A DNA stretch of 59,859 nucleotides from the NCBI GenBank assembly GCA_036788695.1, contig DAIQMY010000001.1, positions 1 through 59,859 of the forward strand, read 5' to 3'. Below, piece by piece: positions 1-59,859 of this stretch. The stretch is from Candidatus Levyibacteriota bacterium. Its GTDB lineage: Bacteria > Patescibacteriota > Microgenomatia > Levybacterales > GWA1-39-11. The translations under genes were made by a program, and so were the position numbers. The notes under the pieces are model-generated. The model did no database searches. It had not been told where the DNA came from and saw only the letters and a list, made by a program, of their open reading frames with translations. Each line of letters begins with the position of its first letter. Positions within the stretch are counted from its first letter, which is position 1.

Positions 1-72
1 GCCTTCTTAGCTCAGCGGTAGAGCAGCTGTTTTGTAAACAGCAGGTCGCGGGTTCGAATCCCACAGAAGGCT
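1..72 (+). tRNA. tRNA-Thr(TGT)
   Basis: Cloverleaf folded by eye: acceptor GCCTTCT/AGAAGGC, anticodon stem GCTGT/ACAGC with loop TTTGTAA, T-loop TTCGAAT. No encoded CCA. Confidence 0.97.
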
Positions 73-302
73 CACTACTATTTCTGCATTTATATATTTG
101 CTACCTGAAATAATCTACTTCCTAGCCAAAGCAGATTCTTGTGGTGCCCTTTTGAGGATAGGCAAAATAGCATATTGAAACGTGGACATTCGGGCAATTT
201 TCCGAATGAAATCATACACAAATACCCTTGCGTATAAAAAATAGCGGTTATACTTCTGCCTAAACTTACTTCAAAAATACGTAAACTAACTAAAAATTAC
301 TT

Positions 303-434
303 TTATTGCGGAACAACAAACCAAAACTCAAAAATCTTTGAGATGCTAAAGCTCTTCTTCTTCACTCCTCCACTGCGTGAAACCTTCCGTCTGGATACAG
401 CTTTCTTTGATTTAGATTTTTGGGCAGTTTTCAT
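303..434 (-). CDS. small basic protein (43 aa), below ORF-track cutoff
   Basis: Manual translation MKTAQKSKSKKAVSRRKVSRSGGVKKKSFSISKIFEFWFVVPQ*; ATG start, K/S/R-rich N-terminus, hydrophobic C-terminus. Confidence 0.5.
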   Translation of the reverse strand: MKTAQKSKSKKAVSRRKVSRSGGVKKKSFSISKIFEFWFVVPQ

Positions 435-768
435 TTTTTATTTTTCCGTTTTTTTCTTTTTCAATTGAGTTAATTTGTAGCGCTTTTAACTCTCTAAAAC
501 TGTGAAAAGTTTTTTGAAACTTAAATTAGTAAACAACTTTTGTAAACACTTGTCAATAGGTAAAAGGGTTAAATTGAATAGAAAATGTATACATAGATAT
601 ATATAATTTCAAAGCTAAAATATAGCTATTTTTAAAATATATGCATACTAATATAAAAATTCACTATAAAAATACGGTCTGTGAAAAGCTAAGTATTTAT
701 ACTGTTTTTTAATGGAAAAATGTGAAAACGTTGTAGGTTAGTGGTATATACGATAGGGGGAGGATTGG

Positions 769-960
769 ATGAGAAGAACAGCAAAATGCTGCTTTAAGAG
801 ATATACTCTTTCTTCTTCCAATCCACCCCCGGATCGCACTTTTACATCAGACCTTCCGATAAAAACACACGCGTGTTGTGCTTTATCAGATAGTTCTGAT
901 GCTGTTCTTGCTTCTTCAGAAGCTCGGGCTGGGAAATCAAATCACTTTGACTTCTCCTGA
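769..960 (+). CDS. possible small hypothetical protein
   Basis: Strong GGGGGAGG Shine-Dalgarno about 6 nt upstream of ATG, but no recognisable domain and it overlaps minus-strand ORFs. Confidence 0.25.
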   Translation: MRRTAKCCFKRYTLSSSNPPPDRTFTSDLPIKTHACCALSDSSDAVLASSEARAGKSNHFDFS

Positions 961-1182
961 TTGAATAGCCTCTATAAGTTCCCTCCAGTCTATAGGGAAA
1001 AAGAAATGCGTTTTTCCAAGGATAGTCCAATCGACCTCCTCTTTTATGAACCTAGTTCCTTCAAGCTTTTGCCTTAGGGCATCAACGTTTGTCTCTAAGA
1101 GACTTATGAAATCTTCATCACTGAAGACTCCTTGGGCTGCGCTGATTGCCAGACGTGCCTCTTCCCGCGTGAGCGTGATCAT
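937..1182 (-). CDS. small hypothetical protein (81 aa), paralog of 1249..1466
   Basis: AAGGAG RBS 8 nt upstream of ATG; shares N-terminal MIxxTxEEA and C-terminal WxExxxAIxxGExKV with the neighbouring locus. Confidence 0.6.
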   Translation of the reverse strand: MITLTREEARLAISAAQGVFSDEDFISLLETNVDALRQKLEGTRFIKEEVDWTILGKTHFFFPIDWRELIEAIQSGEVKVI

Positions 1183-1248
1183 GTCCGTATCTCCTTTACT
1201 TTGGTGTGCTGCTCGAATGGTTACGAACCCGATTGGTGGAAGACTTAA

Positions 1249-1466
1249 TTAAGTCACGACCTTGATCTCTCCATCCAGAATTGCCCGATAAATCTCATCC
1301 CATTGAAGTTCTGAACGGTAGATACCCGATATTTTCTTACGAATACTCACTACATGATATGCATCATGTAATTTACGCTCAGACATTTCCCACGAAATTG
1401 CCTCGCCTACGCTTTTTGGCTCGTTTGCCAAGTATCAGATGCTTCTTCCTGGGTAAAGATAATCAA
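1249..1466 (-). pseudogene. frameshifted small paralog
   Basis: GAGGAGG RBS 6 nt before TTG at 1466 gives MIIFTQEEASDTWQTSQKA*; the homologous C-terminus (ORF 1249..1431) is in another frame. One extra base, e.g. in the A5 run, would restore about 72 aa. Confidence 0.5.
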
Positions 1467-1695
1467 CTTAATCCTCCTCTTCCGTCTACTATATAGATGG
1501 CGGTATACACATTATCTATAAATATATGCGTATAACGCCACCTACATACTGCAAGAACATGTTAATGTGCGATGAAAAAATCATTCAGGCGCAAGGTGCC
1601 ATGCAAAACGGCACAGTGATCCTAAAAGAGGTTCGTAGTATATCAAAAAAGGCTAAATCTATCAAACTATCGGATGTAAAATATGCTGTGCTATG

Positions 1696-1768
1696 AGCCA
1701 CTTCCGGGATTCGAACCCGGGACTTACTCTTTACGAAAGAGTTACTCTACCAACTGAGTTAAAGTGGC
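1696..1768 (-). tRNA. tRNA-Thr(CGT)
   Basis: Reverse complement folds: acceptor GCCACTT/AAGTGGC, anticodon stem ACTCT/AGAGT with loop TTCGTAA, T arm CCGGG-TTCGAAT-CCCGG. Confidence 0.97.
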
Positions 1769-2119
1769 TAATTTTTCTCAATTTTACCATACTTTGTAAT
1801 AGTTTTATGACTTGCAAAGAACAATCTTTAGATTTATACTATTTCTGCTCTCAGGTTGGGGAAAGCGGTATGTTTTCCTCTACACCTTTTCCGAATAGGG
1901 TATGCATTTTTGCAAATAAAATGTTTTTGGATGTACTCTGCGGAGTATTTTCAGCATTCTCCCGCTTAAGAGTTCGGGGAAGCACCAATTTCTCTGCCTT
2001 GAGGGCGAATTTATTTATCTCAAAATAGGTTTTAAACTACTAGATACCTTTTCTACATTAGCTTAACCCAACCCTCTTTTCTCTTGACTTTTTCCCATTG
2101 TTTTCGCCATAGTAATGAT

Positions 2120-3499
2120 ATGGTAGACAAATTTTTTTCCAAGAAATCTGTAGAACGAGTTGCCCAAGCTCCTGCCTATATACTTGATAAAACTGTTACC
2201 TCCTCCCAAAAGATAGGAGAGCTGACCGTAAATAAGCCCGCACGAAACGCGAAAAAATACTGGCAAAGCTTAGGTCCTGGCCTTACCACAGGAGCGGCAG
2301 ATGACGATCCATCAGGAATCGCTACTTACTCACAGGTCGGAGCACGCTATGGTTTTCAACTTGCCTGGCTTGCGCTTTTTACATTTCCTCTCATGGCAAT
2401 TGTCCAGGAAATGTGCGCCAGAATTGGGTTAGTCACAGGACGTGGATTATCTGCAAATATCAGACGCCATTTCCCCCCATGGGCACTTTATGCATGCACA
2501 ATACTCTTACTAGGAGCAAATACGTTTAATATTGGTGCTGACCTTGGAGCAATGGCAAGCGCTTCACGACTGCTATTTCCTCAAGTAAATTTTATTCTTC
2601 TTCTTGTGTTCTTTACATTTATAAGTATCGCGCTTCAGGTATTCACCAGTTATGAAAAGTATGCAAAGTATCTTAAGTGGATGGCGCTTATCCTCCTTTC
2701 CTATGTCTTATCCGCATTTACTATAAAGCTTGATTTTGGAAGCCTATTACAAAATACATTTATTCCCACAATCACCTTCTCACGCGAACAACTTTTCCTT
2801 ATTTGTGCAGTTTTAGGTACAACAATTTCCCCATATCTTTTCTTTTGGCAAACATCTCAAGAAGTTGAAGAAGAAATACTGAAAGGAAAAACAACCATAG
2901 CACAGCGCGCTGCATCTACCACCCCCGCTCAGGTTAAGCGTATGAGGCGAGATGTTTGGTCAGGCATGTTTGTATCAAATATTGTCATGTTCTTCATAAT
3001 TGCGGCGTGCGGAGCAACACTGTATGCAAACGGAATTTTTAATATTCAAACATCAGCAGACGCAGCGCAAGCCTTACGCCCAATTGCAGGAGACTATGCA
3101 TATCTTCTTTTTACGCTTGGAATTATTGGAACTGGTATGCTTGCGGTGCCAATTCTTGCAGGATCCTCTGCCTATGCCATATCTGAAGCACTCGAATGGA
3201 AATTTGGCTTACATCAAAAATTAAATGATGCCTATTCATTTTATGGAGTCATTATCTTCTCCATGATCGTGGGCTTATTCTTAAATCTTTTAGGTATTGA
3301 CCCTATACCTATGCTTATCTACTCCGCTGTTGCAAACGGTTTAATTGCTCCACTTATTCTTCTCTTTATTGTTCTTATATCAAGTGATAAAAAAATTATG
3401 GGTGAATGGGTAAATTCTAAACTTAATACAGCTATTGGATATGTCACCATATTTATCATGGGAGTTGCGGGTATTGCTACAATTCTTTCCTTTTTTTAA
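2120..3499 (+). CDS. NRAMP-family divalent metal transporter
   Basis: GPGLTTGAADDDPSGIATYSQVG and QEMCARIG motifs, many TM helices; start moved to ATG 2120 (uncertain). Confidence 0.9.
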   Translation: MVDKFFSKKSVERVAQAPAYILDKTVTSSQKIGELTVNKPARNAKKYWQSLGPGLTTGAADDDPSGIATYSQVGARYGFQLAWLALFTFPLMAIVQEMCARIGLVTGRGLSANIRRHFPPWALYACTILLLGANTFNIGADLGAMASASRLLFPQVNFILLLVFFTFISIALQVFTSYEKYAKYLKWMALILLSYVLSAFTIKLDFGSLLQNTFIPTITFSREQLFLICAVLGTTISPYLFFWQTSQEVEEEILKGKTTIAQRAASTTPAQVKRMRRDVWSGMFVSNIVMFFIIAACGATLYANGIFNIQTSADAAQALRPIAGDYAYLLFTLGIIGTGMLAVPILAGSSAYAISEALEWKFGLHQKLNDAYSFYGVIIFSMIVGLFLNLLGIDPIPMLIYSAVANGLIAPLILLFIVLISSDKKIMGEWVNSKLNTAIGYVTIFIMGVAGIATILSFF

Positions 3500-3505
3500 T
3501 AAAAC

Positions 3506-4282
3506 ATGGATATTTTAAATGCTGTTATTTTAGGAGTCATTGAAGGAATAACTGAATTTCTTCCTATCTCATCAACCGGGCACCTCATACTTGCCTCAAG
3601 ATTACTTGGGATTACATCTACTGATTTTCTAAAAAGCTTTGAGATCTTTATTCAGTCAGGAGCTATACTTGCAGTAATTCTTCTTTACTGGAAAGATATT
3701 TTTACAAAATTTGATTTACTCAAGAAGGTATTTATAGCCTTTATCCCAACTGCAGTAATAGGTCTTCTTTTCTATAAAATCTTAAAGGAGTACTTATTAG
3801 GAAATACAACCATCACGCTCCTCTCTCTTTTCTTAGGAGGTATTGCCTTAATCATTGTAGAATTGAGTTTTAAGAAACGGAAGATAGATGAACGGACCGT
3901 TACCCAGATAACATATAAAAACGCCATTCTAGTGGGTCTTATACAGTCTATTTCCATAATCCCCGGAGTCAGTCGCAGTGCTGCAAGCATCATAGGCGGA
4001 ATGCTTCTGGGAATGGATAGAAAAACTGCGGTGGAATTTTCTTTTTTACTTGCAATTCCAACGCTTTTGGCTGCAACTGGACTTGATCTCATAAAAACAA
4101 ATTTTTCATTCTCCTATGAAGAATGGACATATCTTGTAGCAGGGTTTCTTTCAAGTTTTATAGTAGCTGTACTCGTTATAAAGTGGCTTGTGTCATACGT
4201 TAAAAAATATACGTTTATTCCTTTTGGAATCTATAGAATAGCAATAGCCATCTTTCTCTTTGGTCTCTTCTTCCTAAGATAA
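3506..4282 (+). CDS. uppP: undecaprenyl-diphosphate phosphatase (BacA)
   Basis: GVIEGITEFLPISSTGHL and PGVSRS motifs. Confidence 0.97.
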   Translation: MDILNAVILGVIEGITEFLPISSTGHLILASRLLGITSTDFLKSFEIFIQSGAILAVILLYWKDIFTKFDLLKKVFIAFIPTAVIGLLFYKILKEYLLGNTTITLLSLFLGGIALIIVELSFKKRKIDERTVTQITYKNAILVGLIQSISIIPGVSRSAASIIGGMLLGMDRKTAVEFSFLLAIPTLLAATGLDLIKTNFSFSYEEWTYLVAGFLSSFIVAVLVIKWLVSYVKKYTFIPFGIYRIAIAIFLFGLFFLR

Positions 4283-4722
4283 TACATACCTGACACACTG
4301 AAAACCTTTTCCACTTAAGTGCTAGGTAAAAATCACCACCCTCAATTTATTAAAAATTGCCATCATTTGACCTATTTTGATATAACCATTTTAATGTGTG
4401 CAAACGTTAACATATTACAATTCACCCTATCCTAAAATAAACACAAGCTCTATATAAACACCCTGTTTTTAAAAAACAGAGAGTTTGCATCTTATAACCC
4501 TATAAGCACTTGGCTATAACTAACAGGTATAAGAAACTAAGAAATTTCCATCCTAAAATTAGTACTTATACGCTAACCATAAACCTCATGCACACGTGAT
4601 ACATCCTATATTTTATTTTTATTTTACTACGGGATTATTTTTATTCTTTCAAATTTACATATTATAAGACTATTCAATTTACCCCTATAGTTTAGCCTCA
4701 TTTTACCCTTGATTATTGCTGC

Positions 4723-4778
4723 TTGACATGTATGTTACCGTTTGCTAGTCTGTATATAGGTCTGATACAGACCCATAT
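4723..4778 (+). promoter_or_regulatory. sigma70 promoter plus palindromic operator candidate
   Basis: TTGACA (4723-4728), 17 nt, TG-C-TAGTCT (4746-4751); palindrome ATATaGGTCTG-ATA-CAGACCcATAT at 4754-4778. Confidence 0.65.
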
Positions 4779-4793
4779 CTTTAGATACTACTT

Positions 4794-5006
4794 ATGACTA
4801 CTCAAAACATATCAATCGAGAACCTACCTGATCTATTAACAGTTCGTGAAGTAGCCCAATTATTACGCGTTTCCCCTCTTACTATTAAACGTTGGGGGAA
4901 AAGAGGAAAATTACCTGCTATTAGAATCAACTCAAGAGGAGATAGAAGGTATAAAAAAGAAGCGGTTCTCTATCTACTTGGCATACAACAGAAGACTCAG
5001 TTGTAG
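4794..5006 (+). CDS. excisionase-like helix-turn-helix DNA-binding protein (HTH_17/MerR-like)
   Basis: LLTVREVAQLLRVSPLTIKRWGKRGKLPAIRI..GDRRY pattern. Confidence 0.9.
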   Translation: MTTQNISIENLPDLLTVREVAQLLRVSPLTIKRWGKRGKLPAIRINSRGDRRYKKEAVLYLLGIQQKTQL

Positions 5007-5092
5007 TTTATCTTCATAAATCAGCATAATCTTCTTTTTTGCGGTACTAAAAAAAGAAGCGGTTCTCTATCTACTTGGCATACAACAGAAGA
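4953..5092 (+). repeat. 43-bp exact duplication of the HTH gene 3' end
   Basis: 4953-4995 is identical to 5050-5092; CTTCTTTTTT (5031-5040) pairs with the first 10 nt of the copy. Confidence 0.95.
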
Positions 5093-5183
5093 TTACGTAT
5101 CTGCATAGATTAGATTTATTTATCAGTGCTTTCTATACTTGCCCCTTATTTAGACTTTTAAGACACTTTTAGGAAAAAGTGGG

Positions 5184-5909
5184 CTATTTAATTCTTGAAG
5201 AAAACATTTCCTTGAAGGATAGTATGCCAAAGCTAATTAAGGCTAATTGTCTTCTCCATCTCCATGGCTGACGGAGCAATCTATATAGCCACTCAAGGCC
5301 AAATTTTCTTAGAGTTTCTGGCGCACGCGGAACATTTCCTGAAATATAGTCAAATGAACCTCCTACTCCCATGGCTATTTTTACAGGAATATTGGGAAGA
5401 TTCTTATATATCCACTCTTCTTGCTTTGGGTAACCCATAGCAACAAATAATACGTCTATGTTTTTCCCCTTGATTTTGCTTTCATTCCATATGTCTGAAG
5501 CATATGAAACATTCAGCCCGGAGTATTTTTTTTGTAAGCGCTTGGAAGCAAGCTCTGCTATACCGGCTTGTCCCCCAAAAAATCCCACAGAATAAGCACT
5601 TTTTGATAGTTTACCGCACAGTTTTTCCATGAGGTCAACTCCTGTTACACGCTGTATATGTCCCTTACCCATCATATAGGCACAGATGGTAACACCTACT
5701 CCGTCAGGCAAGGCTACTTCAGCTTCATTGAGTATCTTTTGAAAGTCGGGATTCCTCCTTGCATACATAATGATTTCTGGGTTAGGGGTTGTTATTTGTG
5801 CTCTACTACTGTGTTTCTTCAGAAAATCTACTATGTACTCTAAGATAGAACTCTCTGATGAGGTTGTAATCTTTGTCCCTAATAGTTTTACTGATTCCAA
5901 TTTAGTCAT
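5184..5909 (-). CDS. WecB/TagA/CpsF family glycosyltransferase
   Basis: TPNPE, LPDGVG, RVTGVDL, VAMGYPKQEEW, GVGGSFD, RAP...GLEWLYRL motifs. Confidence 0.95.
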   Translation of the reverse strand: MTKLESVKLLGTKITTSSESSILEYIVDFLKKHSSRAQITTPNPEIIMYARRNPDFQKILNEAEVALPDGVGVTICAYMMGKGHIQRVTGVDLMEKLCGKLSKSAYSVGFFGGQAGIAELASKRLQKKYSGLNVSYASDIWNESKIKGKNIDVLFVAMGYPKQEEWIYKNLPNIPVKIAMGVGGSFDYISGNVPRAPETLRKFGLEWLYRLLRQPWRWRRQLALISFGILSFKEMFSSRIK

Positions 5910-6162
5910 ATATTATTATAAGCTTTTTTATTAATTATAATATGTGGTACATATATATAATTTATGTATAATTTAATTATACTTCAATTTGGGCTTAAAA
6001 AACAATCTTTTAACTATTTTTATGTAATTATTTTCAATTCTAAAAACGTCATTATTTTTAAGCAAATTATAAGATTCAATATTTATAACTATAGGGATAA
6101 TTCGTGAAAAGTGTGTGAAAAATATATAATATTTATTCATATTAGAGGATATATTGTTCATG

Positions 6163-6266
6163 AAGGTAAACGATTACCCCTAGTCATTTTTCATGAATGG
6201 AGCGTTTTAGTCTTGCCCCAGCAAGGTAAACGATTACCCCTAGTCATTTTTATTAATGGAGCGTTT
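6163..6266 (-). repeat. 60-bp-period duplication of the mreB 3' end
   Basis: 29 bp identical (6163-6191 = 6223-6251) plus 12 bp identical (6196-6207 = 6255-6266); spans the TAG stop. Confidence 0.95.
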
Positions 6267-7250
6267 ATACAGCTCCAAGTTTTCAAGCGCCACTCCCGTA
6301 CCTCTTACTACACAATATAACGGATCCTCAGCTACATAAGATGGCACTCCAGTCTCACGGGTTATATACTTATCTAGATTGTGTAAAAGGCTTGTCCCCC
6401 CTGATAATACAATTCCCTTATCTATAATATCTGAAGCCAACTCAGGAGGTGTTATCTCAAATGTTTCACGAATAGCCGCAACTATTTGTTTTACTACGGG
6501 TAATAATGCATCATTCACCTCTACATTGCTTATCTCAATTGATCTGGGGAGTCCACTTACACTATCCCTTCCCTTAATTTCCATAGTTTTTTTCTCACTT
6601 GTAGAATCTATAAGCGCTGTGCCTACTTTTATCTTAATTTCCTCGGCAGTTCTATCTCCAATAAGTAAGTTAAATCGTTTACGAACATAGTTTGAAATTG
6701 CCTCCTCAAGCTTGTTGCCTGCTGCCTTGATAGACTTGTGGACTACAACCCCTCCCAAAGATATAACTGCAATATCTGTAGTTCCTCCTCCACTATCTAA
6801 AATCATATGCCCATTTGCCTGGGCAATTGGTATTTTAGCTCCTATAGCAGCAGCTAAAGGTTCTTCTATCAGATAAACTGCGCGCGCGCCTGAAGCCATA
6901 GTTGCATCTAATACCGCTCTTTTTTCTACCTGGGTAACACCAGAAGGAATACAAACCATAACTTCAGGTTTTATAAATCGGGATCTACCGGATACCTTAT
7001 CTATAAAATATGCCAACATGTCTTGAGTAATAACATAGTCTGCAATGACCCCATCTTTAAGGGGTCTTGTCGCGACTATATTCCCGGGAGTTCTTCCTAA
7101 CATATCTTTTGCTTCTTGCCCTACAGCAACTACTTTATTATCATCTGCCCGAACAGCAACTACGGTAGGTTCGTTTAATACCACTCCTTCACCTGCAACA
7201 TACACAAGAATATTTGCGGTTCCAAGATCAATTCCAATTCGCTTTGACAT
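6240..7250 (-). CDS. mreB: rod shape-determining protein MreB
   Basis: IGIDLGTAN, EEPLAAAIGA, DSGGGTTD, LSGGTSLL; start set at MSKRIG (7250). Confidence 0.97.
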   Translation of the reverse strand: MSKRIGIDLGTANILVYVAGEGVVLNEPTVVAVRADDNKVVAVGQEAKDMLGRTPGNIVATRPLKDGVIADYVITQDMLAYFIDKVSGRSRFIKPEVMVCIPSGVTQVEKRAVLDATMASGARAVYLIEEPLAAAIGAKIPIAQANGHMILDSGGGTTDIAVISLGGVVVHKSIKAAGNKLEEAISNYVRKRFNLLIGDRTAEEIKIKVGTALIDSTSEKKTMEIKGRDSVSGLPRSIEISNVEVNDALLPVVKQIVAAIRETFEITPPELASDIIDKGIVLSGGTSLLHNLDKYITRETGVPSYVAEDPLYCVVRGTGVALENLELYKRSINKND

Positions 7251-7434
7251 GTTCCCAAAAAATTTCATAGATAAAAAATAATATATCAAATATGTACTTT
7301 ACTATATCAAGTAAGAGGTTTTTGTGCTTCTTATATATAAACACTTGTACAAAAAAGATGCAAGGGGGTAGCAAAGAGTATTATTTTGCATGGTCTGGTA
7401 AAATTTTCTGTTTCTGTTTATAATTGTTATCTAT

Positions 7435-8628
7435 ATGAAGCGAATTGTCATAAGTACCTTTATTATCCTTTTCTTAATTCTTCTGGGTACTACTTTTGGA
7501 ATATTTTATGCTCGGGGATATAGGTTTGATCTGAATAACCCAAAAAGTATTCTTGAAGGAACCGGTCTTCTTGTACTCACAAGTAAACCTGATGGCTCCC
7601 GCGTGTTTATTAATAACCATTTAACTACTGCTACAAATAACACAATTAATCTGGCTCCAGGAGTATATGAAGTAAGGATAGAGCAAGATGGATATTTTCC
7701 ATGGAGAAAAACAATAGAAATAAAAAATGAAGCAGTATCTCAAGCCAATGCAACACTTTTCCCAATTGCGCCTAGACTTGAGGCAGTAACCACAACCGGA
7801 GCACGAAATCCTGCCTTAGACGGCAGCGGAAGCATTATTGCCTATACCGTGTCATCAGCATCTGCAGATAAAAATGGAATTTATACACTTAATATGAGCG
7901 CCCCCGCTATATTCGCGCTTGGCGGCGGAGCAAACCAAATAACAAATGATCTTGTTGCCCCATTCTCAAACTCAAACCTTATATTCTCCCCTGACGGTAG
8001 CCAATTACTCTCATCTATTTCTGCAAATCTTGCAACACCCACAAATTATCTTTTATCAAGTAGATCATTCAACGCAAATCCAAAAGATATAACAACTACC
8101 CTTCCACAAGTCCTTGCTGATTGGGATAAACAAACACAGTTGGCAAATAAAAAAACTATAGACTCGCTCCCAAAAAAGATCAGAACAGTCGCTCGGGCAA
8201 ACTTTTCAAACCCTATTATTTCTCCTCTTGAAGATAAAATCCTATATACGGCCTCAACAAGTGCTGTACTGCCCGTTCTTATTAACCCTCGACTTCCCGG
8301 AACCAACTCTACGCCAGAAATTCGCTCAATTAAAAAGGGTGATATTTATGTTTATGATATGAAGGAAGATAGAAACTACCTTCTCTCAACAAAAGAGGAA
8401 GCACCTATGAAATTCATGTGGCTATCTGATTCGTCACATTTAGTCTATGCAAAAAATACAAAAATAAACATAGTAGAATTTGATGGACAAAACATAACAA
8501 CAGTATACGCAGGACCTTTTGTAGACAGCTTTGTTTTCCCCTGGCCAGATGGCTCTAGTCTTATTATACTCACTAACTTAAATATCCCTGACGCACCAAA
8601 CAACCTTTACCGCATCAGTCTCAGATAG
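7435..8628 (+). CDS. PEGA domain-containing membrane-anchored protein
   Basis: N-terminal TM then GLLVLTSKPDGSRVFIN...LAPGVYEVRIEQDGYFPW (PEGA); beta-propeller-like remainder. Confidence 0.8.
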   Translation: MKRIVISTFIILFLILLGTTFGIFYARGYRFDLNNPKSILEGTGLLVLTSKPDGSRVFINNHLTTATNNTINLAPGVYEVRIEQDGYFPWRKTIEIKNEAVSQANATLFPIAPRLEAVTTTGARNPALDGSGSIIAYTVSSASADKNGIYTLNMSAPAIFALGGGANQITNDLVAPFSNSNLIFSPDGSQLLSSISANLATPTNYLLSSRSFNANPKDITTTLPQVLADWDKQTQLANKKTIDSLPKKIRTVARANFSNPIISPLEDKILYTASTSAVLPVLINPRLPGTNSTPEIRSIKKGDIYVYDMKEDRNYLLSTKEEAPMKFMWLSDSSHLVYAKNTKINIVEFDGQNITTVYAGPFVDSFVFPWPDGSSLIILTNLNIPDAPNNLYRISLR

Positions 8629-8673
8629 AAAAGAGCTTACCTGTAGTTACTACTCCTACGCTTTTTATAGCCA

Positions 8674-10395
8674 TTAATTTAATGCATTTTGAGGAATTAC
8701 TTTAGAGGAAGGAACTGCCACATCATTGGCTGATTGATCAAGTTTTGCAATAAATGGAAAACTAAATGATACTGTTGTTCCTTCCCCTTCCTGACTATCC
8801 AACCAAATCTTTCCGCCATGGGATTCAACAATTCCTTTTGAAATATAAAGACCCAATCCTGTTCCACCCTCTTTACGAAGACCGCTTGCTAGCTGCCCAT
8901 ATTTTGAAAAAAGAAGGGCTATTTTTTCCTGGGGTACTCCTACTCCATTATCATGTACAGAAACGGTTATTTGACCATTTTGTAATGCTGTAGTGGCAGT
9001 TATGAGACCGTTGTCAGGAGTAAATTTTAATGCATTTGAGAAAAGATTATTCAAGACCTGACCAATCCTTTGTGCATCAAACATGCTTTGTGCAATTGTC
9101 GTATCTAGATTTGTATTAATGGTAATATGACGTGTCTGAGCAACAAAAGAAAATGTAAGCGCCTTCTCTTTTACTAATTCATTAATACTTGAAGCAGTTT
9201 TATTTAATGTAAATTTCCCCGCCTCAAGCTTACTCATGTCCAAAATATCACCTATATCTGAAAGCATACGCTCTGTGGAATCATGAACTATATGAAGCAT
9301 TTTAGACATATCATCTTTTCCTAATTTCCCGTCTAACAACAATTGAGACGCTCCCTTAATAGATGTTAATGGAGCACGCAACTCGTGCACAACCATACTT
9401 GTAAACGTTTCACGCATTTTCTCGATATCACGTTCAAAAGTAACATCTTCCATAGTAACTGCTACCCCTATAATAGTCTGCGTACTATGAAGAAAAACAG
9501 GATTTAAGTACACTTTAAAGCACCGATCATAAATTGATACATCCTTTAATATGGTGCTCTTCCTCTGGATCGCAACATCTTTTATGTCCTTAACCAGGTC
9601 ATAATGCATACCAAAATGCGCAATAACCATGGCTGTATCTGGCTTACCTGCTACATGAAGAAAGTCTTTTGCCGCAGTATTAATAGCAGAGAGTTTGAGC
9701 GTGTCTTTTTCGATTAAAAATAATAGTGCTCCTGAAGTTAACGAGAATAAAAAAGAATCAAGCTTCCCTTTTTCTGTATTTATAACTCCCTCAATTTTCC
9801 CAACTGTCTCAAGTGTATTATCAACTGTTCTTCTCAGTAATGCCTTATCATCATCTGAAAAAGCATTTTTTTTGCTAGATGATATGCAGATTGCACCTAT
9901 ACATTGGTCATTTATGATAAGAGGCAATCCGTAAAATGAAGCTGGTTTTTCATTAAAGTAGACTGGGTTTACCTCTGAAAATTCTTTCCGAGCAGAAGCT
10001 ATAACAACAGTATCAGAGGGATTTTGTAGGCGCTCATAAATAAAGGCTAATGTATCCTTTTTAAGCTGGTCCAAAAAAACAGGACCCACAAACCCGTCCT
10101 CTATAGCTCTGTAGGTAATTGTTTTATTATCTAACAACGCATATGATAGTGCGCTGTGTTCAATGACGCGACCGGCAGTTTCTACAATAGTGCTTATGAT
10201 TGTGTTTATATTCAATGAATACCCGATTTGCTCAGCAACGGATTGGGATACTGAAAGCTCATATAGCCTTCTTGAAAGCTCCTTGTTTTTTTTCCGTAAT
10301 TCTTCTTCAGTCCCACGTAGTCTTTTTATTGAAAAAAGAGTTATTGATCCTAAAAATAACGCGAGAACTAAAAACAAAAAGAATGATTGAATCAT
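8674..10395 (-). CDS. sensor histidine kinase (TM, GAF-like, HisKA, HATPase)
   Basis: HELRAPLTSI H-box, NNLFSNALKF N-box, DNGVG and GTGLGL G-boxes. Confidence 0.95.
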   Translation of the reverse strand: MIQSFFLFLVLALFLGSITLFSIKRLRGTEEELRKKNKELSRRLYELSVSQSVAEQIGYSLNINTIISTIVETAGRVIEHSALSYALLDNKTITYRAIEDGFVGPVFLDQLKKDTLAFIYERLQNPSDTVVIASARKEFSEVNPVYFNEKPASFYGLPLIINDQCIGAICISSSKKNAFSDDDKALLRRTVDNTLETVGKIEGVINTEKGKLDSFLFSLTSGALLFLIEKDTLKLSAINTAAKDFLHVAGKPDTAMVIAHFGMHYDLVKDIKDVAIQRKSTILKDVSIYDRCFKVYLNPVFLHSTQTIIGVAVTMEDVTFERDIEKMRETFTSMVVHELRAPLTSIKGASQLLLDGKLGKDDMSKMLHIVHDSTERMLSDIGDILDMSKLEAGKFTLNKTASSINELVKEKALTFSFVAQTRHITINTNLDTTIAQSMFDAQRIGQVLNNLFSNALKFTPDNGLITATTALQNGQITVSVHDNGVGVPQEKIALLFSKYGQLASGLRKEGGTGLGLYISKGIVESHGGKIWLDSQEGEGTTVSFSFPFIAKLDQSANDVAVPSSKVIPQNALN

Positions 10396-10444
10396 AGATT
10401 TATTGTATACCTGATAGGAAGTGCGAGCAATACTAATATTAAAA

Positions 10445-10834
10445 CTACGATGCTGCAGGAGTCTTAGGAGGTGCTATCAGTGCGTTTACTTTTTGAACAA
10501 GGCTGTCTGGGGACACTTCGTATTTCATGATGTAATCTTGAGCGCCTAATGTTTTTGCTTCATTTACTGTCACATCATTTGAAAAATTTGAAAGCATAGA
10601 TATGGGAGTATTTGAGCTTGCACCAGTTGCGCGTATTGTTTTTAATGCTTCATTACCTGAAAGATCAGGCAGCATTTGATCTAACAATATCACATCAAAT
10701 TGTTCATTCTGTGCAAGGCTAATCCCGTTTGATGCGTCTCCCGCAATTTTAACCTCATACCCTGCGCTTTTAAGCGCCGTTTCAAAAACAGATGCTACAG
10801 CTAATTCATCATCTACTATTAATACCTTAGGCAT
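10445..10834 (-). CDS. stand-alone response regulator receiver
   Basis: VLIVDDE, ILLDQMLP, GAQDYIMK; no output domain. Confidence 0.93.
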   Translation of the reverse strand: MPKVLIVDDELAVASVFETALKSAGYEVKIAGDASNGISLAQNEQFDVILLDQMLPDLSGNEALKTIRATGASSNTPISMLSNFSNDVTVNEAKTLGAQDYIMKYEVSPDSLVQKVNALIAPPKTPAAS

Positions 10835-10956
10835 AATAATTTAAGTATACAGCATGTAATGCATAAACCGTAAGATTAATTCATCTTACTTATGCCTACA
10901 AATCAGTACTTATCTACCGTATCATCCCATTTTATAAATTGCAATATAGAGATCAA

Positions 10957-11808
10957 TTAATCCCTTACAAAAAATGTTTCCCCTGCAGTTACTATCTCTA
11001 TGTCTCCTTTTTCATCTGTACGGAAAAAAGGAACTGAATAGGTCTTGAGCAATTCAAGTATAACTGGGCTTGGATGATTATACCTATTGCGCAAACCTAC
11101 AGATAAAATATCAAGTTTACTTTTCACAAGTTGGAATGTACTATCATCTGCCCCTGTCTTGCTTCCATGATGAGGAAGCTTAAAAATATCCACACTCAAA
11201 CCGTTCGGAAAAATTGTATGCAACCTCTCTTTCTCTATATCCCCTGTTAAAAGCATTGTAAACTTTCCATATGAAATTAATTGAACCAGAGAAAAGCTAT
11301 TTGTACTCTCAGATGCCATATTTTGAGAAACAAATTCTTGAGTTGGCCAAAATGTCGCCAGAACAATTCCATCAGGAGTTATATACTTATCACCATAAAC
11401 TAAATAGCGGACTGGAATATGATCATCCTTTAGCTCCCGCATGAGAGACTTAAAAATACCTGTTTTACTATCTTTTTTAGGAATATTAAACTGTTTAATA
11501 CGATACCCCTTCAAAATATATCTGTATCCCCCAATATGATCAGCATCGGGATGAGTCGCGAAAGCAAGCTCAATTTCCCTATCCCATAAAGGCATATGCT
11601 TTGAAAGACAATCAAGAATTTTATCATTGGGACCCGCATCCACCAAAATATCTAAACCCTGAGGAGTTCGCATCAGAATACCATCCCCCTGCCCTACATC
11701 ACAAAAGTATACATGCAACCTCTTATCGCTATGCTGGATGAACTGAAAAAAGATAAGACCACCTACAACACAGAACGAGATAAAAAATACAGCTAATCGG
11801 ATTTTCAT
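10957..11808 (-). CDS. ComEC-associated metallo-beta-lactamase-fold nuclease
   Basis: DVGQGD, THPDADHIGG, LTGD, HHGSKT, NRYNHPS motifs. Confidence 0.92.
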   Translation of the reverse strand: MKIRLAVFFISFCVVGGLIFFQFIQHSDKRLHVYFCDVGQGDGILMRTPQGLDILVDAGPNDKILDCLSKHMPLWDREIELAFATHPDADHIGGYRYILKGYRIKQFNIPKKDSKTGIFKSLMRELKDDHIPVRYLVYGDKYITPDGIVLATFWPTQEFVSQNMASESTNSFSLVQLISYGKFTMLLTGDIEKERLHTIFPNGLSVDIFKLPHHGSKTGADDSTFQLVKSKLDILSVGLRNRYNHPSPVILELLKTYSVPFFRTDEKGDIEIVTAGETFFVRD

Positions 11809-13040
11809 CTAGACTTTTTCACTTTCCCCCGTAAGAATACAGTAACTCCCAGGGCAAAAAAATAATATGATAGAAGAAACGGAATAGATATAGTTGAAAA
11901 TTCAAAAAGAGGAAATGATCCAAAAAAGCCGGTAATCATTTCAAAATATAAAAGAAGAGGATAAGAAATATAGAGGACTGGAACTGATACAATAGGTAAA
12001 GTAATAGCACAAACTGCTGCAATTCCCCCTAAAATCATAAGAAACGGAATTGTCCAAAGTACAAGAGCGTTCGCAAGTATAGAAACGAAAGAGTACGAAC
12101 CAAATACCCCTGCCATAACAGGCAAGCTTCCTATTTGGGACGCAATAGAAGTTGTAATATCATCTGAAAATATTTTTGTATTTTTAAATCTCCACAGTGA
12201 ATCGAATAATGGTTTACAGAAAACAATCCCAAGAGTTGAAGTAAAAGAAAGCAAAAATCCAACATCAAAAATTATCTCCGGTTGAACAAAAAGCATAAGC
12301 CAGGCGGTTATACAAAGAGCAAAAATGCCTGAATTTTGCCTCCCAAGTATTCCTGCGCTAAATGCTACACTTGCCATAACGCTTGCCCTCACAATAGAAG
12401 GAGAAAAGCCAGATAACAAAGCGTAGTAAAAAACCCCAAATATCGCGATTACTAATGCTTGCCTTCTCATAAGAAAACGTGAAAATAACGCTATCAGAAA
12501 GGATGCAACCATAGTAACATTCATTCCAGATGCAGCAACCACATGCAAAACTCCTGCATTTTTAAATGAAGACTTTGTATCTGATGTGAAGTCCTGACTC
12601 CCCCCAAAAACAATTCCAAATAAAAGCGCTGCCTCATTTTGAGGCAAATAGGAAAAGAATGTTTTAGAAATTCGTGTTCGTATGTATGACGCAGTTCTAA
12701 AAAATATGTTTGTGCTCTTTGTGCTCTTTATGACCGGGTTATGAATAACTAGATAGCTTACTACTTTCTTATTCTTTGCTTCAAATGATTCCTTATCAAC
12801 TATACCCTCTATATATATTTCGTCACCGTAGTGGACTTCATTCTCTTGTGGTATACGAATTTGAACTGATGAGACAGAAAAGGTCTTGACAAATTTATTA
12901 TTCTTCGGCTCTGAAAGAAGGGTAATTTTTTCTTGTAATGTGTCCCCGGGTAAATACTTTTTTTCATACGTAAAAAAGAATGCATACCTAATCCCCAAAG
13001 TTAAAAGGAGCACTATACAAATCAGGATAATGAATTTCAT
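11805..13040 (-). CDS. comEC: ComEC/Rec2 competence membrane protein
   Basis: GVLHVVAASGMNV, SIVRASVM, GFLLSF; lacks a fused MBL domain. Confidence 0.92.
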   Translation of the reverse strand: MKFIILICIVLLLTLGIRYAFFFTYEKKYLPGDTLQEKITLLSEPKNNKFVKTFSVSSVQIRIPQENEVHYGDEIYIEGIVDKESFEAKNKKVVSYLVIHNPVIKSTKSTNIFFRTASYIRTRISKTFFSYLPQNEAALLFGIVFGGSQDFTSDTKSSFKNAGVLHVVAASGMNVTMVASFLIALFSRFLMRRQALVIAIFGVFYYALLSGFSPSIVRASVMASVAFSAGILGRQNSGIFALCITAWLMLFVQPEIIFDVGFLLSFTSTLGIVFCKPLFDSLWRFKNTKIFSDDITTSIASQIGSLPVMAGVFGSYSFVSILANALVLWTIPFLMILGGIAAVCAITLPIVSVPVLYISYPLLLYFEMITGFFGSFPLFEFSTISIPFLLSYYFFALGVTVFLRGKVKKSR

Positions 13041-13046
13041 AAATAC

Positions 13047-13673
13047 TCATGGGCTGATCAGATCTTTTATTTTTGAAAATGTAGCAGCGCCTACTATTTT
13101 TTTTGAAAGCAATTCATCAACAGATGCGTATGGTCTTCCTCCAATTATTTTCTGAGCAGTAACGGAACCTACCCCAGGAAGTGACTCTAGCTCAGATTGA
13201 GATGAGGCGTTAATGCTAACTAAGCTACTGCTTGTTTTATCCATGAAAACTTGCGTATTTGATTGAGGAATTTGAGTTTCTCCTGCTTTAGGAATATATA
13301 TCTTTGCCTCGTCTTTTACTATTGCAGCAAGATTAATAGATTTTGAGACATACTCATAGTCTGCTAGGGTGGTTATTCCTCCGGCGGCATCTAAGGCATC
13401 TTGGATACGGGAACTACTTTTTAATCGGTAAACGCCAGGATTTACTACCTCTCCTGAAACATCTACCATAATTTCTGTTTCTTTTTTTTCAGTTGATAAT
13501 CCTTTTACCTCCTCCTCTGATTTAAATTCTATCTTACCACTCGGACTTAAAAGAAATTGGATCAAACCAATACTTAAGAATATCAAACCACCGGCTACCA
13601 AAGCTGAGAAAAGTAAATTTTGCCGTATTAAGATTAGGACGCTTTCACCTATTGAATTTGTTTCTTTATCCAC
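13047..13673 (-). CDS. comEA: ComEA DNA-binding protein (SLBB + HhH)
   Basis: VDVSGEVVNPGVY, INASSQSELESLPGVGSVTAQKII. Confidence 0.93.
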   Translation of the reverse strand: MDKETNSIGESVLILIRQNLLFSALVAGGLIFLSIGLIQFLLSPSGKIEFKSEEEVKGLSTEKKETEIMVDVSGEVVNPGVYRLKSSSRIQDALDAAGGITTLADYEYVSKSINLAAIVKDEAKIYIPKAGETQIPQSNTQVFMDKTSSSLVSINASSQSELESLPGVGSVTAQKIIGGRPYASVDELLSKKIVGAATFSKIKDLISP

Positions 13674-13740
13674 TTTTCATAAAGCGTATTAGAATACATG
13701 AGAATATTCAAGTATTAAATTAGAGTATAGCTAGCTAGAG

Positions 13741-16700
13741 CTAGATTACGAAGTTTATAATTTTGAGAGGTATATAAATAGTTTTTTTAATTTCAGCTTC
13801 CGAAAGATACTTATCTACCTCTATCCGTGCTTGGTTTTCTAAATAGGTACGATCAGGCATTGGTTCCTCAACTTTTATTACCATTTCACCTCGTTTTTTC
13901 CCGTTTACTTGGATTACTATAGTTATCTGCTCTGAGGCAAGATACTTTTCATCCCACTCTGGCCACCCTGACAGATGAATTGAATCTTTTTGACTTAACA
14001 CACTATGCCACAACTCATCAGTCATAAACGGTGCAAACGGTGCAAGCAGCTTTAAAAATACTTCTGCCTCTTGTCTTGAAACCTCTTTATGGCTAGATAA
14101 AAAATTGTACCACTCCATAAGCCCTGCAATTGCAGTGTTATATTTAAATTCTGATATATCCTGCGTTACTCTCTTTATAGTCTTATGCATCATCCCTAAA
14201 CCTTCATCTGAAAGCTTAAAATCAGTAACAATTGAAAACTTCTTCCATACTCGTCTGATAAACCGATTCATACCCTCAATTCCTGAATCTCTGAAATCTC
14301 CGCCATCTGAGAAGGGACCTAAAAACATTAAGTATGCTCGAAGCGTATCAGCTCCATATTTCAGAATATATTCATCAGGCACCACTACGTTCCCTTTTGA
14401 TTTGCTCATTTTCGCTCCATCCTTAATAATAAGCCCATGAGCAAAAAAACTTTCAAAAGGTTCTTCAAAATCCACAAATTTTAAATCGTACAGTACCATC
14501 GATATAAATCGACTATATAAAAGGTGTAGCACTGAATGCTCTGCTCCGCCAATATACTTTTTAACAGGAAGCCAACGTTTTTGGATGGTTTTATCCCATG
14601 GAGTAAAATCTTTTTGATCTATTTTGATACCTCTGGATATACTTTTTGCATTTTTGTTATCACCAGTTATGAGAGGGTCTGAGATATAACCCAAGAAATA
14701 CCATGCACTATCCAGAAAAGTATCAGACACATCTGTTTCACGCTTTGCCTTACCATTACAGGAAGGGCAACTCGTTTCATAAAATTCAGGATGATTCGCA
14801 AGAGGAGAAAGCCCAGTACCCATTGGCTTCCAATCATCTACGTCAGGAAGTGCTATGGGTAAATCCTCAAGTGGCGCGGAAAACCATCCAGGCATTTCAA
14901 TTTTTTCCCCTTTACCAGATTTTTTACATGATTCACAAAATATCATAGGAATTGGTGGACCCCAATATCTCTGTCTTGAAATAAGCCAGTCACGTAAATG
15001 GTACTGAACCTTCTTTTGACCAATACCAGCTTCTATTAATTTGTTTACTACAGTATTCATGCCCTCAGCCACTTGCAACCCATTCCAAGCGCCAGAGTTA
15101 ATTAGCTTTCCTTCTCCCACATAAGCTCCCAGTTCAAGATTTGAATCTTTTGCTGTTATAACTTCTCTTATAGGAAGCTTGTGTTTTTTTGCAAAATCAT
15201 AATCTCTTTGATCATGTGCAGGAACTGCCATAATCGCACCTGTCCCATACCCCATGAGTACATAGTCTGCTACCCAGACTGGAATTTTCTCGTTATTTAT
15301 AGGATTTATCACATACTGACCTGAGAAAACACCTGTCTTTTCCTTTTCATCAGCAGTCCTTTCATTTTCTGACTTATTGTGTGCCCTTTTTACATATTCT
15401 GATACTTTATTCTCCACTCCCTCTCTGAGAAGTGAAGAGACAAATGGGTGCTCGGGAGATACGACAAGGAATGTTGCACCAAATAAAGTATCCGGACGAG
15501 TTGTAAAGACTTCAATTGAAGGAAGAAGGTGTTTTACTATTTCCGGTTCTGTCTCACCGGATAGATGATCTCCCTGTGCTACTACTTCAATAATCTTCCC
15601 GCCTATCTTTTCTCTTATAAAGTCCGCCCTTCCACCCGGAACGGCTGTATCATTAAGTGCTTTGAGTAATATAACTTCCCCCGCATTCTTTTTTATTTTT
15701 TCAAAATCAAACTTCCAATCAAATGTTTCCTCAAATGGTCTTTTATGATCCAGGAAGCCTGGCTCGGCAAAACCTGCTGCAAGCACTAAGCCACGAATGG
15801 GAACATCTAATCTTTCTACTACTTTTAAGGCAATAACTGATCCCAAGCTGTGACCAAATAAAATTGTATCTGCATCAAAAGAGTAATTATCTATAACATA
15901 CTGTACCTGCTCATCAACTGTTGGATTTTCTGTTTTTGGGAGGTTTGGAACCATTACAGTATGTCCCTTTTTCTCCAACTCAGCCTTAAGCCAAGGATGG
16001 AAGTTAGATGTAGAATCAGCGCCAAAACCATGAAGGTTGATAAATCGGTACTTTTTATCTATTGGGAACTCTATCACTGCACCAGTCTTTCTGCCAATCC
16101 AGTTACGTTGGGAAATTTTCACCTTCTCAGTCCAATCTAATGTCTCAATATTCTGAAGAAGTCTTTCCGCATAATCTGTAATTTTAAAAAACCATTGTTC
16201 TAAGTCTTTTTTTTCAACTACAGAAGAACAACGTTCGCATTTCCCATCAATTACCTGCTCGTCAGACAATACCGTCTTGCAGGATGGGCACCAATTCACT
16301 TCTGCTTTCTTACGGTATGCCAAGCCTGCTTGAAACAATTTTATAAATAACCACTGTGTCCATCTATAATATAAAGGATCATATGTCTCCAAGGTCCTAC
16401 TCCAGTCAAATGAGTTGCCAATACTCCTTAACTGTCTGTAATAGTTCTCCTGAGAAAGCTTTGCTTGATCTTTGGGGTGACGCCCCACCTTGAGGGCATA
16501 GTTTTCTGAATGAATCCCAAATCCGTCTAAACCGATTGGCTCAAAAACGTCACTCCCCTTCATTCTATTAAACCGAGCGTATACATCAGCACCCGTAAAG
16601 GCATACATATTCCCCACATGAAGCCCTTCCGCAGAAGGGTAAGGGAACATCATTAAGTTAAAATAAGGTTTACTAGCGTTGAGTAAATCAGGCGTAAATG

Positions 16701-16770
16701 TTTTATCACTCTCCCATTTACTCTGCCATTTAGCCTCGATTTCCTGATGATTATAGGATAAATCCTTCAT
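13741..16770 (-). CDS. leuS: leucine--tRNA ligase with inserted alpha/beta hydrolase domain
   Basis: MFPYPSAEGLHVGN, FTTRPDTLFG, GTGAIMAVPAHDQRD, KMSKS; insert at about 15520-16053 contains GHSLG. Confidence 0.97.
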   Translation of the reverse strand: MKDLSYNHQEIEAKWQSKWESDKTFTPDLLNASKPYFNLMMFPYPSAEGLHVGNMYAFTGADVYARFNRMKGSDVFEPIGLDGFGIHSENYALKVGRHPKDQAKLSQENYYRQLRSIGNSFDWSRTLETYDPLYYRWTQWLFIKLFQAGLAYRKKAEVNWCPSCKTVLSDEQVIDGKCERCSSVVEKKDLEQWFFKITDYAERLLQNIETLDWTEKVKISQRNWIGRKTGAVIEFPIDKKYRFINLHGFGADSTSNFHPWLKAELEKKGHTVMVPNLPKTENPTVDEQVQYVIDNYSFDADTILFGHSLGSVIALKVVERLDVPIRGLVLAAGFAEPGFLDHKRPFEETFDWKFDFEKIKKNAGEVILLKALNDTAVPGGRADFIREKIGGKIIEVVAQGDHLSGETEPEIVKHLLPSIEVFTTRPDTLFGATFLVVSPEHPFVSSLLREGVENKVSEYVKRAHNKSENERTADEKEKTGVFSGQYVINPINNEKIPVWVADYVLMGYGTGAIMAVPAHDQRDYDFAKKHKLPIREVITAKDSNLELGAYVGEGKLINSGAWNGLQVAEGMNTVVNKLIEAGIGQKKVQYHLRDWLISRQRYWGPPIPMIFCESCKKSGKGEKIEMPGWFSAPLEDLPIALPDVDDWKPMGTGLSPLANHPEFYETSCPSCNGKAKRETDVSDTFLDSAWYFLGYISDPLITGDNKNAKSISRGIKIDQKDFTPWDKTIQKRWLPVKKYIGGAEHSVLHLLYSRFISMVLYDLKFVDFEEPFESFFAHGLIIKDGAKMSKSKGNVVVPDEYILKYGADTLRAYLMFLGPFSDGGDFRDSGIEGMNRFIRRVWKKFSIVTDFKLSDEGLGMMHKTIKRVTQDISEFKYNTAIAGLMEWYNFLSSHKEVSRQEAEVFLKLLAPFAPFMTDELWHSVLSQKDSIHLSGWPEWDEKYLASEQITIVIQVNGKKRGEMVIKVEEPMPDRTYLENQARIEVDKYLSEAEIKKTIYIPLKIINFVI

Positions 16771-16864
16771 AGATATTTTCAAGTATAGCATGCCTGCATT
16801 TATTTCTAAATACCTAAAGGGTAATTTGCTTGCAGATTTATCTTTTTGTGAATATAATTTATAT

Positions 16865-17473
16865 ATGAAATACCTAACACAAAGCGCGGTGCTTCTTCTC
16901 TCTACAGTTTTTGTATTAATAGTTGCTGAAACTCCCCTTTCCCCCTATATCCCTGCCTTTCTTATCTTAATAGGTATAGTCAGCACTATTTATACAATTA
17001 TCTTAAAACGAAAACGCCGCGGCCAAGAAGTATTTCTAGGCAACAACAAAGAGGTATTTACTATTATTGTGTTTGTGCTTCTCATAATCTTTCTGACAGG
17101 TGGAATACGCTCACCTATCTTTTTTCTAACTTATTTTATCTTCTTTGGTCTTGCATTTATTTTTGAGCCTGTAATGATCTTTTTCTTTCTCCTGTGTCTT
17201 GTTGGAATATTTGTTCCTCAAGCGATACAGGATGATGTATTTGGTAATATTTTGAAACTGTTATCTCTTCTCTTTTTATCTCCAATTGCGTACTTCTTTG
17301 GGAGGGAATATAAACGTCGCGAGAGAATACAGCAAAAAATTAAAGATTCAACTGAAATTATTATAGATGAAGCAAAAGATATGATAAAAGCAAAAGATAA
17401 GAATGAAAGATTAAGAAAAGCAGAAGATATAATTGAAGTTGCACATGAACTACAAAAAGAAACAAAGCAATAA
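16865..17473 (+). CDS. hypothetical integral membrane protein with coiled-coil tail
   Basis: Several hydrophobic segments and a charged C-terminus; TATAAT lies 6 nt before ATG 16865. Confidence 0.75.
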   Translation: MKYLTQSAVLLLSTVFVLIVAETPLSPYIPAFLILIGIVSTIYTIILKRKRRGQEVFLGNNKEVFTIIVFVLLIIFLTGGIRSPIFFLTYFIFFGLAFIFEPVMIFFFLLCLVGIFVPQAIQDDVFGNILKLLSLLFLSPIAYFFGREYKRRERIQQKIKDSTEIIIDEAKDMIKAKDKNERLRKAEDIIEVAHELQKETKQ

Positions 17474-18177
17474 TGAATAAGGCGATCCTTATACTCCCAT
17501 TTGTTCTAGGATTTGTTGCGTCAAGGGCATATGCTGCACCTATGTCAAACTCTGACTACTTTTTAAACTTAGAAATGAGCACTACAGAGGAATATATTAA
17601 GCCTGCAGACAAGAGCCTTCCCGCACCTGAAGTGCCAAAAGCAAACCAGATTACGGGAGATGGTTATATTATTATTTTCACGCCAGAAAACGAAGAGATA
17701 AAACCGCTTTCCATCTCAAGCACTAACAATAGTATCAATTTTGGAGAAATAATCCCAGGAGAACCTCTTACACGTACTCAATCTATTACCGTACATCCTG
17801 CGACAAATAAGGGTTTTCAATTGATGGGATATGAAGACCATAGCCCTTCACAAGGAGAATTTTCAATTCCAGATACATCATGTGATTCTGGAAATTGTAA
17901 CAATACGCTATCTGAATCCTGGGAAAACCCCTTAACTTATGGCTTTGGCTATTCTTGTTCTAACGTTGAAACAAAAACGTGCGATAATGGTTTTAGTGAT
18001 AACAGATACAAAAGCTTTTCAAATGATTCCGCATTAGAAGAGCCCAAGACCATACTTGAATCAGATACAAGCAGCGTTGCAAAAGCGGTAATAACCTACA
18101 AGCTAAACATACCAGGCACACAACCTCAAAAAGCGTATCGCAATACAGTATATCTTATTGCCGTGCCTAAATTATAA
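17473..18177 (+). CDS. secreted WxL-like surface protein
   Basis: Signal peptide (AYA-A), INFGEI, YGFGYSC, ITYKLNI...YRNTVYLIAVP pattern; family assignment is an inference. Confidence 0.6.
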   Translation: MNKAILILPFVLGFVASRAYAAPMSNSDYFLNLEMSTTEEYIKPADKSLPAPEVPKANQITGDGYIIIFTPENEEIKPLSISSTNNSINFGEIIPGEPLTRTQSITVHPATNKGFQLMGYEDHSPSQGEFSIPDTSCDSGNCNNTLSESWENPLTYGFGYSCSNVETKTCDNGFSDNRYKSFSNDSALEEPKTILESDTSSVAKAVITYKLNIPGTQPQKAYRNTVYLIAVPKL

Positions 18178-18425
18178 ATAGTATTGATTTATCAACCTAA
18201 ATTATACTATATATTTCTTGTCACTAAATTAAATAGATTGCCAAAATTCACTGAATTCTCAAGCTCATTTAGTTGTTACATTTTGATATATTTAGTATTC
18301 CCTCAGCATATATATCATTTTTACCGCTTAACGTGGCTAATTTCTAAAATATTTCTACTATTTAGAGGGTTGTGGAGGTTAAATTATCACTTCACTTTTT
18401 ACTGTTGCTATACTACACTATATAT

Positions 18426-19382
18426 ATGGATAAAAAAATACGCATCCTCTCTGTACCTCTCATGATGACTCTACCTGTTGGCTACGCCTACGCCGAAGAT
18501 ACCTCTATGAGTGTTTACCCCGCAATTATGCAAATAAAAGCAAATCCAAGCTCATATGTATCAGCACCTATATCCATAAGAAATAATGCTAAGGAAGCAG
18601 TAACCCTAGATGTTCTACTTCGCCCTTTTACGTCTGAGCCTAACAGAACAGGGTCTGTTTCATTTGTGCCATCAGGTCAAGTATCAAAGGCAGAATCAGA
18701 ATTCATAAATGGAATAAAAATACTTGATGAAGATAAAGAAGTTAAATCTATCAATCTATATCCTAATGAATCTAAAAACCTACTGGTTACCTTTACCGCA
18801 CCAGGCAAACCTATGGATTATTATCTGTCGCTTATCTTTATTTCAAAACCGCAAGCCACGGATAGCACAAGCAAAGATACTACCACAACAGTAACAACTG
18901 GAATTGGAACAAATATGCTCATATCTATACAAAACGCTAAACAAAAAGCTTCAGGTGTAATTACCGAATTTGAGGCTAGCAAATTTGTTATAAATAGCAC
19001 ACCATCTATGGAGCTTCTGGTAACCAACACGGGTAATACATACGCCTCTGTAAACGGTACAATATCAATTTATAATATCTTTGGGAAGCAGATAGCATCA
19101 ATACCCCTGAAACAGACATTCCTGCTTGCTAAAGAATCAAGAAATTTAACTACAGTATTACCGCAAACAGTCAGAAATAATATAGTTTGGGACCAAAAAT
19201 TTCTTCTGGGAGCATATAAAGCTAAAGCGACTGTTACATTTGATAATGTTTATACTACCCGCGCAGAAAGCATGTTTTTCTCAATCCCTCTTCTTATACT
19301 TCTACTCGTAAGCGTTATCCTATGTGTCATTCTTGGAGTTCTATTTCAAGTAGTGAATAAACTTAACTTTAAAAGCAAATAG
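18426..19382 (+). CDS. DUF916/WxL-interacting-like protein with C-terminal TM anchor
   Basis: Signal peptide, beta-rich Ig-like domains (ISIRN, VTNTGN, GAYKAKATV), C-terminal TM plus basic tail; TACACT lies 6 nt before ATG 18426. Confidence 0.6.
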   Translation: MDKKIRILSVPLMMTLPVGYAYAEDTSMSVYPAIMQIKANPSSYVSAPISIRNNAKEAVTLDVLLRPFTSEPNRTGSVSFVPSGQVSKAESEFINGIKILDEDKEVKSINLYPNESKNLLVTFTAPGKPMDYYLSLIFISKPQATDSTSKDTTTTVTTGIGTNMLISIQNAKQKASGVITEFEASKFVINSTPSMELLVTNTGNTYASVNGTISIYNIFGKQIASIPLKQTFLLAKESRNLTTVLPQTVRNNIVWDQKFLLGAYKAKATVTFDNVYTTRAESMFFSIPLLILLLVSVILCVILGVLFQVVNKLNFKSK

Positions 19383-19915
19383 AATTCAAATTGTGTTCCC
19401 AAATCAATCTGATATAATCTTCCCTCATAGTAGCAGTCTATAAAATAAGTGCTAAAACACGCTTTGGATATAGACTTATGAAGATTATTTTACCCCTTTT
19501 CTAACCATAAGTATTGCGCCCACTTGTCCTACTTCATTCATATTTTTAACAACTAGATAAAATAGGTCATTTGAGGATTTATAACAAATGATTTATTCTG
19601 ATATATTAATACATATATATAGTGATTTATTATTTGCTTATGAATATTCGTGAAAAAGCTTAAGGATGGCATAGGCATGGCTAATTTTTCACAGGTACGC
19701 AATATGATTTTGGTAAAACTTAAACATATACTACTGTATCAACTTACTTGATTTGTCATTGACAGTCATAACGTGAATGTACTACGCTTATTTATACGCG
19801 GATATAATTAATATAATGTGTATAATCTCGAGGCTAAGGAGCTTATACGGGAATTAAATATTTATTACCGCATTACTTCACTGTCTTAACTTACAGGAAG
19901 TGAATTTATTATTCC

Positions 19916-22900
19916 ATGAACATAGAACAACTTATTGGACAGTACAAAACTTATCTTTTAAGTAATCACTCTAAGATTACTGCGAAGAACTATGTTTCAG
20001 ACATTAATCACTTTGTTACGTGGTTTGCTAACAATTACAATACAGTGTTTTGTGCTGATTTATTAACATTAAATATCATTACTGCCTATAAGGAGCACAT
20101 TCAATCACAGTCAAACTCGCCAGAACACCAATATAGCTATAAGTCGGCAAGCAGGCACCTTTCAAGTCTCAGATCTTTTACTTCATACCTAGTATACGCA
20201 GAACTTATTCCCGAAAACCCATTCAAGGTACAGGCAGAAAATCAATCGGCTTCAGATCCATGGAGCTTAAAGGGATTTAAAAACTTTCTATACTCACAAC
20301 GCTCAAGTGATCTAACTGTAAAATACTATATCAATGATATACAAGGGTTCAGCAAGTGGTATGAAGAAACTGTTGGCAGCATAAAAACAGAAAACACACC
20401 AAATCTTAACGCTGAAATTTTCACTGAGTACTCAAGAAGACTTAACACCACACTTCTTCTTTCTCCAAGGACCGTAAACAGAAAACTCTCAAGCCTTAGA
20501 CGATATACCTCATATCTTCATTTACAAAACAGGATAGATGAAAAGATTACAGTCCCATCCCAAGTAAGTCCAGAAAGTACTGTTACTTTAAACGATATGG
20601 TAGTTCATACACCAACAGAACAATACTCTAAAATACCACCTGTGAGACTGGCACAAAGAATAACCCGACCATATCTCAAACTTGAAAACGCAGCAGCTGA
20701 CCTGATATCAGCTCAGATAATTAAAACAAAGTTGAGAAAAGCGTTTGAGAAAAATGGAATAAATAAAAAACAACCGCTAGATAGCATATTGCAGGGACTA
20801 AGCAATAATAATATAAAAAAGGAATTCTATGCCCCCTATAGCATCTCTACTCAAGAGTTTTCATTAAGAAAAAAAGCATATCATCATCTAAAACACACAA
20901 GGCCTGAATGGTATAAAAAGTATCATACCTATCCATTTGTCCATTATCTACATCTTGGAATACTAGTAGTGGCAGCTGTCTCCTCTGCTTTTTATCTTTA
21001 TTACAATACCATAGGGAATGCTAACGCAACAAATACACAAGCAAAAAAGATAATGCAAAAAACATTTGCGTTCAAAGGGAAACTTTTAGATAAAAATAAC
21101 AAACCCATTACCCAAGTAACAGACTTGAGACTTGGACTCTATACAAATCCTACTGCTAGCGGGAGTGCGCTTGCATGGCAAGAAGTTCAAACTGGAATAA
21201 AACCTGATGAGAATGGGAATATAAGCATTATCATAGGAAACAGAAATGAATTACCGCAACCTCTTATAGACTCTAATACTCCTCTCTACCTTGGGGTAAC
21301 TGTTGGTACAGATTCTGAGCTGGCACCTCGTCAACAAATTGGGACATCTTTCGCAAACACAGCAAACAGTGTACAAGGATTATTGCCGATTACAAATGCA
21401 AATAGACAGACAAACGTACTTCTGGCACTAGATGCAAGCGGGGTACTTTCTATTGGAGGTAGCGCAAATCCAATTTTTACGGCAAGCGGCGGTCAGTTTA
21501 CCTTATCAGGAAATACTATCCTACTTACCACAAACCCTGGGAGCAACGGAAATATTATTATAAATCCTTCAGAGAATGGAAAAATTGATCTTCAAAAACC
21601 GCTTATTAACAGCCAGGGAGAAATTCTTGCAGAAGGTGGACTCATTATTCATGCAACAACAAGCGCAAAATCAGCACTTACAATACAACAAGACATGGGA
21701 GGACCATTTATTACAGCCTCAACCTCTGGTCAAACCAGATTTCAAGTTGATAGCCAAGGAACAATTACTCATGGTAATTGGGCGGGAAACCCCATAAGTC
21801 CTGAATTTGGAGGATTCGGTGCAAATATAACTCCTGCAACACCCGGGGAAATACTCTATTCAATAAACACAACATCCTATGGTCATCTACGACCAGGAAC
21901 AGCCGGTCAGTGTCTTACGACAAATGGATATGCCGCACCACTTTGGAGCTCCTGCGGATTTCTTTCTCAGCTAAATGGTGCATTAACGCTTACTAATAAT
22001 ACGTTTGATATAGTTTTAGGCGGAAATTCAACTGATAGTGCAAAGTTTGTTTTTTCAAATATGAGCACCGGAACACCGCTTCTCAAAATTGGAAAGTCAC
22101 TTCTCCTAGGAGGGAACACTCTCTACACAAACGGAGAAGACTTAAGGCTTGGAACAGGTGAAACAAAAAATATACTCCTTGCCCAGGCAGGAAATGTGGG
22201 AATAAACTCCTCATCACCTACCCGCACGTTAGATGTAAATGGAACATGGGGAGGAAACGTTGACTTTTACAGTGATGGGGAAGGAAGTAGAACTATTACA
22301 AGAGACACAAAAGCTCTTATCTATGACCTTGAGAAAAGTACAGGAAGTTATAATCTGGACTCAGAAACTACATACAATATAACAGCACTACCAAATACTG
22401 AAGGAACTTTTGCCTATATATATACAAAGGTGGAAAAAGGAGCAACCTCTGACCCTGTAACACAAAAAATTTTCATACAGGTAAATGGAACACAAGTAGG
22501 TTTAGTGTCAACGAACAACACAACAAATTCTTATAAAAGCATAGAACACTACACGCTTACAAGAAGTAACAATACATGGCACCTCTTAGGAGATACCGGA
22601 ACAACAAATGACGCAGCAGATCTTGCTGAATGGACTAAATATGAAGGGAAGCATCCTCTATCAGGAAATTTAGTTAGTATAGGAATAAATGGAAAACTAG
22701 TACTATCACGTATTCCTTATGATTCAAAAATTGCAGGAGTTGTTTCAACAAAGCCTCATATAACAATAGGAGCACAGTATAAGGATACCACTCCGCTTGC
22801 GCTCTCAGGAAGAATACCTGCAATTGTTATGTCATTTAACGGTTCCATATCCGCGGGAGAGACAATCACATCCTCTCCAATTCCCGGAGTAGGAATGAGG

Positions 22901-24541
22901 ATGAAAAAATCAGGAGCTACCGTTGGAAAAACACTTGAACCATTTATTCCTGATACTTCTTGTAAAACAGTTGCCTCCCTTGAAAGTATCAAATGGCCAG
23001 ATGATGATGGGAAGAACACAAGCCGTCCATGCTTTAAGGTACCAGTTTCATCATTTGACTCGCTCACAATGACTTATCTAGCACAGTATGGGCTTTCTTA
23101 TGTAGACTACTTATATATAGGTAAAGTTATGATCCTTTCAAATCTCTCATGGTCAAATAATGAGGATCTTATTGCATCAGTTAATTCCGCAACCATAGCT
23201 GATAATACTATGCCCATTTCCGCGCTTGATCCATCCCTTGCAGCAACCATGGAAACACTTAACGCATCTACTCCAAGCGTTTTTGTTTCCGGTGAGGCTT
23301 TTCAAAATGTGGCTGCATTCTCAGGGGTTATTGCAGGGAAAATAAAAGCAGGAATTATCACGGCACAATATATTGCATCGGAAAATATTGCGGCGTCATA
23401 TGCCAAAATAACAAATCTTAGTGTTCAGAATAGCATCACAGCTGCAACAATCACATCTCCTCTTATTGAAGGAGATAGTGTAAAAACAAATTCTATTAGC
23501 CCAAGAAATACCACGGATCTTGCAATAAAACTTCCTACAAAAAACTCAAAAGTAAAAATACAAGATCAATCAGGAGAAACTGTTTCTGAAATAGATGCAA
23601 GCGGAAACGCATCGTTTTCAGGAACTATTAACTCGCAGGCACTTAACACAGATGGTGCGACCATCTCAGGAACACTACGAACACAAAATTTAATTGCAGA
23701 TAATATCGAAGGTCTTTCTGATACTGTCGCAAGCATTACTTCAAAAATTGTGAATAATTTAAAACCTGTAGAAAACAAGCAGTTGCCTCATTTATCTGAA
23801 ACACTTGCGCAGTCATCAGTCTCTGCACAATTTGGAACATTCTACCAGGGACTTTTATCCTTAGGCGCATCTACATTCGGAGATTTATCTGTTATGGATC
23901 AGCTATCAATTGGAACTACCTTTATATTCTCAGGAAACTCAATAAATACCCTTGGCACAGACCTTGCAATACAACCACTTAAACAAGGCGCAGTATCATT
24001 TCTTGCAGGAGCGGTACGCATAGAAGCGGATGGACAACTGTTTGTAAATGAGAATGCGATATTCAATAAAAATCTAAGCGTTAGAGGAAAACTCATGACA
24101 AATATTATATCTCCTCTTCCCGACTCAGACCTATCATTACAGCTACCTTCTGGAGGTCAAAAGGATGCAAAACTAGTAGTTAAAAATGCAAGCAACTCAG
24201 CGGTGCTCAGTATATCTTCGCGGGGAGATATTCACGCATCAGGATCTGCCACAATATCAAAGCTTAACTTTAATATTGTAGGACAAGCACTTGCCTCAGG
24301 CGAATATACCGCTAGCGCAAGTTCTTCTGCAGGAACTGCCATTATTAAAGCGGGTACAAATGAACTTACTATACTAAATCCTCTTGTAACACGCGATTCT
24401 CTTATTTATATTACGCCTGCACAAAACACAAATAATAATGTTCTTTATCTCATGCGGCAATCAGCAGGGGAAAGTTTTACCGTTGGGATATCTCAAGTTG
24501 TTCAATCTGATACGTTATTCAATTGGCTTATTGTAAATTAA
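19916..24541 (+). CDS. giant membrane protein: two integrase N-terminal core-binding domains, TM helix, fibre-like ectodomain
   Basis: TAKNYVSDINHF/SASRHLSSLRSF and TVKYYINDIQGF/TVNRKLSSLRRY; TM at about aa 345-365; AADLAE...GVVSTKP...ALSGR chaperone-like segment; no R-H-R-Y catalytic set recognised. Confidence 0.85.
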   Translation: MNIEQLIGQYKTYLLSNHSKITAKNYVSDINHFVTWFANNYNTVFCADLLTLNIITAYKEHIQSQSNSPEHQYSYKSASRHLSSLRSFTSYLVYAELIPENPFKVQAENQSASDPWSLKGFKNFLYSQRSSDLTVKYYINDIQGFSKWYEETVGSIKTENTPNLNAEIFTEYSRRLNTTLLLSPRTVNRKLSSLRRYTSYLHLQNRIDEKITVPSQVSPESTVTLNDMVVHTPTEQYSKIPPVRLAQRITRPYLKLENAAADLISAQIIKTKLRKAFEKNGINKKQPLDSILQGLSNNNIKKEFYAPYSISTQEFSLRKKAYHHLKHTRPEWYKKYHTYPFVHYLHLGILVVAAVSSAFYLYYNTIGNANATNTQAKKIMQKTFAFKGKLLDKNNKPITQVTDLRLGLYTNPTASGSALAWQEVQTGIKPDENGNISIIIGNRNELPQPLIDSNTPLYLGVTVGTDSELAPRQQIGTSFANTANSVQGLLPITNANRQTNVLLALDASGVLSIGGSANPIFTASGGQFTLSGNTILLTTNPGSNGNIIINPSENGKIDLQKPLINSQGEILAEGGLIIHATTSAKSALTIQQDMGGPFITASTSGQTRFQVDSQGTITHGNWAGNPISPEFGGFGANITPATPGEILYSINTTSYGHLRPGTAGQCLTTNGYAAPLWSSCGFLSQLNGALTLTNNTFDIVLGGNSTDSAKFVFSNMSTGTPLLKIGKSLLLGGNTLYTNGEDLRLGTGETKNILLAQAGNVGINSSSPTRTLDVNGTWGGNVDFYSDGEGSRTITRDTKALIYDLEKSTGSYNLDSETTYNITALPNTEGTFAYIYTKVEKGATSDPVTQKIFIQVNGTQVGLVSTNNTTNSYKSIEHYTLTRSNNTWHLLGDTGTTNDAADLAEWTKYEGKHPLSGNLVSIGINGKLVLSRIPYDSKIAGVVSTKPHITIGAQYKDTTPLALSGRIPAIVMSFNGSISAGETITSSPIPGVGMRMKKSGATVGKTLEPFIPDTSCKTVASLESIKWPDDDGKNTSRPCFKVPVSSFDSLTMTYLAQYGLSYVDYLYIGKVMILSNLSWSNNEDLIASVNSATIADNTMPISALDPSLAATMETLNASTPSVFVSGEAFQNVAAFSGVIAGKIKAGIITAQYIASENIAASYAKITNLSVQNSITAATITSPLIEGDSVKTNSISPRNTTDLAIKLPTKNSKVKIQDQSGETVSEIDASGNASFSGTINSQALNTDGATISGTLRTQNLIADNIEGLSDTVASITSKIVNNLKPVENKQLPHLSETLAQSSVSAQFGTFYQGLLSLGASTFGDLSVMDQLSIGTTFIFSGNSINTLGTDLAIQPLKQGAVSFLAGAVRIEADGQLFVNENAIFNKNLSVRGKLMTNIISPLPDSDLSLQLPSGGQKDAKLVVKNASNSAVLSISSRGDIHASGSATISKLNFNIVGQALASGEYTASASSSAGTAIIKAGTNELTILNPLVTRDSLIYITPAQNTNNNVLYLMRQSAGESFTVGISQVVQSDTLFNWLIVN

Positions 24542-24563
24542 AGATAAAATGACCATTTATAAA

Positions 24564-24664
24564 TCTTATACTTGACATTATACAAACACGTTGATTAAGT
24601 TAACTATAGTTTAGAATAATAAGAAATTCTTATACTTGACATTAGATTTTTATATTGGTAGATT
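24564..24664 (+). promoter_or_regulatory. sigma70 promoter with duplicated -35 segment
   Basis: TCTTATACTTGACATTA at 24564-24580 and 24628-24644; second TTGACA, 17 nt, TG-G-TAGATT (24659-24664). Confidence 0.6.
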
Positions 24665-24682
24665 ATATTCTAAGCTGAATTT

Positions 24683-26788
24683 ATGAATGAAAAAGAAGTC
24701 ATTAGCATTTTAAGAAAAGTAAGCATAGCAGTACTTAGTATTGTATTTTTTGCGTTTCCTCTTTTATTCCTTACAACTACAACAGATCCCTTTATTCTTC
24801 CAAGACAAATTTTTATAGTCATCACAGCTTCCCTGTTAGTATTTCTCTGGGCAGTTATATCAGTAGTTCAGAAAAAAATTATAATCCGAACAAATCCATT
24901 TACTCTCCCACTCGCCATATTTACTACTATCATTATTGTTTCGGCTATATTATCTCGGAATATGTATGACTCTCTTGCAGTAAGCATACCGGTACTTGCA
25001 TGCTTCCTTCTCTATTTTGTTACTATACACATAGTCTCCTCAAGAAAAGATTTCCTATTTATTGGAGGAAGTCTTCTTATAGGGGCTGTTCTAACTACCG
25101 TACTATCTATACTTTACTATTTCAAAATATATGTACTTCCCATATCTCAAACACATAATCAGTACTTCACCACATTTGGCTCACCAATTCAACACATCTT
25201 ATACATTCTCCCTCTCTTTATTATCTGTCTTCTAGCAGTACTATCTCTTATAAAAGGGAAGTTTACAAAGATTAACTACGAACAATTATTTAATTTGATT
25301 TCTGGATCTATATTACTTATCGGAGTAGGACTCATTGCATACCAAATCCTAACCGTTTCACAAAAACCAAACCTCCTCCCCTATACCTATGGCTTCCAAA
25401 TCGCAACAGCTGCAATTAGCCAGGACTCTAACAGGTTTCTTCTTGCCCTGCCTTTTGGATCAGGATATGGAACATTTTTATCTGACTATACTCGCTTTAA
25501 ATTCCCAAGCATAAATAACAATCCTACCTTATGGAACTTTCAGTTTACCTATTCATCATCTTTTGTCTTGGAACTACTCGCAACTACTGGAGTATTAGGT
25601 TTTCTCTCTTACCTGTTTGTTGTGTTCCGAGTGCTTAAAAACAGATCAAAAAACTCCACCCCACTCTTTTTAGGCATACTATCCATACTTATTCTCTCAT
25701 TTTTCCTTCCATTCTCGCTTTCAGAAGTATTTCTCCTTTTCATACTCATAGGTCTTTATACAGCTTCTCTATTCCTAGCAAATGATAAGAGAGTTGATTC
25801 TGTACGAATTTCACTTGTTGCACTCAAAGAAGGTCTTATCTCAATGGAAGAAACCCAAGACCCTGACCGAAAATACAAAAAGGATAGTAGAGTTCTTCCG
25901 GGACTATTTGCGCTCATCGTGCTACTTGTAGGCGGTTATATCTCATACCTTTCTATTCAACTTCTTATTGCTGATACAAAGATGGCAAAATCCTTATCTC
26001 AACCTGCGAATACAAAGCTTGACATAATATATGACCTCCAAAGAGAAGCACTTATGACTTATCCATATAGAAGTGACTACTATAGAATTTTCTCTCAATT
26101 GAACCTAGGACTTGCAACATCCATATCCCAAGGTATACCTCAGGGCACTCAGCCTTCCGCTCAAATACAGCAGACAGTATCACAGTTATTAAGACAGGCA
26201 GTTGATAATGGAAGAACAGCTGTTGCAATTGCTCCTGTTACAGCAGTTAACTGGGAAAATCTGGCAGGAATCTATAGAAACCTTATTGGAGTTGGACAGA
26301 ACGCAGATCAATTTTCAATTGCAACATTAAACCAGGCAATCGCCCTAGATCCATCTAACCCTGTATTAAGAGTGGAACTTGGGGGTATTTACTACGCTCT
26401 TCAACAATATGATGCAGCACAAACCCAATTTGCACAAGCTATACAATTAAAACCAGACTTTGCAAACGCTTATTATAATCTTGGTCATGCACTGGAAGCA
26501 AAGGGAGATCTAAACTCAGCACTCTCAGCCTATCAGTCAGCACTAAGTCTGGTTCAAAATAATCCACAGGATAAAACGGCACTTCAAAAAGAAATTGATG
26601 TTCTTACAGAAAAAATTGGCGATAAAGGCGACTCAAACGGACAAGCAAACGTTCCTGGAAACGCAGAGAATCAGCCACCACTTGGGCTAACTGCTCCTAC
26701 TACAGTTCCATCAGTTACTGGACAAGTTAAGGTTCCACCACCACCAACCGGATCAGTCAGTACTCCAACTCCTTCAACAACGCAATAA
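24683..26788 (+). CDS. polytopic membrane protein (O-antigen ligase-like) with C-terminal TPRs
   Basis: About 12 TM segments, GSGYGTF and LELLATTGVLG motifs, TPR-like helices (AIQLKPDFANAYYNLG), Pro/Thr-rich tail. Confidence 0.8.
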   Translation: MNEKEVISILRKVSIAVLSIVFFAFPLLFLTTTTDPFILPRQIFIVITASLLVFLWAVISVVQKKIIIRTNPFTLPLAIFTTIIIVSAILSRNMYDSLAVSIPVLACFLLYFVTIHIVSSRKDFLFIGGSLLIGAVLTTVLSILYYFKIYVLPISQTHNQYFTTFGSPIQHILYILPLFIICLLAVLSLIKGKFTKINYEQLFNLISGSILLIGVGLIAYQILTVSQKPNLLPYTYGFQIATAAISQDSNRFLLALPFGSGYGTFLSDYTRFKFPSINNNPTLWNFQFTYSSSFVLELLATTGVLGFLSYLFVVFRVLKNRSKNSTPLFLGILSILILSFFLPFSLSEVFLLFILIGLYTASLFLANDKRVDSVRISLVALKEGLISMEETQDPDRKYKKDSRVLPGLFALIVLLVGGYISYLSIQLLIADTKMAKSLSQPANTKLDIIYDLQREALMTYPYRSDYYRIFSQLNLGLATSISQGIPQGTQPSAQIQQTVSQLLRQAVDNGRTAVAIAPVTAVNWENLAGIYRNLIGVGQNADQFSIATLNQAIALDPSNPVLRVELGGIYYALQQYDAAQTQFAQAIQLKPDFANAYYNLGHALEAKGDLNSALSAYQSALSLVQNNPQDKTALQKEIDVLTEKIGDKGDSNGQANVPGNAENQPPLGLTAPTTVPSVTGQVKVPPPPTGSVSTPTPSTTQ

Positions 26789-26851
26789 TAATCGTATTTG
26801 TTTGACTTATAAGGTCTATTTTTGATAAAGTGATTTGTTTCCCAAATAACT

Positions 26852-27991
26852 ATGAAAAGGCTGTTCTCTTTCCTATCTTTTAAACAACTTAAAAAAACCG
26901 CTCGATTTTTAGCTCTTGAGTTAAGAGCATTTCTTATTTTCTTTAAAATCTATATACAAGATAAGCTTATCTCTGCTTCTTCTGCTTTTGAAACACGTAA
27001 GAATGCAATGGTTAAAGGCGTACTGATTAAAAGAGGTAAAAAAAACCGATTCTTTCTTCACCTCTCAATCATGGTCATCTTAACAATTGGTGTACTTATT
27101 TCCCCCTTCATATCTGAGGCACAACTATTTGGTAAAAATAAGGATTTACTCTCTTTCGCCCAGGAACAGGGTCCTGCTTCATTATCTCTTACACAAGACA
27201 ACGTATTTCAAACACAAAATACCGTAGGAATTCGCGATAAAGTAGTTAAATACTCAGTTCAAAAGGGAGATACCATATCCACCATAGCCAAGAAATATGG
27301 AGTTACTGAAGACACTATAAAATGGCAAAATGATCTATCTTCAGATGATATTTCAATAGGTCAGGAGATTGAGATACTTCCGGTTACTGGAATTGCGCAT
27401 AAAGTCGCAAGTGGAGATACGGTATATACTATTGCAAAGAAATATGGAGTCGACGCCCAGGCTGTAGTAGACTTCCCCTTTAATGACTTTGCGAACCCAC
27501 AAACATTTTCACTTGTAACAGGACAAATTGTTATTGTGCCTGATGGGGTTAAACCAGAAGAACAGGCTCAGCCTCAGTATGTACGTCAAACATTCATAGC
27601 TAGCGGTCCGGTGTCAGTCACGGCATCTGGCTTTACATGGCCAATACATGGATCTCTCAATCAGTCATTCTCCTGGTATCACCCTGGTGTTGATCTAGGC
27701 GCGTCAGTAGGTACACCCATTATTGCAGCACAAAATGGTACGGTATCCCAATCTTACTCTGGCGGGTGGAATTTTGGGTATGGAACACATATTGTCATAT
27801 CAGGAGATAATGGATATACAACTCTCTATGCCCATATGTCAGCATTGAATGTTTCTGCAGGAGACAGAGTTGTCGCAGGAAAAACCGTAGTAGGCTGGGT
27901 AGGACTTACGGGACGCACTACAGGAGCACATCTCCACTTTGAAATTAGATCAAATGGTGGAAACTTAAACCCGCTTGGGTTCCTACAATAA
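26852..27991 (+). CDS. LysM x2 + M23 peptidase
   Basis: YSVQKGDTISTIAKKYGV and HKVASGDTVYTIAKKYGV; HPGVD, YAHMS, HLHFE. Confidence 0.95.
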   Translation: MKRLFSFLSFKQLKKTARFLALELRAFLIFFKIYIQDKLISASSAFETRKNAMVKGVLIKRGKKNRFFLHLSIMVILTIGVLISPFISEAQLFGKNKDLLSFAQEQGPASLSLTQDNVFQTQNTVGIRDKVVKYSVQKGDTISTIAKKYGVTEDTIKWQNDLSSDDISIGQEIEILPVTGIAHKVASGDTVYTIAKKYGVDAQAVVDFPFNDFANPQTFSLVTGQIVIVPDGVKPEEQAQPQYVRQTFIASGPVSVTASGFTWPIHGSLNQSFSWYHPGVDLGASVGTPIIAAQNGTVSQSYSGGWNFGYGTHIVISGDNGYTTLYAHMSALNVSAGDRVVAGKTVVGWVGLTGRTTGAHLHFEIRSNGGNLNPLGFLQ

Positions 27992-28021
27992 GCACTACTT
28001 TTGGATATACGCTGCAAGAAT

Positions 28022-28536
28022 TTAGCCTAAGGTTAATAAAAACTCATTGTTATCTGAAAGAAACGATGAAACCCTAGTCTTTTCCGAGGTTTAGTAAGAA
28101 CACATTGTTATCTGGAGCGTAGCGGAAGAAACGATGATACCCTACCTAATCTTTGCCTAAATTCAATAAAAACTCATCGTTATCTGAAAGAAACGATGAA
28201 ACCCTAGTCTTTTCCGAGGTTTAATAAGAACACATTGTTATCCGAAGGAAAGGATGAAAACCTAATCTTTGCCTAAATTAAGTAAAAATTCATCGTTATC
28301 CGAAGGAAAGGATGATTACCCTAGTCTTTTCCGAGGTTTAATAGAAATTCATCGTTATCTGAAAGAAACGATGATACTCTAAGAAGTTTAATAAAAATTC
28401 ATCGTTATCCGAAGGAAAGGATGATTACCCTAGTCTTTTCCGAGGTTTAATAGAAATTCATTGTTATCTGGAGCGTAGCGGAAGAAACGATGAAACCCTA
28501 GTCTTTTCCGAGGTTTAATAAGAATTCATCGTTATC
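28022..28536 (-). repeat. tandem array of rho 3'-end copies with hairpin spacers (gene tail plus 8 copies)
   Basis: Units at 28022-28054, 28074-28112, 28146-28184, 28204-28242, 28262-28300, 28321-28359, 28379-28409, 28430-28468 and the gene tail 28498-28536; spacers 19-33 nt. Confidence 0.97.
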
Positions 28537-29805
28537 CTCAGTCTTACTTAATCGTTCTATAAGCACTTCTGCTCGTTCGTCTGGACTCAAAACATCAATC
28601 ATGCGTCTCATCATTACAACCTTTTTCAGCTTATCTTCAGGCATTAAAAGCTCTTCTTGGCGTGTGCCTGACTTCTCTACGTTAATAGCTGGAAATACGC
28701 GTCTTTCAGCAAGTCTTCTGTCTAAATGAAGCTCCATGTTTCCCGTACCCTTAAACTCCTCAAAAACTAAATCATCTAATCTGGAACCTGTGTCTACCAG
28801 TGCCGTACCTATTATAGTAAGGGATCCTCCATCTTCACAATTTCTAGCAGCCCCAAAGAACCGTTTTGTTGGATAAAGAGCAGCAGGATCATATCCTCCT
28901 GAAAGTGTGCGTCCGGATGGCTCAATTGACAAATTATATGCGCGAGCAAGCCTGGTAATTGAGTCTAGAAGAATAACCACGTGCTTACCATTCTCAACTA
29001 ATCTCTTTGCCCGATCTAGGGCAATCTCCGCAACTCTTGTCTGAATTTCAGGTGATTCATCAAAATTTGAGGCTACTACATCACCTTTGACGGAACGTGC
29101 GATATCTGTTACCTCTTCAGGGCGCTCTCCTATTAAGACCGCCATTAAATGAACGTCTGGGAAATTAGCGATAATACCTGAGGCTATATCCTTCAAAATA
29201 GTGGTTTTTCCAGCCTTAGGAGGTGATACAATCATACCTCTCTGTCCAAATCCAATAGGCGCGACTAAATCAATAATACGTGTTGAGAGTGGATATTTTT
29301 TAGTTGATAACTTGATCTGTGTATTTGGGTAGATAGGTGTTAAATCCTCAAAATAAGGTCTTTTTGTAGACTTATCTGCATCTACTCCGTTTACTCTGTT
29401 GATTTTCAATAATCCATAATACCGCTCGTTGTCTTTTGGTGGACGCCCTAAGCCCTCAACTAAATCCCCCGGTCTGAGCCAAAAACGACGAATTTGTGAA
29501 GATGATATATAGATATCATGATCTGATGGTCTGAATTTTGGCCTCAAAAAACCATGCCCTTCATGTTGAATATCTAAAATTCCGGAAACCACTTCTGTGC
29601 CTTCATCTCTATCCTGCGCACTCATATTGTTCTCACGGACGAAACCTTGATTTCTATCTTCAATTACTGGTTCTTCTCTGGGTGAAACTTGAGCTTGATC
29701 CATATTCCCTGACACTACACCTTCTGTGCCTGTATCCTGAGGAGCTGAGCCTATTGGGGCATCATTAGATGCTAATTTTCTAGTTGTTCGTTTTGTGTAT
29801 GGCAT
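28498..29805 (-). CDS. rho: transcription termination factor Rho
   Basis: GILDI...[47 protein letters not shown]. Confidence 0.98.
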
Positions 29806-30065
29806 ACGTTAATGTATATATTTATGGAAATAATTATCCAAGAAAGTAAAGAATAGTCTTATGCGTCAGGTCATGTGTATTATCTTGGAATAGGTTGTAG
29901 AAAGTACGTTTAAAAAATATACGAAGCTAATGTATTGTAACTTTCTTCTACCCTCTTGTCAAGAAGAAAATAATAACTCCTCCTAACTCTCCCGCTTTCT
30001 CCCACAACAAGGCTAAAAACACATAAATTGAATGTGTGCTTAAACTATAGTATGTCTCATAGTAC

Positions 30066-30094
30066 TTGACATGACAGAAAAATTCTGCTATACT
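30066..30094 (+). promoter_or_regulatory. consensus sigma70 promoter
   Basis: TTGACA, 17 nt, TG-C-TATACT. Confidence 0.8.
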
Positions 30095-30144
30095 CCCATA
30101 ATCATAAAGACTTAGCTTGTATAAGTCTTTTTTTCTTTTAGCTT

Positions 30145-30816
30145 ATGAATTCCGTAAAACTATTTCAAATCGCACTCACCACATCCCTATTCGTTTTGGG
30201 ATCATTTACCCTAGCCTCTGCTGCAGGTTATTCCAATTGTGATGTTATCTACGGGGGCGGAACCGTATGCCCTCCAAACGTATCATTTACGCTTGATAAG
30301 ACCGTGCAATCTCCTACAAAAGGTGGACAATTCGTTGACAATTTAGGCATAAATGATCCAATGTTTGCCCCTTCACAAACCGTAAACTACCAAATTAAGG
30401 TTAAAAATACCGGAGAATCAAAAATTGAAAAAATAAACATTACAGATAGTCTTCCTACCGAACTTACCTACGTAAGTGGCGGAAATTATAACTCAACAAA
30501 TAAAACGGTTACCTTTACTATAGATAACCTTGAAAAAGGAAAGGAAACGGTTCAATTCATTTCAGCAAAAATAACAGATGTTAAAAACTTATCTAGTAGC
30601 CCCCTCTGTATTACAAATACTGTTACTGCAACTGATAACCAAGGGACTAAAGCTGACGATACGGCAAATCTTTGCATATTAAAACCTGGAGCTTCAGTTC
30701 AACCTCAAGTTCCAACTAAAAATATTCCTAACACTGGTCCTGAAGCACTCGCACTCTTTGTATTACCTCCAGTAGGCTTAGCAGGTCTGTATCTCAGACG
30801 ACGCGCTAGCCTCTAA
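30145..30816 (+). CDS. DUF11-like secreted protein with sortase-type IPNTG anchor
   Basis: Signal peptide, LDKTV...YQIKVKNTG...ITDSLPTELTYVSG, C-terminal IPNTG plus hydrophobic segment plus RRR. Confidence 0.8.
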   Translation: MNSVKLFQIALTTSLFVLGSFTLASAAGYSNCDVIYGGGTVCPPNVSFTLDKTVQSPTKGGQFVDNLGINDPMFAPSQTVNYQIKVKNTGESKIEKINITDSLPTELTYVSGGNYNSTNKTVTFTIDNLEKGKETVQFISAKITDVKNLSSSPLCITNTVTATDNQGTKADDTANLCILKPGASVQPQVPTKNIPNTGPEALALFVLPPVGLAGLYLRRRASL

Positions 30817-31167
30817 TATACTTCACTCCACCCCTTAAAAGGTCGGAGAGAAAGGTTTTGTCTCTACACTCCTCAAAACTAAAATACAAATTCCCAAAAG
30901 ACAAAAACCAGAACCTCTCTCCCCTACCTTTTTGCAAAGGTCAGTCCTTTTTGGGCTTTTCCTGAGTAAAATGAAGGGTTTGTCCTGAGAGTAATCAAAG
31001 GATAATTGGCTAGCTAATTCTATTTTATTTGCATAAATGGTAAATAGCTTCCAAAATATTTGTTTTGATTTGTTTTGATATATTTGCATATACTCAAAAA
31101 CGGCGCAAAACAGTTCTTTAAAATAGGCATCATCAAAAATAACTGATTTTAAATATTACTGGTACTT

Positions 31168-31227
31168 ATAGGTACCGGGTTTAGCGTGCTGTGAGGAGAG
31201 ACACAGCGCGCTGCATCCGGTACTTAT
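31168..31227. other. long imperfect palindrome at the left edge of the GC-rich island
   Basis: ATAGGTACCGG/CCGGTACTTAT and AGCGTGCTGTG/CACAGCGCGCT stems, loop AGGAGAGA. Confidence 0.85.
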
Positions 31228-31318
31228 GTACAAAGGAAATTCCATGTCGCATTCGACATGTTGCATTATCGGGACTTTTAAGTCACACGACCAAATTCAG
31301 CTCAATGGGAGGAGCAAA

Positions 31319-31696
31319 ATGATGGACGCAATCGCGTTCTGGATGATGATTATTGTCCTTGGGACAATGTCAGCATGGTTCGTCAACCTCGGTGGGAGGA
31401 AATCAATAGCAGGGTTTTTCCTGCTTACTTTCGTGATTCTTATTGCCTATTCGGCGATAGGTCACGACCTTCGGGTAGATGCGATCATGATAGTCATCAT
31501 TCTGACAGGTACTCTTTCAATACTCCTAGGAGTATTAATAACGAGCCTATCGGAACATGCTGTCCTCGACGTGATAGGCCTGCTGTTTTTTACAGTAGGA
31601 ATAGTCGTCCTTTTGGACGAAAGTATGATTGGAGATCCCCTAATACGGGAGCTTCAAGGTCTCAAGACGGTCTCAGAAATGAGAAACGCAAACTGA
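31319..31696 (+). CDS. small multi-TM hypothetical protein (island)
   Basis: GGGAGGAG RBS before ATG 31319; four hydrophobic segments. Confidence 0.7.
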   Translation: MMDAIAFWMMIIVLGTMSAWFVNLGGRKSIAGFFLLTFVILIAYSAIGHDLRVDAIMIVIILTGTLSILLGVLITSLSEHAVLDVIGLLFFTVGIVVLLDESMIGDPLIRELQGLKTVSEMRNAN

Positions 31697-31883
31697 GGAG
31701 GGAATCCATGAGAAGTCGGGCACCACCACCGCCTAATTCACAACGAGATAGCGAAAGCTAAGCTCAAAAGACAATGCCAGAGGTATTCAACCCTCAATAC
31801 AAGCGGCTAGTCTTCTAAGCGGAAATATGACAGTGGAGGAAACTCTACGTGTCACCAAGATCGATCAAGGAGTGATCACTACC

Positions 31884-32951
31884 ATGCACAAGCTCATGAG
31901 GAGCCTTTGCGCGACCGCAAGTCTCGCATTCGTGGCTCTGGCCATGCTCGCTTGCGGCGGCGGAATCAGCGAATCGGATCTGAACAAGACCCTTGACGCT
32001 CGTGACGCCACTAAGGCCGCTGCGAACCTCCCGGACATCACAAGCAACCCCGCGGTTGCCAAGATCGTCCAGGATTACCAGACAGGCACAATCAAGACAT
32101 CGGACGCTGCAAAGGCACAGATCAAGGCTCTCGGTTACACCGATGACCAGGTCGAAGCTGCCTTCCGCACCGCTCTGAACGTCATTGTGCCGACCCCCAC
32201 CACTCCTGAAAAGGGTGGAACGCCAACCAATCCGACGACCACGACCGCGCCTACCCAGACTGCTAACAGTCTCAAGGGCACTGGCACCAAGCCAACGTTC
32301 GTGACCAACTTCGAGCAGGGTGCATGGAAAGTGTCTGGAACTGACAGGCTCAAGGAAAACCCCATCGTTGATGGCTGGATCCACCGCCTTCAGAACCCGG
32401 CACCTCGTCTGTGGAAAACCTACCCGAACATCCCTAACCCGGATGTCCCGGAATTCCGCGTTGTCAACGGCACGCAAGTTCCTGATGGCGTCGAGTACGG
32501 CACCTACAGTTCGCCTTACTGCTTCGCTCACCCGTGCGACGTCCCCGTGGGAGCTTGGGAATACCGGCTCATCACTGGCGACTACCACGTCATGGGGTAC
32601 GAATGCAAGGGCGACATGAAGAAAGGATGTCTCATCCTTCTCATCAATGTCATGGCCCAGTCGGTCACGTTCAGAGATCAGGATATCGACAACGGATTCA
32701 CAGTCCGAGGTCGCTACTGGAACGGGGACGCACTCGAATGGGGAACCTGGGGACTCGTTAGCCACGCATCAGCGAACATGCTGAACATGCCTACCTTCGC
32801 ACGCGAAGGCGAGGTTCTGAACGCTGGTGATCCCGGCAATAGCGGCGCCAACTGCGGTACCCCCAACGGGTGCGGCACTGTTGACGCTCGCGTCATCGTG
32901 GTTGCTGGCGACGCAGTTATCGCGGTCCTCGAGACCACGGTCACCCGCTAA
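31884..32951 (+). CDS. predicted lipoprotein, Cys-rich, Thr/Pro linker (island)
   Basis: AAGGAG RBS; signal with lipobox-like MLA-C; PTPTT linker; paired Cys motifs; GC-rich codons. Confidence 0.8.
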   Translation: MHKLMRSLCATASLAFVALAMLACGGGISESDLNKTLDARDATKAAANLPDITSNPAVAKIVQDYQTGTIKTSDAAKAQIKALGYTDDQVEAAFRTALNVIVPTPTTPEKGGTPTNPTTTTAPTQTANSLKGTGTKPTFVTNFEQGAWKVSGTDRLKENPIVDGWIHRLQNPAPRLWKTYPNIPNPDVPEFRVVNGTQVPDGVEYGTYSSPYCFAHPCDVPVGAWEYRLITGDYHVMGYECKGDMKKGCLILLINVMAQSVTFRDQDIDNGFTVRGRYWNGDALEWGTWGLVSHASANMLNMPTFAREGEVLNAGDPGNSGANCGTPNGCGTVDARVIVVAGDAVIAVLETTVTR

Positions 32952-32982
32952 ATGAATCCAGGGAAGAAAGGAGCATCGTCAC

Positions 32983-33114
32983 GTGACGAAAGAGGTCTCA
33001 TTAGCCTCCGCTCCCCTTCCCGCCAGTAAGGCCAAGAAGTATCTAGAGCCGATGCTCTCAGGACTACGTGTTGTAAAAGACGCGAAGCACTCGAGGTATA
33101 CATCGACATATTAG
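32983..33114 (+). CDS. possible 43-aa peptide (island)
   Basis: AAGGAG upstream of GTG; MTKEVSLASAPLPASKAKKYLEPMLSGLRVVKDAKHSRYTSTY*. Confidence 0.3.
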   Translation: MTKEVSLASAPLPASKAKKYLEPMLSGLRVVKDAKHSRYTSTY

Positions 33115-33390
33115 ATTACCTCTTGGTAAACGCAAAGACCGTGATAGGTCTGGGGTTTTGCATCGTATGCGATAATTTGTCACAGCGACAGAAGTTCGTA
33201 CCACGAGCACCTCCCCGACCCTCACAGGTCAAAATGAAATCAGGTTTCCTGGTATTTAATTGTAGAGCTTGCTCTACTTCCGCCTTAACCCGCGGTTTTA
33301 CTCTTGATGATGCCTGATTTTCTCAGTAAACAAACTATTTTGGTTGTTGAGGAAATCAGAAAAATAAACCCCAATACAAAGGGAGAGAAC

Positions 33391-33618
33391 ATGAATAAAA
33401 TATTACAAATTATTATAATTGTGATAATTGCCATAGCAGTTGCTGTGGGATCTTTTGCTGTTCTTCAATTTATCAGCCTTAAGAAAGAAGAACTTACAAA
33501 CATAAAAAAATACCAATGCGCGACCTCATCAACATATACTGTCAAAGATGGAAACGCAACAGTATCCTATCCTGTCAAAGACTTATATGAAAAGTGCATA
33601 AAGGAAAAAAGCATATAA
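33391..33618 (+). CDS. small single-TM hypothetical protein
   Basis: GGGAGAG before ATG 33391; N-terminal TM; two Cys. Confidence 0.65.
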   Translation: MNKILQIIIIVIIAIAVAVGSFAVLQFISLKKEELTNIKKYQCATSSTYTVKDGNATVSYPVKDLYEKCIKEKSI

Positions 33619-33643
33619 CTGCTTCCCGTGGTATTCTTAATAT

Positions 33644-36600
33644 ATGCAAAGATTAACAGTCCTCATATTTCCATTTCTTCTCCTACTTATTACTGTAACA
33701 ATATGCCTTCTCAACTATGTACCGGGAACTTTTCTTACAGGTTGGGATACGCTTCATCCTGAGTTTAATTTTCCACAACAATTTTCAAATATATTTTTTG
33801 GAGTCTTCAGAAGTGACCAGGGACTAGGGGCAGTAGCTGCTCATTCACACATGGCTGAATTACCGCGTGTTATATTCTTATGGCTTGAACATTTTGTGCT
33901 TCCCCTCTCATTTCTGAGATATTCATATATTTTTCTTTGTTTTATATTGGGTCCATTAGGAGTTTACTTCTTTATACGCTTTGCTCTTTTAGCAGATCGG
34001 CATAGTGCAAAAAAACAATTAGCTTCATCTGCATCATTTTTAGGAGCCTTGGTTTACATATGCAATTTAGTTGTTGTTCAGCAGTTTTACGTTCCTTTTG
34101 AAATGTTTACCACACAGTACGCATTTTTAGGTTGGATTTTCTTAACAAGTGCTAGGTATGTAAAAAAGCCAACCGTGCTAGGTCTTTTTATTTTCTCTCT
34201 TATTGTGTTTTTGTCAGCTCCGCAAGCATACGCCGCTGTTTTATGGTATGCGTTTTTTCTGTGTTTTTTTCTTTTCCTTGCAGTAAATACTCTTCTTATA
34301 AGAAAAAAGCAGGTTGTTGTGTCCTCTTTAATCTTAATTATTACTACGCTTACTATAAACTCGTTTTGGCTTCTTCCAAATCTATACTTTCTACAAGGAA
34401 GCGCGAAAGATATTTCACTTGCACAAACTAATAAAATCTTTTCCGATGAAGCATTTTTACATAACAAGCAGTATGGAAATATTATTGATACAGCACTTCT
34501 TAAAAACTTTCTTTTTAATTGGACTGAACAAATAAGCGTTATTAACTCGAAAGATCTTATGTCAACCTGGAAATCTCATCTATCACTCCCGGGAGTTACA
34601 GCTATTGGATATATTGTTTTTATTATAAGCATTATAGGTATTATTTTCTCAATTATTAGAAGAAGATTTCTTGCCTTGTCTTGCCTTCCTATATTTCTAG
34701 TTTCAATCATTATGATTGTAAACATGAATCCTCCATTTGAGGCAATATTTATTTATTTAAGAGACACCTTCCCACTTTTCAAGGAAGGATTACGATTCCC
34801 TTTTACTAAATTTTCAATACTACTTATCTTTGCTATAAGCGTATTTACTTCTATTTCTTTTTTAGAATTATTTAATCTTATAACTAAGATTAAAAAACAT
34901 TATCTATCACGCTTTATGCATATTTCACTTTTAGCCTTATTTACATCCTCTTTGCTCTATTTTGCGGCACCCATGTTTTATGGTCATCTCATTGATCCGA
35001 GAATGAAAGTATCAATACCAAAGGAATACTTTGAATTTTTCAGATATATGCAAAAACAACCAACAGATGCACGAATTGCCCCATTACCAGTTCAATCATT
35101 ATGGGGATGGGATTACTACAACTGGGAAGACGAACAAAAATCTAAAAAAAGCGGTTCAGGATACCAAGGAGCAGGATTTATATGGTTTGGAGTAAATCAA
35201 CCAGTGTTATCAAGAGATTTTGACAGATGGAATATAAATAATGAACAGTATTATAGAGAAATTTCTGGAGCAATATACTCAAGAGATCCGTTAAAAATTG
35301 AGGCATTGGTAAAGAAGTACAGAATAAAATACTTCTTACTCGACCAAAGCATTGCAATAGTGGGCAATAAACAAAACGCACTATGGCACTATGAAACAAA
35401 AGAAATTTTTAAGCAATTAAGAAATATAACACTTACACGTACTTTTGGAAATAATTTATCTTTGTATGAAGTTGATGGATCATTAGTTCCATTAAGTTTT
35501 GTGCAAGCACCGCATTTTATAACATCAGTGGGACCACAAATTACTGGAGGATTCATGGATCTTGCTTCTGATAAATTGGGAGATTACTATTATGCCCCAA
35601 CTCCTGACTACTTTTATCCCTCAAGAAACCTCGTTGATAGATATGACCGTATTCCTGAGTCTGTTATTGCGCAGAGTTCAAATTCGGCATTATTACAACT
35701 TACTACTATTCCACCTGACTATAAATTTACTACGTCTTGGCTAGATAATGACATCTTCCCTGAATTCATGAAAAAATATAACTACAATCTCTCAACGGAA
35801 GAAGGTAATCTGCCATCTCTCATTGATCAAAAACCATTCATCTCTGTTTCCGTTGCATCGGAATCACAAAAAATGGTAAATAAAATCAATCAGGCAAATG
35901 ACTGCGGGAATACGACAGAAACAACAAATACAGCAATAAAAAACCTGAATGGTTTTTTCAGGTTTACTGCGCAAAATGGAGCGAGTTGTGGATTTATTTC
36001 TTTTCCATATATAAAACAAGATTTTGGAAATCTACTGAGCCTTGAGGCAAAAAATATACAAGGACTTCCAACTAGATTATGTATCACTAATAAATTATCA
36101 AGACGGTGCAATATATATACATCTCTTGATCATGGAAAAGATTGGAAAAAATATTTTTTTCTTATCCCACCTGAACCATCTGGAGATGAGGGATATGAAA
36201 TCCATTTCAATACGTTATCCATTGGAAATGATAAGAGCATAAATGATATTAGAAACGTAACATTACATTCAATTCCTTATTACAGATTAGAAAATATATA
36301 TTTCACAAAAACAGGTAAAGACACTCCTCGCTATACAAATGGGGTAAAAATTATAAATAGTACTCAAAAAAACCCAACTCTTTACACTGCAAAAATTCAG
36401 CAGATAAATAAAAATCGGGGTCTCTTAACCCTTTTTAAGTCATATGATAATGGATGGCATGCTTATACCACACAAAACAAAAATATTTTCACAGAATTCT
36501 TTCCTTTTCTTTTGGGAAAAGAAATTAAACAACATGTACGCATAAACAATTGGGCGAATGGATGGATGCTCGAACCTAATACAAAGGACCAGAAGTCGGA

Positions 36601-36718
36601 AATTATCATAGTGTTCTTGCCCCAATATTTGGAATATACGGGGTTTGTATTATTGGGCGGGTATTTTACCGTGTTTGCTGCTATTGCTGTTAAAAAACGT
36701 ATTAAGGGGTCAAATTAG
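33644..36718 (+). CDS. large GT-C-like membrane glycosyltransferase (AftD/YfhO-like)
   Basis: GWDTLHPE N-terminal motif, many TMs, LRFPFTKF, extracytoplasmic domain, C-terminal H...NNWANGW. Confidence 0.7.
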   Translation: MQRLTVLIFPFLLLLITVTICLLNYVPGTFLTGWDTLHPEFNFPQQFSNIFFGVFRSDQGLGAVAAHSHMAELPRVIFLWLEHFVLPLSFLRYSYIFLCFILGPLGVYFFIRFALLADRHSAKKQLASSASFLGALVYICNLVVVQQFYVPFEMFTTQYAFLGWIFLTSARYVKKPTVLGLFIFSLIVFLSAPQAYAAVLWYAFFLCFFLFLAVNTLLIRKKQVVVSSLILIITTLTINSFWLLPNLYFLQGSAKDISLAQTNKIFSDEAFLHNKQYGNIIDTALLKNFLFNWTEQISVINSKDLMSTWKSHLSLPGVTAIGYIVFIISIIGIIFSIIRRRFLALSCLPIFLVSIIMIVNMNPPFEAIFIYLRDTFPLFKEGLRFPFTKFSILLIFAISVFTSISFLELFNLITKIKKHYLSRFMHISLLALFTSSLLYFAAPMFYGHLIDPRMKVSIPKEYFEFFRYMQKQPTDARIAPLPVQSLWGWDYYNWEDEQKSKKSGSGYQGAGFIWFGVNQPVLSRDFDRWNINNEQYYREISGAIYSRDPLKIEALVKKYRIKYFLLDQSIAIVGNKQNALWHYETKEIFKQLRNITLTRTFGNNLSLYEVDGSLVPLSFVQAPHFITSVGPQITGGFMDLASDKLGDYYYAPTPDYFYPSRNLVDRYDRIPESVIAQSSNSALLQLTTIPPDYKFTTSWLDNDIFPEFMKKYNYNLSTEEGNLPSLIDQKPFISVSVASESQKMVNKINQANDCGNTTETTNTAIKNLNGFFRFTAQNGASCGFISFPYIKQDFGNLLSLEAKNIQGLPTRLCITNKLSRRCNIYTSLDHGKDWKKYFFLIPPEPSGDEGYEIHFNTLSIGNDKSINDIRNVTLHSIPYYRLENIYFTKTGKDTPRYTNGVKIINSTQKNPTLYTAKIQQINKNRGLLTLFKSYDNGWHAYTTQNKNIFTEFFPFLLGKEIKQHVRINNWANGWMLEPNTKDQKSEIIIVFLPQYLEYTGFVLLGGYFTVFAAIAVKKRIKGSN

Positions 36719-37008
36719 TGGCAGTTTAAAGTCTTACTTCACTATTTTTATTCTCAATTTTTTCTTATAAAAAAACTGCTTGCTATCTCTATGCGAGATA
36801 AGAATCCCTGCCCAAGACTCCTACCCCGCATATAAACCACAAACAGTTTTAGTTAAAAATAATTCCGTGAAAAGAATTGTTTTAACAATCTAATTAATAT
36901 GAATTAGCTTCACCAATTTTTCTTGACAACTATTTAACTTATGTGATAACTTTCTATCTCATAAGTGCTAATCTCACCCTGCCTAGAGATTATGTACTTC
37001 AATTTTCT

Positions 37009-37080
37009 AAAAGAGCATTGCTTTTCGTACTTAAGAATTTATTCATCTAGTAGCGAAAGCGATGCTCTTTTTTCTTTTTT
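37009..37080 (+). terminator. long hairpin followed by a T-tract
   Basis: AAAAGAGCATTGCTTTTCG (37009-37027) pairs with CGAAAGCGATGCTCTTTT (37054-37071), followed by T-rich sequence. Confidence 0.65.
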
Positions 37081-37128
37081 GGAATAGTTGCCCTATGCCC
37101 TAATTTCTCCAAAAAAGACCTGTCAAAT

Positions 37129-37296
37129 TTAATGTACTAAATTAACAGACTGCAATTGAATACCACGCTCAAGTAAAGATTTTAACTGCTCTTTACCCAT
37201 TTTATTTAATGAATCCTGATAAGAATCTGTTGGTCGCGTGTTAGCAAATACCTTTTTTTGGCGGCTTTTTGAAGTGATTATTCCGAACAATTTCAT
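37129..37296 (-). CDS. small basic protein (55 aa), below ORF-track cutoff
   Basis: MKLFGIITSKSRQKKVFANTRPTDSYQDSLNKMGKEQLKSLLERGIQLQSVNLVH*; extended -10 TG-C-TATACT 11 nt upstream. Confidence 0.55.
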   Translation of the reverse strand: MKLFGIITSKSRQKKVFANTRPTDSYQDSLNKMGKEQLKSLLERGIQLQSVNLVH

Positions 37297-37599
37297 AGGT
37301 TATGTAAAGTATAGCATAAGAGATTATCTAGCGCAACCTATAGCATATTTATTACATTTTACCTACTGTCCTAGAGTATTATATAGTCAAAATACGCTGA
37401 TAAATCAATATAAAATTATTTATATAAAAAATGTGGATAAGTATGTGAAAAACAATTACCTCTTGACAACTGCATTACTACCCTTTTACGCGTTGTAATC
37501 CGAGCATTTTTTTGACCCCAGAAAATAAATAAACCTGTAGAAATAGACTACCAAAATAGAACAATAAAATAACCGTTGAAGAAAAGAGGTTTGGGAAAA

Positions 37600-38436
37600 T
37601 TACCCTACTATTTTCCCAAAAAATATCCGCCCCGCGTCAGTCTGAATAACACGGGATACAACAACTTTTACGGTCTTCTCAAGTAAATTCTCTCCCTGCT
37701 CAACCACAATCATTGTCCCATCCGGTAAGTAGCCAACTCCTTGCCCCGCTCCCTTTCCACGCTGAACTACCTTTACAAAAAACTCTTCCCCAGGAACAGC
37801 TGTTGTTTTTAATATATTCGCCATTTCATAGAGATCAATTGATACAGCTCCTGTTATTCTTGCTTTTTTAGACAAGTTATAATCACATGTTAATATTCTT
37901 CCTTCATTTTTCTTTGCATAAGATATGATTCTCTCATCTACAGGCGTTTTTGTTTCTAAATCTGCGACATGGATAAGCTTTATGCCTTTCATCTTTTTAA
38001 ATTCATCTAAATTCCTCAAAGCCTTTCTTCCCCGTTCTTTTTTAACATCATCTTTTGAATCCGCAATATTTTTCAATTCATCCAAGACTCCTGCCATAAC
38101 AATAAAATTACCAAAGAACGCGCCTATTTTTGCTAAATCAAAAATTCGCCCGTCAATAATAGCTGATGTGTCCAGGACAAAACCGGATTTTGCCTCATTC
38201 ACTGTTTTTCGTCTGGGTGTTCGCCTGGGAACTCTTTGAGATACTGCTTTTGCGACTTGATCTGCAATTTGAGCAACAACTTTAGGGGGGAGTAATATTC
38301 CCTGAACAGCAGTACGCGCAATATTCCCGCGACCTATGCGTTCTTCATGGGGAACTTCAACCACATCCAGTATCTCTGAACGTGTCATTTTTTTACTTCG
38401 TTTTTTTGCTTGAGTTACCTTTTTTTTATCAACCAT
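37600..38436 (-). CDS. PIN/TRAM domain protein (YacL-like)
   Basis: VLDTSAIIDGRI, ELKNIADS, RGRKAL, TCDYNL, QGVGYLPDGTMIVVE, QTDAGRIFFG. Confidence 0.93.
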   Translation of the reverse strand: MVDKKKVTQAKKRSKKMTRSEILDVVEVPHEERIGRGNIARTAVQGILLPPKVVAQIADQVAKAVSQRVPRRTPRRKTVNEAKSGFVLDTSAIIDGRIFDLAKIGAFFGNFIVMAGVLDELKNIADSKDDVKKERGRKALRNLDEFKKMKGIKLIHVADLETKTPVDERIISYAKKNEGRILTCDYNLSKKARITGAVSIDLYEMANILKTTAVPGEEFFVKVVQRGKGAGQGVGYLPDGTMIVVEQGENLLEKTVKVVVSRVIQTDAGRIFFGKIVG

Positions 38437-38538
38437 TATAGTTCCTCCTGATACAACTACTTGGGAAAACCGTTATAGTAATGCTTTGAAGAAATTATAT
38501 CACAGTAATGAGGCTAAATATAGCTTAGTATTTTTTTT

Positions 38539-39903
38539 CTACAATAAAGATACTATTCCAGAAATCGTAGGAGACGACTCCCATGTAATCAGTTTAAACT
38601 TAAATTTTTTTGCTTCCTGCTCTCTTTTCTTTAAACTTACTACTTTCTTTAGCTCTCCCAGAAGTCCTACTTCTGCAACTGCTGCTGTCTTTACAAGTGG
38701 CTTACCTTTAAAAGAACTCATAATTGCTAAGCATACAGCCAAGTCTGAGGCAGTTTCCGTAATTTTAAATCCACCGACAACGTTCACAAAAATATCAAAT
38801 TTTTCCAACGGCAATTTAGCGTGCTTTTGTAGTATTGCCAAAAGCAGCTCTAATCTCTTTTCTGAAATGCCGCTTGCAATACGCCTAGGATATGGAAGAT
38901 TTGAGTGAATCGTAAGCGCCTGAATTTCAACTAATATTGGGCGCGACCCTTCCATCATCACCGCAACACATGATCCAGGAGATGACGCTTCAGAGCCCAG
39001 AAAAAGATCAGATAGATCAGTTACCTCCTGTAAACCATATTCTTGCATCCCAAATATTCCTACCTCTGATGTATCCCCAAATCTATTTTTAAAAGCACGC
39101 AGAATTCTAACTCCTGTCATTTTCTCCCCCTCTAAATATAGTACCGTATCCACCATATGTGAGAGCATCATGGGGCCTGCCACCATACCCTCTTTTGTAA
39201 CATGTCCAATAATAATTACAGGGGTATTTGTACTTTTTGCAAAAGACACGAGCCTTCCAGTCGCGTGCCTCACTTGCGGGATTGAGCCAGCGTAACCTGG
39301 GAGATTTGCACTTTCCATTGTCTGAATAGAATCAATAATAACTAAGTCATATGTGGCTTCTTCTGCTTGATATAGGCAGGTATCTATATTTGAGGATGCA
39401 AGAATAAAGAGATTATAGTCTTCAAGTTTTTTTTCTTTTAATAAACGCTTTGCGCGCAAAGTTACCTGCGCCTCTGACTCCTCGCCTGTTACATAGAGCA
39501 CCTTACGATTACCCTTACCGAACCCGCTCTCTTTCCCCCGAGCTAGATTAAGCGCGGTCTGCAGTAAAAGCGTAGATTTACCAACTCCAGGATCACCTGA
39601 GAGTAAGATTACTGAACCAGGAACTATCCCTGCCACAGTTTCCTGCCCTAACACACGATCAAATTCAGAAAATCCTGTAGAAAAACGGGCAACTGAACTT
39701 ATCTTTACTTCAGATACTTTGGTTGGCTTGCTCTCAATTGATAAAACGTTTTGATTTTTTATCCCTTTATTAGTCTTTCCTCCTGGAATACTAAACTCCT
39801 TCATCGTATTCCACTCAGCACATTCAGGGCATTTTCCATACCATTTTTGCGAATCATAACCACAGCTGCTACATACAAATGAAATTGTTGGATTTTTAGG
39901 CAT
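38539..39903 (-). CDS. radA: DNA repair protein RadA/Sms
   Basis: CSSCG...WYGKCPEC zinc finger, GDPGVGKST, KNRFG. Confidence 0.97.
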   Translation of the reverse strand: MPKNPTISFVCSSCGYDSQKWYGKCPECAEWNTMKEFSIPGGKTNKGIKNQNVLSIESKPTKVSEVKISSVARFSTGFSEFDRVLGQETVAGIVPGSVILLSGDPGVGKSTLLLQTALNLARGKESGFGKGNRKVLYVTGEESEAQVTLRAKRLLKEKKLEDYNLFILASSNIDTCLYQAEEATYDLVIIDSIQTMESANLPGYAGSIPQVRHATGRLVSFAKSTNTPVIIIGHVTKEGMVAGPMMLSHMVDTVLYLEGEKMTGVRILRAFKNRFGDTSEVGIFGMQEYGLQEVTDLSDLFLGSEASSPGSCVAVMMEGSRPILVEIQALTIHSNLPYPRRIASGISEKRLELLLAILQKHAKLPLEKFDIFVNVVGGFKITETASDLAVCLAIMSSFKGKPLVKTAAVAEVGLLGELKKVVSLKKREQEAKKFKFKLITWESSPTISGIVSLL

Positions 39904-40022
39904 ACTACTCTAGAGACTTAGAAAAACAAGTATATGATATAAGCTTATACTTTACGGTTTCTATGAAGATACTACGCAATAAAGGGGTAAAAGTCAAAGG
40001 TGAGAAGTTTATTTTTGAATTG

Positions 40023-41105
40023 TTAGCGGTATCCAACAAAAGCCTTTGTAACTATTGGGGATAACAATACTACTCTTTTCCTTGCATCAATATCTGTAAC
40101 TTCTGCGTTAACGGTATCACCCGTTTTATAGGTAGTATCAGCTGGTATTTTATCTGCCGGAATAAATCCGTTTACCCCATTCCCTAGATCAATTGTTACG
40201 CCTCTTGTTGCAACTCGTGTTACCGTACCCTTTGCCTTATCTTCCTTTTTATATTTCTCTGATGCAGATGTAAAGGTATCTTTTAATGTTGCCTTTATAG
40301 AAAGATTTACCCGTCTGTTTTCCGTGTCTACGTCCAGTACAGCAGCCTCAATAGTTTCTCCATTTTTATAAAGAGATGGTAGATTTTCTACCCTCTCGTA
40401 AGAGATTTCTGATATATGCACAAATCCATCAATGGATTTTCCGTCTTTTCCAGGAAGTGAAACAAAAAGACCATATGGAGCTATTTGCTGTATTTTAGCG
40501 GTAGTCACTGTACCTTTTGGAAGAATTTTCCTGAGAGTTTCAGGGTCTGTTATGTAAGCAGTTGCCTTCTCTGAGAATATTACTCTCTTTTTTGCCCGAT
40601 CAACCTCAATAATTTTAACTAAAATCTTTTTTCCGGTTAAGCTTTCTTGTGTAATCACCTGTGAGGTGGGCAAGAATCCACGCATACCTGTTTCACTCGC
40701 AACAAAATATCCTCCTCTTGTTGGCTCAACGACGACAACTTCTACGTCTTCTTGTGAAGAAGAAAATTTATCCAAGTCTGCATACATTAAGTTATCAAGT
40801 GCGCGCCTGAGTGATACAACCGGAAAACCACCTTCTGATTCAGGAGAAATAATAACAGCTCTTACTTTATCTCCTACTTTTAAAGCACGCATTAAATTAT
40901 CCTGATTTGTCTTATCAACTTCTAAAACAAGCGCGTCAGATTTTGCGCCTATCTCTAAAAGAATTTCTGAAGGTGTTAATTTTTTAACAATGCCCTCTAC
41001 TTCTTGACCCTTTTTAAATACATTAAATGCAGATGTGTGCGTAGCCATAAGCTCGGCCATTGAATTTGCACCTGAAGAACTAGTTGTTTTTGAAGAATTC
41101 GCCAC
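40023..41105 (-). CDS. S1-domain protein (ribosomal protein bS1-like)
   Basis: Four S1 repeats, e.g. YGLFV...DGFVHISEISY...NRRVNLSIK. Confidence 0.88.
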   Translation of the reverse strand: MANSSKTTSSSGANSMAELMATHTSAFNVFKKGQEVEGIVKKLTPSEILLEIGAKSDALVLEVDKTNQDNLMRALKVGDKVRAVIISPESEGGFPVVSLRRALDNLMYADLDKFSSSQEDVEVVVVEPTRGGYFVASETGMRGFLPTSQVITQESLTGKKILVKIIEVDRAKKRVIFSEKATAYITDPETLRKILPKGTVTTAKIQQIAPYGLFVSLPGKDGKSIDGFVHISEISYERVENLPSLYKNGETIEAAVLDVDTENRRVNLSIKATLKDTFTSASEKYKKEDKAKGTVTRVATRGVTIDLGNGVNGFIPADKIPADTTYKTGDTVNAEVTDIDARKRVVLLSPIVTKAFVGYR

Positions 41106-41180
41106 GAATAAAATGTCCTTTCATGTTAGTTACCTATATTCTACCATAAAAGTATTACTACCGTAAAGAAGAAGGTTGAC

Positions 41181-41316
41181 ATATCCTAAGCCTGAGTAAG
41201 GATTCCCCACGGCTTTAGAAACGTAGTTTCGCAAGACGTAGTAACTAGAATATCCTAAACAAGAGTAAGTACAGAAGTATGATAGCTCCAACCTGAGTAA
41301 GGATTCCCCACGGCTT
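41181..41316 (-). repeat. degenerate duplication of the 3' end of the 41245..41706 gene
   Basis: 25 bp identical (41191-41215 = 41292-41316) and ATATCCTAA at 41181-41189 = 41250-41258, i.e. a copy with an internal deletion. Confidence 0.88.
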
Positions 41317-41706
41317 ATCCAACCGTACATTCATCGCATGTTGCAACTTATATACATATTTTGACCACCCTACTAATGGGTCTTTTATGTTTAAGATAAA
41401 ATAAGGAGCGGTAAGCCAATCCGGAAGCTGAGAGAGAAAAATCGCTGTAAATAAGTAAAGATAATTTGTCTGCCCAAAAACATATGTATATACTAAAATT
41501 GATACAATCACGCTTATAATAACATCCAAACTTGCCTCATAAAATAATCTCTTTTTTGTTTTTTCAGCATGATGCGTGCCTGCATCCCAATGGGGAATTA
41601 TATCGCATACAAAATGAGACGCAAAAGCTAGGGGAAGCCCTATGTATGGATTGTTAAATTTTGCAATTAGTATTGTTGCAACTAATGCGTGTCCCGTTGC
41701 GGTCAT
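41245..41706 (-). CDS. membrane protein, metal-dependent hydrolase-like
   Basis: TGHALV, ASHFVCDIIPHWD, SQLPD, LQH motifs; TATAAT lies 6 nt before ATG 41706. Confidence 0.75.
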   Translation of the reverse strand: MTATGHALVATILIAKFNNPYIGLPLAFASHFVCDIIPHWDAGTHHAEKTKKRLFYEASLDVIISVIVSILVYTYVFGQTNYLYLFTAIFLSQLPDWLTAPYFILNIKDPLVGWSKYVYKLQHAMNVRLDKPWGILTQVGAIILLYLLLFRIF

Positions 41707-41832
41707 CTTACAATTATATACTAGTATGCACGTTATTGATAATTTGTGCTCCCATAAATTTTCTTCAGAATATCCTACGAATAAAAAGAAAGTGAGGCAA
41801 ATAAAATATTCAAAATTTGCTACAATAGCCAA

Positions 41833-42444
41833 ATGGAACTTCTGTTGGGCGTTATCATTCTTATATTTTCTGCCATTCTGCACGAAATCATGCATGGATA
41901 TGCGGCTGATAAATTGGGAGACCCTACCGCAAGACTCATGGGTAGACTCACGCTAAATCCTATCCCGCATATAGATCCCATTATGAGTGTTGTCGTACCT
42001 TTTGTCCTCGTATTTATTGGCTCACCTATTATTTTTGGTGCAGCAAAGCCAGTTCCCGTAAACCCTCACAATTTCAGAGATGGAAAAAAAGATTTTGCTC
42101 TTGTTGCGCTTGCCGGTCCATTAACCAATTTCTCAATCGCGGTTATTGCTGCATTATGTGCTAAGTTTTTCTCTTTTAATCATGATATGTATTTCTTCTT
42201 TTCGCTCGTAACTTTTTATAATCTTATCTTGGGATTCATAAACCTGATACCAGTGCCACCTTTGGATGGTTCTCGCGTATTTAATTATTTGTTACCTAAA
42301 AATATCTCAGCAGCATATATGTCAATTGAACCATTTGGTATATTTCTCGTGTTGATTCTTCTCTCCCTTCCAATTGCTGGATATCAATTAGGAGATATTA
42401 TCTCCAACCTCGTTTTCACTTCTATGAGATTTCTTGGATTTTAG
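41833..42444 (+). CDS. site-2 protease (peptidase M50)
   Basis: HEIMH zinc motif, ALAGP, NLIPVPPLDG. Confidence 0.95.
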   Translation: MELLLGVIILIFSAILHEIMHGYAADKLGDPTARLMGRLTLNPIPHIDPIMSVVVPFVLVFIGSPIIFGAAKPVPVNPHNFRDGKKDFALVALAGPLTNFSIAVIAALCAKFFSFNHDMYFFFSLVTFYNLILGFINLIPVPPLDGSRVFNYLLPKNISAAYMSIEPFGIFLVLILLSLPIAGYQLGDIISNLVFTSMRFLGF

Positions 42445-42482
42445 TGATTGACAAGCATTAACTCAAGGCGAATAATATTTGT

Positions 42483-43460
42483 ATGGCTGAAAAACATACA
42501 CTCCCCACAATAAGTAATTTGTTTGCCGAATCATGGACTACTTTTAAAAAAAGCGCCCTCAACCTTTTTATTATTAATGTAATAGGAATTACAATTTACG
42601 TGGTATTGTTTTTTGCAGCTTTATTTATATCTCTACCCTTTGGTGTATTTTCCATCTTTAACGCAGTTACCACTAAAACATTAAGCATGGCAACTTTATC
42701 ATCTCTTAGTGTTATAGGTGTTATATTTCTTGTCTCATGTATTGTGGCGATTTTAGCAGGATACGCAATCCAAGCGGCTAGCATACTTGTTGTGGGACAC
42801 GTAAAAGCAAAACAAGAAATAGGTACAGTAATAAAAAAAGGGTTCTCACATGTTTGGAAGCTATTCCTGGCAAGCCTACTTACTGGATTTATAATTGCGG
42901 GTGGATATTTTCTATTCATACTTCCGGGTATCTTTTTTTCAATTATATTCTTATTCACCTATTATGAGATTGTACTAAACGGAAAAGGAGTACTTTCATC
43001 CATGAGAAGAAGCTCAAAAATAGTATTATCTAACTTCTGGGGGGTATTGGGTAGAATAGTAATTTTATATGTAGCTCTTTTTGGGATTACGCTTATCCCC
43101 CAACTCTTTCTTATGACTGGAACAAACCAAGAACTCAGCAGTATCTTCTCGCTTCTCACTTTTGTCATAAATATATGCGTTGGATGGTATGCTATCTGCT
43201 ACGTAATTACTCTCTACAAACACGCAAGCCAGGGATATGAACAAGATAAGGGAAGCAAGCTTCTCTGGCCAGTTGTTGTAGGCATTGTCGGATGGATTGT
43301 TGGAATTGTGCTTATCCTATGCATAGCATTTGTTTCTTATATGCTTATCACAAGCTCACTGGAAAAAACAAAACAGAAGAAAACATATCAAATATATGAA
43401 ATTGAATCAGTCTTTCCTTCTTCTGCTTCTCTACAAATGGGTACTCCATCCGCGCGTTAG
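42483..43460 (+). CDS. hypothetical multi-TM protein
   Basis: Several TMs; ILPGIFFS...SMRRSSKIV pattern typical of GDPD-membrane-domain-like proteins. Confidence 0.75.
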   Translation: MAEKHTLPTISNLFAESWTTFKKSALNLFIINVIGITIYVVLFFAALFISLPFGVFSIFNAVTTKTLSMATLSSLSVIGVIFLVSCIVAILAGYAIQAASILVVGHVKAKQEIGTVIKKGFSHVWKLFLASLLTGFIIAGGYFLFILPGIFFSIIFLFTYYEIVLNGKGVLSSMRRSSKIVLSNFWGVLGRIVILYVALFGITLIPQLFLMTGTNQELSSIFSLLTFVINICVGWYAICYVITLYKHASQGYEQDKGSKLLWPVVVGIVGWIVGIVLILCIAFVSYMLITSSLEKTKQKKTYQIYEIESVFPSSASLQMGTPSAR

Positions 43461-43500
43461 CCCTTGCAATCCCACGCGTATATTATGTACCATAAGCTAA

Positions 43501-44775
43501 ATGAAAATAAAAGATGTTTTAGCGCTTGAAATATTAGACTCCAGAGGAAACCCCACGGTAAGAACAGTTTTAACTTTAGATGACGGATCAACACATACCT
43601 CATCGGTTCCTTCAGGGGCCTCTACTGGCATAAACGAAGCTGTGGAATTAAGAGATAAAGATATGGATAGATATCAGGGGCAAGGTGTACTTAAGGCAAT
43701 AATGCACGTTAATACAGTTATCAAAGATAGCATAGCAGACAAAGAAGTAGATCCTATGGTAATTGACAAGATGCTTATTGAGCTTGATGGTACAGAAAAT
43801 AAAAATAAATTGGGTGCAAACGCAATTCTTTCAGTCTCTATGGCAGTCGCCAGAGCTTACGCCCATATAGAAAATAAGCCTCTATGGCAGTGCCTTTCTG
43901 ATATGTACTTTCCAAATACTACTCCGGGATTTCCCCGTCTTATGGTAAACATCATAAATGGCGGCGTACACGCCAACTGGAACTTTGACTTCCAGGAATT
44001 TATGATTGTCCCCAACTCCACTACTCCAACAGAAAGCGTTCGAATAGCTAGTGAAATTTTTCATTCGCTTGGAAAACTTTTAAAAGAAAAGGGTCTTTCA
44101 ACACTTATTGGAGATGAAGGTGGCTATTCACCAAAGCTTGAATCTAATGATGCAGCTTTTAAGCTGATACTTGACGCCGCAATAAAAGCTGGATATGAAA
44201 ATGTTACTGATTACAGACTTTCAATTGATGCTGCAGCGTCTGAATTTTACTCTTCATCCGAAACTTTAGTGAAGGATGGTGAAAGCGGAAAATATAATCT
44301 AAAAAAAGAGCACAAGGTGCTTTCCTCGAATGAATTGTCTTCTTACTATTCTCTACTCACGAATACCTATTCTCTGCTATCTATCGAAGACCCCTTTGAT
44401 CAGGAGGATTATGATGCACACAAAAAGTTTACAGAAATGGCTGAAAAGTTTGATTTTATAACCATAGGTGATGACCTTTTCTGCACAAATCCAAAGCTTA
44501 TTGAAAAAGGGATAGAGGCAAAGGAGGCAAATGGAGTCTTAATAAAGTTAAACCAAATAGGAACAGTCACAGAAACAGCCGCGGCAATTAATCTAGCCAA
44601 AAGGGCTAATTGGAAAGTTGCTGTTTCCCACAGGTCTGGAGAAACAGAAGACTCATTCATAGCAGACCTAGCCTACGCCTGTACTGCTGATTTCCTCAAG
44701 AGCGGCTCCATGAGCAGATCCGAACGCCTCTCAAAATATAACAGACTCTTGGAGATTGAAACAGGAATAGAATAA
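43501..44775 (+). CDS. eno: enolase
   Basis: EILDSRGNPTV, VPSGASTG, GDEGG, SHRSGETED, RSERLSKYNRLL. Confidence 0.98.
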   Translation: MKIKDVLALEILDSRGNPTVRTVLTLDDGSTHTSSVPSGASTGINEAVELRDKDMDRYQGQGVLKAIMHVNTVIKDSIADKEVDPMVIDKMLIELDGTENKNKLGANAILSVSMAVARAYAHIENKPLWQCLSDMYFPNTTPGFPRLMVNIINGGVHANWNFDFQEFMIVPNSTTPTESVRIASEIFHSLGKLLKEKGLSTLIGDEGGYSPKLESNDAAFKLILDAAIKAGYENVTDYRLSIDAAASEFYSSSETLVKDGESGKYNLKKEHKVLSSNELSSYYSLLTNTYSLLSIEDPFDQEDYDAHKKFTEMAEKFDFITIGDDLFCTNPKLIEKGIEAKEANGVLIKLNQIGTVTETAAAINLAKRANWKVAVSHRSGETEDSFIADLAYACTADFLKSGSMSRSERLSKYNRLLEIETGIE

Positions 44776-44876
44776 GTAACTCCGTTACTCATGTTGGCGC
44801 TCCTAATATAAAGGTACCACCGCTATCCCTATCTCTATGCTTGAACCTATTCCTCAAATACCATATACTCATGCCT

Positions 44877-46625
44877 ATGAATCCGGAACTCGCTACTAAT
44901 AAAGATAAAATTGCAAAAGTGAGATCACTTTTCAAAACTAGGCTTCTTTCAGAAGCAGAAATGAATAGGCTTGGATATATTTTATCTCCTAATACCAACC
45001 TACAACCAGATATTAAACAAGGAACCACTCTCCCAGAGCCAAAGGAAAAGAATGGATCCTTCCCAAAGCTTACCCAAGAAGATATAGATAAAATTGGTAA
45101 AGCTACCATCTCACCGTCTGATAAACGGTTAACAAAACAAGATGCAATACTTATAAAAACGCTACTGACGGAAACTCTTTATACAGATATTGTAGATATT
45201 GCACGCAAAACTGATCCTGCGAAAAGAGATTATGAAATACAGTACCTACTCACGCGAATTCATACTCTCAATTTCCGATATTTATTTCCTGCTGGGCTTA
45301 AAATCACCCAATACCAAAATGATCCAGGGCTCTTAAGGCTTGTAAAGGATAGAGAAGTAAAAACCCCAGAATCAAGCCTTCTATTCACATCTCTTAATAA
45401 TAAAGATGCACTTTTAGATAGAGAAAAAAGCCATATCATGATAACTCTGACCAAAAACGCAAAAGGCTCTATCATAGAGGGAAAAACGCTCACAGGGAAA
45501 AAGCTAAGACCAATACTAATTCAAAATGTGCGTGTTACCGAACTTCCCACAAACGCTATAGCTGATGATAAGGGCGGTGGAAAAGTTTTAGTCCATGAAT
45601 ATAACAACAATCCAGTAATGCAAAAGGTAAAACCTATAACGTATTTTGTATCCTCTGACCAACAAGTAAAGCTTATCAAAATCCTTTTGTCTGAAAGGTC
45701 AATGTCCATGCCTACTCTTTTCTCAAGATTCTCAACACCAGATGAACCACTCTCCTACCGCAATACTGAACTACTAATCAGCTGCGTAAACAAATATATG
45801 CGACAATGGGGAGTTGAAGCATCATTTGATGAAACAGCAGAAAATTTAAACCTGGAAGTTATAGGAGGAAGAAAACCTACAATGCCCACTCTGCTTGATC
45901 ATAATAACTATCCAGAAATGAAAATACAGAAACCAACTATTAATAAAGGGCAATCTTTTGCTCAGCAACAAGCCGATACAACTAAGGAACGGTTACAACA
46001 AATAAATAGAGCCTCCTTACTTGCCAGAGGCATAGTAACCCATCCAGGAAAAAATGCAGATATTTTCTACTATATACCTAGCACCCCTATATCAAAGGAT
46101 AAGCTGCAATACGCAAACAGCGATGAAGTACTTGATTATTACATAGATATTGCAGAAACAAGAGAAAGGTTTATACAGCAAATGAGAGATAAAACTATAC
46201 CCCTCATTGATAAAGAAAAGAAAAGTCTTTTGGCAGAAAAACATGGTCGTCAATACACAGTTGAAAATTCTTCTGCTCTCCATATCTATCCTGCACCAGA
46301 AAGTGTTACAAAAGATAAAACACATGCAAGGATGATCTATGAAATATTTCTTGAGGATTTTCCAAGTGAAAAAGGTCTTAGCATAAAAGAAATTATGAAT
46401 CGCATGAATGAAAGATTGCCGGAAATATACAGGGCTAATGAGGTCACTACCGCTGCAAACGCACAGTATCTGATTGCAGAATTGAAAAAAATCGGACTGT
46501 ATATAGAAAATATTGCTCCTGTGCCTCCAGGGAAAAAAAGAGCACACCAGGGGCTTTATCGTCTTTCATTGCCGCATGAGAATTCACAAAATAAAGAAAT
46601 AGATACTAAAGCAAAAGATACATAA
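44877..46625 (+). CDS. large hypothetical protein
   Basis: Long ORF with no recognised domain; TATACT lies 7 nt before ATG 44877. Confidence 0.75.
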   Translation: MNPELATNKDKIAKVRSLFKTRLLSEAEMNRLGYILSPNTNLQPDIKQGTTLPEPKEKNGSFPKLTQEDIDKIGKATISPSDKRLTKQDAILIKTLLTETLYTDIVDIARKTDPAKRDYEIQYLLTRIHTLNFRYLFPAGLKITQYQNDPGLLRLVKDREVKTPESSLLFTSLNNKDALLDREKSHIMITLTKNAKGSIIEGKTLTGKKLRPILIQNVRVTELPTNAIADDKGGGKVLVHEYNNNPVMQKVKPITYFVSSDQQVKLIKILLSERSMSMPTLFSRFSTPDEPLSYRNTELLISCVNKYMRQWGVEASFDETAENLNLEVIGGRKPTMPTLLDHNNYPEMKIQKPTINKGQSFAQQQADTTKERLQQINRASLLARGIVTHPGKNADIFYYIPSTPISKDKLQYANSDEVLDYYIDIAETRERFIQQMRDKTIPLIDKEKKSLLAEKHGRQYTVENSSALHIYPAPESVTKDKTHARMIYEIFLEDFPSEKGLSIKEIMNRMNERLPEIYRANEVTTAANAQYLIAELKKIGLYIENIAPVPPGKKRAHQGLYRLSLPHENSQNKEIDTKAKDT

Positions 46626-46781
46626 TCCCTCACCAAAAACCCTGACACAAGAGCTCTTAACACTACTTGATACTAACTACGAAATACCTTTTGGATCGCA
46701 GTGCAAAGTCGATAACAAGATACGAGAACCGCAAGCTTTCTACTCTTGAAATATAATCCCGGGAAAGCTTATACTGTCCCC

Positions 46782-47411
46782 ATGGCATACCTCGTTTTAG
46801 TACGACACGGATTATCTGATTACAATAAAAGAGGACTTTGGACCGGATGGGACAACCCACCCCTGATTGAAGAAGGTCGTCTGCAAGCTCAGAAAACTGC
46901 TGAGGAACTCAAGGATATTCATTTTGACTATGCATATTCCTCAGACCAAATCCGCTCAGTTGAAACCGTAAAGGAAATATTAAATAATCTTGGACAAGAT
47001 ACACAAATAACAGAAGATAAACGAATACGGGAGCGTGATTATGGCATTTACACAAAAAAAAACAAATGGGAGGTTAAAAAAGAATTAGGAGAGGATGAGT
47101 TTCAGAAACTCAGACGCGGATGGGACTACCCTATCCCACAAGGAGAAAGTTTAAAACAAGTAAGCGAGCGGGAAATTCCATTTTATAAAGAACTATTAGA
47201 GCCAAAGCTGAAAGAGGGCAAAAATATTCTCATAGGCTCAAGCGGAAACGCTTTACGTGCTCTTGCCAAATATTTGGAAAAAATTCCTGATGAAAACATT
47301 GCAGATCTTGAAATAGGAACAGGGGAAGCATATGTGTATCAAATAAATTCCGAGGGGAAAGTTATACATAAAGAAGTCCGCGGCAAAAATCCACTAGCAG
47401 GCAAGATATAA
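46782..47411 (+). CDS. gpmA: 2,3-bisphosphoglycerate-dependent phosphoglycerate mutase
   Basis: LVRHG, GLWTGW, RERDYG, GESLK, GNALRAL. Confidence 0.93.
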   Translation: MAYLVLVRHGLSDYNKRGLWTGWDNPPLIEEGRLQAQKTAEELKDIHFDYAYSSDQIRSVETVKEILNNLGQDTQITEDKRIRERDYGIYTKKNKWEVKKELGEDEFQKLRRGWDYPIPQGESLKQVSEREIPFYKELLEPKLKEGKNILIGSSGNALRALAKYLEKIPDENIADLEIGTGEAYVYQINSEGKVIHKEVRGKNPLAGKI

Positions 47412-47495
47412 CTTCTTCTTTCTATTTTTATGAGTCTGCAATCACTACATTCAAAATCTCTTGAATCTATCGTCTATTGAGCATATACTTACTGT

Positions 47496-48482
47496 ATGTC
47501 CACTTCTATTATTTCTGTATCGAATTTATCAAAAAAATATAAAGTTCACAAAAAAGATCCAGGCTTTGCAGGGTCTCTAAAGTCGTTATTTTCAAGAAAG
47601 TATGAAACTGTTGAAGCAGTAAAAGACATCAGCTTTAAGATTAAAGAAGGAGAACTCATAGGATTTATAGGCCCTAATGGTGCGGGAAAAACAACAACAC
47701 TTAAATGTCTTTCTGGACTTCTCTACCCGTCTGGCGGCAAAGTTGAGGTTTTAGGATTCACCCCATTTCAGCGCAAAACCGCTTTCTTGAAACAAATTGC
47801 ACTAGTCATGGGGCAGAAAAACCAGCTCTGGTGGGATCTTCCGCCTACTGAAACCTTTCTCTTAAACCGTGAGATATATGAAATCCCGGACAAGAAATAT
47901 AAGGAAACGTTAAATGATCTTGTTGAATTACTAGATGTGAAGGATGTTTTAAATGTTCAAGTCAGAAAGTTGTCTCTTGGACAACGCATGAAGTGTGAGC
48001 TTATCGCAGCACTCCTTCACTCTCCTAAAGTTCTATTCCTTGACGAACCAACAATTGGACTTGACGTAGTTATGCAAAAAAAACTGCGGGACTTTCTCAA
48101 AGAATATAACCAAAAATATAATGCAACCATTATTCTTACCAGTCATTACATGGAAGACGTAAGGCAACTTTGTGAACGAGTCATCGTAATAGACCACGGG
48201 ACTCTTCTGTTTGACGGAAAACTTGATAATTTAATTCACGAATACACTCACCACAAGACTATCTCAGTAATTCTTGAAAAACAAGTTCCACTACATAAAC
48301 TTGAAAAACTTGGAGAAATTAAGGAACATGATTTTCCAAAAGTTGTCTTATCTGTTAAACGAGAAGATTCAAATAAAATAACTACTAGACTATTAAAAGA
48401 CTTCCCTGTTTTAGATTTAAATATTGAAGAACCAGATATAGAAGAGATCATAAGAGAAGTGTTTAGTAGAAAAACAAAATGA
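47496..48482 (+). CDS. ABC-2 exporter ATP-binding protein
   Basis: GPNGAGKTT, LSLGQRMK, LFLDEPT. Confidence 0.95.
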   Translation: MSTSIISVSNLSKKYKVHKKDPGFAGSLKSLFSRKYETVEAVKDISFKIKEGELIGFIGPNGAGKTTTLKCLSGLLYPSGGKVEVLGFTPFQRKTAFLKQIALVMGQKNQLWWDLPPTETFLLNREIYEIPDKKYKETLNDLVELLDVKDVLNVQVRKLSLGQRMKCELIAALLHSPKVLFLDEPTIGLDVVMQKKLRDFLKEYNQKYNATIILTSHYMEDVRQLCERVIVIDHGTLLFDGKLDNLIHEYTHHKTISVILEKQVPLHKLEKLGEIKEHDFPKVVLSVKREDSNKITTRLLKDFPVLDLNIEEPDIEEIIREVFSRKTK

Positions 48483-48483
48483 T

Positions 48484-49281
48484 ATGCGTAGGTATTTCAA
48501 TATTTTCCTTTTAGAATTTCAGGTTGCGTTTGCCATAAAAAGTCTTTCTCTTGTCTGGTTTCTATCAGCACTGCTTGGACCCCTCCTTATGCTCGCATTC
48601 TGGAGTAGTGCCACTGCTTCCCAGGGAGGATCCGTCCTAGGTTGGACTTTCTCCAATCTTGCCACCTACTATTTGCTAATAGTTCTAGGAGGAAGCCTTT
48701 TTTTAGCGCATATTGAATTTGGTTTGGCACGGGATATCAATCGGGGGGATACTACAATCTATCTCCTGAAACCCCGCCCGTTTTTTCTTCTTATGTTTTT
48801 ACACGAAATTCCGTGGAGACTAATACAAGGTCTATTTACTATAATTGCTATTCTAGGAATTGCTTATTTTACAAGAAACATTATTCAAGTTACAGATTCA
48901 CCTATTCACTTGATGCTCGCACTCCTAATGATCCTACTGGCTTATATGATGTCCTTTACGTTTAAGATGTGCGTGGGACTTCTTGCATTTTGGTTTACAG
49001 ATGCAAGCGGAATCATACAGTTAGATGATTTTATTGTGACAATATGTGGGGGTGTAATTGCCCCACTTATATTTATCCCCTTACAGTTTCGTCTATTTTT
49101 AGAAGTTCTCCCCTTTGCTTATATTCTGTACTATCCTGCAGTTGCACTCCTGGGAAAGCTTAACTACGAAACAGAACTTAGAGTTATTACTGTCCAACTG
49201 CTCTGGCTTATTGTGTTTAGTATTTTATATAGATTTTTTTGGAGAGCAGGAATAAAAAAGTTTACAGCATTTGGAAGGTGA
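48484..49281 (+). CDS. ABC-2 family permease
   Basis: Six TMs; follows the ATPase; LPFAYILYYP motif. Confidence 0.88.
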   Translation: MRRYFNIFLLEFQVAFAIKSLSLVWFLSALLGPLLMLAFWSSATASQGGSVLGWTFSNLATYYLLIVLGGSLFLAHIEFGLARDINRGDTTIYLLKPRPFFLLMFLHEIPWRLIQGLFTIIAILGIAYFTRNIIQVTDSPIHLMLALLMILLAYMMSFTFKMCVGLLAFWFTDASGIIQLDDFIVTICGGVIAPLIFIPLQFRLFLEVLPFAYILYYPAVALLGKLNYETELRVITVQLLWLIVFSILYRFFWRAGIKKFTAFGR

Positions 49282-49283
49282 TT

Positions 49284-50072
49284 ATGAAAAAATACTTATC
49301 TGTCTTTAAAGAATTAGTCAAAATTAATTTTTCAAAAACACTTATCTATAAAGGGCATTTTTATATGGAAACCCTAAACAGTCTATGTTGGGGTGCTCTT
49401 TCTGTTATTACTATTCTTATTCTTACATCAAACGTATCTTCTGTTTTTGGATGGACAAGAAACGAACTTATCTTACTTGCCGTCTTTGTAAATATCATAT
49501 ATGGAATTTTAAGAATACTTTTTGATATTAATTTTTGGGTTTTCTCTGAAACAGTAAACACTGGACTTCTTGATCAGGTGCTCCTAAAACCAATCGACAC
49601 ACAACTTCAGATGAGTATCTGGAGAATTGATTTTGGCGGTATAATGAGACTACTTATCGCAATAGTATTAGCTATATACCTTGTGTTTGCTTTCAATTTC
49701 GCAGTTACCCCTATAAGTATCATGAATACGATCTTGCTGTGTATTCTTGGAGTAATATTGCTTTACTCTATAAGCTTTATTTTTCTCACCATAACTATTT
49801 GGTTTTCTAGTTTATATAACCTTATGCATTTAATAAACACGGTTCTTGGAGTCTCTCGTTATCCTAAGGAAATGTATGCCAACATAAGCATTGGACTATT
49901 TCTATTTCTTCTTCCGGTTGCAATCATTATAGCTACTCCGACAAAAGCCCTTATCCAAAAAGGGAATGTATTTGACTCACTATTGCTTATGGTGTTAGCC
50001 TTTGTCTCTTTTAGCATCTCCCGTTTGTTTTGGAAATTTGCACTCAAATTCTATACCAGCGCAAGTGGGTAA
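49284..50072 (+). CDS. ABC-2 family permease (DUF990-like)
   Basis: GWTRNE, GLLDQVLLKP, RYP motifs; start set at ATG 49284. Confidence 0.88.
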   Translation: MKKYLSVFKELVKINFSKTLIYKGHFYMETLNSLCWGALSVITILILTSNVSSVFGWTRNELILLAVFVNIIYGILRILFDINFWVFSETVNTGLLDQVLLKPIDTQLQMSIWRIDFGGIMRLLIAIVLAIYLVFAFNFAVTPISIMNTILLCILGVILLYSISFIFLTITIWFSSLYNLMHLINTVLGVSRYPKEMYANISIGLFLFLLPVAIIIATPTKALIQKGNVFDSLLLMVLAFVSFSISRLFWKFALKFYTSASG

Positions 50073-50129
50073 ATAACATTTATAGATCTTTAGGTTTTAT
50101 TATTTCGACACCTCAGGCGTATTGCGTAA

Positions 50130-50270
50130 GAAGTGAACGAGCGATTCAGGGGGATGCCTTGCAAACTTGTCGAGGAGGGGGCGACACCCCCGATGAGCGA
50201 GTGAACTTCGAAGGCATGGAGGCTGACATGTCGAGCATTTTGCTCCACTTTTGATGCCGCAAAAGTGGGA
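50130..50270. other. GC-rich multi-hairpin element
   Basis: ATGCCTT/AAGGCAT, GGGGG-CGACA-CCCCC, GAGCA/TGCTC, CCACTTTTG/CAAAAGTGG stems. Confidence 0.65.
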
Positions 50271-50310
50271 AAAGAATATGTTCTAGGCAGAAATTGAGAA
50301 GAAAATATTT

Positions 50311-51102
50311 ATGAAATACTTTAGAGTTTTTGCAAATACATGGGGAGAAACACTCTCCTACCGCTTTAATTTTATCATGTGGAGATTTAGAGTTGTACTG
50401 CAGCTACTTACCATGTTCTTCCTATGGAACGCGCTTATCCCTAAAAACTCCACTCTTTTTGGATATTCTCAACCTCAGATGCTTACGTATATTTTAGGAA
50501 CAAGTCTTATGACATCTATTGTTATCGCAACAAGAACTGCAGAGATTGGAGATCAAATAAATAACGGAACGCTCTCAAATTTTCTTATCAGACCTATTTC
50601 CTATATGAAGTATTGGTTTGCTCGTGATCTAGGAGATAAGGCCATGAATTTAGTCTTCTCAATTATTGAAATTGCAATTCTTGTCATGATTTTTAAACCT
50701 AATCTTTTTATTCAAACACATCCTCAATATATTTTTCTAACGCTCATCTCTGCTCTTATATCTTTGACTATGTATTTTTATTTCAATTATCTCTTAGGTC
50801 TTTTAGGGTTTTGGAGTAATGAAATCTGGGGGCCTAGATTTATATTCTGGATTCTCCTTAATTTTTTTGCAGGCTCCCTATTCCCTTTAGATATTCTTCC
50901 AAATATAGTATTTAATGTGCTAAAGTTTCTCCCCTTCACGTATCTTCTCTACTTCCCACTTAAAATTTATCTAGGGCAATTAGCTATAAGCACAATCCTT
51001 GAGGGATTCATAATATCAATTCTATGGACGTTTATTCTTTATATTATGGTAAAGTTCACTTGGAATAAAGGTCTCAAGGTGTATGGCGCTGAAGGCCGAT
51101 AA
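50311..51102 (+). CDS. ABC-2 family permease, paralog of 48484..49281
   Basis: INNGTLSNFLIRP, LPFTYLLYFP. Confidence 0.9.
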   Translation: MKYFRVFANTWGETLSYRFNFIMWRFRVVLQLLTMFFLWNALIPKNSTLFGYSQPQMLTYILGTSLMTSIVIATRTAEIGDQINNGTLSNFLIRPISYMKYWFARDLGDKAMNLVFSIIEIAILVMIFKPNLFIQTHPQYIFLTLISALISLTMYFYFNYLLGLLGFWSNEIWGPRFIFWILLNFFAGSLFPLDILPNIVFNVLKFLPFTYLLYFPLKIYLGQLAISTILEGFIISILWTFILYIMVKFTWNKGLKVYGAEGR

Positions 51103-51205
51103 GGAAAAGAATCAAAGTAGCATAGCTGCAAAGAGACAATGCATTTTCTTTGAAACTCTGACTCTGTGACTCTTTGACTCTGTAATCATGTGAATCTCAT
51201 CTATC

Positions 51206-51988
51206 ATGAAAAAATACATTACTATTTGGTATAAATCAATGATTGCACAAGCGCAAATCGCGTTTGCTTCTCGTTTGGGTGTTATTTTATTTAGCATAGG
51301 AAAAGTTCTTCGGTTTGGTTTTTTCCTTATCTTTCTACTTCTTATTGGAAGTCGTACGCATGAAATTGGCGGGTACACTATTTGGGAAATGATATTTTTC
51401 TTCGCAACATTTAATTTAATTGACACAGTCCCTCAAATGATGCTCCGAAGCGTGTACAGTTTTAGGAGATTAGTTGTTTCAGGTGATTTTGATATTTTCT
51501 TTCTACAACCGGTACCAGCTCTTTTTAGAGCGCTACTAGGCGGATCAGATATACTTGATCTACCAATATTAATTCTTATAATTGGGTTTATAATCTACTC
51601 AGGATTGCATCTACCATCTTTTCCAGTTCTTGGAATATTTCTCTACATCATTTTAGTTTTAAACGCATTTTTGATTGCAATCGCATTCCATATTCTAGTG
51701 CTTTCCATAGGAATCGTCTCAACTGAGGTAGATAACACAATCATGCTATATCGTGACTTAACACAAATGGGACGAGTCCCGGTAACTATATATCGACAAG
51801 GGGTTTCTTTCCTGCTAACATTTGTGGTGCCTATTGGAATCATGATGACCTTCCCAGTGCAAGCACTTTTAGGCGCGTTAGGTTTACAGCTTATTCTCTA
51901 CTCATTTGCTATTGGGATTGGATTTTTAATCTTCTCTCTTTTTATCTGGCGTACTGCAATAAAACACTACACAAGCGCAAGTAGTTAG
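51206..51988 (+). CDS. ABC-2 family permease, paralog of 49284..50072
   Basis: GYTIWE, GDFDIFFLQP, GRVP, LTFVVP. Confidence 0.9.
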   Translation: MKKYITIWYKSMIAQAQIAFASRLGVILFSIGKVLRFGFFLIFLLLIGSRTHEIGGYTIWEMIFFFATFNLIDTVPQMMLRSVYSFRRLVVSGDFDIFFLQPVPALFRALLGGSDILDLPILILIIGFIIYSGLHLPSFPVLGIFLYIILVLNAFLIAIAFHILVLSIGIVSTEVDNTIMLYRDLTQMGRVPVTIYRQGVSFLLTFVVPIGIMMTFPVQALLGALGLQLILYSFAIGIGFLIFSLFIWRTAIKHYTSASS

Positions 51989-51992
51989 GGAG

Positions 51993-52301
51993 TTATTTAC
52001 CTTCTTGGGGTTCTTTATATGGTTCAGGGAAATGAGAATCTAAATTATTATCCACCCGCTCAAGTGCATTTCCAACACCTTTCGTAAAATCACGAGCAAC
52101 ATCGCCGGCTGCTCCTGCGGTATCCTGCGCAACCTCAGTAGGAGAATGACCAGTAGTAGACCCAAGGAAACCAAATGCTGCAACAACTGACGCTATTCCT
52201 AATTTATTTGCAATCTTCCATCTTCTAGACGAAGTGGGTTTTATGCCCTCGGGAGAACGCGAAACATACGCTTTATCATGTTCCCCAACTGTATCTACCA
52301 T
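51993..52301 (-). CDS. hypothetical single-TM protein
   Basis: ORF with a central hydrophobic segment; tandem promoters directly upstream. Confidence 0.65.
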   Translation of the reverse strand: MVDTVGEHDKAYVSRSPEGIKPTSSRRWKIANKLGIASVVAAFGFLGSTTGHSPTEVAQDTAGAAGDVARDFTKGVGNALERVDNNLDSHFPEPYKEPQEGK

Positions 52302-52307
52302 ACTGTA

Positions 52308-52372
52308 ATACTATTCCCAAAATACGGTAAATGTCAAGAAAGAGTTATACGGGGTTACAAAAATATTGTCAA
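52308..52372 (-). promoter_or_regulatory. two tandem sigma70 promoters
   Basis: TTGACA (52372-52367), 17 nt, TATAAC; TTGACA (52337-52332), 18 nt, TAGTAT lying 6 nt before ATG 52301. Confidence 0.7.
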
Positions 52373-52374
52373 AA

Positions 52375-52962
52375 TTACTTATTATACTTACTCATGTATA
52401 AATCTATCCCATGCTTTTGTAATAATAGAATGTCTTTTATGGTCTGCTTTATCATACTTGCAACCTTTCCTTTCTCATGCGTTTCAAATGTGCCCAAAAC
52501 GTAGTCACTCGTATCACTATGAGGTCCAACTCTACGCGCTTCTTTTCCTATTCCTATTCTAACTCTTAAAAATTTATCTGTTCCTAATTTTTCAATAATA
52601 TCTGAAACACCATTGTGTCCACCCCCAGAACCCCCAAAACGAATTCTGATTTTACCTAACGGCATATCCAATTCGTCATGAACAACAATAATATCTTCAA
52701 AAGAAACCTTGTAGTAATTTACATATGCTGCAACAGCTCTACCTGACTCATTCATGAAAGTAGTAGGCTTCATGAGGACTATTTTTTCACCATTTATGTC
52801 AAGCTCATGAATAAGTGCTTTCAGCTTCTTTTCTTCATTCCAAAATGTGTTTTTCGCCTTTGTAAGCTTTTGGAGTAAATGGTCTAATGCTAGGAATCCA
52901 AGATTGTGACGTGAGTTATTATATTTTTCGCCGGGGTTACCAAGTCCTACAATTAACTTCAT
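52375..52962 (-). CDS. pth: peptidyl-tRNA hydrolase
   Basis: LIVGLGNPG, RHNLGF, KPTTFMNESG, HDELD, GGHNG. Confidence 0.98.
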   Translation of the reverse strand: MKLIVGLGNPGEKYNNSRHNLGFLALDHLLQKLTKAKNTFWNEEKKLKALIHELDINGEKIVLMKPTTFMNESGRAVAAYVNYYKVSFEDIIVVHDELDMPLGKIRIRFGGSGGGHNGVSDIIEKLGTDKFLRVRIGIGKEARRVGPHSDTSDYVLGTFETHEKGKVASMIKQTIKDILLLQKHGIDLYMSKYNK

Positions 52963-53040
52963 GCTTCTCTAACATTATAGCACGCAAAATCAAGATGAAT
53001 GTGATCGTTCTCACTTAATATTTTCTCTGGCTCTGTGAAT

Positions 53041-54297
53041 CTAATAATTTTCACCTGGATTAGTTATTAAAACGTCATGAGGGTGGGATTCAGTAAGGGA
53101 GGCCTGAGTTATTTGAATAAATTGCGCTTTTTTCTGAAGCTCAGGAATTGTTTTTGCTCCCACATAAAACATTCCAGATTTTACTCCACCCAAAGCCTGA
53201 TCTAGTAAGTCCTTAACGTTTCCTTTTATAGGCACTAATCCCTCTACTCCCTCTGCCACGAGCACTTTATCTTTATATGACTTTCCATGATATTCATCTT
53301 CCGATTTAATTTTTGCTCCATGCTGCATAGCACCAACTGATCCCATTCCTCTATATTCCTTAAAGTAATATACCTCCTCCATTTTTTCAAGCGTTTGGGG
53401 AACAATTTCTACCAAATCTTCATTATTTTCGTGAATTGTAGCAGCCAACTCTTTTGTTTGTTTTCCGAAAATACTCTTAAACCTGGAGGGAACTAAAGAT
53501 TTTGTTAACTGTACTACTTTTCCAGGAGATTCCACGCAGGATGCAAAGTATGAACCCATCATGACAGTTGATGCTCCAGCCGCCAATGCCTTTATCATAT
53601 CACCTGAATATTTAATTCCTCCGTCAGCTATGACCGGAACGCCAAATTCTTTTGCCCCACGCACTGTTTCCATAATTGCAGTTACTTGAGGAACTCCCAT
53701 TCCTGAAATAATTCTAGTAGTACAAATTGCCCCGGGTCCCATACCCACTCTTAAACCATCAGCTCCAGCTTTTGCCAAATCTTTTGCAGCATCAAATGTT
53801 GCAATATTCCCCATGATAACATCTAGTTTAGGATATGTATTTTTAATAAATGCTAAAGCTTCAACGAATCTGTTTGTCCAACCATGAGCTGAATCAAGTA
53901 CAACAACGTCAACGCGGGCTTTAACCAATGCTTCAAGTCTTTCTTTATAACCTTCTGACACACCAATTGCCGCACCTACAAGAAGCGCTTGCTCTGATTC
54001 TGTTGTATGGGTCTTAACTTTGCTTACTTCACCTGCCTGATTTTCTATAGTTAGATTTCTATGAATAAACCCTATTCCACCCTCTCGGGCAAGTGCAATT
54101 GCAAGCGTACTTTCAGTAACAGTATCCATGGGAGCTGAAATTAAAGGAGTTTTTAAGGTAATGTTTTTTGTAAGTTTTGTGGACAAATCAATATCAGAGC
54201 GGGAAAAATCAGAATAACCGGGAGAAAGGAGTATGTCATCAAACGTGAGACCGATGGAAAAAGATGCTTGTGCTGAATTAGCCGAAGTACTTACCAT
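53041..54297 (-). CDS. guaB: IMP dehydrogenase (no CBS pair)
   Basis: [43 protein letters not shown]. Confidence 0.96.
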
Positions 54298-54459
54298 GAT
54301 TAATGATATAGCAAGACACCTTATTTGTCAATATTATCTCAGGAAAAATGAGGTGAAGGAGTTGGAAGCTACCAGCTAGCTTACTTTGCTCATTAATAAT
54401 TGGGAGAATGTACTTCGAGTAGTTGTGATTTCGCACAAAATTTTAAAGTAATTTTTGTT

Positions 54460-54596
54460 TTTTGCCCCTCAGTCGCGGGTTCTTGACCTTAAATTTTCGT
54501 TGGAAAATCGCAGGGCAAGCGTTAAAAGTAAAATATACTTTACGTAAAACTTAGGTTATTAAAACTGTTTTGCCCCTCAGTCCTTGGCCTTGACCT
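54460..54596 (-). repeat. partial duplication of the 5S rRNA 3' end and flank
   Basis: TTTTGCCCCTCAGTC at 54460-54474 and 54568-54582; CTTGACCT at 54482-54489 and 54589-54596. Confidence 0.7.
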
Positions 54597-54701
54597 ATCT
54601 TCCCCTAGTGTGTAACACTAAAGTATTGTAGGCGCTGGTGCGTTTCACTTCTCTGTTCGGAATGGGAAGAGGTGGTACCACACCGCTCCAAAGACCAAAG
54701 A
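54581..54701 (-). rRNA. rrf: 5S rRNA
   Basis: CCCATTCCGAAC and AAGTGAAAC conserved segments; terminal helix; ends approximate. Confidence 0.93.
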
Positions 54702-54770
54702 CTCAAGGGCAAAACTTTTCAAACAAACTTCAAACTTATTCTTTCCTACCATTTGGTTTCTTAAAACCCA

Positions 54771-58130
<3,360 letters not shown>

Positions 58131-58432
58131 TAGATTCTAAAAAACCAATTCAAATAAAACCATGTGTTCGGCAAAGAAACATGGAACCCCGCCGAGCGGG
58201 ATTTTTGGCCTAGTTGTTTGTCACGTTCATATAATTGAACGTAATTTACCACGTTCAAAGACTGAACGTGGTCGTTTGTTTGTTATTTTCTCCCAATTAT
58301 TAATGAGCAAAAAACTTTCTCGTGTATTCGTACCTGACGGTGAGTAAAATTGCACTCAGCCGCTCAGGTACCAGTACACGAGCATTTCATATTTGATGTG
58401 CCTGCACTGAGGTCCGCCAAGGCGGACCGAAG

Positions 58433-58505
58433 TGGACCCAAGGAGATTCGAACTCCTGACCTCCTCATTGCAAATGAGGCGCACTACCAACTGTGCTATG
58501 GGCCC
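58433..58505 (-). tRNA. tRNA-Ala(TGC)
   Basis: GGGCCCA acceptor with G3.U70, anticodon stem CCTCA/TGAGG, loop TTTGCAA. Confidence 0.97.
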
Positions 58506-58726
58506 GAACGCGTTAGCGTGAGGGTCCACAAGGTTCTGAATTGTATTCAATTCAGGTTCTTATGGGCCAGACTAAAACATGAAAAAAATTTAACCCTGGA
58601 AATGTACAAGAAGTAAACTTTAAAACAATGAGGTAGAAACAGGGATCGACGTAGTTGTCGATTTGTAAAAGTTAATTTTTATTACCATCATAAACTATTC
58701 TTGATTTCCGAAAGGTAAAAACTATT

Positions 58727-59470
58727 CTAGCCAGATTTTAGCCTCTTGTCAAGCACTAGTTTAGGTTGTGGTACAGGTGTTTTTACACGGGGGAAATTAA
58801 CGTCAAAAAAGGCAAAGCCGTCCCGATTCATTGTCTCTCTATATTCTATGCCCAAAGCTCCTTTCGTATTCTTTTCATACTGAAAACCCTTTCCAAAGTT
58901 TGGGCTCCGTACTTCTTGCCATTCAGATGAAGGATTAGAAGTAGGTGGCTTCTGAAAAAACGTTTCATATGAACTAATCATGTCCTCCTTGCCCATCTGT
59001 GCCTTACTCCACCACGCCCGACCACCCCCACTTTCCATCATGTCACTTCTATCAGGATCTATTGCCCCATCTAAACCTAACCTTGTATGAATAGACAAAG
59101 TTTTTGCACCCTCCTCATGATGATGAACATAAACAGAAACAGTTGAATTTATCTCTTTATCTGAATTAACGTTCTGTGGCCAATACAGTTCATACGTTTG
59201 TAATGCCTCGTAAACATAATTAAAAACAAAGTGTTTTGAGAAGTCTTCGGGGTTTGCTTGTGTGATAAAAACTTTAAACGAATTCCAAAAGTCTGCATTT
59301 TTTCTCATGTCTACACGCTTATTCATGAGTTGAAGAAAATATGCTGCAACAATAGGGACTTCCGGTTTTTTAACTTCAGGGGAATCCTCTATTCCTGCGT
59401 TTATCCCAAGTGCAGCAGCACCAACAACAGCCGCGCCACCAATCAATAATTCACGCCTGCTCAAACCCAT
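58727..59470 (-). CDS. hypothetical protein with twin-arginine-like N-terminus
   Basis: MGLSRRELLIGGAAVVGAAALG; TATAAT lies 7 nt before ATG. Confidence 0.75.
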   Translation of the reverse strand: MGLSRRELLIGGAAVVGAAALGINAGIEDSPEVKKPEVPIVAAYFLQLMNKRVDMRKNADFWNSFKVFITQANPEDFSKHFVFNYVYEALQTYELYWPQNVNSDKEINSTVSVYVHHHEEGAKTLSIHTRLGLDGAIDPDRSDMMESGGGRAWWSKAQMGKEDMISSYETFFQKPPTSNPSSEWQEVRSPNFGKGFQYEKNTKGALGIEYRETMNRDGFAFFDVNFPRVKTPVPQPKLVLDKRLKSG

Positions 59471-59516
59471 GAGTTTGATTATATTCCCACGATAGAACTA
59501 AATCAAACTGAAGAAA

Positions 59517-59695
59517 TTACTTAGGAGATTGTTGATTTCGAAGCCATTTCTCTACATCAAGGCCAGCCCCTGAGATTACTCAGGGCGAGTAGCTGACCTT
59601 AGGATGCATTCTGCATCCTGAACGGAAAGGTTTCTACAGTAGCGGGGAACTAAGGTTGTTGATTTCGAAGCCATTTCTCTACATCAAGGCCAGCC
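59517..59695 (-). repeat. 40-bp exact duplication of the trxB 3' end with hairpin spacer
   Basis: 59529-59568 is identical to 59656-59695; the copy ends QQSPK*TAA, the gene ends QQP*TAG. Confidence 0.95.
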
Positions 59696-59859
59696 ATACA
59701 TCCAAACGCTGCGGCGGTTACTGCTTGTTGATACTGTGCATCATGTAAGTCTCCCTCCACAAAAACCCCCTCTAGGTTTGTCTTTTTGTGATCAAAAGTC
59801 TTAATAAAAACCTTCTCATCTGTTTCAATATTCGCAAATACCTTGGAATTAGGCATATG
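59650..59859 (-). CDS. trxB: thioredoxin reductase, C-terminal fragment (cut by window edge)
   Basis: [31 protein letters not shown]. Confidence 0.88.

What the first reader, a model, noticed from the sequence alone, without database searches (positions are those of the whole stretch)
4953..59695. Window-wide system of gene 3'-end copies joined by hairpin spacers
Seen: six unrelated loci (HTH gene, mreB, rho, the 41245 gene, 5S, trxB) are followed within 15-110 nt by a copy of their own 3' end. In each case the spacer contains a reverse complement of the start of the copy, often around an inner hairpin, so spacer and copy fold together. Established: integrative elements that insert into gene 3' ends carry a replacement tail, and HUH (IS200/IS605, RAYT) transposases and integron integrases act on folded ssDNA hairpins. 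Inference: an undescribed miniature element or recombination process swaps gene tails and leaves the older tails downstream. No enzyme for it is identified in this window. All five protein genes end in TAG, but many unaffected genes here do too.
Basis: partly seen in the sequence, partly recalled or inferred. Interest (0 to 1): 0.92.

Follow-up and report, generated by a model that had tools for sequence, protein, structure and literature searches.

The report
Tandem copies of gene tails
In this uncultured Levybacteria genome the last few codons, the stop codon and a short downstream stretch of several unrelated genes and of 5S rRNA are repeated head to tail, and these small unstable arrays are best explained by local DNA copying errors, not by a new mobile element.

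Summary
The duplications are real at all six loci. The rho locus is an array of about 9 units. Apart from one promoter duplicate and one in-gene domain repeat, they are the only close direct repeats in the window.

The hairpin claim holds only in part. Complementarity between the spacer and the start of the copy is significant for HTH and rho. For mreB the short arm lies inside the repeat. It is at chance level for the 41245 gene, trxB and 5S. Where copies have diverged in relatives, the arm pairs with its own upstream tail, so the stop codon sits in the hairpin loop.

Related Levybacteria genomes show minisatellite behaviour:
- Unit number differs: mreB 1, 2 or 3; rho 3 to 9; the 41245 gene 1, 1.35 or 2.35.
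- Copies within one genome share substitutions, which indicates concerted evolution.
- Contigs encoding an identical Rho protein start the array with different units.
- A single-copy relative shows that the distal trxB copy is the ancestral tail.

Silent tails differ from the active tail only synonymously (p<5e-6). Spacers are specific to each locus. The window encodes no recombinase, HUH enzyme or reverse transcriptase.

Best reading: arrays of gene 3' ends produced by hairpin-prone slippage and unequal recombination. This is a new variant of a known kind, of moderate interest.

The parts
4794..5006 (+). HTH_17/MerR-type gene (70 aa). Its last 18 codons form the proximal (active) tail unit.
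   Evidence: Pfam. ORF. The identical protein occurs in the sister genome.
4953..4995 (+). HTH proximal repeat copy (43 nt), inside the gene.
   Evidence: In the sister genome L173 the same two substitutions occur in both copies.
4996..5049 (+). HTH spacer. It holds the last 3 codons and TAG, the 3' arm TCTTCTTTTTT (5030-5040) complementary to the repeat start, then GCGGTACTA.
   Evidence: 10-nt complement, p=0.002. An A-T to G-C compensatory difference is seen against L001.
5050..5092 (+). HTH distal silent copy. It is identical over 43 nt and then diverges with no in-frame stop nearby.
6223..6266 (-). mreB proximal unit: the last 8 codons, TAG, and GGGTAATCGTTTACCTT.
   Evidence: (MreB_Mbl).
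6208..6222 (-). mreB junction filler GCTGGGGCAAGACTA. Together with the preceding CTT it forms the small hairpin CTTGC-TGGG-GCAAG.
   Evidence: The same filler lies between the units of the sister genome.
6163..6207 (-). mreB distal unit. It is frameshifted (KRSIHEK*), and with its flank it is orthologous to the single unit of L001.
28007..28537 (-). rho tail array of about 9 units of 50-72 nt. The first unit is the real end of rho (gene 28498-29805). Units are synonymous versions of [12 protein letters not shown], and the last is degenerate (DNNEFLLTLG*).
41245..41706 (-). Conserved 153-aa membrane-type protein of unknown function (P0121). The proximal repeat copy lies at 41292-41316, 44 nt before the stop.
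41181..41244 (-). Downstream of the 41245 gene: the spacer TTACTACGTCTTGCGAAACTACGTTTCTA with the small hairpin GAAAC-TAC-GTTTC, then a truncated silent copy (41191-41215 plus 41181-41190).
   Evidence: 2.35 units in the sister genome; single copy with a hairpin in JAGOPA.
54582..54699 (-). 5S rRNA. Its 3' end and flank (about 54568-54596) form the proximal copy.
   Evidence: Rfam..
54460..54567 (-). 5S spacer and distal copy. The spacer holds GCTTGCCCT, GCG and the hairpin ATTTTC-CAAC-GAAAAT. The copy AGGTCAAGAACCCGCGACTGAGGGGCAAAA lies at about 54460-54488.
   Evidence: the same layout in the sister genome, with the distal copy diverging.
59653..59859 (-). 3' part of trxB, which runs off the window. 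The proximal repeat copy is at 59653-59695 and the new stop TAG at 59650-59652.
59569..59652 (-). trxB spacer. It has two perfect hairpins (AGGATGCA-GAA-TGCATCCT and CCCTGAG-TAAT-CTCAGGG) and three degenerate copies of the ancestral tail end CCTAAGTAAT.
59517..59568 (-). trxB distal copy, which is the ancestral tail (…QQSPK, stop at 59517-59519). It is continuous with the flank found in the single-copy relative.
   Evidence: L189, L190.

Best explanation
Each locus is a small locus-specific tandem array (a minisatellite) that straddles a gene's 3' end.

Anatomy.
- One unit holds the last 8-25 codons, the stop codon and 15-85 nt of downstream sequence.
- In the mreB, rho and HTH families, and in the ancestor of the 41245 gene, that downstream part carries an arm complementary to the beginning of the unit. 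Each unit is then a hairpin with the stop codon in its loop, usually followed by a second small hairpin.
- The first unit is the real gene tail. Later units are silent copies, and the most distal one is the oldest and is degenerate.

Shown.
- The units are repeated head to tail.
- Their number differs between close relatives.
- Copies within a genome share substitutions.
- The unit that comes first differs between strains with the same protein.
- The distal trxB and mreB copies are ancestral.
- Silent tails stay coding-competent.

Inferred mechanism.
- A hairpin formed in the nascent strand, or another template switch, makes the polymerase re-copy from the hairpin's 5' foot. This gives the first duplication.
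- Only duplications that include the stop codon leave the gene intact, so they survive.
- Once two copies exist, slippage, unequal recombination and gene conversion expand, contract and homogenise the array.
- A contraction can move a silent unit into first position. Silent units are therefore indirectly under protein-level selection, which would explain why their differences are only synonymous.
- No dedicated element or enzyme is needed.
For: - Whole-unit tandem duplication: the sister genome CAYQNH has two perfect 101-nt units plus the truncated one at the 41245 gene. It has three mreB units against two in the window.
- Copy-number variation at rho: 9 units in the window, 6 in L170, 5 in L161, 4 in L166 and 3 in L168, although L166 and L168 encode the same Rho protein. 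First units differ in L161 vs L162 and in L166 vs L167.
- Many short-read contigs end inside these arrays.
- Concerted evolution: both HTH copies carry the same two substitutions in L173. All mreB units carry CGA in L173 and CGC in the window. All 41245 copies carry GGGGGATAC in L175 and GGGGAATCC in the window.
- The distal copy is ancestral for trxB and for mreB.
- The repeat's 5' boundary coincides with a pre-existing hairpin foot. The single-copy JAGOPA ortholog already pairs AAGCCGTGGG with CCCACGG-T-CTT across the stop.
- Each arm matches its own tail.
- Spacers are locus-specific and built locally.
- Silent tails differ only synonymously, p<5e-6. They nevertheless show some decay, such as frameshifts, deletions and D>N or E>V changes.
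- No recombinase, HUH enzyme or reverse transcriptase is encoded in the window.
Against: - Silent tails in L081 and L002 are 25-30% diverged from the active tail, and every difference is synonymous. Frequent turnover should homogenise such copies. A slippage-only model must therefore add selection for unlike neighbours or an outside source of alleles.
- A short motif, YTT-GCG followed by a small A/T-rich hairpin and then TA, recurs at unit junctions in unrelated loci and in a distant relative (window HTH, 41245 and 5S; L001; L002 twice; L081 twice). Plain slippage does not predict it.
- The density, 6 loci in 60 kb, and the 6:0 bias for 3' ends over 5' ends are higher than in most of the other Patescibacteria loci scanned.
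- The founding event was not observed for any locus. Three window loci (41245, trxB, 5S) now have no significant hairpin.
Confidence: 0.58

Rival explanations
1. The extra copy is a selected RNA device. The 3' arm can pair either with the translated tail or with the identical downstream copy. This would give a translation-sensitive switch (terminator, stabiliser or processing site) at transcript 3' ends, and arrays would be kept because they work better.
For: - The arm and tail co-vary across species and across units.
- G-U pairs are tolerated where copies diverge (L001, and L081 unit 2).
- The genome has no excess of canonical intrinsic terminators.
- Stop-spanning hairpins are mildly enriched: 4 genes with 9 bp or more against 0.95 expected.
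- The arrays persist across species at rho and HTH.
Against: - Where copies differ, the arm does not pair with the downstream copy.
- Folds of the window loci are no better than shuffles.
- Copy number is very unstable and drops to one in close relatives with no visible replacement.
- 5S is not translated.
- An RNA role does not explain why whole silent tails, loops included, keep the peptide.
- Perfect arms could also result from template-switch correction of quasi-palindromes.
Confidence: 0.12
2. Allele stacking by natural transformation. DNA from a diverged strain recombines with one end in the gene body and joins illegitimately just upstream of the resident tail. The donor tail and its hairpin then sit in front of the recipient's tail.
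For: - It explains the synonymous-only divergence between stacked tails at once.
- Both tail types of L002 mreB occur as active tails in other lineages: the CGx-TCC type in the window and L173, and the AGG-TCA type in L001 and L003.
- Each arm matches its own tail.
- The e14/icd precedent shows replacement tails carrying conservative differences (PMC13626634).
- From my own knowledge, not tested here: Patescibacteria are thought to depend on DNA uptake.
Against: - Random illegitimate joins should give duplications of many lengths. Here units are short and start at the hairpin foot.
- Perfect within-genome unit duplications and concerted evolution are internal events.
- The trxB spacer is derived locally.
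- The donor and recipient events were not observed.
Confidence: 0.12
3. An undescribed miniature element or dedicated enzyme (an HUH, tyrosine-recombinase or reverse-transcriptase type acting on folded DNA) inserts at gene 3' ends with a long target duplication and brings a new stop.
For: - At trxB, 87 nt of hairpin-rich sequence plus a 40-nt duplication are present relative to an empty site, and the sequence supplies a new stop.
- The junction motif YTT-GCG plus a small hairpin recurs in unrelated loci and lineages.
- The 3'-end bias is strong.
Against: - Spacers share no family-level similarity.
- The arms are copies of local sequence.
- The trxB spacer contains degenerate copies of the local tail end.
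- Duplication lengths vary from 25 to 60 nt.
- Arrays grow by whole units.
- The window holds no candidate enzyme. The 1541-aa protein has only integrase N-terminal SAM-like domains and no catalytic domain.
- TTTGCG is not enriched at gene ends in general.
Confidence: 0.1
4. Assembly artefact: strain variants or hairpins were mis-joined by a de Bruijn graph assembler.
For: Short-read contigs often break at these loci. Read-level support could not be checked here.
Against: - The same architectures, with diverged sequence, are present in independent assemblies of several species.
- Units within an array differ in sequence in ways an artefact would not create.
- The window is identical to another deposited contig.
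Confidence: 0.02

Closest known systems
Bacterial minisatellites / VNTR loci such as mycobacterial MIRUs (my own knowledge; not retrieved here)
   Same: Units of tens to about 100 nt are repeated head to tail at gene junctions. Unit number differs between close strains, copies are homogenised, and unit ORFs overlap the neighbouring gene's stop.
   Different: MIRUs are one dispersed family with a shared sequence. Here every array is made from its own gene's tail, each unit is a stop-codon-spanning hairpin, silent units keep the gene's C-terminal peptide with synonymous changes, and the density is about one locus per 10 kb.
Integrative elements that insert in a gene's 3' end and carry a replacement tail (e14 or phage 21 in E. 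coli icd, leaving the icdC fragment; PMC13626634)
   Same: A proximal active tail and a distal older tail, differing by conservative or synonymous changes. Recombination between the two copies gives a chimeric gene end.
   Different: The copies are separated by only 15-87 nt of locally derived sequence, with no integrase or element. There are up to 9 copies, and they arise by whole-unit tandem duplication.
Template-switch / quasi-palindrome mutagenesis and small inverted triplications (PMC13334657, found but not read in full; otherwise my own knowledge)
   Same: Perfect short inverted repeats next to direct duplications, with a direct-inverted-direct layout and junction fillers that form hairpins.
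   Different: Only about 10 nt of each unit is inverted. The events are fixed, recurrent at gene 3' ends, and followed by array dynamics.
REP/BIME, PATE or MITE hairpin repeats, and integron attC sites
   Same: Hairpin-forming sequences lying just after stop codons.
   Different: There is no genome-wide consensus, no terminal inverted repeats, no RAYT, TnpA or IntI in the window, and the hairpin arm is a copy of the local coding sequence.
Tandem repeats of Borg elements (PMC9879509, found)
   Same: Lineage-specific abundance of young, fast-evolving tandem direct repeats.
   Different: By that paper's title and abstract (the paper was not read), Borg repeats create new intrinsically disordered regions in proteins. 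Here the repeats lie across the stop codon and leave the protein unchanged.

Membership tests
Minisatellite / VNTR | Head-to-tail repetition of a unit of about 10-150 nt | tested here: met
   rho array of about 9 units. Two perfect 101-nt units plus a partial unit in L175. Three mreB units in L173.
Minisatellite / VNTR | Unit number polymorphic between closely related genomes | tested here: met
   mreB 1/2/3, the 41245 gene 1/1.35/2.35, rho 3-9, trxB 1/2. L166 and L168 differ although they encode the same Rho protein.
Minisatellite / VNTR | Concerted evolution of the units | tested here: met
   Lineage-specific substitutions are shared by all copies at HTH, mreB and the 41245 gene.
Integrative element with replacement tail (e14/icd type) | An element with an integrase lies between the two copies of the gene end | tested here: not met
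   Spacers are 15-87 nt. No ORF lies between the copies.
Integrative element with replacement tail (e14/icd type) | The distal copy is the original tail, and the copies differ conservatively | tested here: met
   trxB, mreB. Synonymous-only differences.
MITE / REP / PATE (transposase- or HUH-mobilised hairpin repeats) | Dispersed copies sharing a consensus sequence and defined ends | tested here: not met
   BLAST of every spacer against the window and about 1.4 Mb of related loci found no match beyond 13-18 nt. The rest of the genome was not searched.
MITE / REP / PATE (transposase- or HUH-mobilised hairpin repeats) | A cognate transposase or RAYT in the genome | not testable with these tools
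   None is present in the 60-kb window. The remaining genome was not available.
Intrinsic (Rho-independent) terminator | A G+C-rich stem of 5 bp or more with a short loop, followed by a T run | tested here: not met
   The scan of 1-20000 gave 13 sites against 11.6 expected, none at the HTH or mreB units. Loops are 12-60 nt and no T run follows.
Diversity-generating retroelement (TR/VR at a gene 3' end) | A reverse transcriptase nearby and adenine-specific differences between the copies | tested here: not met
   The window has no reverse transcriptase. Differences between copies involve all four bases and are synonymous.
Programmed translational bypass (T4 gene 60 type) | Matched take-off and landing codons that join two reading-frame segments into one product | tested here: not met
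   The gene is complete at the first stop and matches the family's C-terminus. Copies encode the same peptide, and unit spacings of 58-130 nt are mostly not multiples of 3.

The most novel reading that the evidence does not exclude
Levybacteria and related Patescibacteria have a structure-guided copying process. A polymerase, nuclease or recombinase activity would act on stop-codon-spanning hairpins and be marked by the recurrent YTT-GCG plus small-hairpin junction. It would actively regenerate and stack gene tails. The silent, coding-competent tails would then be a maintained reservoir that is exchanged with the active tail, rather than debris from slippage.
Probability: 0.15. Interest if true: 0.8.

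Novelty: new variant of a known kind. Interest (0 to 1): 0.5.

Why it matters
- If the reading is right, some ultra-small bacteria tolerate and keep many unstable repeat arrays directly on the ends of essential genes (rho, mreB, trxB, 5S rRNA). Silent copies of the gene tail stay translatable.
- This is a clean natural case of indirect selection on non-expressed DNA through recombination.
- It is also a practical warning. These loci break short-read assemblies, change the annotated C-termini between strains, and could serve as strain markers.
- If the recurrent junction motif reflects a dedicated activity, it would point to a new way of remodelling gene ends.

Tried and rejected
- Dispersed element family: spacers gave no matches.
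- A general TTTGCG signal at gene ends: 34 copies, almost all inside genes. Related regular expressions found only the focal loci.
- Known RNA families: only rRNA and tRNA passed Rfam gathering thresholds.
- Canonical terminators: no excess.
- Spacer as a diverged copy of the downstream flank: local alignments were not significant (p 0.09-0.5). The best trxB hit did show a local copy of the ancestral tail end.
- Stop-codon read-through or hopping into the next copy: the frames do not fit and the peptide would be the same.
- DGR, CRISPR-like array, integron: the defining parts are missing.
- TAG dependence: 17 of 47 stops in the window are TAG, and relatives use TAA in the same units.
- Exact look-ups of the window's 216-aa ORF and of the 349-aa MreB ORF found nothing, probably because the ORFs as read from the window start upstream of the starts used in the collection's gene calls: the collection holds a 153-aa version of the first, and the sister genome's MreB is called at 342 aa.
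- The peptide screen hit at IMPDH is the N-terminus of the next gene and is a false positive.
- Literature searches found no description of this arrangement.

Full report
**Source and setting**

The window comes from an uncultured Candidatus Levybacteria genome (Microgenomates, Patescibacteria).
- MreB and Rho relatives carry those names in public records.
- The window is 100% identical to ENA contig ERZ794922 NODE_17 over the 20.5-kb stretch compared (L172), and a second stretch of that contig (L188) has the same trxB locus.
- G+C is about 37%.
- The scan for canonical intrinsic terminators over 1-20000 gave 13 sites against 11.6 expected from shuffles, none at the focal loci.

**Check of the observation**

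An exhaustive list of exact direct repeats of 12 nt or more lying within 400 nt of each other, the repeat finder and a mismatch-tolerant self-BLAST agree. The long ones are:

| Locus | Copies in the window | Match |
|---|---|---|
| HTH | 4953-4995 / 5050-5092 | 43/43 |
| mreB | 6163-6207 / 6223-6266 | 45 nt, 96% |
| rho | array 28007-28537 | about 9 units |
| 41245 gene | 41191-41215 / 41292-41316 | 25/25 |
| 5S | 54460-54474 / 54568-54582 | 15/15 |
| trxB | 59526-59568 / 59653-59695 | 42/43 |

- The only others are a duplicated promoter-like box (24564 / 24628) and a LysM domain repeat inside a gene.
The ORF at 38539-39903 is RadA.
- All six duplications include or abut a gene's 3' end. None spans a start codon.
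- The duplication part of the finding is therefore confirmed and is far beyond chance.

**The hairpin claim**

I compared the first 15 nt of each copy with its spacer and with shuffled spacers.
- Significant: HTH (10 nt, p=0.002) and rho (9 nt, p=0.001).
- Not significant: the 41245 gene, trxB and 5S (4 nt each). In mreB the short arm lies within the repeat.
- RNA folds of the window loci are not better than shuffles, z from -0.2 to -1.9.
- In relatives the hairpins are strong. L002 mreB has z -4.8 and L081 rho has z -5.8, with perfect arms of 8-14 nt.
- Where successive tails have diverged, the arm matches its own upstream tail and not the next copy: 10 vs 4, 9 vs 3, 14 vs 5.
- The module is therefore: 5' arm in the coding tail, stop codon in the loop, 3' arm, usually followed by a small second hairpin.

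**Comparison with relatives**

| Locus | Window | CAYQNH (about 95% nt identity) | CAYMYC (about 85%) | JAGOPA (about 82%) |
|---|---|---|---|---|
| HTH | 2 | 2 | 2, about 20% diverged | not seen |
| mreB | 2 | 3 | 1 | not seen |
| rho | 9 | 6 | 5 | 4 (3 in L168) |
| 41245 gene | 1 + truncated | 2 perfect 101-nt units + truncated | not seen | 1 |
| trxB | 2 | not seen | not seen | 1 |

L002 (MreB 84% identical) has three mreB units. L081 (Rho 72% identical) has two rho units.
- Contigs that encode the identical Rho protein differ in unit number (L166 vs L168) and in which unit is first (L161 vs L162; L166 vs L167).
- Many short-read contigs stop inside the arrays.
- Copies evolve in concert. 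Both HTH copies of L173 carry the same two substitutions relative to both window copies. All mreB units have CGA in L173 and CGC in the window. All copies at the 41245 gene have GGGGGATAC in L175 and GGGGAATCC in the window.

**Polarity**

- In the single-copy JAGOPA genome trxB ends …QQSPK* and continues into the same flank as the window's distal copy. The distal copy is therefore the original tail. The proximal unit, ending QQP*, is the newer one.
- For mreB, the window's distal frameshifted unit plus its flank aligns with the single unit of L001.
- For the 41245 gene, the family's conserved C-terminus equals the proximal tail. The distal copy is a version with an internal deletion.
- The single-copy JAGOPA ortholog already has a stop-spanning hairpin, AAGCCGTGGG with CCCACGG-T-CTT. 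Its 5' foot is exactly where the window's repeat begins.

**Origin of the spacers**

- They match nothing else in the window or in about 1.4 Mb of related loci.
- The 87-nt trxB spacer contains three degenerate copies of the ancestral tail end (CCTTAGTT, CCTAAGGT, CCTGAGTAAT against the ancestral CCTAAGTAAT), an internal GCTACT repeat and two perfect palindromes.
- It is therefore local sequence reworked by duplication and palindrome formation, not an imported element.

**The most unusual property: silent tails stay translatable**

- L081 rho tails differ at 10 of 39 nt, L002 mreB tails at 9 of 30, and two window rho unit types at 8 of 39. None of these differences changes an amino acid. The chance under random substitution is below 5e-6 in each case.
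- At least 11 synonymous versions of [12 protein letters not shown] occur in the rho arrays of four genomes. Two main types are shared across species and tend to alternate.
- Silent units are not perfectly protected. Some carry D>N or E>V changes, a lost stop, a frameshift or a deletion. The L001 HTH silent tail has 5 amino-acid changes in 17.

**Explanation**

The simplest account that fits all of this is a set of locus-specific minisatellites.
- A hairpin in the nascent strand, or another template switch, makes replication restart at the hairpin's 5' foot.
- Only duplications that include the stop codon keep the gene intact, which explains the location.
- Once two copies exist, slippage, unequal recombination and gene conversion change the unit number and homogenise the copies. 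The oldest distal unit recombines only through its 5' part and decays elsewhere.
- A contraction can move a silent unit into first position. Changes that damage the peptide are then removed indirectly.
- The founding event, the role of the hairpin and the indirect selection are inferences. The array behaviour is shown.

**What this account does not explain well**

- The depth of the synonymous divergence between neighbouring units. This may need selection for unlike neighbours or import of alleles by recombination with other strains.
- The recurrent junction YTT-GCG plus a small A/T-rich hairpin plus TA, seen in unrelated loci and in L081. The motif was defined after seeing the data, and TTTGCG is not enriched at gene ends overall.
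- The high density and the 6:0 bias for 3' ends.
- These points leave room for the rival explanations. The first is a selected RNA device at transcript 3' ends. The second is stacking of foreign alleles after DNA uptake. The third is a dedicated structure-guided activity. I rate the element or enzyme reading at about 0.1 and an artefact at 0.02.

**Comparison with what is known**

- The arrays behave like bacterial VNTRs, and all three VNTR criteria tested were met.
- They resemble the icd/icdC arrangement left by e14 only in polarity and in conservative differences. There is no element between the copies.
- They are not REP, MITE or PATE repeats, attC sites, DGR targets, CRISPR-like arrays, canonical terminators or bypass sites. 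At least one defining feature of each failed, or its defining parts are missing from the window.
- I found no paper describing gene-tail arrays with coding-competent silent copies. Absence from the library searched is weak evidence.

**Verdict**

A real, reproducible and locally dense phenomenon. I class it as a new variant of a known kind, with moderate interest (0.5).

Noticed in passing
window 54770-58129 (-): The 23S rRNA match spans 3360 nt against a 2925-position model, so the gene carries about 430 nt of insertion(s). The sequence upstream of it holds tRNA-Ala (58432-58505) and then a protein gene, with no 16S rRNA. The rRNA genes therefore appear unlinked.
   Followed up: no
window 13741-16791 (-): The leucyl-tRNA synthetase (1016 aa) has an alpha/beta-hydrolase domain (residues about 249-407) inserted in its catalytic domain, just upstream of the editing domain.
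   Followed up: no
window 19916-24541 (+): A 1541-aa protein has two N-terminal phage-integrase SAM-like domains but no detectable catalytic integrase domain. It is conserved in L161, L166 and L170.
   Followed up: partly
window 24561-24644 (+): A promoter-like box TCTTATACTTGACATTA is duplicated 64 nt apart between the 1541-aa gene and the TPR gene. A similar duplicate exists in L161 (14937-15028).
   Followed up: partly
window 31200-34000: A G+C-rich island (0.49 against about 0.37) holds ORFs without Pfam matches. The corresponding genes differ in length between relatives (288-502 aa in L161-L171), so the region is variable.
   Followed up: no
window 4283-4793; L001 8655-11552; L173 934-3542: Relatives carry about 2.6-2.9 kb with two extra genes (696 and 172 aa) between bacA and the HTH_17 gene. 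The window lacks them, which suggests an insertion/deletion polymorphism next to an excisionase-like HTH gene.
   Followed up: no
window about 36990-37090 (-): A long inverted repeat, AAAGAGCATCGCTTTCG … CGAAAAGCAATGCTCTTT, lies in an intergenic region and is conserved in L161, L166 and L170. It could be a small RNA or a terminator.
   Followed up: no
L175 15488-15853: The sister genome has a 121-aa gene of the 23S_rRNA_IVP / bAvd-like family inserted between the ABC-transporter genes. No such gene is called in the window (L172).
   Followed up: no
window 58727-59470 (-): A 247-aa protein with no Pfam match is 100% identical between the window and JAGOPA010000001, although the genomes differ by about 18% in nucleotide sequence. 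This is unusually strong conservation, or a recent transfer.
   Followed up: no
window 37600-38436 (-) 3' end; L017 1176-1363; L090 downstream of rho: Related single observations.
- The PIN-domain gene has a perfect 10-bp stop-spanning hairpin (TTTGGGAAAA / TTTTCCCAAA) without duplication.
- L017 has a 42-nt copy of a tRNA 3' end plus its terminator, 145 nt downstream.
- L090 has a duplication of about 60 nt of the rho end flanking a palindromic repeat.
   Followed up: no

Follow-up and report, generated by a model that had tools for sequence, protein, structure and literature searches.

A predicted YdeN/RBBP9-type serine hydrolase nested within the leucyl-tRNA synthetase of a Candidatus Levyibacteriota bacterium

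Proofreading by aminoacyl-tRNA synthetases is a textbook two-sieve system with few known editing folds. Here, we ask why the leucyl-tRNA synthetase (LeuRS) of an uncultured Candidatus Levyibacteriota (CPR) bacterium (GenBank assembly GCA_036788695.1) carries what looks like a second enzyme at the start of its CP1 editing domain. The window, meaning the whole stretch of DNA that was analyzed, comprised 59,859 nucleotides (contig DAIQMY010000001.1, positions 1 to 59,859, forward strand), and all coordinates below refer to it. A first-pass annotation, made from the sequence alone, had described an in-frame alpha/beta hydrolase within the LeuRS gene and had proposed an esterase that could assist editing or act on acylated tRNA or metabolites. 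We confirmed the nested hydrolase; the functional interpretation was partly supported. The gene was laid out as follows.

13741..16770, minus strand: leuS, bacterial-type leucyl-tRNA synthetase, 1009 aa counted from Met8
16057..16770, minus strand: N-terminal half of the catalytic core, Zn module and first CP1 strand, to GAVIEFPID (TIGR00396 positions 1 to 239)
15520..16056, minus strand: nested alpha/beta serine hydrolase domain, predicted YdeN/RBBP9 type, 179 aa (residues 246 to 424)
14992..15519, minus strand: remaining CP1 editing domain (PF13603, 1.7e-64; residues 425 to 585, profile positions 22 to 184)
13744..14991, minus strand: second half of the catalytic core, anticodon-binding domain and C-terminal domain (Pfam Anticodon_1, 8.9e-23)

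The leuS open reading frame spanned 13741..16791 (minus strand) and encoded 1016 aa from the first ATG (16791). Met8, at 16770, is probably the true start, because the database copy (P0002) is 1009 aa long; residue numbers given here follow the 1016-aa frame (subtract 7 for the 1009-aa numbering). The product scored 875.6 bits against TIGR00396 (leuS_bact; cutoff, 548.4), exceeding the equivalog threshold, and was the sole LeuRS-level match in the genome (G000; 1.04 Mb, 99.9% complete). The profile was cleanly interrupted at its position 239, with zero LeuRS residues missing. The full-length AF2 model (pLDDT 88.9, pTM 0.81) matched T. thermophilus and E. coli LeuRS best in the PDB (TMt 0.82 to 0.84). 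Architecture, KMSKS (14398-14412, by translation) and the CP1 editing motifs, namely the T-rich TTRPDT (15487-15504) and AHDQRD with its conserved Asp (15202-15219; AHDxRD), were as in canonical bacterial LeuRS (T. thermophilus 2BTE/1H3N; E. coli 4AQ7, aminoacylation state, and 4ARC, editing state). Thr430 and Asp527, the counterpart of E. coli D345, belong to the editing pocket. Unlike those enzymes, this LeuRS reads HVGN in place of HIGH (16609-16620, by translation) and holds a 179-aa enzyme in a hairpin loop that is 4 to 20 residues long in insert-free relatives. Since nearly all LeuRS of the same family share HVGN, the variant reads as a lineage trait rather than damage.

The insert (KKYRF...KHLLP) was flanked exactly by GAVIEFPID (16057-16083) and SIEVFTTRPD (15490-15519) and sat in the loop of the first CP1 beta-hairpin. 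The first-pass annotation had been right about an in-frame hydrolase, and its estimate of about 178 aa at about 15520-16053 is now replaced by 179 aa at 15520-16056. Direct translation returned its GHSLG motif at the same coordinates (15841-15855), and it was also right that the insertion falls where the CP1 editing domain begins, with PF13603 picking up again after the insert at profile position 22 (residue 425). As judged from sequence, five residues separate the C-terminal junction from the T-rich editing motif downstream of it. The element called the "CP1 hairpin" in the LeuRS literature (PMC4138327) was considered as the insertion site and rejected; it is the neck of the Zn module.

Searched alone, the insert matched, far above chance, Pfam Abhydrolase_1 (1.7e-8) and PF06821 Ser_hydrolase (27.0 bits; cutoff, 22), the latter scoring 22.4 bits when the full-length protein was searched. 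Precomputed annotation assigns PF06821 to most homologues. Among PDB sequences, YdeN (1uxo; E value, 5.8e-13) and RBBP9 (E value, 5e-7) were matched. Across Pfam, NCBIfam and the PDB, only alpha/beta-hydrolase families were hit, with no homology to CP1, YbaK/INS, AlaX, DTD or Pth. The AF2 model of the insert alone (pLDDT 96.6, pTM 0.93) superposed on 1uxo (TM 0.85/0.82) and on RBBP9 (TM 0.84/0.83, including 7OEX with Phe bound), the next fold class being lidded esterases (TMt at most 0.57). Profile matches and predicted fold thus assign the insert to the YdeN/RBBP9 family (PF06821), as an alpha/beta hydrolase that is complete and has no lid; this is the family that the first-pass annotation had named, and the HMM search it had put forward as a check placed PF06821 above its cutoff. 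The predicted catalytic features were as follows.

16027..16032, minus strand: His254-Gly255, following the insert's first strand, likely oxyanion-hole motif
15841..15855, minus strand: nucleophile elbow GHSLG, with the codon of Ser315 at 15847-15849; aligns with RBBP9 Ser75
15649..15651, minus strand: catalytic acid Asp381 (NDTAVP); aligns with RBBP9 Asp138 (DDPFLP)
15565..15567, minus strand: catalytic His409 (GDHL), invariant in the alignment of 30 relatives

The oxyanion-hole role is one that we presume from general knowledge of alpha/beta hydrolases. In the HMMER alignment, His409 fell one residue off the histidine of YdeN GGHF. The whole triad was invariant across 30 relatives, embedded and free-standing, and was retained in 62 of 64 close homologues. 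Within a set of 127 synthetase-embedded domains, Ser was present in 127, the acid in 122 (Asp in 106, Glu in 16) and His in 126; the HG motif (H in 120, G in 122) and the GxSxG elbow were likewise retained. The Ser-Asp-His set proposed at first pass therefore stands, upheld by this conservation and by the alignment with the catalytic residues of RBBP9.

YdeN of B. subtilis (1UXO) and human RBBP9 (2QS9, 7OEX, 9FCR) share with the insert the lid-less fold of about 180 aa (rmsd, 2.4 to 2.6 Å), the GHSxG elbow and the Ser/Asp/His order, whereas sequence identity to the solved structures is only 20 to 23%, and both relatives are free proteins, not nested in a synthetase. Among relatives, only RBBP9 has known chemistry. 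Its acyl-enzymes carry a single hydrophobic amino acid (Leu/Ile, Met, Phe, Tyr, Trp), and it requires a free alpha-amine and cuts amide or ester bonds (PMC8866121); PMC7730578 cites its hydrolysis of valacyclovir, an L-valyl ester. In the amino acid pocket, the RBBP9 cage residue Phe140 corresponds to Ala383 of the insert (A, I or V in the embedded clade), Tyr99 to Phe341 and Leu141 to Val384. The alpha-amine ligand Glu108 lies in a loop that is remodeled in the embedded clade, where the alignment is insecure and perhaps pairs it with Arg351. Residues near the active site conserved in the embedded clade were Gln295, the F346-x-D-x-x-R351-P-F loop, Trp359 and Glu415-Pro416.

The insert had a dN/dS ratio of 0.11 to 0.12, compared with 0.13 to 0.16 in CP1 and 0.12 in the C-terminal part, and the insert and the LeuRS backbone had mean pairwise identities of 0.53 and 0.50; the insert is under the same purifying selection as CP1. 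Relic triads decay, and a dN/dS of 0.11 together with near-invariant catalytic residues argues for catalysis; the nested hydrolase is very probably active. Embedded domains grouped as a clade with SH-aLRT support of 95, and most free-standing CPR homologues fell outside it. Approximately unbiased (AU) tests rejected congruence of the insert and host trees (delta lnL, 545 to 586), and an equal-length CP1 segment used as a control also rejected the tree of the rest of LeuRS (delta lnL, 251). Because the control was rejected too, the test is over-sensitive, and we dropped the strong claim that the insert simply has a history distinct from that of its host; what we retain is that the insert is 2 to 4 times more incongruent with the host tree than the CP1 control. 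Strongly supported conflicting splits numbered 4 of 12 for the insert and 1 of 9 for the control.

Distribution of the insert was patchy. Three further congeneric species carried it in frame at an identical codon position (65 to 83% identity), and a fourth species (G692) has a 4-residue loop instead; presence thus varies within one genus, and at least three changes are required within the order. Eight of 41 genomes of the order had an embedded copy, none of these 8 also had a free copy, 12 of the 33 without an embedded copy had a free one, and about half of the order had neither. The two LeuRS of the order whose T-rich motif is degenerate both accompany a free hydrolase. As G692 and about half of the order do without any copy, the insert is dispensable. 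More widely, roughly 8% of the Patescibacteria genomes sampled had it, and the cassette was found in CPR bacteria and DPANN-labeled archaea, where it occupied three different sites in LeuRS and also occurred in ValRS/IleRS-like enzymes. Hosts of the embedded domain were nearly all class Ia synthetases (LeuRS, ValRS, IleRS/ValRS-like), with several independent sites. In relatives, the same LeuRS loops hold NUDIX, GNAT or HAD domains, a tandem second hydrolase or a Y1 transposase domain of the IS200 type. In CPR, free-standing homologues are common, and of 151 matching genomes only about 32 have the domain in a LeuRS-sized frame. Among 17 free-standing copies examined, a single one was near leuS (L068, G214; about 900 bp upstream); a free copy adjoining leuS thus occurs, yet this is not typical of ordinary free copies.

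Our leading explanation, tentative when taken as a whole, is that leuS encodes a working LeuRS with a nested, active hydrolase that cleans up aminoacyl-adenosine species arising at LeuRS. By analogy with RBBP9, the enzyme would hydrolyze hydrophobic aminoacyl esters or amides that have a free amine, breaking their acyl bond. For a hydrolase tethered to CP1, the likeliest substrates would be aminoacyl-adenosine-type species arising at LeuRS, with the wrongly acylated 3' end of tRNA(Leu), an aminoacyl-adenylate or a mimic compound as candidates. Because the CP1 editing motifs are intact, the hydrolase would supplement editing rather than supplant it, as an accessory, dispensable clean-up module. 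Given RBBP9, the esterase envisaged at first pass, assisting editing or acting on acylated tRNA or metabolites, is chemically reasonable. Fold, triad, selection, membership of a separate clade, recurrence in synthetases, the intact and sole LeuRS, the chemistry of RBBP9 and the one-copy pattern count for the leading explanation; dispensability, the unrelated cargo, the scarcity of free copies near leuS and the insecure placement of the Glu108 equivalent count against it.

If that explanation holds, the insert would resemble YbaK/ProX, AlaX, DTD and CP1 in hydrolyzing aminoacyl esters to clean up synthetase errors, and would differ from them in its unrelated fold and in a mechanism that proceeds through a Ser-Asp-His acyl-enzyme. 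We know of no YbaK/ProX, AlaX, DTD or CP1 module that uses such a mechanism. The insert could represent a new proofreading or detoxifying activity, mechanistically foreign to known editing domains, or it could be a striking instance of an enzyme hitch-hiking inside an essential gene of minimal genomes. Insert-free sister LeuRS, such as that of G692, are natural controls for both readings.

The hitch-hiking alternative is possible, if on the unlikely side. The hydrolase would be an active passenger whose substrate, for example a peptide or small ester, is unrelated to LeuRS, inserted where CP1 loops are permissive; in a reduced genome, fusion to an essential, steadily expressed gene would be a cheap means of maintaining and expressing a small enzyme. 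The unrelated cargo in the same loops fits a merely permissive site, and the variation within one genus, the at least three changes within the order, the abundance of free homologues relative to LeuRS-sized frames and the single free copy with leuS as a neighbor all point the same way. A passenger accords less well with a clade that has its own conserved residues around the active site, with hosts that are nearly all class Ia synthetases despite several independent sites, and with an order in which no genome has both an embedded and a free copy.

A bolder reading, which we consider unlikely as a whole, makes the insert, together with the NUDIX, GNAT and HAD cassettes, a new and third type of site on class Ia synthetases, devoted to quality control or self-protection. 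Acting through a Ser-Asp-His acyl-enzyme, it would remove the hydrophobic aminoacyl groups of tRNA(Leu), of aminoacyl-adenylates or of natural inhibitors that mimic adenylates, and the cassettes would be exchanged among the LeuRS, ValRS and IleRS of CPR and DPANN like accessory resistance genes.

Tight-binding mimics of aminoacyl-adenylates can poison class Ia synthetases, natural Trojan-horse compounds such as those of the agrocin-84/TM84 or microcin-C kind being examples. Taken on its own, the proposal of built-in immunity, in which the hydrolase and the NUDIX, GNAT and HAD cargo destroy or modify such mimics at the targeted synthetase, is improbable. RBBP9-like chemistry, with its requirement for a free alpha-amine and a hydrophobic side chain, would suit the cutting of Leu-NH-X compounds, and a distribution that varies among strains, is cassette-like and has been partly exchanged looks more like that of accessory resistance genes than that of housekeeping functions; the CP1 control, however, indicates that noise could account for much of the cassette's apparent mobility. 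The GNAT cargo was considered as an immunity enzyme of the microcin-C type, and this was unsupported: the GNAT domains examined were generic, RimI-, phosphinothricin- or spermidine-acetyltransferase-like. NCBIfam already has a family of isoleucine--tRNA ligases containing an N-acetyltransferase domain (NF040702), likewise a class Ia synthetase fused to a small-enzyme domain, with IleRS as host and GNAT as cargo in contrast to LeuRS and a serine hydrolase here. This family shows that curators have noticed such synthetase fusions; in the full-text literature and NCBIfam, we found no description of, or family for, a serine hydrolase in LeuRS. Public records label the insert-bearing proteins plainly "leucine--tRNA ligase," so the nested hydrolase is not visible in annotation.

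It is very unlikely that the insert is a noncatalytic module, serving as a structural, tRNA-binding or protein-docking element with a relic triad. From background knowledge, RBBP9 was originally described as a binding protein and lineage-specific extensions are frequent in CPR synthetases; neither sits easily with catalytic residues, HG motif and elbow that are so nearly invariant across 127 embedded domains under a dN/dS of 0.11. The notion that the hydrolase stands in for an absent stand-alone deacylase such as D-aminoacyl-tRNA deacylase (DTD; PF02580) is scarcely credible and was rejected. The 99.9% complete genome indeed yielded no DTD, but the same was true of 36 of the order's 41 genomes, whether or not they had a hydrolase. 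DTD and the hydrolase were not anticorrelated, genus g532 combining DTD with an embedded copy in each of its three species. Peptidyl-tRNA hydrolase (Pth) is present.

The chance of an assembly chimera or annotation artifact, a check that the first-pass annotation had raised, is practically negligible: beyond the general risk attached to metagenome bins, nothing specific points to one, and the insert recurs in three sister species, there at the identical codon position, as well as in at least 64 protein clusters from independent assemblies and in named MAGs from several phyla, splits the LeuRS profile without loss and matches the rest of leuS closely in GC content (0.397 versus 0.388).

The window's leucyl-tRNA synthetase (LeuRS) gene and the elements of its insert were placed by direct translation, with residues numbered on the 1016-aa open reading frame (subtract 7 for the 1009-aa protein).

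Features of the leuS gene and its insert
13741..16791, minus strand, leuS open reading frame (1016 aa counted from the first ATG)
16057-16083, minus strand, GAVIEFPID
15520-16056, minus strand, insert of 179 aa (residues 246-424)
15841-15855, minus strand, GHSLG
15649-15651, minus strand, Asp381 in NDTAVP
15565-15567, minus strand, His409 in GDHL
15490-15519, minus strand, SIEVFTTRPD

All of the sequence elements named in the first-pass annotation, which had described an in-frame alpha/beta hydrolase in LeuRS, were found where it had placed them. Its 5' coordinate of 16770 matches the probable true start at Met8, since the database copy of this LeuRS (P0002) is 1009 aa long. The protein scored 875.6 bits against the bacterial LeuRS equivalog TIGR00396 (cut-off, 548.4), the match being divided cleanly at profile position 239 and complete on both sides. 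The KMSKS motif was intact, as were the two editing motifs, TTRPDT (T-rich) and AHDQRD. HIGH was HVGN (16609-16620, residues 58-61), a lineage trait, since almost every LeuRS in the family of the window has it, as do many of the sister family (HVGH elsewhere in the order). The full-length AlphaFold model (64 homologues as input) was confident (pLDDT 88.9, pTM 0.81) and matched Thermus thermophilus and Escherichia coli LeuRS (TMt 0.82-0.84). The genome (1.04 Mb, 99.9% complete) holds one LeuRS copy only, and the host of the insert is a normal, essential LeuRS. Its nearest named relatives, from Candidatus Levybacteria/Levyibacteriota metagenome-assembled genomes (MAGs), are recorded as "leucine--tRNA ligase" with no further description. 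On the 3' side of leuS, same strand (11805-13673), lie a ComEA-like gene (SLBB plus HhH) and a ComEC-like competence gene; on the 5' side are two divergent ORFs (16790-18177) with no Pfam match.

Sequence and predicted structure both identify the insert as a serine hydrolase of the YdeN/RBBP9 type. Searched alone, it scored 27 bits with Pfam PF06821 (threshold, 22) and matched Abhydrolase_1 (1.7e-8), and its best solved relatives were Bacillus subtilis YdeN (1uxo; E 5.8e-13) and human RBBP9 (E 5e-7). The model of the isolated insert (pLDDT 96.6, pTM 0.93) superposed on 1uxo with a TM of 0.85 (rmsd 2.4 Å); for RBBP9 structures, among them the phenylalanine-bound 7OEX, the TM was 0.84, and lidded esterases were far behind. 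RBBP9 Ser75 and Asp138 align with Ser315 and Asp381; no counterpart of Glu108, which holds the free alpha-amine in RBBP9, could be placed. The Pfam profile for the LeuRS editing domain picks up again at position 22 of 185 (residue 425), so the hydrolase sits in the loop joining the first two strands of the CP1 editing domain, a loop of 4-20 residues in insert-free LeuRS of the order; the C-terminal junction is five residues ahead of the T-rich motif's first Thr. In the LeuRS literature, "CP1 hairpin" denotes a different element, the neck of the Zn module (PMC4138327).

The insert is real, conserved and under selection. An assembly chimera, a concern of the first-pass annotation, is excluded by three other species of the genus with the insert at the same codon (83, 81 and 65% identity); GC was 0.397 in the insert versus 0.388 in the remainder of leuS. 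Against two sister species, dN/dS was 0.11-0.12 for the insert, 0.13-0.16 for CP1, 0.12 for the C-terminal part and 0.03 for the N-terminal core, at a dS of about 0.9-1.0, which is close to saturation, not past it. A search limited to the insert returned 64 clusters, nearly all LeuRS-length and all with LeuRS domains plus insert; the Ser-Asp-His set was kept in 62 (the exceptions were one Glu for Asp and one perhaps misaligned). All 127 domains of a wider synthetase-embedded set had the Ser, 126 had the His, and 122 had Asp or Glu at the acid position. Embedded domains formed a clade (SH-aLRT 95) in a 222-domain tree, with a few free-standing members within and most free CPR homologues outside. 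Conserved in this clade are Gln295 (Trp in free forms), Trp359, Glu415-Pro416 and a loop lacking in free forms, F346-x-D348-x-x-R351-P-F353. Residue 383, at the position of the RBBP9 cage residue Phe140, is small in the embedded clade, in contrast to Tyr/Trp in free forms.

The 3' end of a charged tRNA carries a free-amine aminoacyl group esterified to adenosine, and the non-cognate amino acids that LeuRS must reject are hydrophobic. To our knowledge, chemistry has been defined within the family for RBBP9 alone. Substrate trapping gave RBBP9 acyl-enzymes with single Leu/Ile, Met, Phe, Tyr or Trp, a free alpha-amine being required (PMC8866121), and valacyclovir, the L-valyl ester of a nucleoside analogue, is activated by RBBP9 (Shenoy et al. 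2020, as cited in PMC7730578). On these grounds we tentatively propose, by analogy, that the nested domain hydrolyzes aminoacyl-adenosine-type species arising at LeuRS, with mis-acylated tRNA(Leu), aminoacyl-adenylate or an adenylate mimic as candidate substrates, and that it would supplement the intact CP1 editing rather than replace it. A full-text literature search found no description of a serine hydrolase nested in LeuRS; an enzyme nested in a class Ia synthetase does have a precedent in NCBIfam NF040702, a family of IleRS that carry a GNAT domain.

The main rival, which we consider rather unlikely, is a passenger enzyme exploiting permissive loops, and both dispensability and the range of cargo favor it. 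A homologue (E ≤ 1e-5) occurred in 151 of 401 sampled genomes of the phylum, about 32 in LeuRS-sized frames and the others as free-standing ORFs of 175-230 aa (adjoining leuS in 1 of 17 checked). Across 301 genomes of the window's class, the embedded copy was found only in the window and one other genome. In the order, it occurred in four of five species of the window's genus, all three of another genus (g532) and genome G614; none of 8 embedded-copy genomes had a free copy, and the other 33 had one free copy (12 genomes) or none (21), the last group indicating that the activity is dispensable. A LeuRS tree without insert columns recovered the window's genus, placed an insert-free genome (G692) as sister to its four insert-bearing species (SH-aLRT 99) and required at least three gains or losses within the order. 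Insert and backbone pairwise identities were similar on average (0.53 and 0.50) and weakly correlated (Spearman 0.17). AU tests rejected congruence (delta lnL 545-586), but a CP1 control of equal length also rejected the rest-of-LeuRS tree (delta lnL 251), so the test is over-sensitive here. Strongly supported insert splits clashed with strongly supported backbone splits in 4 of 12 cases (control, 1 of 9), P0049 being a clear one. Our conclusion is that insert and LeuRS backbone descend together in shallow clades, the window's genus among them, and that the insert has occasionally been exchanged and has repeatedly been lost or gained.

Named hosts of the embedded form include Levyibacteriota, Uhrbacteria, Paceibacterota, Magasanikbacteria and Parcubacteria. 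In five MAGs labeled Pacearchaeota, Woesearchaeota or "archaeon" (L075, L077, L078, L079 and L083), a bacterial-type LeuRS has the insert in this hairpin too, reflecting either CPR-DPANN gene transfer or mis-binning. An exhaustive profile-free search gave 1572 relatives of the hydrolase domain, including a double hydrolase (two tandem copies) and tandems with NUDIX, GNAT or HAD domains. The domain has a second location after CP1 and a third LeuRS site directly after RQRYWG..CxxC and before PVPExDLP (L084 and L086, a Magasanikbacteria MAG and a "Saccharibacteria"-labeled MAG). The same clade occurs inside a ValRS with Val_tRNA-synt_C (P0080, residues 650-826) and an IleRS/ValRS-like enzyme with a DTLDTWFSS motif (L088, Candidatus Parcubacteria MAG). 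Relatives from the window's family have NUDIX in a second CP1 loop (after residue 551), either alongside the hydrolase or in its absence. One LeuRS (P0131) has an in-frame IS200-type Y1 transposase domain (residues 269-374) at the hairpin site that holds the window's insert, and the hydrolase further downstream, which hints at how cassettes may arrive.

Built-in immunity against adenylate-mimicking inhibitors would suit a distribution like that of accessory genes, but the GNAT cargo is generic, and we regard this explanation as improbable. A stand-in for DTD is disfavored. Two LeuRS of the order give no more than a lead (n = 2) toward a trans-editing link: the T-rich motif is degenerate in L035 (genome G690) and L043 (genome G627), with TFSAHFEA and MFDSVPQT versus FTTRPDT, and both genomes have a free-standing YdeN-like hydrolase.

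The leuS of L050 (genome G652) has an insert of about 110 aa, with no Pfam match, at the NUDIX position of the second CP1 loop. In six proteins (P0041, P0066, P0078, P0107, P0109 and P0145), the called start coincides with the hydrolase start and CP1 follows from profile position 21; this could reflect either a leuS divided where the insert lies or miscalled starts.

Follow-up and report, generated by a model that had tools for sequence, protein, structure and literature searches.

Why would a single bacterial protein join recombinase-type core-binding domains to a phage-like surface fibre? This question is raised by a gene at 19916-24541 (+) of contig DAIQMY010000001.1 (Candidatus Levyibacteriota, GCA_036788695.1); the whole stretch of DNA that was analysed, 59,859 nt, is hereafter the window. 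The open reading frame was re-found at exactly 19916..24541 (+), confirming the original observation, and encodes 1541 aa in the order two tandem core-binding (SAM-like) domains, one transmembrane (TM) helix and a phage-fibre-like ectodomain of 1176 residues after the TM. We read the product as a single-pass envelope protein from a Levybacteria (CPR/Patescibacteria) chromosome. The first-pass annotation had the anatomy right at every tested point (tandem core-binding domains, no catalytic domain, one TM helix, fibre-like ectodomain, chaperone-like segment), and all motifs that it quoted were found (T22AKNY...D29I..F33, A78SRHLSSLRSF, T186VNRKLSSLR, AADLAE at 900, GVVSTKP at 941, ALSGR at 962 and VGKTLE at 1003). 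It overlooked the internal position of the chaperone module, the conservation of the C-terminal module and the pam-type pilus neighbourhood of the gene. The parts of the gene are:

19922..20197 (+): SAM-like/core-binding domain 1 (aa 3-94), by PF13495/PF02899, XerC/XerD N-terminal models, AlphaFold2 (AF2) and Foldseek
20267..20524 (+): SAM-like/core-binding domain 2 (aa 118-203), by its best PF02899 stretch (aa 118-202) and AF2
20525..20815 (+): cytoplasmic linker with a conserved YSxxPPVRLxQK (aa 237-249) and a long helix (aa 241-279), by alignment of 110 homologs and AF2
20816..20932 (+): basic, His/Tyr-rich juxtamembrane motif K.FYAP..S...HKK..H.RHTRPxWYKxYH (aa 301-339), by alignment
20933..21010 (+): single TM helix (aa 340-365), predicted as signal-anchor type with the N-terminus inside, by hydropathy, AF2 and positive-inside statistics
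21065..21340 (+): membrane-proximal beta-sandwich base (aa 384-475; F.G.L.D..PIt...LW.E....PD..G.F), AF2 pLDDT 66-89
21341..22279 (+): Gly/Ser/Thr/Asn-rich fibre shaft (aa 476-788), by composition, profile and low AF2 pLDDT
22280..22618 (+): globular beta domain directly before the predicted cleavage site (aa 789-901), AF2 pLDDT 70-84 (model residues 410-522)
22619..23122 (+): phi29 gp12-type (Peptidase_G2) intramolecular chaperone/autocleavage module (aa 902 to ~1069), by profile, PF11962 in homologs and Foldseek
23123..24538 (+): conserved post-chaperone C-terminal module (aa 1070-1541), by HMM and AF2
24290-24538 (+): confident terminal beta domain (aa 1459-1541), AF2 pLDDT 80-89 for the last 85 aa

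Both N-terminal domains, on which the first-pass annotation had built, are supported by profiles and by predicted fold. PF02899 (Phage_int_SAM_1, Pfam) matched two stretches of the protein (E=1.6e-13, 51 bits vs a cut-off of 22.3), PF13495 matched aa 16-97 under the Pfam cut-off, and the NCBIfam XerC/XerD models aligned only over the first ~95 of ~295 positions, which are their core-binding part. AF2 with a 20-sequence alignment gave two four-helix domains (aa 3-94 and aa 118-203, pLDDT ~90), whose top PDB matches in Foldseek were all recombinase core-binding domains (2kiw, IntI 2a3v and Brujita Int 5vfz, then XerA 5hxy, Tn1549 Int, lambda Int and Cre), with probabilities of ~1 and E-values that were weak (0.07-1) because the query is multi-domain. 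The catalytic domain PF00589 was found by Pfam neither in the fibre protein nor in the lists of any of 114 homologs. Both core-binding domains are intact, but lacking a catalytic one the protein is unable to carry out recombination, and the database name 'site-specific integrase' for this family is wrong.

Across an alignment of 110 homologs the core-binding domains were the best-conserved part of the protein. Residues N25, Y26, D29, F33, W36, R80 and L85 are invariant in the first, and K136, Y138, D141, W148, N188, R189, K190, L191, S192 and R195 in the second. The exposed polar or basic ones lie on two motif helices (T22/K24/N25, R80/S83/S84/R86, K136 and N188/R189/K190/S192/S193/R195), and these helices are the DNA-contacting ones in recombinases. 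We infer that the cytoplasmic pair binds DNA. The same residues weigh against an alternative that we consider unlikely, though it deserves serious attention, namely that the protein is purely a surface fibre or adhesin of a pam-type pilus neighbourhood, its SAM-like pair an exapted protein-docking module that does not bind DNA and its upstream repeat just a promoter. In favour of that alternative, an isolated recombinase core-binding domain binds DNA weakly and normally acts together with the catalytic domain.

That databases use the integrase name, or 'XerD', for the family, and that one Woesebacteria relative has its second SAM-like domain interrupted by an in-frame TAG, could be taken to mean that the frame is mis-assembled or fused, or that a decayed integrase pseudogene reads through into an adjacent fibre gene. 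We regard this as practically excluded. Of the 114 homologs collected, more than 100, from independent contigs, have the same architecture, the N-terminal module is common to ~380 clusters (50% identity representatives, E<=1e-30), and at least 148 species-representative genome loci, nearly all labelled Levybacteria or Patescibacteria, encode a relative; together these effectively refute an artefact, and the family is real and under selection. Hundreds of independent contigs, drawn from many different samples and assemblers, show this layout uninterrupted and with the linker, the juxtamembrane motif and the TM all conserved, so the chimeric or fused frame that the first-pass annotation had allowed for was not what we found. 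The supposed pseudogene part is also the best-conserved one, and the locus is stably syntenic among relatives. No family member lies on a viral contig; the gene is cellular, not viral.

The predicted topology places the core-binding pair inside the cell. Hydropathy (Kyte-Doolittle) gave one peak above 1.6 in the whole protein, 1.79 at aa 341, and AF2 modelled the helix at aa 340-365 with pLDDT 88-92, in agreement with the single TM helix described before. A signal peptide is absent ahead of the 340-aa N-terminal region, and the K+R count is 3.8 before the TM vs 1.9 after it, being higher before than after in 83% of 212 members. These charge statistics predict that the N-terminal 335 aa are cytoplasmic, rather than extracytoplasmic as had been considered. 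The linker is more hydrophobic in ~10% of family members. In the family alignment P307, R329, P330, W332, Y333 and Y336 of the juxtamembrane motif are invariant, and H337, H343, Y344 and H346 of the juxtamembrane/TM stretch nearly so. This invariant motif suggests protein-protein contacts within the membrane, which would also suit a pure fibre.

Outside the membrane, composition (G+S+T+N of 32-48% per 100 aa), profile matches and structure comparison all bear out a fibre-like ectodomain. Both ends of the protein are conserved; within the ectodomain, an HMM of the base (aa 380-444) matched 224/233 family members and one of the C-terminal 100 aa matched 190/200 long members. The shaft is the variable part, in length (1.3-6 kb aa) and in sequence, and query coverage was only ~40% in most of the 114 homologs. 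The family profile matched the Bdellovibrio fibre proteins 8ond, 8on4, 8oml and 8ol4, relating the shaft to Bdellovibrio MAT fibres and phage fibres. By analogy with these relatives the protein is probably trimeric, and the poor AF2 monomer model over the shaft (mean pLDDT 55) is expected for that reason. A profile search matched the C-terminal module weakly to lambda J aa 952-999, and tblastn gave no phage match for it.

The chaperone-like segment noted earlier is of the phi29 gp12 type. PF11962 (Peptidase_G2) was under the Pfam reporting threshold in the fibre protein itself and reached 26-36 bits (cut-off 25) on the aligned block of full-length homologs; the family profile matched the phi29 gp12 autochaperone fragment 3gqh from its residue 1 (DFAEYF; E=1.8e-5) and also the Dpo31 tailspike chaperone domain. 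The best PDB match of the ectodomain model in Foldseek was pre-mature gp12, 3suc, with further matches to BFVD 'preneck appendage protein barrel' models. A DxAE motif lies at aa 902-905, with D902 and E905 invariant across the family. Mature phi29 gp12* ends at residue 691 (PMC6542822), and by homology the scissile bond here is predicted to be A901|D902; if cleavage happens, the globular domain at aa 789-901 would form the distal tip. The module is internal rather than C-terminal, always starting 418-722 aa (about 600) from the C-terminus, and ~640 aa here.

An autoproteolytic module with a conserved catalytic motif also invites the idea of a signal-released transcription factor, acting in the manner of Notch, RsgI or MyRF, in which ectodomain autocleavage, shedding on host contact or force and an intramembrane cut of the TM would yield a soluble SAM-like pair. 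MyRF, a cleavage-activated membrane transcription factor built from a phage chaperone domain, a TM helix and a DNA-binding domain, is a precedent for the combination (PMC8326128), and a protease might cut, or regulation act, at the conserved juxtamembrane motif. In MyRF, however, the chaperone and DNA-binding domains share one side of the membrane; in the fibre protein the chaperone module lies across the membrane from the core-binding domains, so its cleavage cannot free them. No site-2 protease was identified within the window, and in very small cells a membrane-tethered regulator would probably reach the nucleoid unreleased. We consider such release improbable.

The neighbourhood was profiled across 80 related loci, in which the counts for p227 and TPR701 are limited by the available flank:

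16790..17473 (+): p227, 5-TM membrane protein with a charged C-terminal tail, by hydropathy; upstream, in the same orientation, in 33/80 loci (flank-limited)
17473..18177 (+): p234, secreted PamT-like/Pam-pilin-like protein with a signal peptide; upstream in 59/80 loci
18372..19382 (+): p336, beta-rich over ~270 aa between a signal peptide and a C-terminal TM, by sequence features; upstream in 64/80 loci
24683..26788 (+): TPR701, ~11 TM segments and C-terminal TPR repeats, by TPR matches and hydropathy; downstream in 26/80 loci (flank-limited)

The window copy of p234 matched nearly the full NF058581 model weakly (E=0.006), and its orthologs matched CPR_Pam_pilin_C (13/14) and CPR_pilus_PamT (10/14; best E=4e-12). 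For p336 there was no match in PDB or NCBIfam and only weak PF06030 matches in orthologs; its layout, compared with that of PamC/PamD, makes it a candidate membrane-anchored chaperone of that type. A tail-fibre-like gene co-localises with pam operons (bioRxiv 10.64898/2026.03.03.709456 for both). TPR701, with a weak PF04932 Wzy_C match in one ortholog (locus L087), is possibly O-antigen-ligase-like. There is strong support for viewing the fibre gene as the 'tail-fibre-like' partner in a minimal pilus cluster of pam type, which brings a PamT-like pilin and a membrane-anchored chaperone-like protein. The tight synteny with membrane and secreted partners would also fit a pure fibre, whose pair might dock, for example, to p227, to secretion/assembly machinery or to a cytoskeletal element.

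Upstream of the gene two conserved DNA elements were found:

19686..19693 (+): TTTTCACA motif, a second conserved upstream word (-35-like TTCACA), by 8-mer enrichment
19802..19837 (+): cis element of three tandem 9-bp units (TATAAT at 19803, 19812 and 19821) followed by CTCGAGGCTAA, by sequence and conservation; candidate -10 region and/or operator

The repeat unit is GTATAATC, and the triple repeat lies ~57 nt 5' of the start codon. The tandem element was present in 69/76 related loci, and even in a Woesebacteria relative, and 83 of its 99 occurrences in 852 kb of these loci sit upstream of the fibre gene. Its period is 9 bp in 116/122 spacings (consensus nATAAtnnGTATAATCnGTATAATcTCGagGCTaa), the G and C flanking each unit are conserved, and the two well-conserved units equal in number the core-binding domains per protein. 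Against the closest relative, the proximal 260 nt of the spacer are >90% identical and the distal half ~50%. The TTTTCACA word occurred in 51/77 upstream regions vs <=13/77 for any 8-mer after shuffling; it is kept between the window and locus L005, and where it stands with respect to the repeats is variable. The bare 17-mer also occurs away from these genes, as only 14/99 usable matches in metagenomes precede a SAM-fibre gene. Upstream of single-SAM variants (2 loci) and of MerR-type genes (5) the tandem element was absent, with ordinary TTGACA-N17-19 promoters in its place. Since the repeat holds perfect TATAAT, it could be no more than an atypical promoter under strong conservation, or another regulator's site, and these perfect -10 hexamers fit a pure fibre; RNA polymerase alone, on the other hand, does not account for the G and C beside each unit or for the strictness of the 9-bp period.

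The upstream element also bears on whether the pair binds dif-like or repeat sites, holding the nucleoid at the host-contact site or aiding DNA uptake, which we find very doubtful. The domains derive from Xer-type recombinases, which recognise dif, and the GTATAAT units loosely resemble what we take to be the AT-rich inner part of dif arms. ComEA and ComEC genes are in the window, 7-9 kb from the fibre gene, but only 5 (ComEA) and 1 (ComEC) of the 80 related loci had them within reach, so the DNA transfer that had been proposed finds no support. Elsewhere in the window GTATAATC has one copy only, on the other strand at 11083, and neither a dif-like site nor a family of repeats that matches the element was found. 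Nothing in sequence is shared between the element and the units of the hairpin array at 28007-28537, to which a link had been suggested. Tethering of the chromosome at the contact site gains no support either, as the sole conserved candidate site is the gene's own promoter.

A parallel family carries MerR/HTH_17 domains, usually two, where the SAM pair sits, followed by a single TM (one TM in 36/38) and a giant surface protein; one such gene adjoins a SAM-type fibre gene. Because this independent family has DNA-binding domains at the same position, DNA binding is likely a selected property. Two unrelated DNA-binding folds, each usually duplicated, at one position are hard to explain for a pure fibre in which DNA binding is irrelevant.

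The reading that we prefer, at a little short of even confidence, is a trimeric fibre for host contact that binds DNA through its cytoplasmic domain pair, probably at its own promoter, as a transmembrane regulator likened in topology and action to ToxR/CadC. The general idea of the first-pass annotation, a trans-envelope protein tying DNA to a surface fibre, is retained in this reading, strengthened by the MerR-HTH/TM/fibre family and the conserved upstream repeat; its tethering, transfer and hairpin proposals are not. The chaperone module would drive trimerisation outside the cell, and cleavage, probably at A901|D902, would leave a membrane-anchored trimeric fibre with which to contact a host cell or a substrate. 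Once trimeric, the protein would gather three core-binding pairs beneath the membrane to bind double-stranded DNA, most likely the two to three 9-bp GTATAATC repeats overlapping the -10-like region in the promoter of its own gene. Transcription of the gene would then be under feedback from the abundance of the fibre or its state of assembly, and, as a by-product, the locus would be held at the membrane during insertion of the giant protein. If this is true, gene regulation may be coupled directly to attachment at the cell surface.

The window ORF at 19916-24541 (+) encodes a protein of 1541 aa (hereafter, SAM-fibre protein). The first-pass annotation had described it as two tandem integrase core-binding (SAM-like) domains fused through a transmembrane (TM) helix to a fibre-like surface protein. 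All the motifs that it quoted were found in the protein at the positions where it had placed them, and the observation of tandem core-binding domains was confirmed in full by Pfam, NCBIfam and AlphaFold2 with Foldseek. Pfam detected two copies of Phage_int_SAM_1 (PF02899, E=1.6e-13), and the XerC and XerD models of NCBIfam aligned only through their N-terminal positions ~5-97. The AlphaFold2 model of the N-terminal part, built with 20 homologs, contains two four-helix domains (aa 3-94 and 118-203, pLDDT about 90), a helical linker with a long helix (aa 204-339), a TM helix (aa 340-365) and a beta-sandwich just outside the membrane. The top matches of this model in the PDB (Foldseek) were all recombinase core-binding domains.

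The SAM-fibre protein thus shares bona fide core-binding domains, by sequence and predicted fold, with XerC/XerD and other tyrosine recombinases, whereas it is a membrane protein without a catalytic domain. The window protein had no match to the catalytic domain PF00589 at E<=1, the XerC and XerD models were unmatched past position ~100, and the tyrosine-recombinase catalytic domain with its R-K-H-R-H residues and Tyr nucleophile is missing. PF00589 was also missing from the Pfam lists of all 114 homologs recovered in the first database search. Because the defining catalytic domain was tested for and is missing, the SAM-fibre protein, as judged from its sequence, cannot be an integrase. The best PDB sequence match of the SAM-like profile (positions 3-98, E=8e-8) was chain 14 of the ribosome entry 9i5v, a 401-aa protein labelled "Ribosome-associated translation inhibitor RaiA" whose N-terminus resembles a recombinase core-binding domain; either the chain is mislabelled, or it hints that core-binding domains can contact RNA.

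The 114 homologs are nearly all 1300-1700 aa long (some are 2400-2700 aa), have identical N-terminal Pfam content throughout with no catalytic domain in any of them, and carry the database names "site-specific integrase", "XerD" or "tail fiber domain-containing protein". A search with the N-terminal 445 aa as a profile retrieved 380 representatives of 50%-identity clusters at E<=1e-30, with total lengths up to 6048 aa, and at least 148 loci in species-representative genomes encode a relative. The informative labels of these loci are almost all Levybacteria or Patescibacteria, many records carry placeholder names, and the nearest relatives come from Levybacteria MAGs. The recurrence of the fusion in the 114 homologs, the 380 representatives and the at least 148 loci refutes a chimeric ORF, which had been raised as a possible origin of the gene, and an artefact is effectively excluded. 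In a Woesebacteria relative (L087:973-1560), an in-frame TAG breaks the second SAM-like domain, so that the gene reads as an ORF of 170 aa and, beginning five codons further on, a TM-fibre ORF of 2271 aa. The split protein is present on 4 contigs, with the junction sequence read in L087 alone, and the TAG may have arisen by nonsense mutation or serve for readthrough, or the gene may be genuinely split.

Outside the two domains, an alignment of 110 homologs revealed a conserved linker motif (YSxxPPVRLxQK), an invariant basic, His/Tyr-rich juxtamembrane motif (TRPxWYKxYHxYxxVHYxHF), a conserved TM helix and a post-TM motif (FxGxLxD..PI...LWxE...PDxxGxF) that is part of the beta-sandwich. The single TM helix reported earlier was borne out by the one hydrophobic helix modelled at aa 340-365, and a second strongly hydrophobic segment was found in only 22 of 212 members. 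The same 212 members have a mean of 3.8 K+R per 20 residues before the TM helix versus 1.9 after it. Because of this positive-inside bias, and because no signal peptide precedes the 340-aa N-terminal region, we predict that the N-terminus lies in the cytoplasm and the fibre on the outside. The prediction of a single TM helix with the N-terminus inside and the C-terminus outside speaks against an extracytoplasmic N-terminus, which the first-pass annotation had regarded as incompatible with its interpretation.

When the whole protein was searched as a single sequence against solved structures, nothing meaningful was returned, and a family profile was required to place the ectodomain. This profile matched the Bdellovibrio MAT fibre bd2133 (8ond) in three stretches (E=3.9e-7), the Bdellovibrio chains 8on4, 8oml and 8ol4 (E 0.009-0.03), and the phi29 gp12 autochaperone fragment (3gqh) from its first residue (E=1.8e-5); it also matched the chaperone domain of the Dpo31 tailspike and, weakly, lambda J. 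The profile and fold matches of the shaft are to trimeric fibres (8ond, T4 gp34, pyocin fibres and tailspikes), and most of the shaft had pLDDT <50 in the monomer AlphaFold2 model. In the model of aa 380-1541, confidence was confined to the base sandwich, aa 789-1069 and the C-terminal 85 aa. The best PDB match of the ectodomain model (Foldseek) was 3suc, the pre-mature gp12, and 109 matches at E<=0.001 were obtained against BFVD, including models of "preneck appendage protein barrel". The post-TM beta-sandwich did not match the MAT chains, and a large-database search with the post-TM base alone (aa 380-640) gave one weak match; alternative N-termini were therefore surveyed through a MerR-type paralog, described below.

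The chaperone-like segment noticed in the first-pass annotation was upheld at the family level. Full-length homologs match PF11962 or PF13884 in Pfam, with PF11962 scoring 26-36 bits (cut-off 25) in four homologs (P0021, P0025, P0043 and P0048) over the block aligned to aa 900-1008 of the window protein; in the window protein alone PF11962 falls below the Pfam reporting threshold, so the gp12-type domain is assigned at the family level. A local HMM of the chaperone block matched 150 of 233 family members and 148 of the 200 that are at least 1200 aa long. D902 and E905, which we take to be catalytic residues, are invariant in alignments of 14 and 26 sequences and align to D1 and E4 of 3gqh. Mature gp12* ends at residue 691 (PMC6542822), and D902 (motif D-L-A-E-W) therefore aligns to the first residue of the released gp12 fragment. 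Cleavage is accordingly predicted at A901|D902; if it occurs, the membrane-anchored product would end in the globular beta domain at aa 789-901.

The layout of the fibre was surveyed in the 200 members of at least 1200 aa. The G2-like chaperone block was present in the 148 members noted above and an S74-like motif in 21, and the block starts 418-722 aa (median 620) from the C-terminus in every case, regardless of total length; in the window protein 640 aa lie downstream of D902. A conserved C-terminal module of 100 aa was found in 190 of the 200. The constant chaperone distance together with this C-terminal module indicates that both ends are conserved and the shaft is variable. The chaperone module is thus internal, unlike in phage fibres, whose chaperone is C-terminal and whose tip is the variable part, and this combination with conserved ends and a variable shaft is unusual for fibre biology.

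The chaperone block is homologous to that of phi29 gp12 and, as in the phage spikes (phi29 gp12, S74 endosialidase and Dpo31 D4), follows a fibre or spike; it opens with D-[FLY]-A-E-[YW] at the gp12 cleavage position. In contrast to the phage module, which is C-terminal and discarded, it is followed by about 470 more conserved residues, and the SAM-fibre protein is chromosomal, membrane-anchored and missing from viral collections. A prophage or phage origin of the gene was rejected, given its housekeeping neighbours, the lack of any full N-terminal module in viral contig collections (IMG/VR), and a search of phages in which no genome encoded a module similar to the C-terminal one.

A close outside counterpart is the MAT (mosaic adhesive trimer) system of Bdellovibrio bacteriovorus, also a set of cell-encoded, phage-tail-fibre-like surface fibres, from a bacterium that lives on other bacteria; the trimeric state is our deduction for the SAM-fibre protein. 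In both, the cell-proximal module is conserved, the shaft is a mosaic, and an autoproteolytic chaperone is present in some versions and missing from others; shaft repeats of the MAT/phage fibre type were detected by profile in the SAM-fibre family. [quoted passage not shown] The SAM-fibre protein, in contrast, has two helical domains and a TM anchor in place of the signal peptide and 130-aa beta domain, a conserved C-terminal module and an internal chaperone module.

The window encodes LeuRS, ComEA/ComEC, Rho, enolase, a 23S-5S rRNA unit and three tRNAs at about 38% GC, and is a chromosomal stretch of a low-GC CPR bacterium. The features around the SAM-fibre gene are:

16790-17473 (+), p227, gene upstream of the SAM-fibre gene
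17473-18177 (+), p234, gene upstream of the SAM-fibre gene
18372-19382 (+), p336, gene upstream of the SAM-fibre gene
19802-19837, upstream element, window copy of a triple tandem 9-bp repeat containing TATAAT, placed by anchored alignment
19916-24541 (+), SAM-fibre gene
24683-26788 (+), TPR701, gene downstream of the SAM-fibre gene

The synteny of this locus is held among relatives that share only about 30-35% identity. Among 80 related loci, p336 was found upstream of the fibre gene in 64, p234 in 59, p227 in 33 and a divergent LeuRS in 39, and a multi-TM/TPR protein was found downstream in 26, the counts for p227, LeuRS and the multi-TM/TPR protein being limited by the available flank. Pfam searches at E<=10 gave nothing useful for p227, p234 or p336 of the window. 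Orthologs of p234 matched the NCBIfam models CPR_Pam_pilin_C (13 of 14, best 1.7e-8) and CPR_pilus_PamT (10 of 14, best E=4e-12), and the window copy had a weak Pam match (E=0.006) under the curated cut-off. The p336 protein has a signal peptide, a beta-rich body and a C-terminal TM helix, which is the layout of a PamC/PamD-type chaperone; it had no sequence match in the PDB or NCBIfam and its orthologs gave only weak PF06030 matches, and we infer from the layout that it may be a PapD-like chaperone with a C-terminal TM helix. TPR701 has about 11 TM segments, TPR repeats and a Pro/Thr/Ser-rich tail; given a weak Wzy_C match in an ortholog, glycosylation or other processing of the Ser/Thr-rich fibre is a possible role. 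With these pilin-like, chaperone-like and membrane neighbours conserved in synteny, the SAM-fibre gene belongs to a conserved surface-structure neighbourhood.

The CPR-specific Pam pilus combines donor-strand-exchange pilins with PapD-like chaperones that have a C-terminal TM helix, and the June 2026 preprint describing it mentions in one sentence "a tail fibre-like protein" consistently co-localised with pam operons, with no accession or description in the main text (bioRxiv 10.64898/2026.03.03.709456). The SAM-fibre locus has in common with this system a PamT/Pam-pilin-like gene and a candidate PamC/D-like chaperone gene conserved upstream, whereas the Levybacteria cluster is minimal, with one pilin-like gene and no PamA/B-type major pilins identified. 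The fibre showed no similarity to the pilin fold in a profile-profile comparison, and a pilin-like C-terminal module engaging the PamT-like protein by donor-strand exchange was unsupported (profile-profile probability 0.1%). The A-rich block at 44-48 kb was also considered as the site of another pam cluster or of more fibre genes, which was rejected because it encodes enolase, phosphoglycerate mutase and an ABC transporter.

Several other features of the window were recorded. LeuRS (13741-16791 (-), 1015 aa) has alpha/beta-hydrolase matches at aa 248-406 (Abhydrolase_1, E=8e-7, and Ser_hydrolase); these lie after the first stretch of the catalytic core and before the editing domain, which suggests that a hydrolase-like domain has been inserted there. 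ComEC (10957-13040 (-)) is split into two ORFs with a 4-nt overlap, one with the Competence domain (11805-13040) and one with the metallo-beta-lactamase domain (10957-11808), and ComEA (13047-13673) adjoins them. The 23S rRNA match (54582-58505 (-)) spans 3360 nt versus the 2925-nt model, implying about 430 nt of insertion; 5S rRNA and tRNA-Ala flank it, with no 16S between tRNA-Ala and the window end. Two large ORFs, 33644-36718 (+) (1024 aa) and 44841-46625 (+) (594 aa), had no Pfam or NCBIfam match, the latter lying in the A-rich block with an AT-skew signature like that of the fibre gene.

Upstream of the SAM-fibre gene, the 530-nt spacer has >90% identity to that of the closest relative in the proximal 260 nt and about 50% distally. 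The word GTATAATC occurs in 63 of 77 upstream regions of related loci versus at most 13 after shuffling. Tandem TATAAT-N3-5-TATAAT was found at 69 of 76 loci, and 83 of its 99 occurrences in 852 kb (both strands) are at these upstream sites. The anchored alignment revealed three units with a 9-bp period in 116 of 122 spacings, a consensus of nATAAtnnGTATAATCnGTATAATcTCGagGCTaa, and an end at a median of 57 nt before the ATG. The element is also present 5' of the SAM module in the Woesebacteria relative, and is missing from two single-SAM variants and from five fibre genes of the MerR type, which have ordinary TTGACA-N17-19 promoters. In a metagenome-wide scan with a 17-mer, 14 of 99 usable matches precede a SAM-fibre gene and the others are mostly unrelated (microsatellite-like arrays and coding DNA). 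The short 17-mer is therefore not diagnostic outside the lineage, and the evidence lies in within-lineage specificity, not uniqueness.

No known RNA was found by Rfam in the conserved 5' region, no canonical -35/-10 pair by a promoter scan for the SAM-fibre gene, and no correctly spaced -35 by inspection for any of the three TATAAT units. The two best-conserved units equal the core-binding domains in number, and across the family there is hardly any variation in either the units or the polar residues of the two motif helices. This match is a correlation, with which an unusual promoter or another regulator would be compatible, and in a rival explanation the SAM pair would be a protein-docking module. 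A speculative link of the fibre gene to "hairpin-tail repeats" was not supported. These repeats are presumably the array at 28007-28537, in which a ~58-nt unit that contains an inverted repeat (AACGATGA...TCATCGTT) recurs about seven times. The array is flanked by the M23 peptidase gene and the 3' end of rho, has short related copies at 6163-6251, and shares no sequence with the upstream element.

On one related contig (L002), a 1821-aa gene adjoining a SAM-type gene (L002:12329-17794) encodes two MerR/HTH_17 domains, a Pro-rich linker, one TM helix, a long fibre and Peptidase_S74. A search with this protein retrieved about 40 giant proteins from Woese-, Davies-, Ames- and Levybacteria, with MerR/HTH_17 N-termini and surface-type C-terminal domains (e.g., S74, Kelch, FG-GAP and CBM). 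Exactly one strong TM helix was found at aa 70-240 in 36 of the 38 examined. These giants (P0235-P0289; 1,000-3,000 aa) are annotated as "MerR family transcriptional regulator", often have two copies of the HTH, and sometimes adjoin a SAM-type gene. The presence of two unrelated DNA-binding folds in the same position argues that DNA binding would be the selected property of these N-terminal modules, which favours a DNA-binding role of the SAM pair over docking. A MerR-style dyad operator was considered for the MerR-type fibre genes and rejected, as the TTGAC-N6-GTCAA in L002 was not conserved in four other loci. In many fibre genes of both types, CTGCCC stands directly 5' of the ATG without a recognisable Shine-Dalgarno (L002, L006, L009, L013, L018, L025, L029, L047 and L062); the window copy does not have it.

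Regulators of the ToxR/CadC/TcpP type bind DNA while membrane-integrated (PMC5430869, PMC8546550). The SAM-fibre protein is predicted to share their topology and logic, in which the DNA-binding module is N-terminal and cytoplasmic, one TM helix follows, and the C-terminal domain is extracytoplasmic and faces the environment. It differs in having a duplicated recombinase core-binding fold and no OmpR-type winged helix, which is the DNA-binding fold of ToxR-like proteins, and its outer part is not a small sensor domain but a fibre exceeding 1100 aa (about 5600 aa at most) that includes a phage chaperone module. Any action on promoter DNA is indicated indirectly, by the conserved, gene-specific triple repeat, which overlaps -10-like hexamers. 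The SAM-fibre protein is thus MAT/phage-fibre-like outside and ToxR-like in topology, and is a member of neither family.

Among described proteins, only the type of MyRF/MrfA, a eukaryotic membrane-bound transcription factor with a phage ICA domain, joins a DNA-binding domain to a TM helix and a trimerising autocleavage domain of phage origin; its DNA-binding domains are organised through the trimer that the phage module forms (PMC8326128). Its order is DNA-binding domain, chaperone domain and TM helix, with both domains on the cytoplasmic side, so that cleavage frees the factor (PMC8326128). The SAM-fibre order is DNA-binding domains (aa 3-203), TM helix (340-365), fibre and chaperone module (902-1069) across the membrane, with core-binding domains and a G2-type module in place of the Ndt80-type DNA-binding domain and S74 chaperone. 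Regulated release of the SAM pair is a rival explanation with MyRF as its nearest precedent, and the location of the MyRF chaperone on the same membrane side as its DNA-binding domain means that the cleavage-release mechanism is not directly transferable. Our literature search found no description of the SAM-fibre architecture, the parallel MerR-type family, the internal chaperone layout or the upstream repeat.

The best-supported reading has three parts. The protein would form a phage-like, presumably trimeric fibre for host or substrate contact; the internal gp12-type chaperone module would fold this fibre; and the single TM helix would anchor it, with the cytoplasmic side carrying a putative DNA-binding pair that most likely acts on the promoter of its own gene, in a ToxR/CadC-like topology. 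Chromosome tethering or DNA trafficking, along the lines of the tethering and DNA transfer suggested in the first-pass annotation (which also suggested sensing), is a rival explanation that would likewise use a DNA-binding pair; the concentration of the repeat 5' of SAM-fibre genes points to the promoter. More tentatively, and with odds that we consider to be against it, the SAM- and MerR-type proteins may constitute, in ultra-small episymbiotic CPR bacteria, a "fibre-to-DNA" class of giant trimeric host-contact fibres with duplicated cytoplasmic DNA-binding ends (core-binding pairs in Levybacteria, MerR/HTH_17 pairs across Microgenomates). The core-binding pair would recognise the triple 9-bp operator in its own promoter, and one polypeptide would either sense fibre assembly or host contact on the outside and set transcription on the inside, or hold its own gene at the insertion site for assembly of the three chains.

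Little has been learnt of the means by which CPR/Patescibacteria recognise their hosts and hold on to them and, to our knowledge, pili are the only CPR surface structures characterised so far. If the binding is real, hundreds of entries named "site-specific integrase/XerD" or "MerR family transcriptional regulator", which now inflate the counts of mobile-element genes and regulators in CPR genomes, would be corrected. It would also give a new function to recombinase core-binding domains, and if the proposed class is true, this would be the first known non-recombination role of a tyrosine-recombinase core-binding domain as a sequence-specific regulator. The SAM-fibre family, with about 380 clusters at 50% identity, is a widespread candidate for a fibre by which Levybacteria contact their hosts, and its cytoplasmic DNA-binding domains and matching conserved repeat suggest a very short signalling path from the surface to the promoter, which, if the binding is real, would provide a protein-operator pair in organisms with almost no characterised regulation.

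Follow-up and report, generated by a model that had tools for sequence, protein, structure and literature searches.

The 3' end of rho in a Candidatus Levyibacteriota genome forms the first unit of a tandem array, and this array is probably a hypervariable minisatellite that contains the real end of the gene, a recombination-driven by-product of an amplified module made of the rho tail and a 3'-UTR hairpin. The array was found in the window, the whole 59,859-nt stretch of DNA that was analysed, where the in-gene unit is followed by eight further copies of the last 12 codons and the stop codon on the minus strand. By default, we ascribe little or no selected function to the amplification itself. 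The locus is an unusual repeat behaviour, a population-genomic phenomenon rather than a new molecular system or machine, and no description of such an array, either at rho or in CPR genomes, was found in the literature searched.

The rho stop codon lies inside a nine-unit tandem array

The rho gene of the window encodes a 435-residue transcription termination factor, whose closest named homologues belong to Candidatus Levybacteria / Levyibacteriota, a CPR phylum. Alignment of the protein to solved Rho structures extends through residue 432 of 435, and the Rho tail falls within the conserved ..T-x-N-x-EFL-x-x-L C-terminus, which is a conserved structural part of Rho. A LysM/M23 peptidase gene is the convergent neighbour of rho, and the 506-nt gap between the ends of the two genes is filled by the array. 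The features of the locus are as follows.

29934..29962, minus strand: promoter-like site upstream of rho, TTGACA-17-TACAAT, 11/12, assigned by consensus match and given as context
28498..29805, minus strand: rho, transcription termination factor Rho, 435 aa (Pfam Rho_RNA_bind and ATP-synt_ab)
28498..28536, minus strand: unit 0, in-gene 12-residue tail plus TAG, class C (..AAC CTC GGA AAA GAC TAG)
28469..28497, minus strand: spacer 0, long class (GGTTTCATCGTTTCTTCCGCTACGCTCCA), predicted to form a stem with unit 0 and the upstream GAGGA
28410..28468, minus strand: unit 1, class C, D to N, plus short-B spacer GGTAATCATCCTTTCCTTCG
28360..28409, minus strand: unit 2, truncated (DNDEFLLNF..), plus short-A spacer; 9-nt internal deletion, no in-frame stop at the usual place
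28301..28359, minus strand: unit 3, intact, class C, plus short-B spacer
28243..28300, minus strand: unit 4, intact, class T (AAT TTA GGC AAA GAT TAG), plus short-B' spacer; 8 synonymous differences from unit 0
28185..28242, minus strand: unit 5, class C, D to N and E to V, plus short-A spacer
28113..28184, minus strand: unit 6, intact, class T, plus long spacer (33 nt); 8 synonymous differences from unit 0
28055..28112, minus strand: unit 7, class C, plus short-A spacer
28022..28054, minus strand: unit 8, decayed terminal unit (DNNEFLLTLG*)
26852..27991, plus strand: LysM/M23 peptidase gene, convergent neighbour of rho (Pfam annotation)

The monomers that begin with units 0 to 7 measure 68, 59, 50, 59, 58, 58, 72 and 58 nt, respectively, and Tandem Repeats Finder (TRF) reports a period of 58 with 6.4 copies and a score of 365 at 28165-28537. 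In line with the definition of a minisatellite or VNTR, the TRF result and the nine parsed units thus describe head-to-tail copies of a unit of ~10-100 bp. Additionally, a degenerate pattern of the tail matches the window seven times against zero matches expected. Every unit opens with GATAACGATGA, the same as the gene, and all intact units encode the same 12 residues.

A first-pass annotation of this DNA had described an array of eight rho tails, listed their peptides and distinguished three recurring spacer classes of 19-33 nt. The copies are present on the minus strand with the peptides as listed, and the three spacer classes (long, short-A and short-B) are real, the long class being a short class with a 10-nt insert. 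The same annotation had proposed that spacers pair with adjacent units. Specifically, every spacer contains TCATC(G/C)TT, a sequence complementary to AAC(G/A)ATGA in the units on either side; the inverted repeat itself is confirmed, whereas the pairing is imperfect, since each junction pairs at 6 to 9 of 9 positions.

That read-through might translate the silent units was considered and rejected, as the monomer lengths are not as a rule multiples of three and a stop ends each unit; no ORF of at least 50 aa was found within the array on either strand. A 63-aa minus-strand ORF (27826-28017) starts just past the last array unit. A replication origin or dif site at the locus was also rejected, the cumulative GC skew being monotonic across the window.

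Silent units differ from the expressed tail at synonymous sites

Units 4 (28300-28262) and 6 (28184-28146) each differ from unit 0 at 8 of 39 nt with zero amino-acid changes, which agrees with the synonymous recoding of two units described in the first-pass annotation. Chance had been named there as the origin that would speak against a selective reading of this all-synonymous pattern. When eight random substitutions were simulated, the peptide was kept in 0 of 200,000 runs, and with six substitutions it survived in a fraction of 1e-5. Synonymous changes make up no more than 19 of the 117 single changes possible in the tail and 15 of the 39 transitions, and a null model restricted to transitions gives, by arithmetic from the latter fraction, approximately (15/39)^8 = 5e-4.

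The recoded spelling is also found at the end of the gene. TTA GG(T/C) AAA GAT is the class of the in-gene end in five relatives, namely L003 and L004 (both with Rho 99% identical) and L005, L006 and L009, so that a search for the recoded variant as a functional rho end, which the annotation had suggested as a check, gave a positive answer. Across clade I, the in-gene tail has seven spellings at the nucleotide level and one peptide. Comparison of the sequences thus supports the view that the recoded tails serve, or served until recently, as translated rho ends subject to purifying selection. In the more distant L020, unit 0 and unit 2 are separated by six synonymous changes and one non-synonymous change.

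Selection is relaxed on the units outside the gene, and the differences between the two classes are still all synonymous. Among non-terminal silent units, 9 of 16 are intact, and the defects of the others comprise D-to-N, E-to-V, a truncation and a lost stop. Terminal units are all decayed, and the decayed terminal unit of the window has homologous counterparts in L003, L011 and L013.

Four species-level lineages carry arrays, all within a small clade

The rho 3' flank was recovered for 15 lineages or haplotypes, and arrays turned up in four lineages at the species level, which together belong to one small clade. The first group is the window's own species, with the window, L001 and L003 (GCA_964419005). 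The second, at 86% rho nucleotide identity, comprises L005 (= L026 = GCA_964394645), L006, L007 and L009, and the third, at 84% rho identity, comprises L011 (= GCA_017992235), L021, L012, L013 and L014; L021 (JAGORM010000003.1) is a different MAG from L011 and carries an identical four-unit array. The fourth is a more distant species, L020 (CAYOTA010000006), in which three units derive from its own DNDEFLQNLGKD tail. The synteny of rho and the peptidase gene is the same in L003, L005 and L011. A strict tie between the array and inversion of the peptidase gene was rejected, as L050 has the convergent arrangement but no array, and L020 has an array in the co-directional arrangement.

No tail copy, even a degenerate one, was found after rho in nine other close relatives (L015/L022, L030, L049, L050, L051, L052, L061, L062 and L063), whose rho downstream gaps, L030 not included, measure 44-83 nt. 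In JGI metagenomes, a first scan was empty and a broader second scan returned single tails only; single tails occur in Dehalococcoidia rho genes and in 18 JGI metagenome contigs encoding similar peptides. A peptide-level scan of the window ORFs of at least 80 aa and of ~1,180 ORFs in 391 kb of loci found no tail copies after any ORF other than rho. Likewise, spacer motifs are absent outside the rho 3' region in the 59.9-kb window and in 391 kb of related loci, and a dispersed REP, MITE, BIME or DNA-uptake-sequence family was rejected because these sequences hold no copies beyond that region.

In a rough Rho tree, L020 groups with the array-free L051 and L030, which implies repeated loss of the array or more than one gain. 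The spacers of L020 are similar to the long spacer class (CGCTTCGCTCA versus CGCTACGCTCCA), and this similarity favours a common origin.

The expressed tail and the order of units differ between close strains

The window and L003 have rho bodies that are 97.4% identical and proteins that are 99% identical, and yet the TTA GGT AAA GAT class ends the gene in L003, where the CTC GGA AAA GAC class of the window lies downstream. The two bodies show 33 differences over 1269 nt, none of which falls in the 62 nt before unit position 15, and seven differences are then packed into the last 25 nt of the tail (binomial P = 6e-5). Another case is the pair L005 and L007, in which the rho bodies are identical at 1272 of 1272 nt and the tails differ at 6 of 39. 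L007 corresponds to L005 minus its first 59-nt monomer, an in-register deletion, and the L005-type and L007-type haplotypes each recur in independent samples. The window and L011, on the other hand, share 38 of 39 tail positions with rho bodies that are 84% identical.

Copy number varies between close genomes, as is typical of a VNTR, both among the window, L003, L011 and L013 and between L005 and L007: there are nine units in the window, six in L003, four plus a partial unit in L005, four in L011 and three in L013, counts that come from short-read assemblies in which many contigs break in the array and in which copy number and order may be imperfect. L011 contains two identical adjacent monomers, of which L013 has one, and L009 and L012 contain chimeric units or spacers. 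Additionally, a two-unit higher-order repeat runs as T,C,T,C,T,terminal in L003 and as (T + short, C + long) twice in L005. The differences between haplotypes consist of whole-monomer in-register deletions and duplications together with within-unit crossovers. The L005 array ends with an 8-nt partial unit, AATAACGA, beyond which the sequence is unique.

The first-pass annotation had read the array as an ordered record of tail-replacement events, with the recoded tails coming "probably from other strains". According to this explanation, tails of other strains or species were imported, for example by transformation and homology-facilitated illegitimate recombination, became the end of the gene and pushed the old end downstream, and the array is their chronological stack. 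Several observations agree with it. Spellings like class C and class T are ordinary tails in array-free relatives (..AAACCTCGGAAAAGACTAG in L050 and ..AATTTAGGCAAGGACTAG in L015), the genome encodes ComEC, ComEA and RadA, the most distal unit is decayed in every array, and in L020 the distal unit adjoins sequence homologous to the native 3' flank of its sister species. Unit 1 of L020 also matches the in-gene tail of the sister species L051 at 28 of 31 nt, although this likeness is not significantly above the identity of the gene bodies.

However, imported DNA usually brings flanking differences, and no tract of divergence lies upstream of the swapped unit; the divergence begins exactly at the unit. 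All spacer classes and both unit classes are shared by three species and form an alternating higher-order repeat, simple in-register deletions or duplications separate the arrays of close strains, and the order of units is not kept between the window and L003, despite their 97.4% rho identity. With the order scrambled within one species, the idea of an ordered record finds no support, nor does an origin from other strains, given classes that three species have in common. We therefore regard import as rather unlikely as an explanation of the array, although it may have been the original source of the second unit class. Taken together, the jump in divergence at the unit, the in-register changes and the higher-order repeat argue for shuffling inside the array rather than for an ordered stack of imports.

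Assembly artefacts and mobile elements

Many short-read contigs end in or at the array (L001, L002, L004, L007, L008 and L010), as might be expected if the array, or its polymorphism between strains, were produced during assembly. Nevertheless, this explanation is extremely improbable. In L001 (ENA ERZ794922), which comes from an independent assembly and encodes an identical Rho, the contig agrees with the window at every base of the first 3.5 units and then ends, so a single faulty assembly does not account for the array. Four NCBI MAGs carry arrays, as do several ENA and Logan assemblies of different samples. Each of the two in-gene variants of the P0002 lineage is found in at least three samples, and the junction between the gene and the variant lies within ~30 nt of unique gene sequence. 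Because many samples and assemblers give the array, an assembly artefact is excluded as its source.

Duplication of the target gene's 3' end is common among integrative elements, with tRNA and tmRNA genes as targets. The units could, by analogy, be attachment-site scars, produced when a mobile element with a replacement tail in its attP repeatedly integrated at the rho 3' end and was lost again, and the junctions, as read from the sequence, have inverted repeats of the 9-8-9 type, as in the core sites of tyrosine recombinases. We consider such scars a very improbable source, since no integrase, transposase or element DNA lies in or near any array, the units are set 19-33 nt apart with three spacer classes reused, and no tail copy was found in IMG/VR viral contigs, nor any match to the array in phage or plasmid collections. 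Pfam annotation of the neighbouring ORFs likewise revealed no integrase, transposase or reverse transcriptase. The 1541-aa ORF at 19916-24541 was rejected as well: it has two Xer-type core-binding domains and no catalytic domain, and a homologue is present beside the array-free L030 too. A 21-nt spacer motif has eight matches in IMG/VR, no more than the number estimated by chance, and they do not continue into unit sequence.

A CRISPR array was also rejected, as the variable segments are mutually homologous rho tails and the conserved blocks fall into three length classes; the annotated ORFs include neither cas domains nor RAYT genes.

Spacer cores are invariant across species and may act in cis

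The spacer cores (TCATCCTTTCCTTCG and TTCCGCTACGCTCCA) do not vary among ~20 monomers of three species, and neither do the unit's first 11 nt, which include three synonymous sites. Between the same three species, rho diverges by 34-38% at 4-fold sites, and identity in other intergenic regions is 67-88%. Judged from these alignments, the invariance points to nucleotide-level constraint or to exchange between species, and would not be predicted by a purely neutral minisatellite. It also makes a role of the spacers as 3' UTR or terminator possible.

One explanation that builds on this invariance, and that appears doubtful to us, is that the whole array is a selected cis element, made of tandem terminator or 3'-UTR modules that insulate the convergent genes, or acting as a recombination switch that tunes Rho dosage. 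Compensatory changes in the inverted repeat fit such a role (CGACGAG/CTCGTCG in L020 and AAGGATG/CATCCTT in unit 3 of L005), as do the persistence of the array in four species-level lineages and the composition of the spacers, which are 72% pyrimidine with a C/G ratio of 1.79, compared with 0.78 in the rho coding sequence. For the in-gene tail and the first spacer, together with the upstream GAGGA, a 14-bp stem that surrounds the stop codon is predicted (-17.4 kcal/mol, z = -2.1). At the short-A junction, the prediction is a 9-bp hairpin that has a loop of 10 nt and precedes UUUUUAUU (-11.8 kcal/mol, z = -2.7).

In contrast, the short-B junctions, in which a C-C mismatch is always present, fold no better than shuffled sequences (z = +0.25 and -0.37), and the same is true of the whole array on the rho-sense strand (z = -0.55), for which a global RNA structure was rejected as not significant. 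Some units have AATGTG without a compensating spacer. A consensus scan found no canonical intrinsic terminator in the array, and no Rfam 15 covariance model matched 27700-28800 on either strand at E values up to 1, so that a known RNA family was rejected as well. Nine close relatives live without the array, and the invariance of the 25-26-nt blocks may reflect no more than their use as tracts of identity for crossovers.

A specific form of this explanation, which we hold to be quite improbable, is that the array is a selected "contingency" device, in which recombination switches the class of 3' UTR or terminator (long, short-A or short-B spacer) that comes directly after the rho stop codon, as well as the number of hairpin and pyrimidine-tract modules between rho and the convergent peptidase gene, and thereby tunes Rho dosage or read-through. 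Such tuning would be heritable and reversible, and the synonymous spare tails would keep the essential protein unchanged at every switch. If the spacer or its hairpin does control termination or Rho dosage, the locus would represent a rare repeat-mediated switching of a global transcription factor.

A minisatellite straddling the stop codon would expose silent units to selection

Under the minisatellite reading, which we favour, the basic period of 58-72 nt would correspond to a monomer that combines the 12 terminal codons and the stop codon of rho with a spacer of 19-33 nt rich in pyrimidines. This spacer most likely represents the ancestral 3' UTR of rho, in which an arm that can pair with the codons for N-D-E precedes a U/C-rich tract, and the array would have been seeded by microhomology-mediated tandem duplication, of which the 8-nt partial unit in L005 would be the expected mark. 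For L020, this origin of the spacer from the local UTR is only tentative, because the 3' UTRs of L051 and L030, sister lineages that lack an array, do not contain the L020 spacers.

The structure of the array, its polymorphism, the swaps of whole units and the synonymous bias are observed directly, and from them we infer that the array changes by recombination or slippage. With a full tail and stop codon in every monomer, an in-register unequal crossover or slippage event would keep rho intact and at the same time change which monomer is translated. Units would in this way cycle between the expressed position and the silent downstream positions, and the swap between L005 and L007, which took place without one substitution in 1272 nt, argues that this cycling is much faster than point mutation. 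A damaged unit that enters the gene would cause its genome to be removed by selection, which is presumably strong on the expressed unit because the tail is a conserved structural part of Rho. The surviving unit lineages would differ mainly at synonymous sites, and copies that stay outside the gene would decay, most clearly at the distal edge, where all terminal units are decayed.

The two deep classes may thus differ only synonymously because their unit lineages have repeatedly been exposed to selection at the protein level. Against this reading, cycling selection of this kind is second-order, although it may be able to keep the two classes free of non-synonymous change over the divergence seen. 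A further point against it is that a fast-contracting array is expected to collapse, yet this one persists in four species-level lineages.

Comparison with known repeat and cassette systems

The MIRU-VNTR loci of Mycobacterium tuberculosis are similar to the rho array in having tandem units of tens of bp at gene boundaries, a copy number that varies between close strains, a presumed origin in slippage or unequal recombination, and array edges that are more degenerate than the interior. Reportedly, in work by Supply and colleagues in 1997, these are intercistronic tandem units of 46-101 bp with short ORFs that overlap the stop and start codons of the flanking genes. Distinct from MIRU-VNTR, the rho unit contains 12 sense codons and the stop of an essential single-copy gene, its units show deep synonymous-only variants with the expressed copy exchanged between strains, and the repeat is confined to one locus rather than forming a dispersed family.

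Silent gene 3' ends that lie directly downstream and share upstream homology with the expressed gene are also a feature of the Rhs/CdiA displacement arrays, where orphan CT modules are displaced 3' ends that can be recombined into the expressed position through that shared homology. Rhs/CdiA tips, however, span hundreds of codons and encode different toxins with cognate immunity genes under diversifying selection, whereas the rho tips are 12 codons long and encode the same peptide with no diversified function, and the 19-33-nt rho spacers hold no gene and thus no immunity or partner gene. The silent cassettes of Neisseria pilE/pilS and Borrelia vlsE resemble the rho locus in having one expression site with adjacent silent partial copies that recombine into the expressed gene. 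There, non-reciprocal gene conversion produces amino-acid variants that serve immune evasion, whereas the exchanges at rho are protein-neutral and fit simple deletion and duplication.

Duplications at integrase att sites likewise place a duplicated gene 3' end downstream of the intact gene, with an inverted repeat at the junction; the rho array differs in having no element or integrase, 19-33 nt between copies and up to nine copies. REP/BIME and CRISPR arrays share with it the alternation of palindromic conserved blocks with ~30-nt segments, the 58-72-nt period and the location between convergent genes. Unlike these, the rho repeat is not dispersed, its "variable" segments are homologous to each other and to the rho tail, and it runs on continuously from the rho coding sequence.

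The locus illustrates that silent DNA outside a gene can bear the signature of purifying selection on the protein, and that synonymous-only divergence in "intergenic" repeats need not imply hidden translation or horizontal import. In practical terms, assemblies of these CPR genomes systematically break at rho, and the array provides a ready-made and very fast strain marker for Levybacteria populations.

Gene order beside rho

In the window's clade (the window, L003, L005 and L011, all with the array) and in the array-free L050, the LysM/M23 peptidase gene beside rho has the inverted, convergent orientation. In contrast, it is co-directional with rho in L015, L049, L051, L052 and L063, all array-free, and in the array carrier L020. 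Peptidase inversion and the array do not strictly go together: the genes converge in L050, which lacks the array, and are co-directional in L020, which has it. In L063, rho and the peptidase gene are separated by a small gene:

L063 2554-2928, minus strand: 23S_rRNA_IVP-family gene (PF05635), 124 aa

DNA uptake genes and a 1541-aa ORF

Domain matches identify DNA uptake genes and an ATPase in the window:

10957-13673 and 38539-39903, minus strand: ComEC, ComEA and a RadA-like ATPase

Specifically, ComEC comprises a Competence domain with the metallo-beta-lactamase as a separate ORF, and ComEA combines SLBB and HHH domains. DNA uptake by the organism is probable, which bears on the exchange of array units between strains.

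19916-24541, plus strand: 1541-aa ORF with two Xer-type core-binding domains

The tandem Xer-type tyrosine-recombinase core-binding (SAM-like) domains of this ORF span residues ~12-105 and ~118-216, and a catalytic domain is absent. About 1300 of its residues have no family match, and no sequence match was found in the PDB. A homologue with 51% identity is carried by the array-free relative L030, and its C-terminus is present in the array carrier L021.

Inverted repeats in IMG/VR contigs

Three IMG/VR contigs matching the 21-nt spacer motif hold an inverted-repeat-flanked loop:

L053 5343-5363
L054 2652-2672
L058 13641-13661

In each, the loop TTYCGCTTCGCTCMA is flanked by long, near-perfect inverted repeats and is similar to the long-spacer loop of the array (GCGTAGC), and its complement contains the d(GCGAAGC) motif, a stable mini-hairpin. 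The IMG/VR match count does not exceed chance by our estimate; the stems flanking TTYCGCTTCGCTCMA are not put down to chance.

Other features of the window

54582-54699, minus strand: 5S rRNA
54770-58129, minus strand: 23S rRNA
58433-58505, minus strand: tRNA-Ala
13741-16791, minus strand: leucyl-tRNA synthetase, 1016 aa
31827-32951, plus strand, and 31845-32765, minus strand: long overlapping ORFs
33644-36718, plus strand: neighbouring 1024-aa ORF

The 23S rRNA match extends over 3360 nt against a model of 2925 positions and so includes ~430 nt beyond the model, an intron or other insertion of the sort frequently reported for CPR rRNA. Within the catalytic domain region of leucyl-tRNA synthetase, residues 249-351 match Abhydrolase_1 (alpha/beta-hydrolase), a segment that may represent an inserted domain. 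The two overlapping ORFs, located in a locally GC-rich stretch (0.49 versus ~0.37), have no match in Pfam or NCBIfam, and the 1024-aa ORF likewise has no family match. The 374-aa gene of this stretch is conserved beside rho in L001 (ENA ERZ794922) and L002, two contigs that end inside or at the array.

Follow-up and report, generated by a model that had tools for sequence, protein, structure and literature searches.

The thioredoxin reductase gene (trxB) at the end of the window, by which we mean the whole 59,859-nt stretch of DNA analyzed here, ends in a 127-bp insertion, which places a second copy of 40 nt of the gene's tail beyond an 87-nt orphan spacer and supplies the gene with a different stop codon. 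This insertion is a real, strain-specific, small structural polymorphism, and not a new system. For its origin, we assign a probability of about 0.5 to a single Campbell-like recombination with imported trxB-tail DNA, after which the two copies would have been homogenized, with a near-neutral outcome for the enzyme.

TrxB and its neighbors identify the source of the window as an uncultivated Candidatus Levybacteria/Levyibacteriota MAG (Patescibacteria/CPR), and the gene order on its minus strand is trxA, trxB, a 247-aa orphan gene, tRNA-Ala, 23S, and 5S rRNA. The 3' part of trxB (thioredoxin-disulfide reductase; 59650-59859, minus strand) is truncated by the window end and terminates with the stop codon TAG at 59650-59652, giving the tail ...WLRNQQP*; at full length, the TrxB of the window (P0123) has 332 aa, and the Pfam family Pyr_redox_2 is matched in the TrxB of the related loci L002/L007. 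The 247-aa gene (58727-59470, minus strand) encodes a protein whose N-terminus is twin-arginine-like and which matches no Pfam family and has a single distant homologue. Its promoter-like site, TTGATT-17-TATAAT (59478-59506, minus strand), lies downstream of the second repeat copy, is left intact by the insertion, and is conserved in insertion-free strains.

Several further features of this region and of the window were recorded. What lies between trxB and the conserved rRNA promoter varies: the 247-aa orphan in this species, an unrelated 149-aa gene in L001/L012, and no gene in L015. The 247-aa gene runs into the rRNA promoter-like site (58752-58724), which its stop overlaps. The rRNA locus itself (54582-58505) comprises tRNA-Ala(TGC), 23S, and 5S and lacks an upstream 16S. 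At 3360 nt, its 23S match exceeds the 2925-nt model by ∼435 nt, the surplus being an insertion or intron; no Rfam intron family is found at the gathering threshold. Within trxB, the stretch 59735-59800 (minus strand) has ten private substitutions in 63 nt, which cause five amino-acid changes and alter GVFVAGDVHD in the conserved FAD-binding stretch. These substitutions are mostly transversions toward G/T runs and are matched in no other lineage, and the patch looks like low-quality or mis-polished sequence rather than true divergence. Elsewhere, the sole Pfam matches of a 1541-aa protein (19916-24541, plus strand) are to phage-integrase N-terminal SAM-like domains (PF02899, in two stretches, and PF13495), with no catalytic domain recognized, and the leucyl-tRNA synthetase (13741-16791, minus strand) contains an inserted alpha/beta-hydrolase domain at residues ∼250-355.

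The two repeat copies are exact: as the first-pass annotation of this DNA had claimed, the 40-mer TTGTTGATTTCGAAGCCATTTCTCTACATCAAGGCCAGCC occurs at both 59529-59568 and 59656-59695, while two matches occur in 0 of 100 shuffles. The pair can be lengthened to 43 nt with one mismatch, and its spacing is 127. In the direction of transcription, the translated upstream copy, A1 (59656-59695, minus strand), covers 12 residues (the last 13 trxB codons but one) and is followed by the orphan spacer, B (87 nt; 59569-59655, minus strand), which opens with the new codon CCT (59653-59655) and then TAG (59650-59652). The untranslated downstream copy, A2 (59529-59568, minus strand), is succeeded by TCT CCT AAG TAA (SPK*; 59517-59528, minus strand), the displaced, probably ancestral end, which is the functional end in insertion-free strains. 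The trxB reading frame thus ends ...RNQQP-TAG (59650-59652) and the downstream copy reads ...RNQQSPK-TAA (59517-59519), so that a reading of the minus strand returns both of the ends that had been assigned to gene and copy. The sequence after A1, CCTTAGT, is like the original tail, CCTAAGT, at 6 of 7 positions; this resemblance of the end of B to the old tail, and that of CCTGAGTAATCTC to CCTAAGTAATTTC, are not statistically significant.

Both alleles of the locus are present among close relatives. The A1-B-A2 insertion is carried by the window, by ERZ794922 (L002/L007), by GCA_964419005.1 (L008), and by SRR27787828 (L009) and SRR14932700 (L010), the last two being Logan contigs; the related contigs were found via the exact 247-aa protein and members of the TrxB cluster. 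The insertion is also implied in L006, a Logan unitig from SRR2107210 that begins exactly 30 nt (k-1) before the repeat end, as expected at a de Bruijn branch. The empty site occurs in four independent assemblies, GCA_017992235.1 (L003), SRR11088468 (L004), SRR5278607 (L005), and JAGORM01 (L011, the GTDB representative), in each of which exactly 127 bp are missing and the trxB end is collinear with A2 of the window and the sequence that follows it. TrxB in these strains has 334 aa and ends ...WLRMQQSPK*, vs. 332 aa and QQP for the insertion form. Several TPA MAGs among the loci L012-L019, with TrxB 63-84% identical to this Levybacteria protein, are titled "uncultured Gammaproteobacteria bacterium," which is probably a taxonomic mislabel.

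The distribution of these alleles bears on which end of the gene is older. It had been proposed that the downstream copy is the ancestral end, displaced by an insertion that brought a new TAG stop, and that an alignment of C-termini (QQSPK vs. QQP) would test this, spacer-free relatives ending in QQP being one outcome that would count against it. That outcome is not what the relatives show: all four spacer-free strains end in QQSPK, and QQP is the ending of none of the 70 TrxB tails read, out of 120 related TrxB clusters listed. In the same 70 tails, the part past ...WLR(M/N)Q consists of 1-8 variable residues, with Q-(Q/E/A)-S common. These comparisons support QQSPK as the older tail state and also the proposed displacement, as the strains that are free of the 127 bp encode ...QQSPK*, and the new stop comes from B, which provides CCT-TAG directly after A1. 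Insertion into an old QQSPK end is therefore the supported and favored polarity, although a deletion between the copies would yield the same empty allele. There is no syntenic outgroup to root the polarity because the neighboring 247-aa gene is an orphan, and the population is a mosaic, so clade logic is weak. With respect to the 247-aa gene, the window and L002 have the allele of the insertion-free strains, and L008, L009, and L010 share another.

The spacer and its border with A2 fold into the two hairpins that the first reading of the sequence had described. Hairpin 1 (59601-59619, minus strand) pairs AGGATGCA with TGCATCCT in an 8-bp stem with a 3-nt loop. Hairpin 2 (59559-59600, minus strand) is compound: an inner 7-bp stem with a 4-nt loop (CCCTGAG-ATTA-CTCAGGG, 59568-59585) lies inside an outer 9-bp stem formed by AAGGCCAGC (59559-59567) with GCTGACCTT (59592-59600), and the arm at 59559-59567 is made up of the first bases of A2. 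The fold of 59555-59660 (106 nt) has z = -4.25 as DNA and -3.84 as sense-strand RNA, i.e., about -4, with 0 of 200 shuffles as good; in a 201-nt context, the z of the whole region is only -0.98, and the centroid retains the same hairpins. Perfect hairpins of at least 7 bp number 58 stem/loop combinations in the window (∼45 distinct by eye) vs. ∼30 in shuffles, and it is the compound structure, not any single stem, that stands out.

Across haplotypes, five positions of B are variable, with L008 accounting for one and L009/L010 for four, and none of them lies in the three stems (chance about 0.06); the stem of hairpin 1 is invariant across all insertion haplotypes, and the L009 version of B folds better still (z = -4.87). 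This stem-sparing variation is suggestive, but not proof, of selection. A reading of the hairpins as an intrinsic terminator was rejected, since no T-run stands behind them (AAGG.. and GATG.. are found instead), and a terminator scan identified no site in 59500-59700. No Rfam match was obtained for 59450-59760 up to E = 10.

A search for the spacer (59569-59649) elsewhere in the genome had also been suggested as a check; it was run on the window, on 1.3 Mb of related loci, and on sequence collections, and it returned no other copy. Specifically, no second copy of B was found by blastn-short in the 60-kb window, or by blastn and nhmmer in the 103 fetched loci (1.3 Mb). Exact 24-31-mers of B are absent from IMG/VR, the GTDB species genomes, and the JGI metagenomes, a result which diverged copies could escape and which has lower sensitivity for the JGI metagenomes, where both patterns (24-mers) covered sites that are variable in L009. 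Similarly, B has no blastn match in INPHARED phages and PLSDB plasmids, which diverged copies could again escape. Because the spacer is no repeated element, a genome search cannot reveal its source.

The nature of the spacer was further delimited by several candidate readings that were tried and rejected. B encodes no recombinase gene, and the sole ORF of at least 20 aa that overlaps it is a 32-aa one in an overlapping frame. Compared on both strands with the sequence before A (X), with A, and with the sequence after A (Y), B gives local alignments no better than those of shuffles (p 0.11-0.41); it is not a diverged copy of its flanks, and therefore the locus is not a simple head-to-tail duplication. 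A plain tandem duplication was accordingly rejected, the repeat at 41191-41316 being by contrast a true tandem unit. A transposon or MITE was rejected given the lack of dispersed copies in the 60-kb window, the 1.3 Mb of loci, or the collections, and also because the termini (CCTTAG/CCTGAG) are alike at only 5 of 6 positions and the duplication measures 40 bp, vs. 2-15 bp for target duplications. REP and CRISPR-like readings were rejected on their defining features. A diversity-generating arrangement (DGR) was rejected since the copies in the window are identical and the differences in L009 are C/T and TG/AT, not adenine-specific; moreover, the neighbors are trxA, trxB, and the 247-aa orphan, with no reverse transcriptase among them. 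Finally, a recurrent integration hot spot at the trxB tail was rejected, as no tail duplicate occurs within 10 kb in 20 relatives.

The most informative haplotype is that of L009 and L010: its A1 and A2 disagree at 4 sites, and they do so reciprocally. In the empty-site allele, the states are C13, G22, and C29, with ATG occupying positions 33-35. The A1 of L009 retains C13, G22, and C29 and has AAT (Asn) where it adjoins B, and its A2 has T13, G22, and T29 where it adjoins B and ATG (Met, as in the empty site) where it adjoins SPK*. Every one of these differences is donor-like on the side proximal to B and resident-like on the distal side, and the pattern would be explained if a molecule with its own version of A had crossed over once, between positions 29 and 33. 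The pattern amounts to no more than 3-4 mutational events, and a deletion running the opposite way, or an in-situ duplication with subsequent point mutations, would produce it equally well.

We propose that one recombination took place with DNA bearing a slightly different trxB tail plus B. The donor would, most simply, be a trxB 3' flank with terminator-like hairpins, imported from an unsampled relative, and the likeness of CCT-TAG-T to CCT-AAG-T hints that the incoming DNA was the trxB end of a relative, with B as its 3' flank. One junction would be the crossover within the 40-nt tract. The other would lie at a ∼10-nt match, GGCTGGCCTT, in which the 3' arm of the outer hairpin of B and the start of A coincide, and a microhomology join there is plausible. 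With the second join upstream of the first, the intervening 40 nt would be duplicated as a result. In the locus as it stands, translation passes from A1 into B and stops after one new codon. The event would be of the Campbell-like, homology-facilitated illegitimate recombination type, with no transposase or integrase involved now, and the copies in the lineage of the window would have been made identical at a later step, by gene conversion or unequal exchange. A donor lineage, i.e., QQP* followed by B with no A2, was found neither in the 70 TrxB tails read (of 120 listed) nor in the scans for B.

Compared with known systems, the locus shares features with several and coincides with none in full. 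Like the attL/attR duplication that accompanies att-site integration, it has direct repeats, one of them in a gene end; the incoming sequence completes the gene with a new stop and pushes the old end downstream, the empty site is found in relatives, and the chimeric repeats of one haplotype fit one crossover. In contrast to such duplications, only 87 nt separate the repeats, there is no recombinase and no element elsewhere, and the arrangement does not recur at trxB in relatives. The proposed join, at one homologous stretch and one (extended) microhomology, is like that in homology-facilitated illegitimate recombination and SPDIR of naturally transformable bacteria; SPDIR microindels arise by microhomology-mediated insertion of ectopic DNA (10.1101/2023.11.22.568220). 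The insert is likewise under ∼100 nt, of no recognizable origin, and in need of no dedicated enzyme. However, the SPDIR events described usually replace sequence, whereas here the second join lies upstream of the first, so that 40 nt are duplicated; the comparison also assumes competence of the Levybacteria host, and no donor was found. The templated insertions of SD-MMEJ create new direct and inverted repeats (PMC5728401), and the trxB junction resembles them in its new direct repeat and inverted flank repeat, although the trxB insert is much longer and not locally copied; the SD-MMEJ mechanism is known from eukaryotes, and its bacterial description involves group II intron-like RTs. Lastly, as in short tandem duplications with copy-number variation and concerted evolution, the two copies of the window are identical, and the 127-nt period lies within the 97-127-nt range of the lineage's other duplications, but the spacer is unrelated to the sequence past the second copy.

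A replication or repair error in situ is an unlikely but serious alternative to imported trxB-tail DNA. In this account, a template switch (snap-back/loop-out, SD-MMEJ-like, or with an SPDIR-type ectopic strand) re-copied 40 nt, the 87 nt are trapped filler DNA, and the differences between the L009 copies are later point mutations. Mechanisms of this kind give insertions that are flanked by new direct and inverted repeats (PMC5728401), and microindels of up to ∼100 bp at microhomologies are known (10.1101/2023.11.22.568220); in addition, the end of B is an inverted copy of the first 9 nt of A, and gene-boundary duplications of 97-127 nt are frequent in the lineage. Beyond those 9 nt, however, B matches nothing nearby on either strand, while templated insertions normally copy local sequence, and donor sequence is the better reading of the adjacent double change (ATG to AAT) where A1 borders B. 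We consider it improbable that the polarity is the reverse, with QQP* plus B as the original state, A2 together with the following sequence and the 247-aa gene as a cassette bearing a foreign trxB tail, and the "empty" strains as ones that lost B through recombination between the repeats. The empty-site A does equal the left part of the L009 A1 joined to the right part of its A2, which is what a deletion would leave; the stretch from trxB to the rRNA promoter varies in gene content (the 149-aa gene in L001/L012, none in L015); and the 247-aa gene is an orphan. Yet this history requires two events, not one; QQP is absent from all 70 tails read, in which tails of the QQS type prevail, as does Met at the M/N position, and the 247-aa gene is present in 3 of 3 haplotype groups.

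The direct repeats, the replaced tail, the empty site in relatives, and the reciprocal chimeric cores of L009 could also be seen as traces of an integrative element, A1 and A2 being the attL and attR cores of an island or prophage at the trxB 3' end, the interior of which was later deleted to 87 nt. Such a remnant is a little less probable again, since none of the 5 insertion haplotypes has a recombinase between the repeats and the interior is 87 nt in all of them, a trxB-tail duplicate within 10 kb occurs in 0 of 20 related genomes, neither A nor B is found in IMG/VR, INPHARED phages, or PLSDB plasmids, and a 40-bp core with an 87-nt interior demands a further precise deletion. That the locus is a functional module, acting through programmed translational bypassing (as in T4 gene 60), as a recombinational tail switch, or with its hairpins as a selected terminator, is very improbable. 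Such a module would be suited by the stop one codon past the repeat, by the strong stem-loop, by stems that are invariant among haplotypes, and by a matching copy downstream that runs on into QQSPK; against it stand the gap of 127 nt, the trivial difference between the two tails in a non-conserved region, the in-frame TGA and 4 mismatches in the downstream copy of L009, and the missing T-run behind the hairpins. To our knowledge, no programmed translational bypass comes near a 127-nt gap in length. As for an assembly artefact, a false duplication left by the collapse of a strain bubble, joins between strain variants can go wrong in MAG assemblies, and the window has a suspicious private substitution patch 80 nt upstream. 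The chance of this is nevertheless negligible, because A1-B-A2 was recovered as the same structure from at least 5 samples, in assemblies and Logan contigs that are independent and come from different assemblers, with co-varying SNPs in B.

Under recombination with imported DNA, the identity of the copies outside L009/L010 calls for the later homogenization proposed above. In the window, L002/L007, and L008, both copies have T13, A22, C29, and AAT, and given these identical states, information would have moved both ways between A1 and A2. Concerted evolution of ∼40-nt repeats is demonstrated for another pair in the window, an exact 43-nt repeat (4953-4995/5050-5092) formed by the tail of a 70-aa HTH_17/MerR-like gene (4794-5006, plus strand) and a copy 97 nt downstream. 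The HTH_17 tail pair is present in L104 (5234-5373) with two SNPs mirrored in both copies, and in the more distant L105 (5125-5272), the coding copy has nine synonymous changes, each of which (9 of 9) recurs in the non-coding copy, the protein being unchanged except for one tail residue beyond the repeat. The lineages with mirrored changes differ at ∼21% of positions within the repeat. Logan unitigs of this pair from SRR27787828, SRR2107210, and SRR30542699 break exactly 30 nt into the repeat. A junction-hairpin signature shared by this pair and the trxB locus was considered and dropped, as the 10-bp inverted repeat at 4953-5092 is A/T-rich, thermodynamically ordinary (z -0.6 to -1.1), and not conserved in L105.

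Further loci of the lineage have short duplications at the edges of genes, and these are true tandem units that vary in copy number. The repeat at 41191-41215/41292-41316 belongs to a 101/102-nt tandem unit that comprises the tail of a membrane-protein gene (stop 41245, minus strand) plus its 3' flank. This unit is present once in L095, once with an additional, partly deleted copy in the window (1.4 copies), twice in L099, and three times in L098, and its duplication leaves the gene's own end unchanged. The tail of the ATP-dependent DNA ligase gene is found in 2-3 copies with a period of 102-107 nt (L002 989-1168; L003 1038-1217; L011 1882-2268). In L098-L100, the gene that follows the S1-domain gene has the region of its first 38 nt repeated 118 nt upstream (L098 2732-2887); this gene, with Zn_ribbon_LapB/AAA_25 hits, is one we take to be RadA-like. 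Among the sampled cases, the periods of the gene-boundary duplications cluster at 97-127 nt. Intergenic repeats of a different kind were also observed: an array at 28007-28540 has ∼7 units of 58-72 nt with the motif AAGAAACGATGAAACCCTAGTCTTTTCCGAGG..., and a related 59/60-nt repeat pair (6163-6266; AAGGTAAACGATTACCCCTAGTC...) lies between mreB and a WecG-family gene. The mreB/WecG-family spacer measures 269, 330, or 387 nt in different strains, pointing to copy-number variation.

It would be a long extrapolation from these cases, and one we hold to be improbable, that Levybacteria (CPR) genomes carry a class of 97-127-bp gene-boundary duplications whose copies are actively kept identical. If they did, this would imply either unusually efficient short-tract copying or a use for the spare tails, as a recombinational or translational switch, and the trxB case would then represent a young member caught beside its empty site.

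For the enzyme, the insertion costs TrxB two residues, the non-conserved tail now having Pro in place of Ser-Pro-Lys. In low-Mr thioredoxin reductases, the CxxC center belongs to the NADPH domain and there is no C-terminal redox motif; the TrxB protein here contains ...SSCAPCDA.... The effect of the insertion is probably neutral or near-neutral, because the tail past ...WLR(M/N)Q varies among relatives and because a low-Mr TrxR has no C-terminal redox center. Beyond the protein, the insertion may endow the trxA-trxB mRNA with a stable predicted stem-loop in its 3' UTR, and it places the promoter of the next gene 127 nt farther from trxB.

The wider interest of the locus is limited to the family of short, concertedly evolving gene-boundary duplications, and the trxB event by itself opens no new question. 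For annotation, it serves as a warning that the trxB end and the downstream pseudo-tail are genuine and do not stem from an assembly error. For an uncultivated CPR bacterium, both alleles and an intermediate haplotype of an insertion-duplication are preserved in public data, and together they illustrate what is probably a harmless replacement of a protein tail and the apparent homogenization of 40-nt repeats that lie 87 nt apart.
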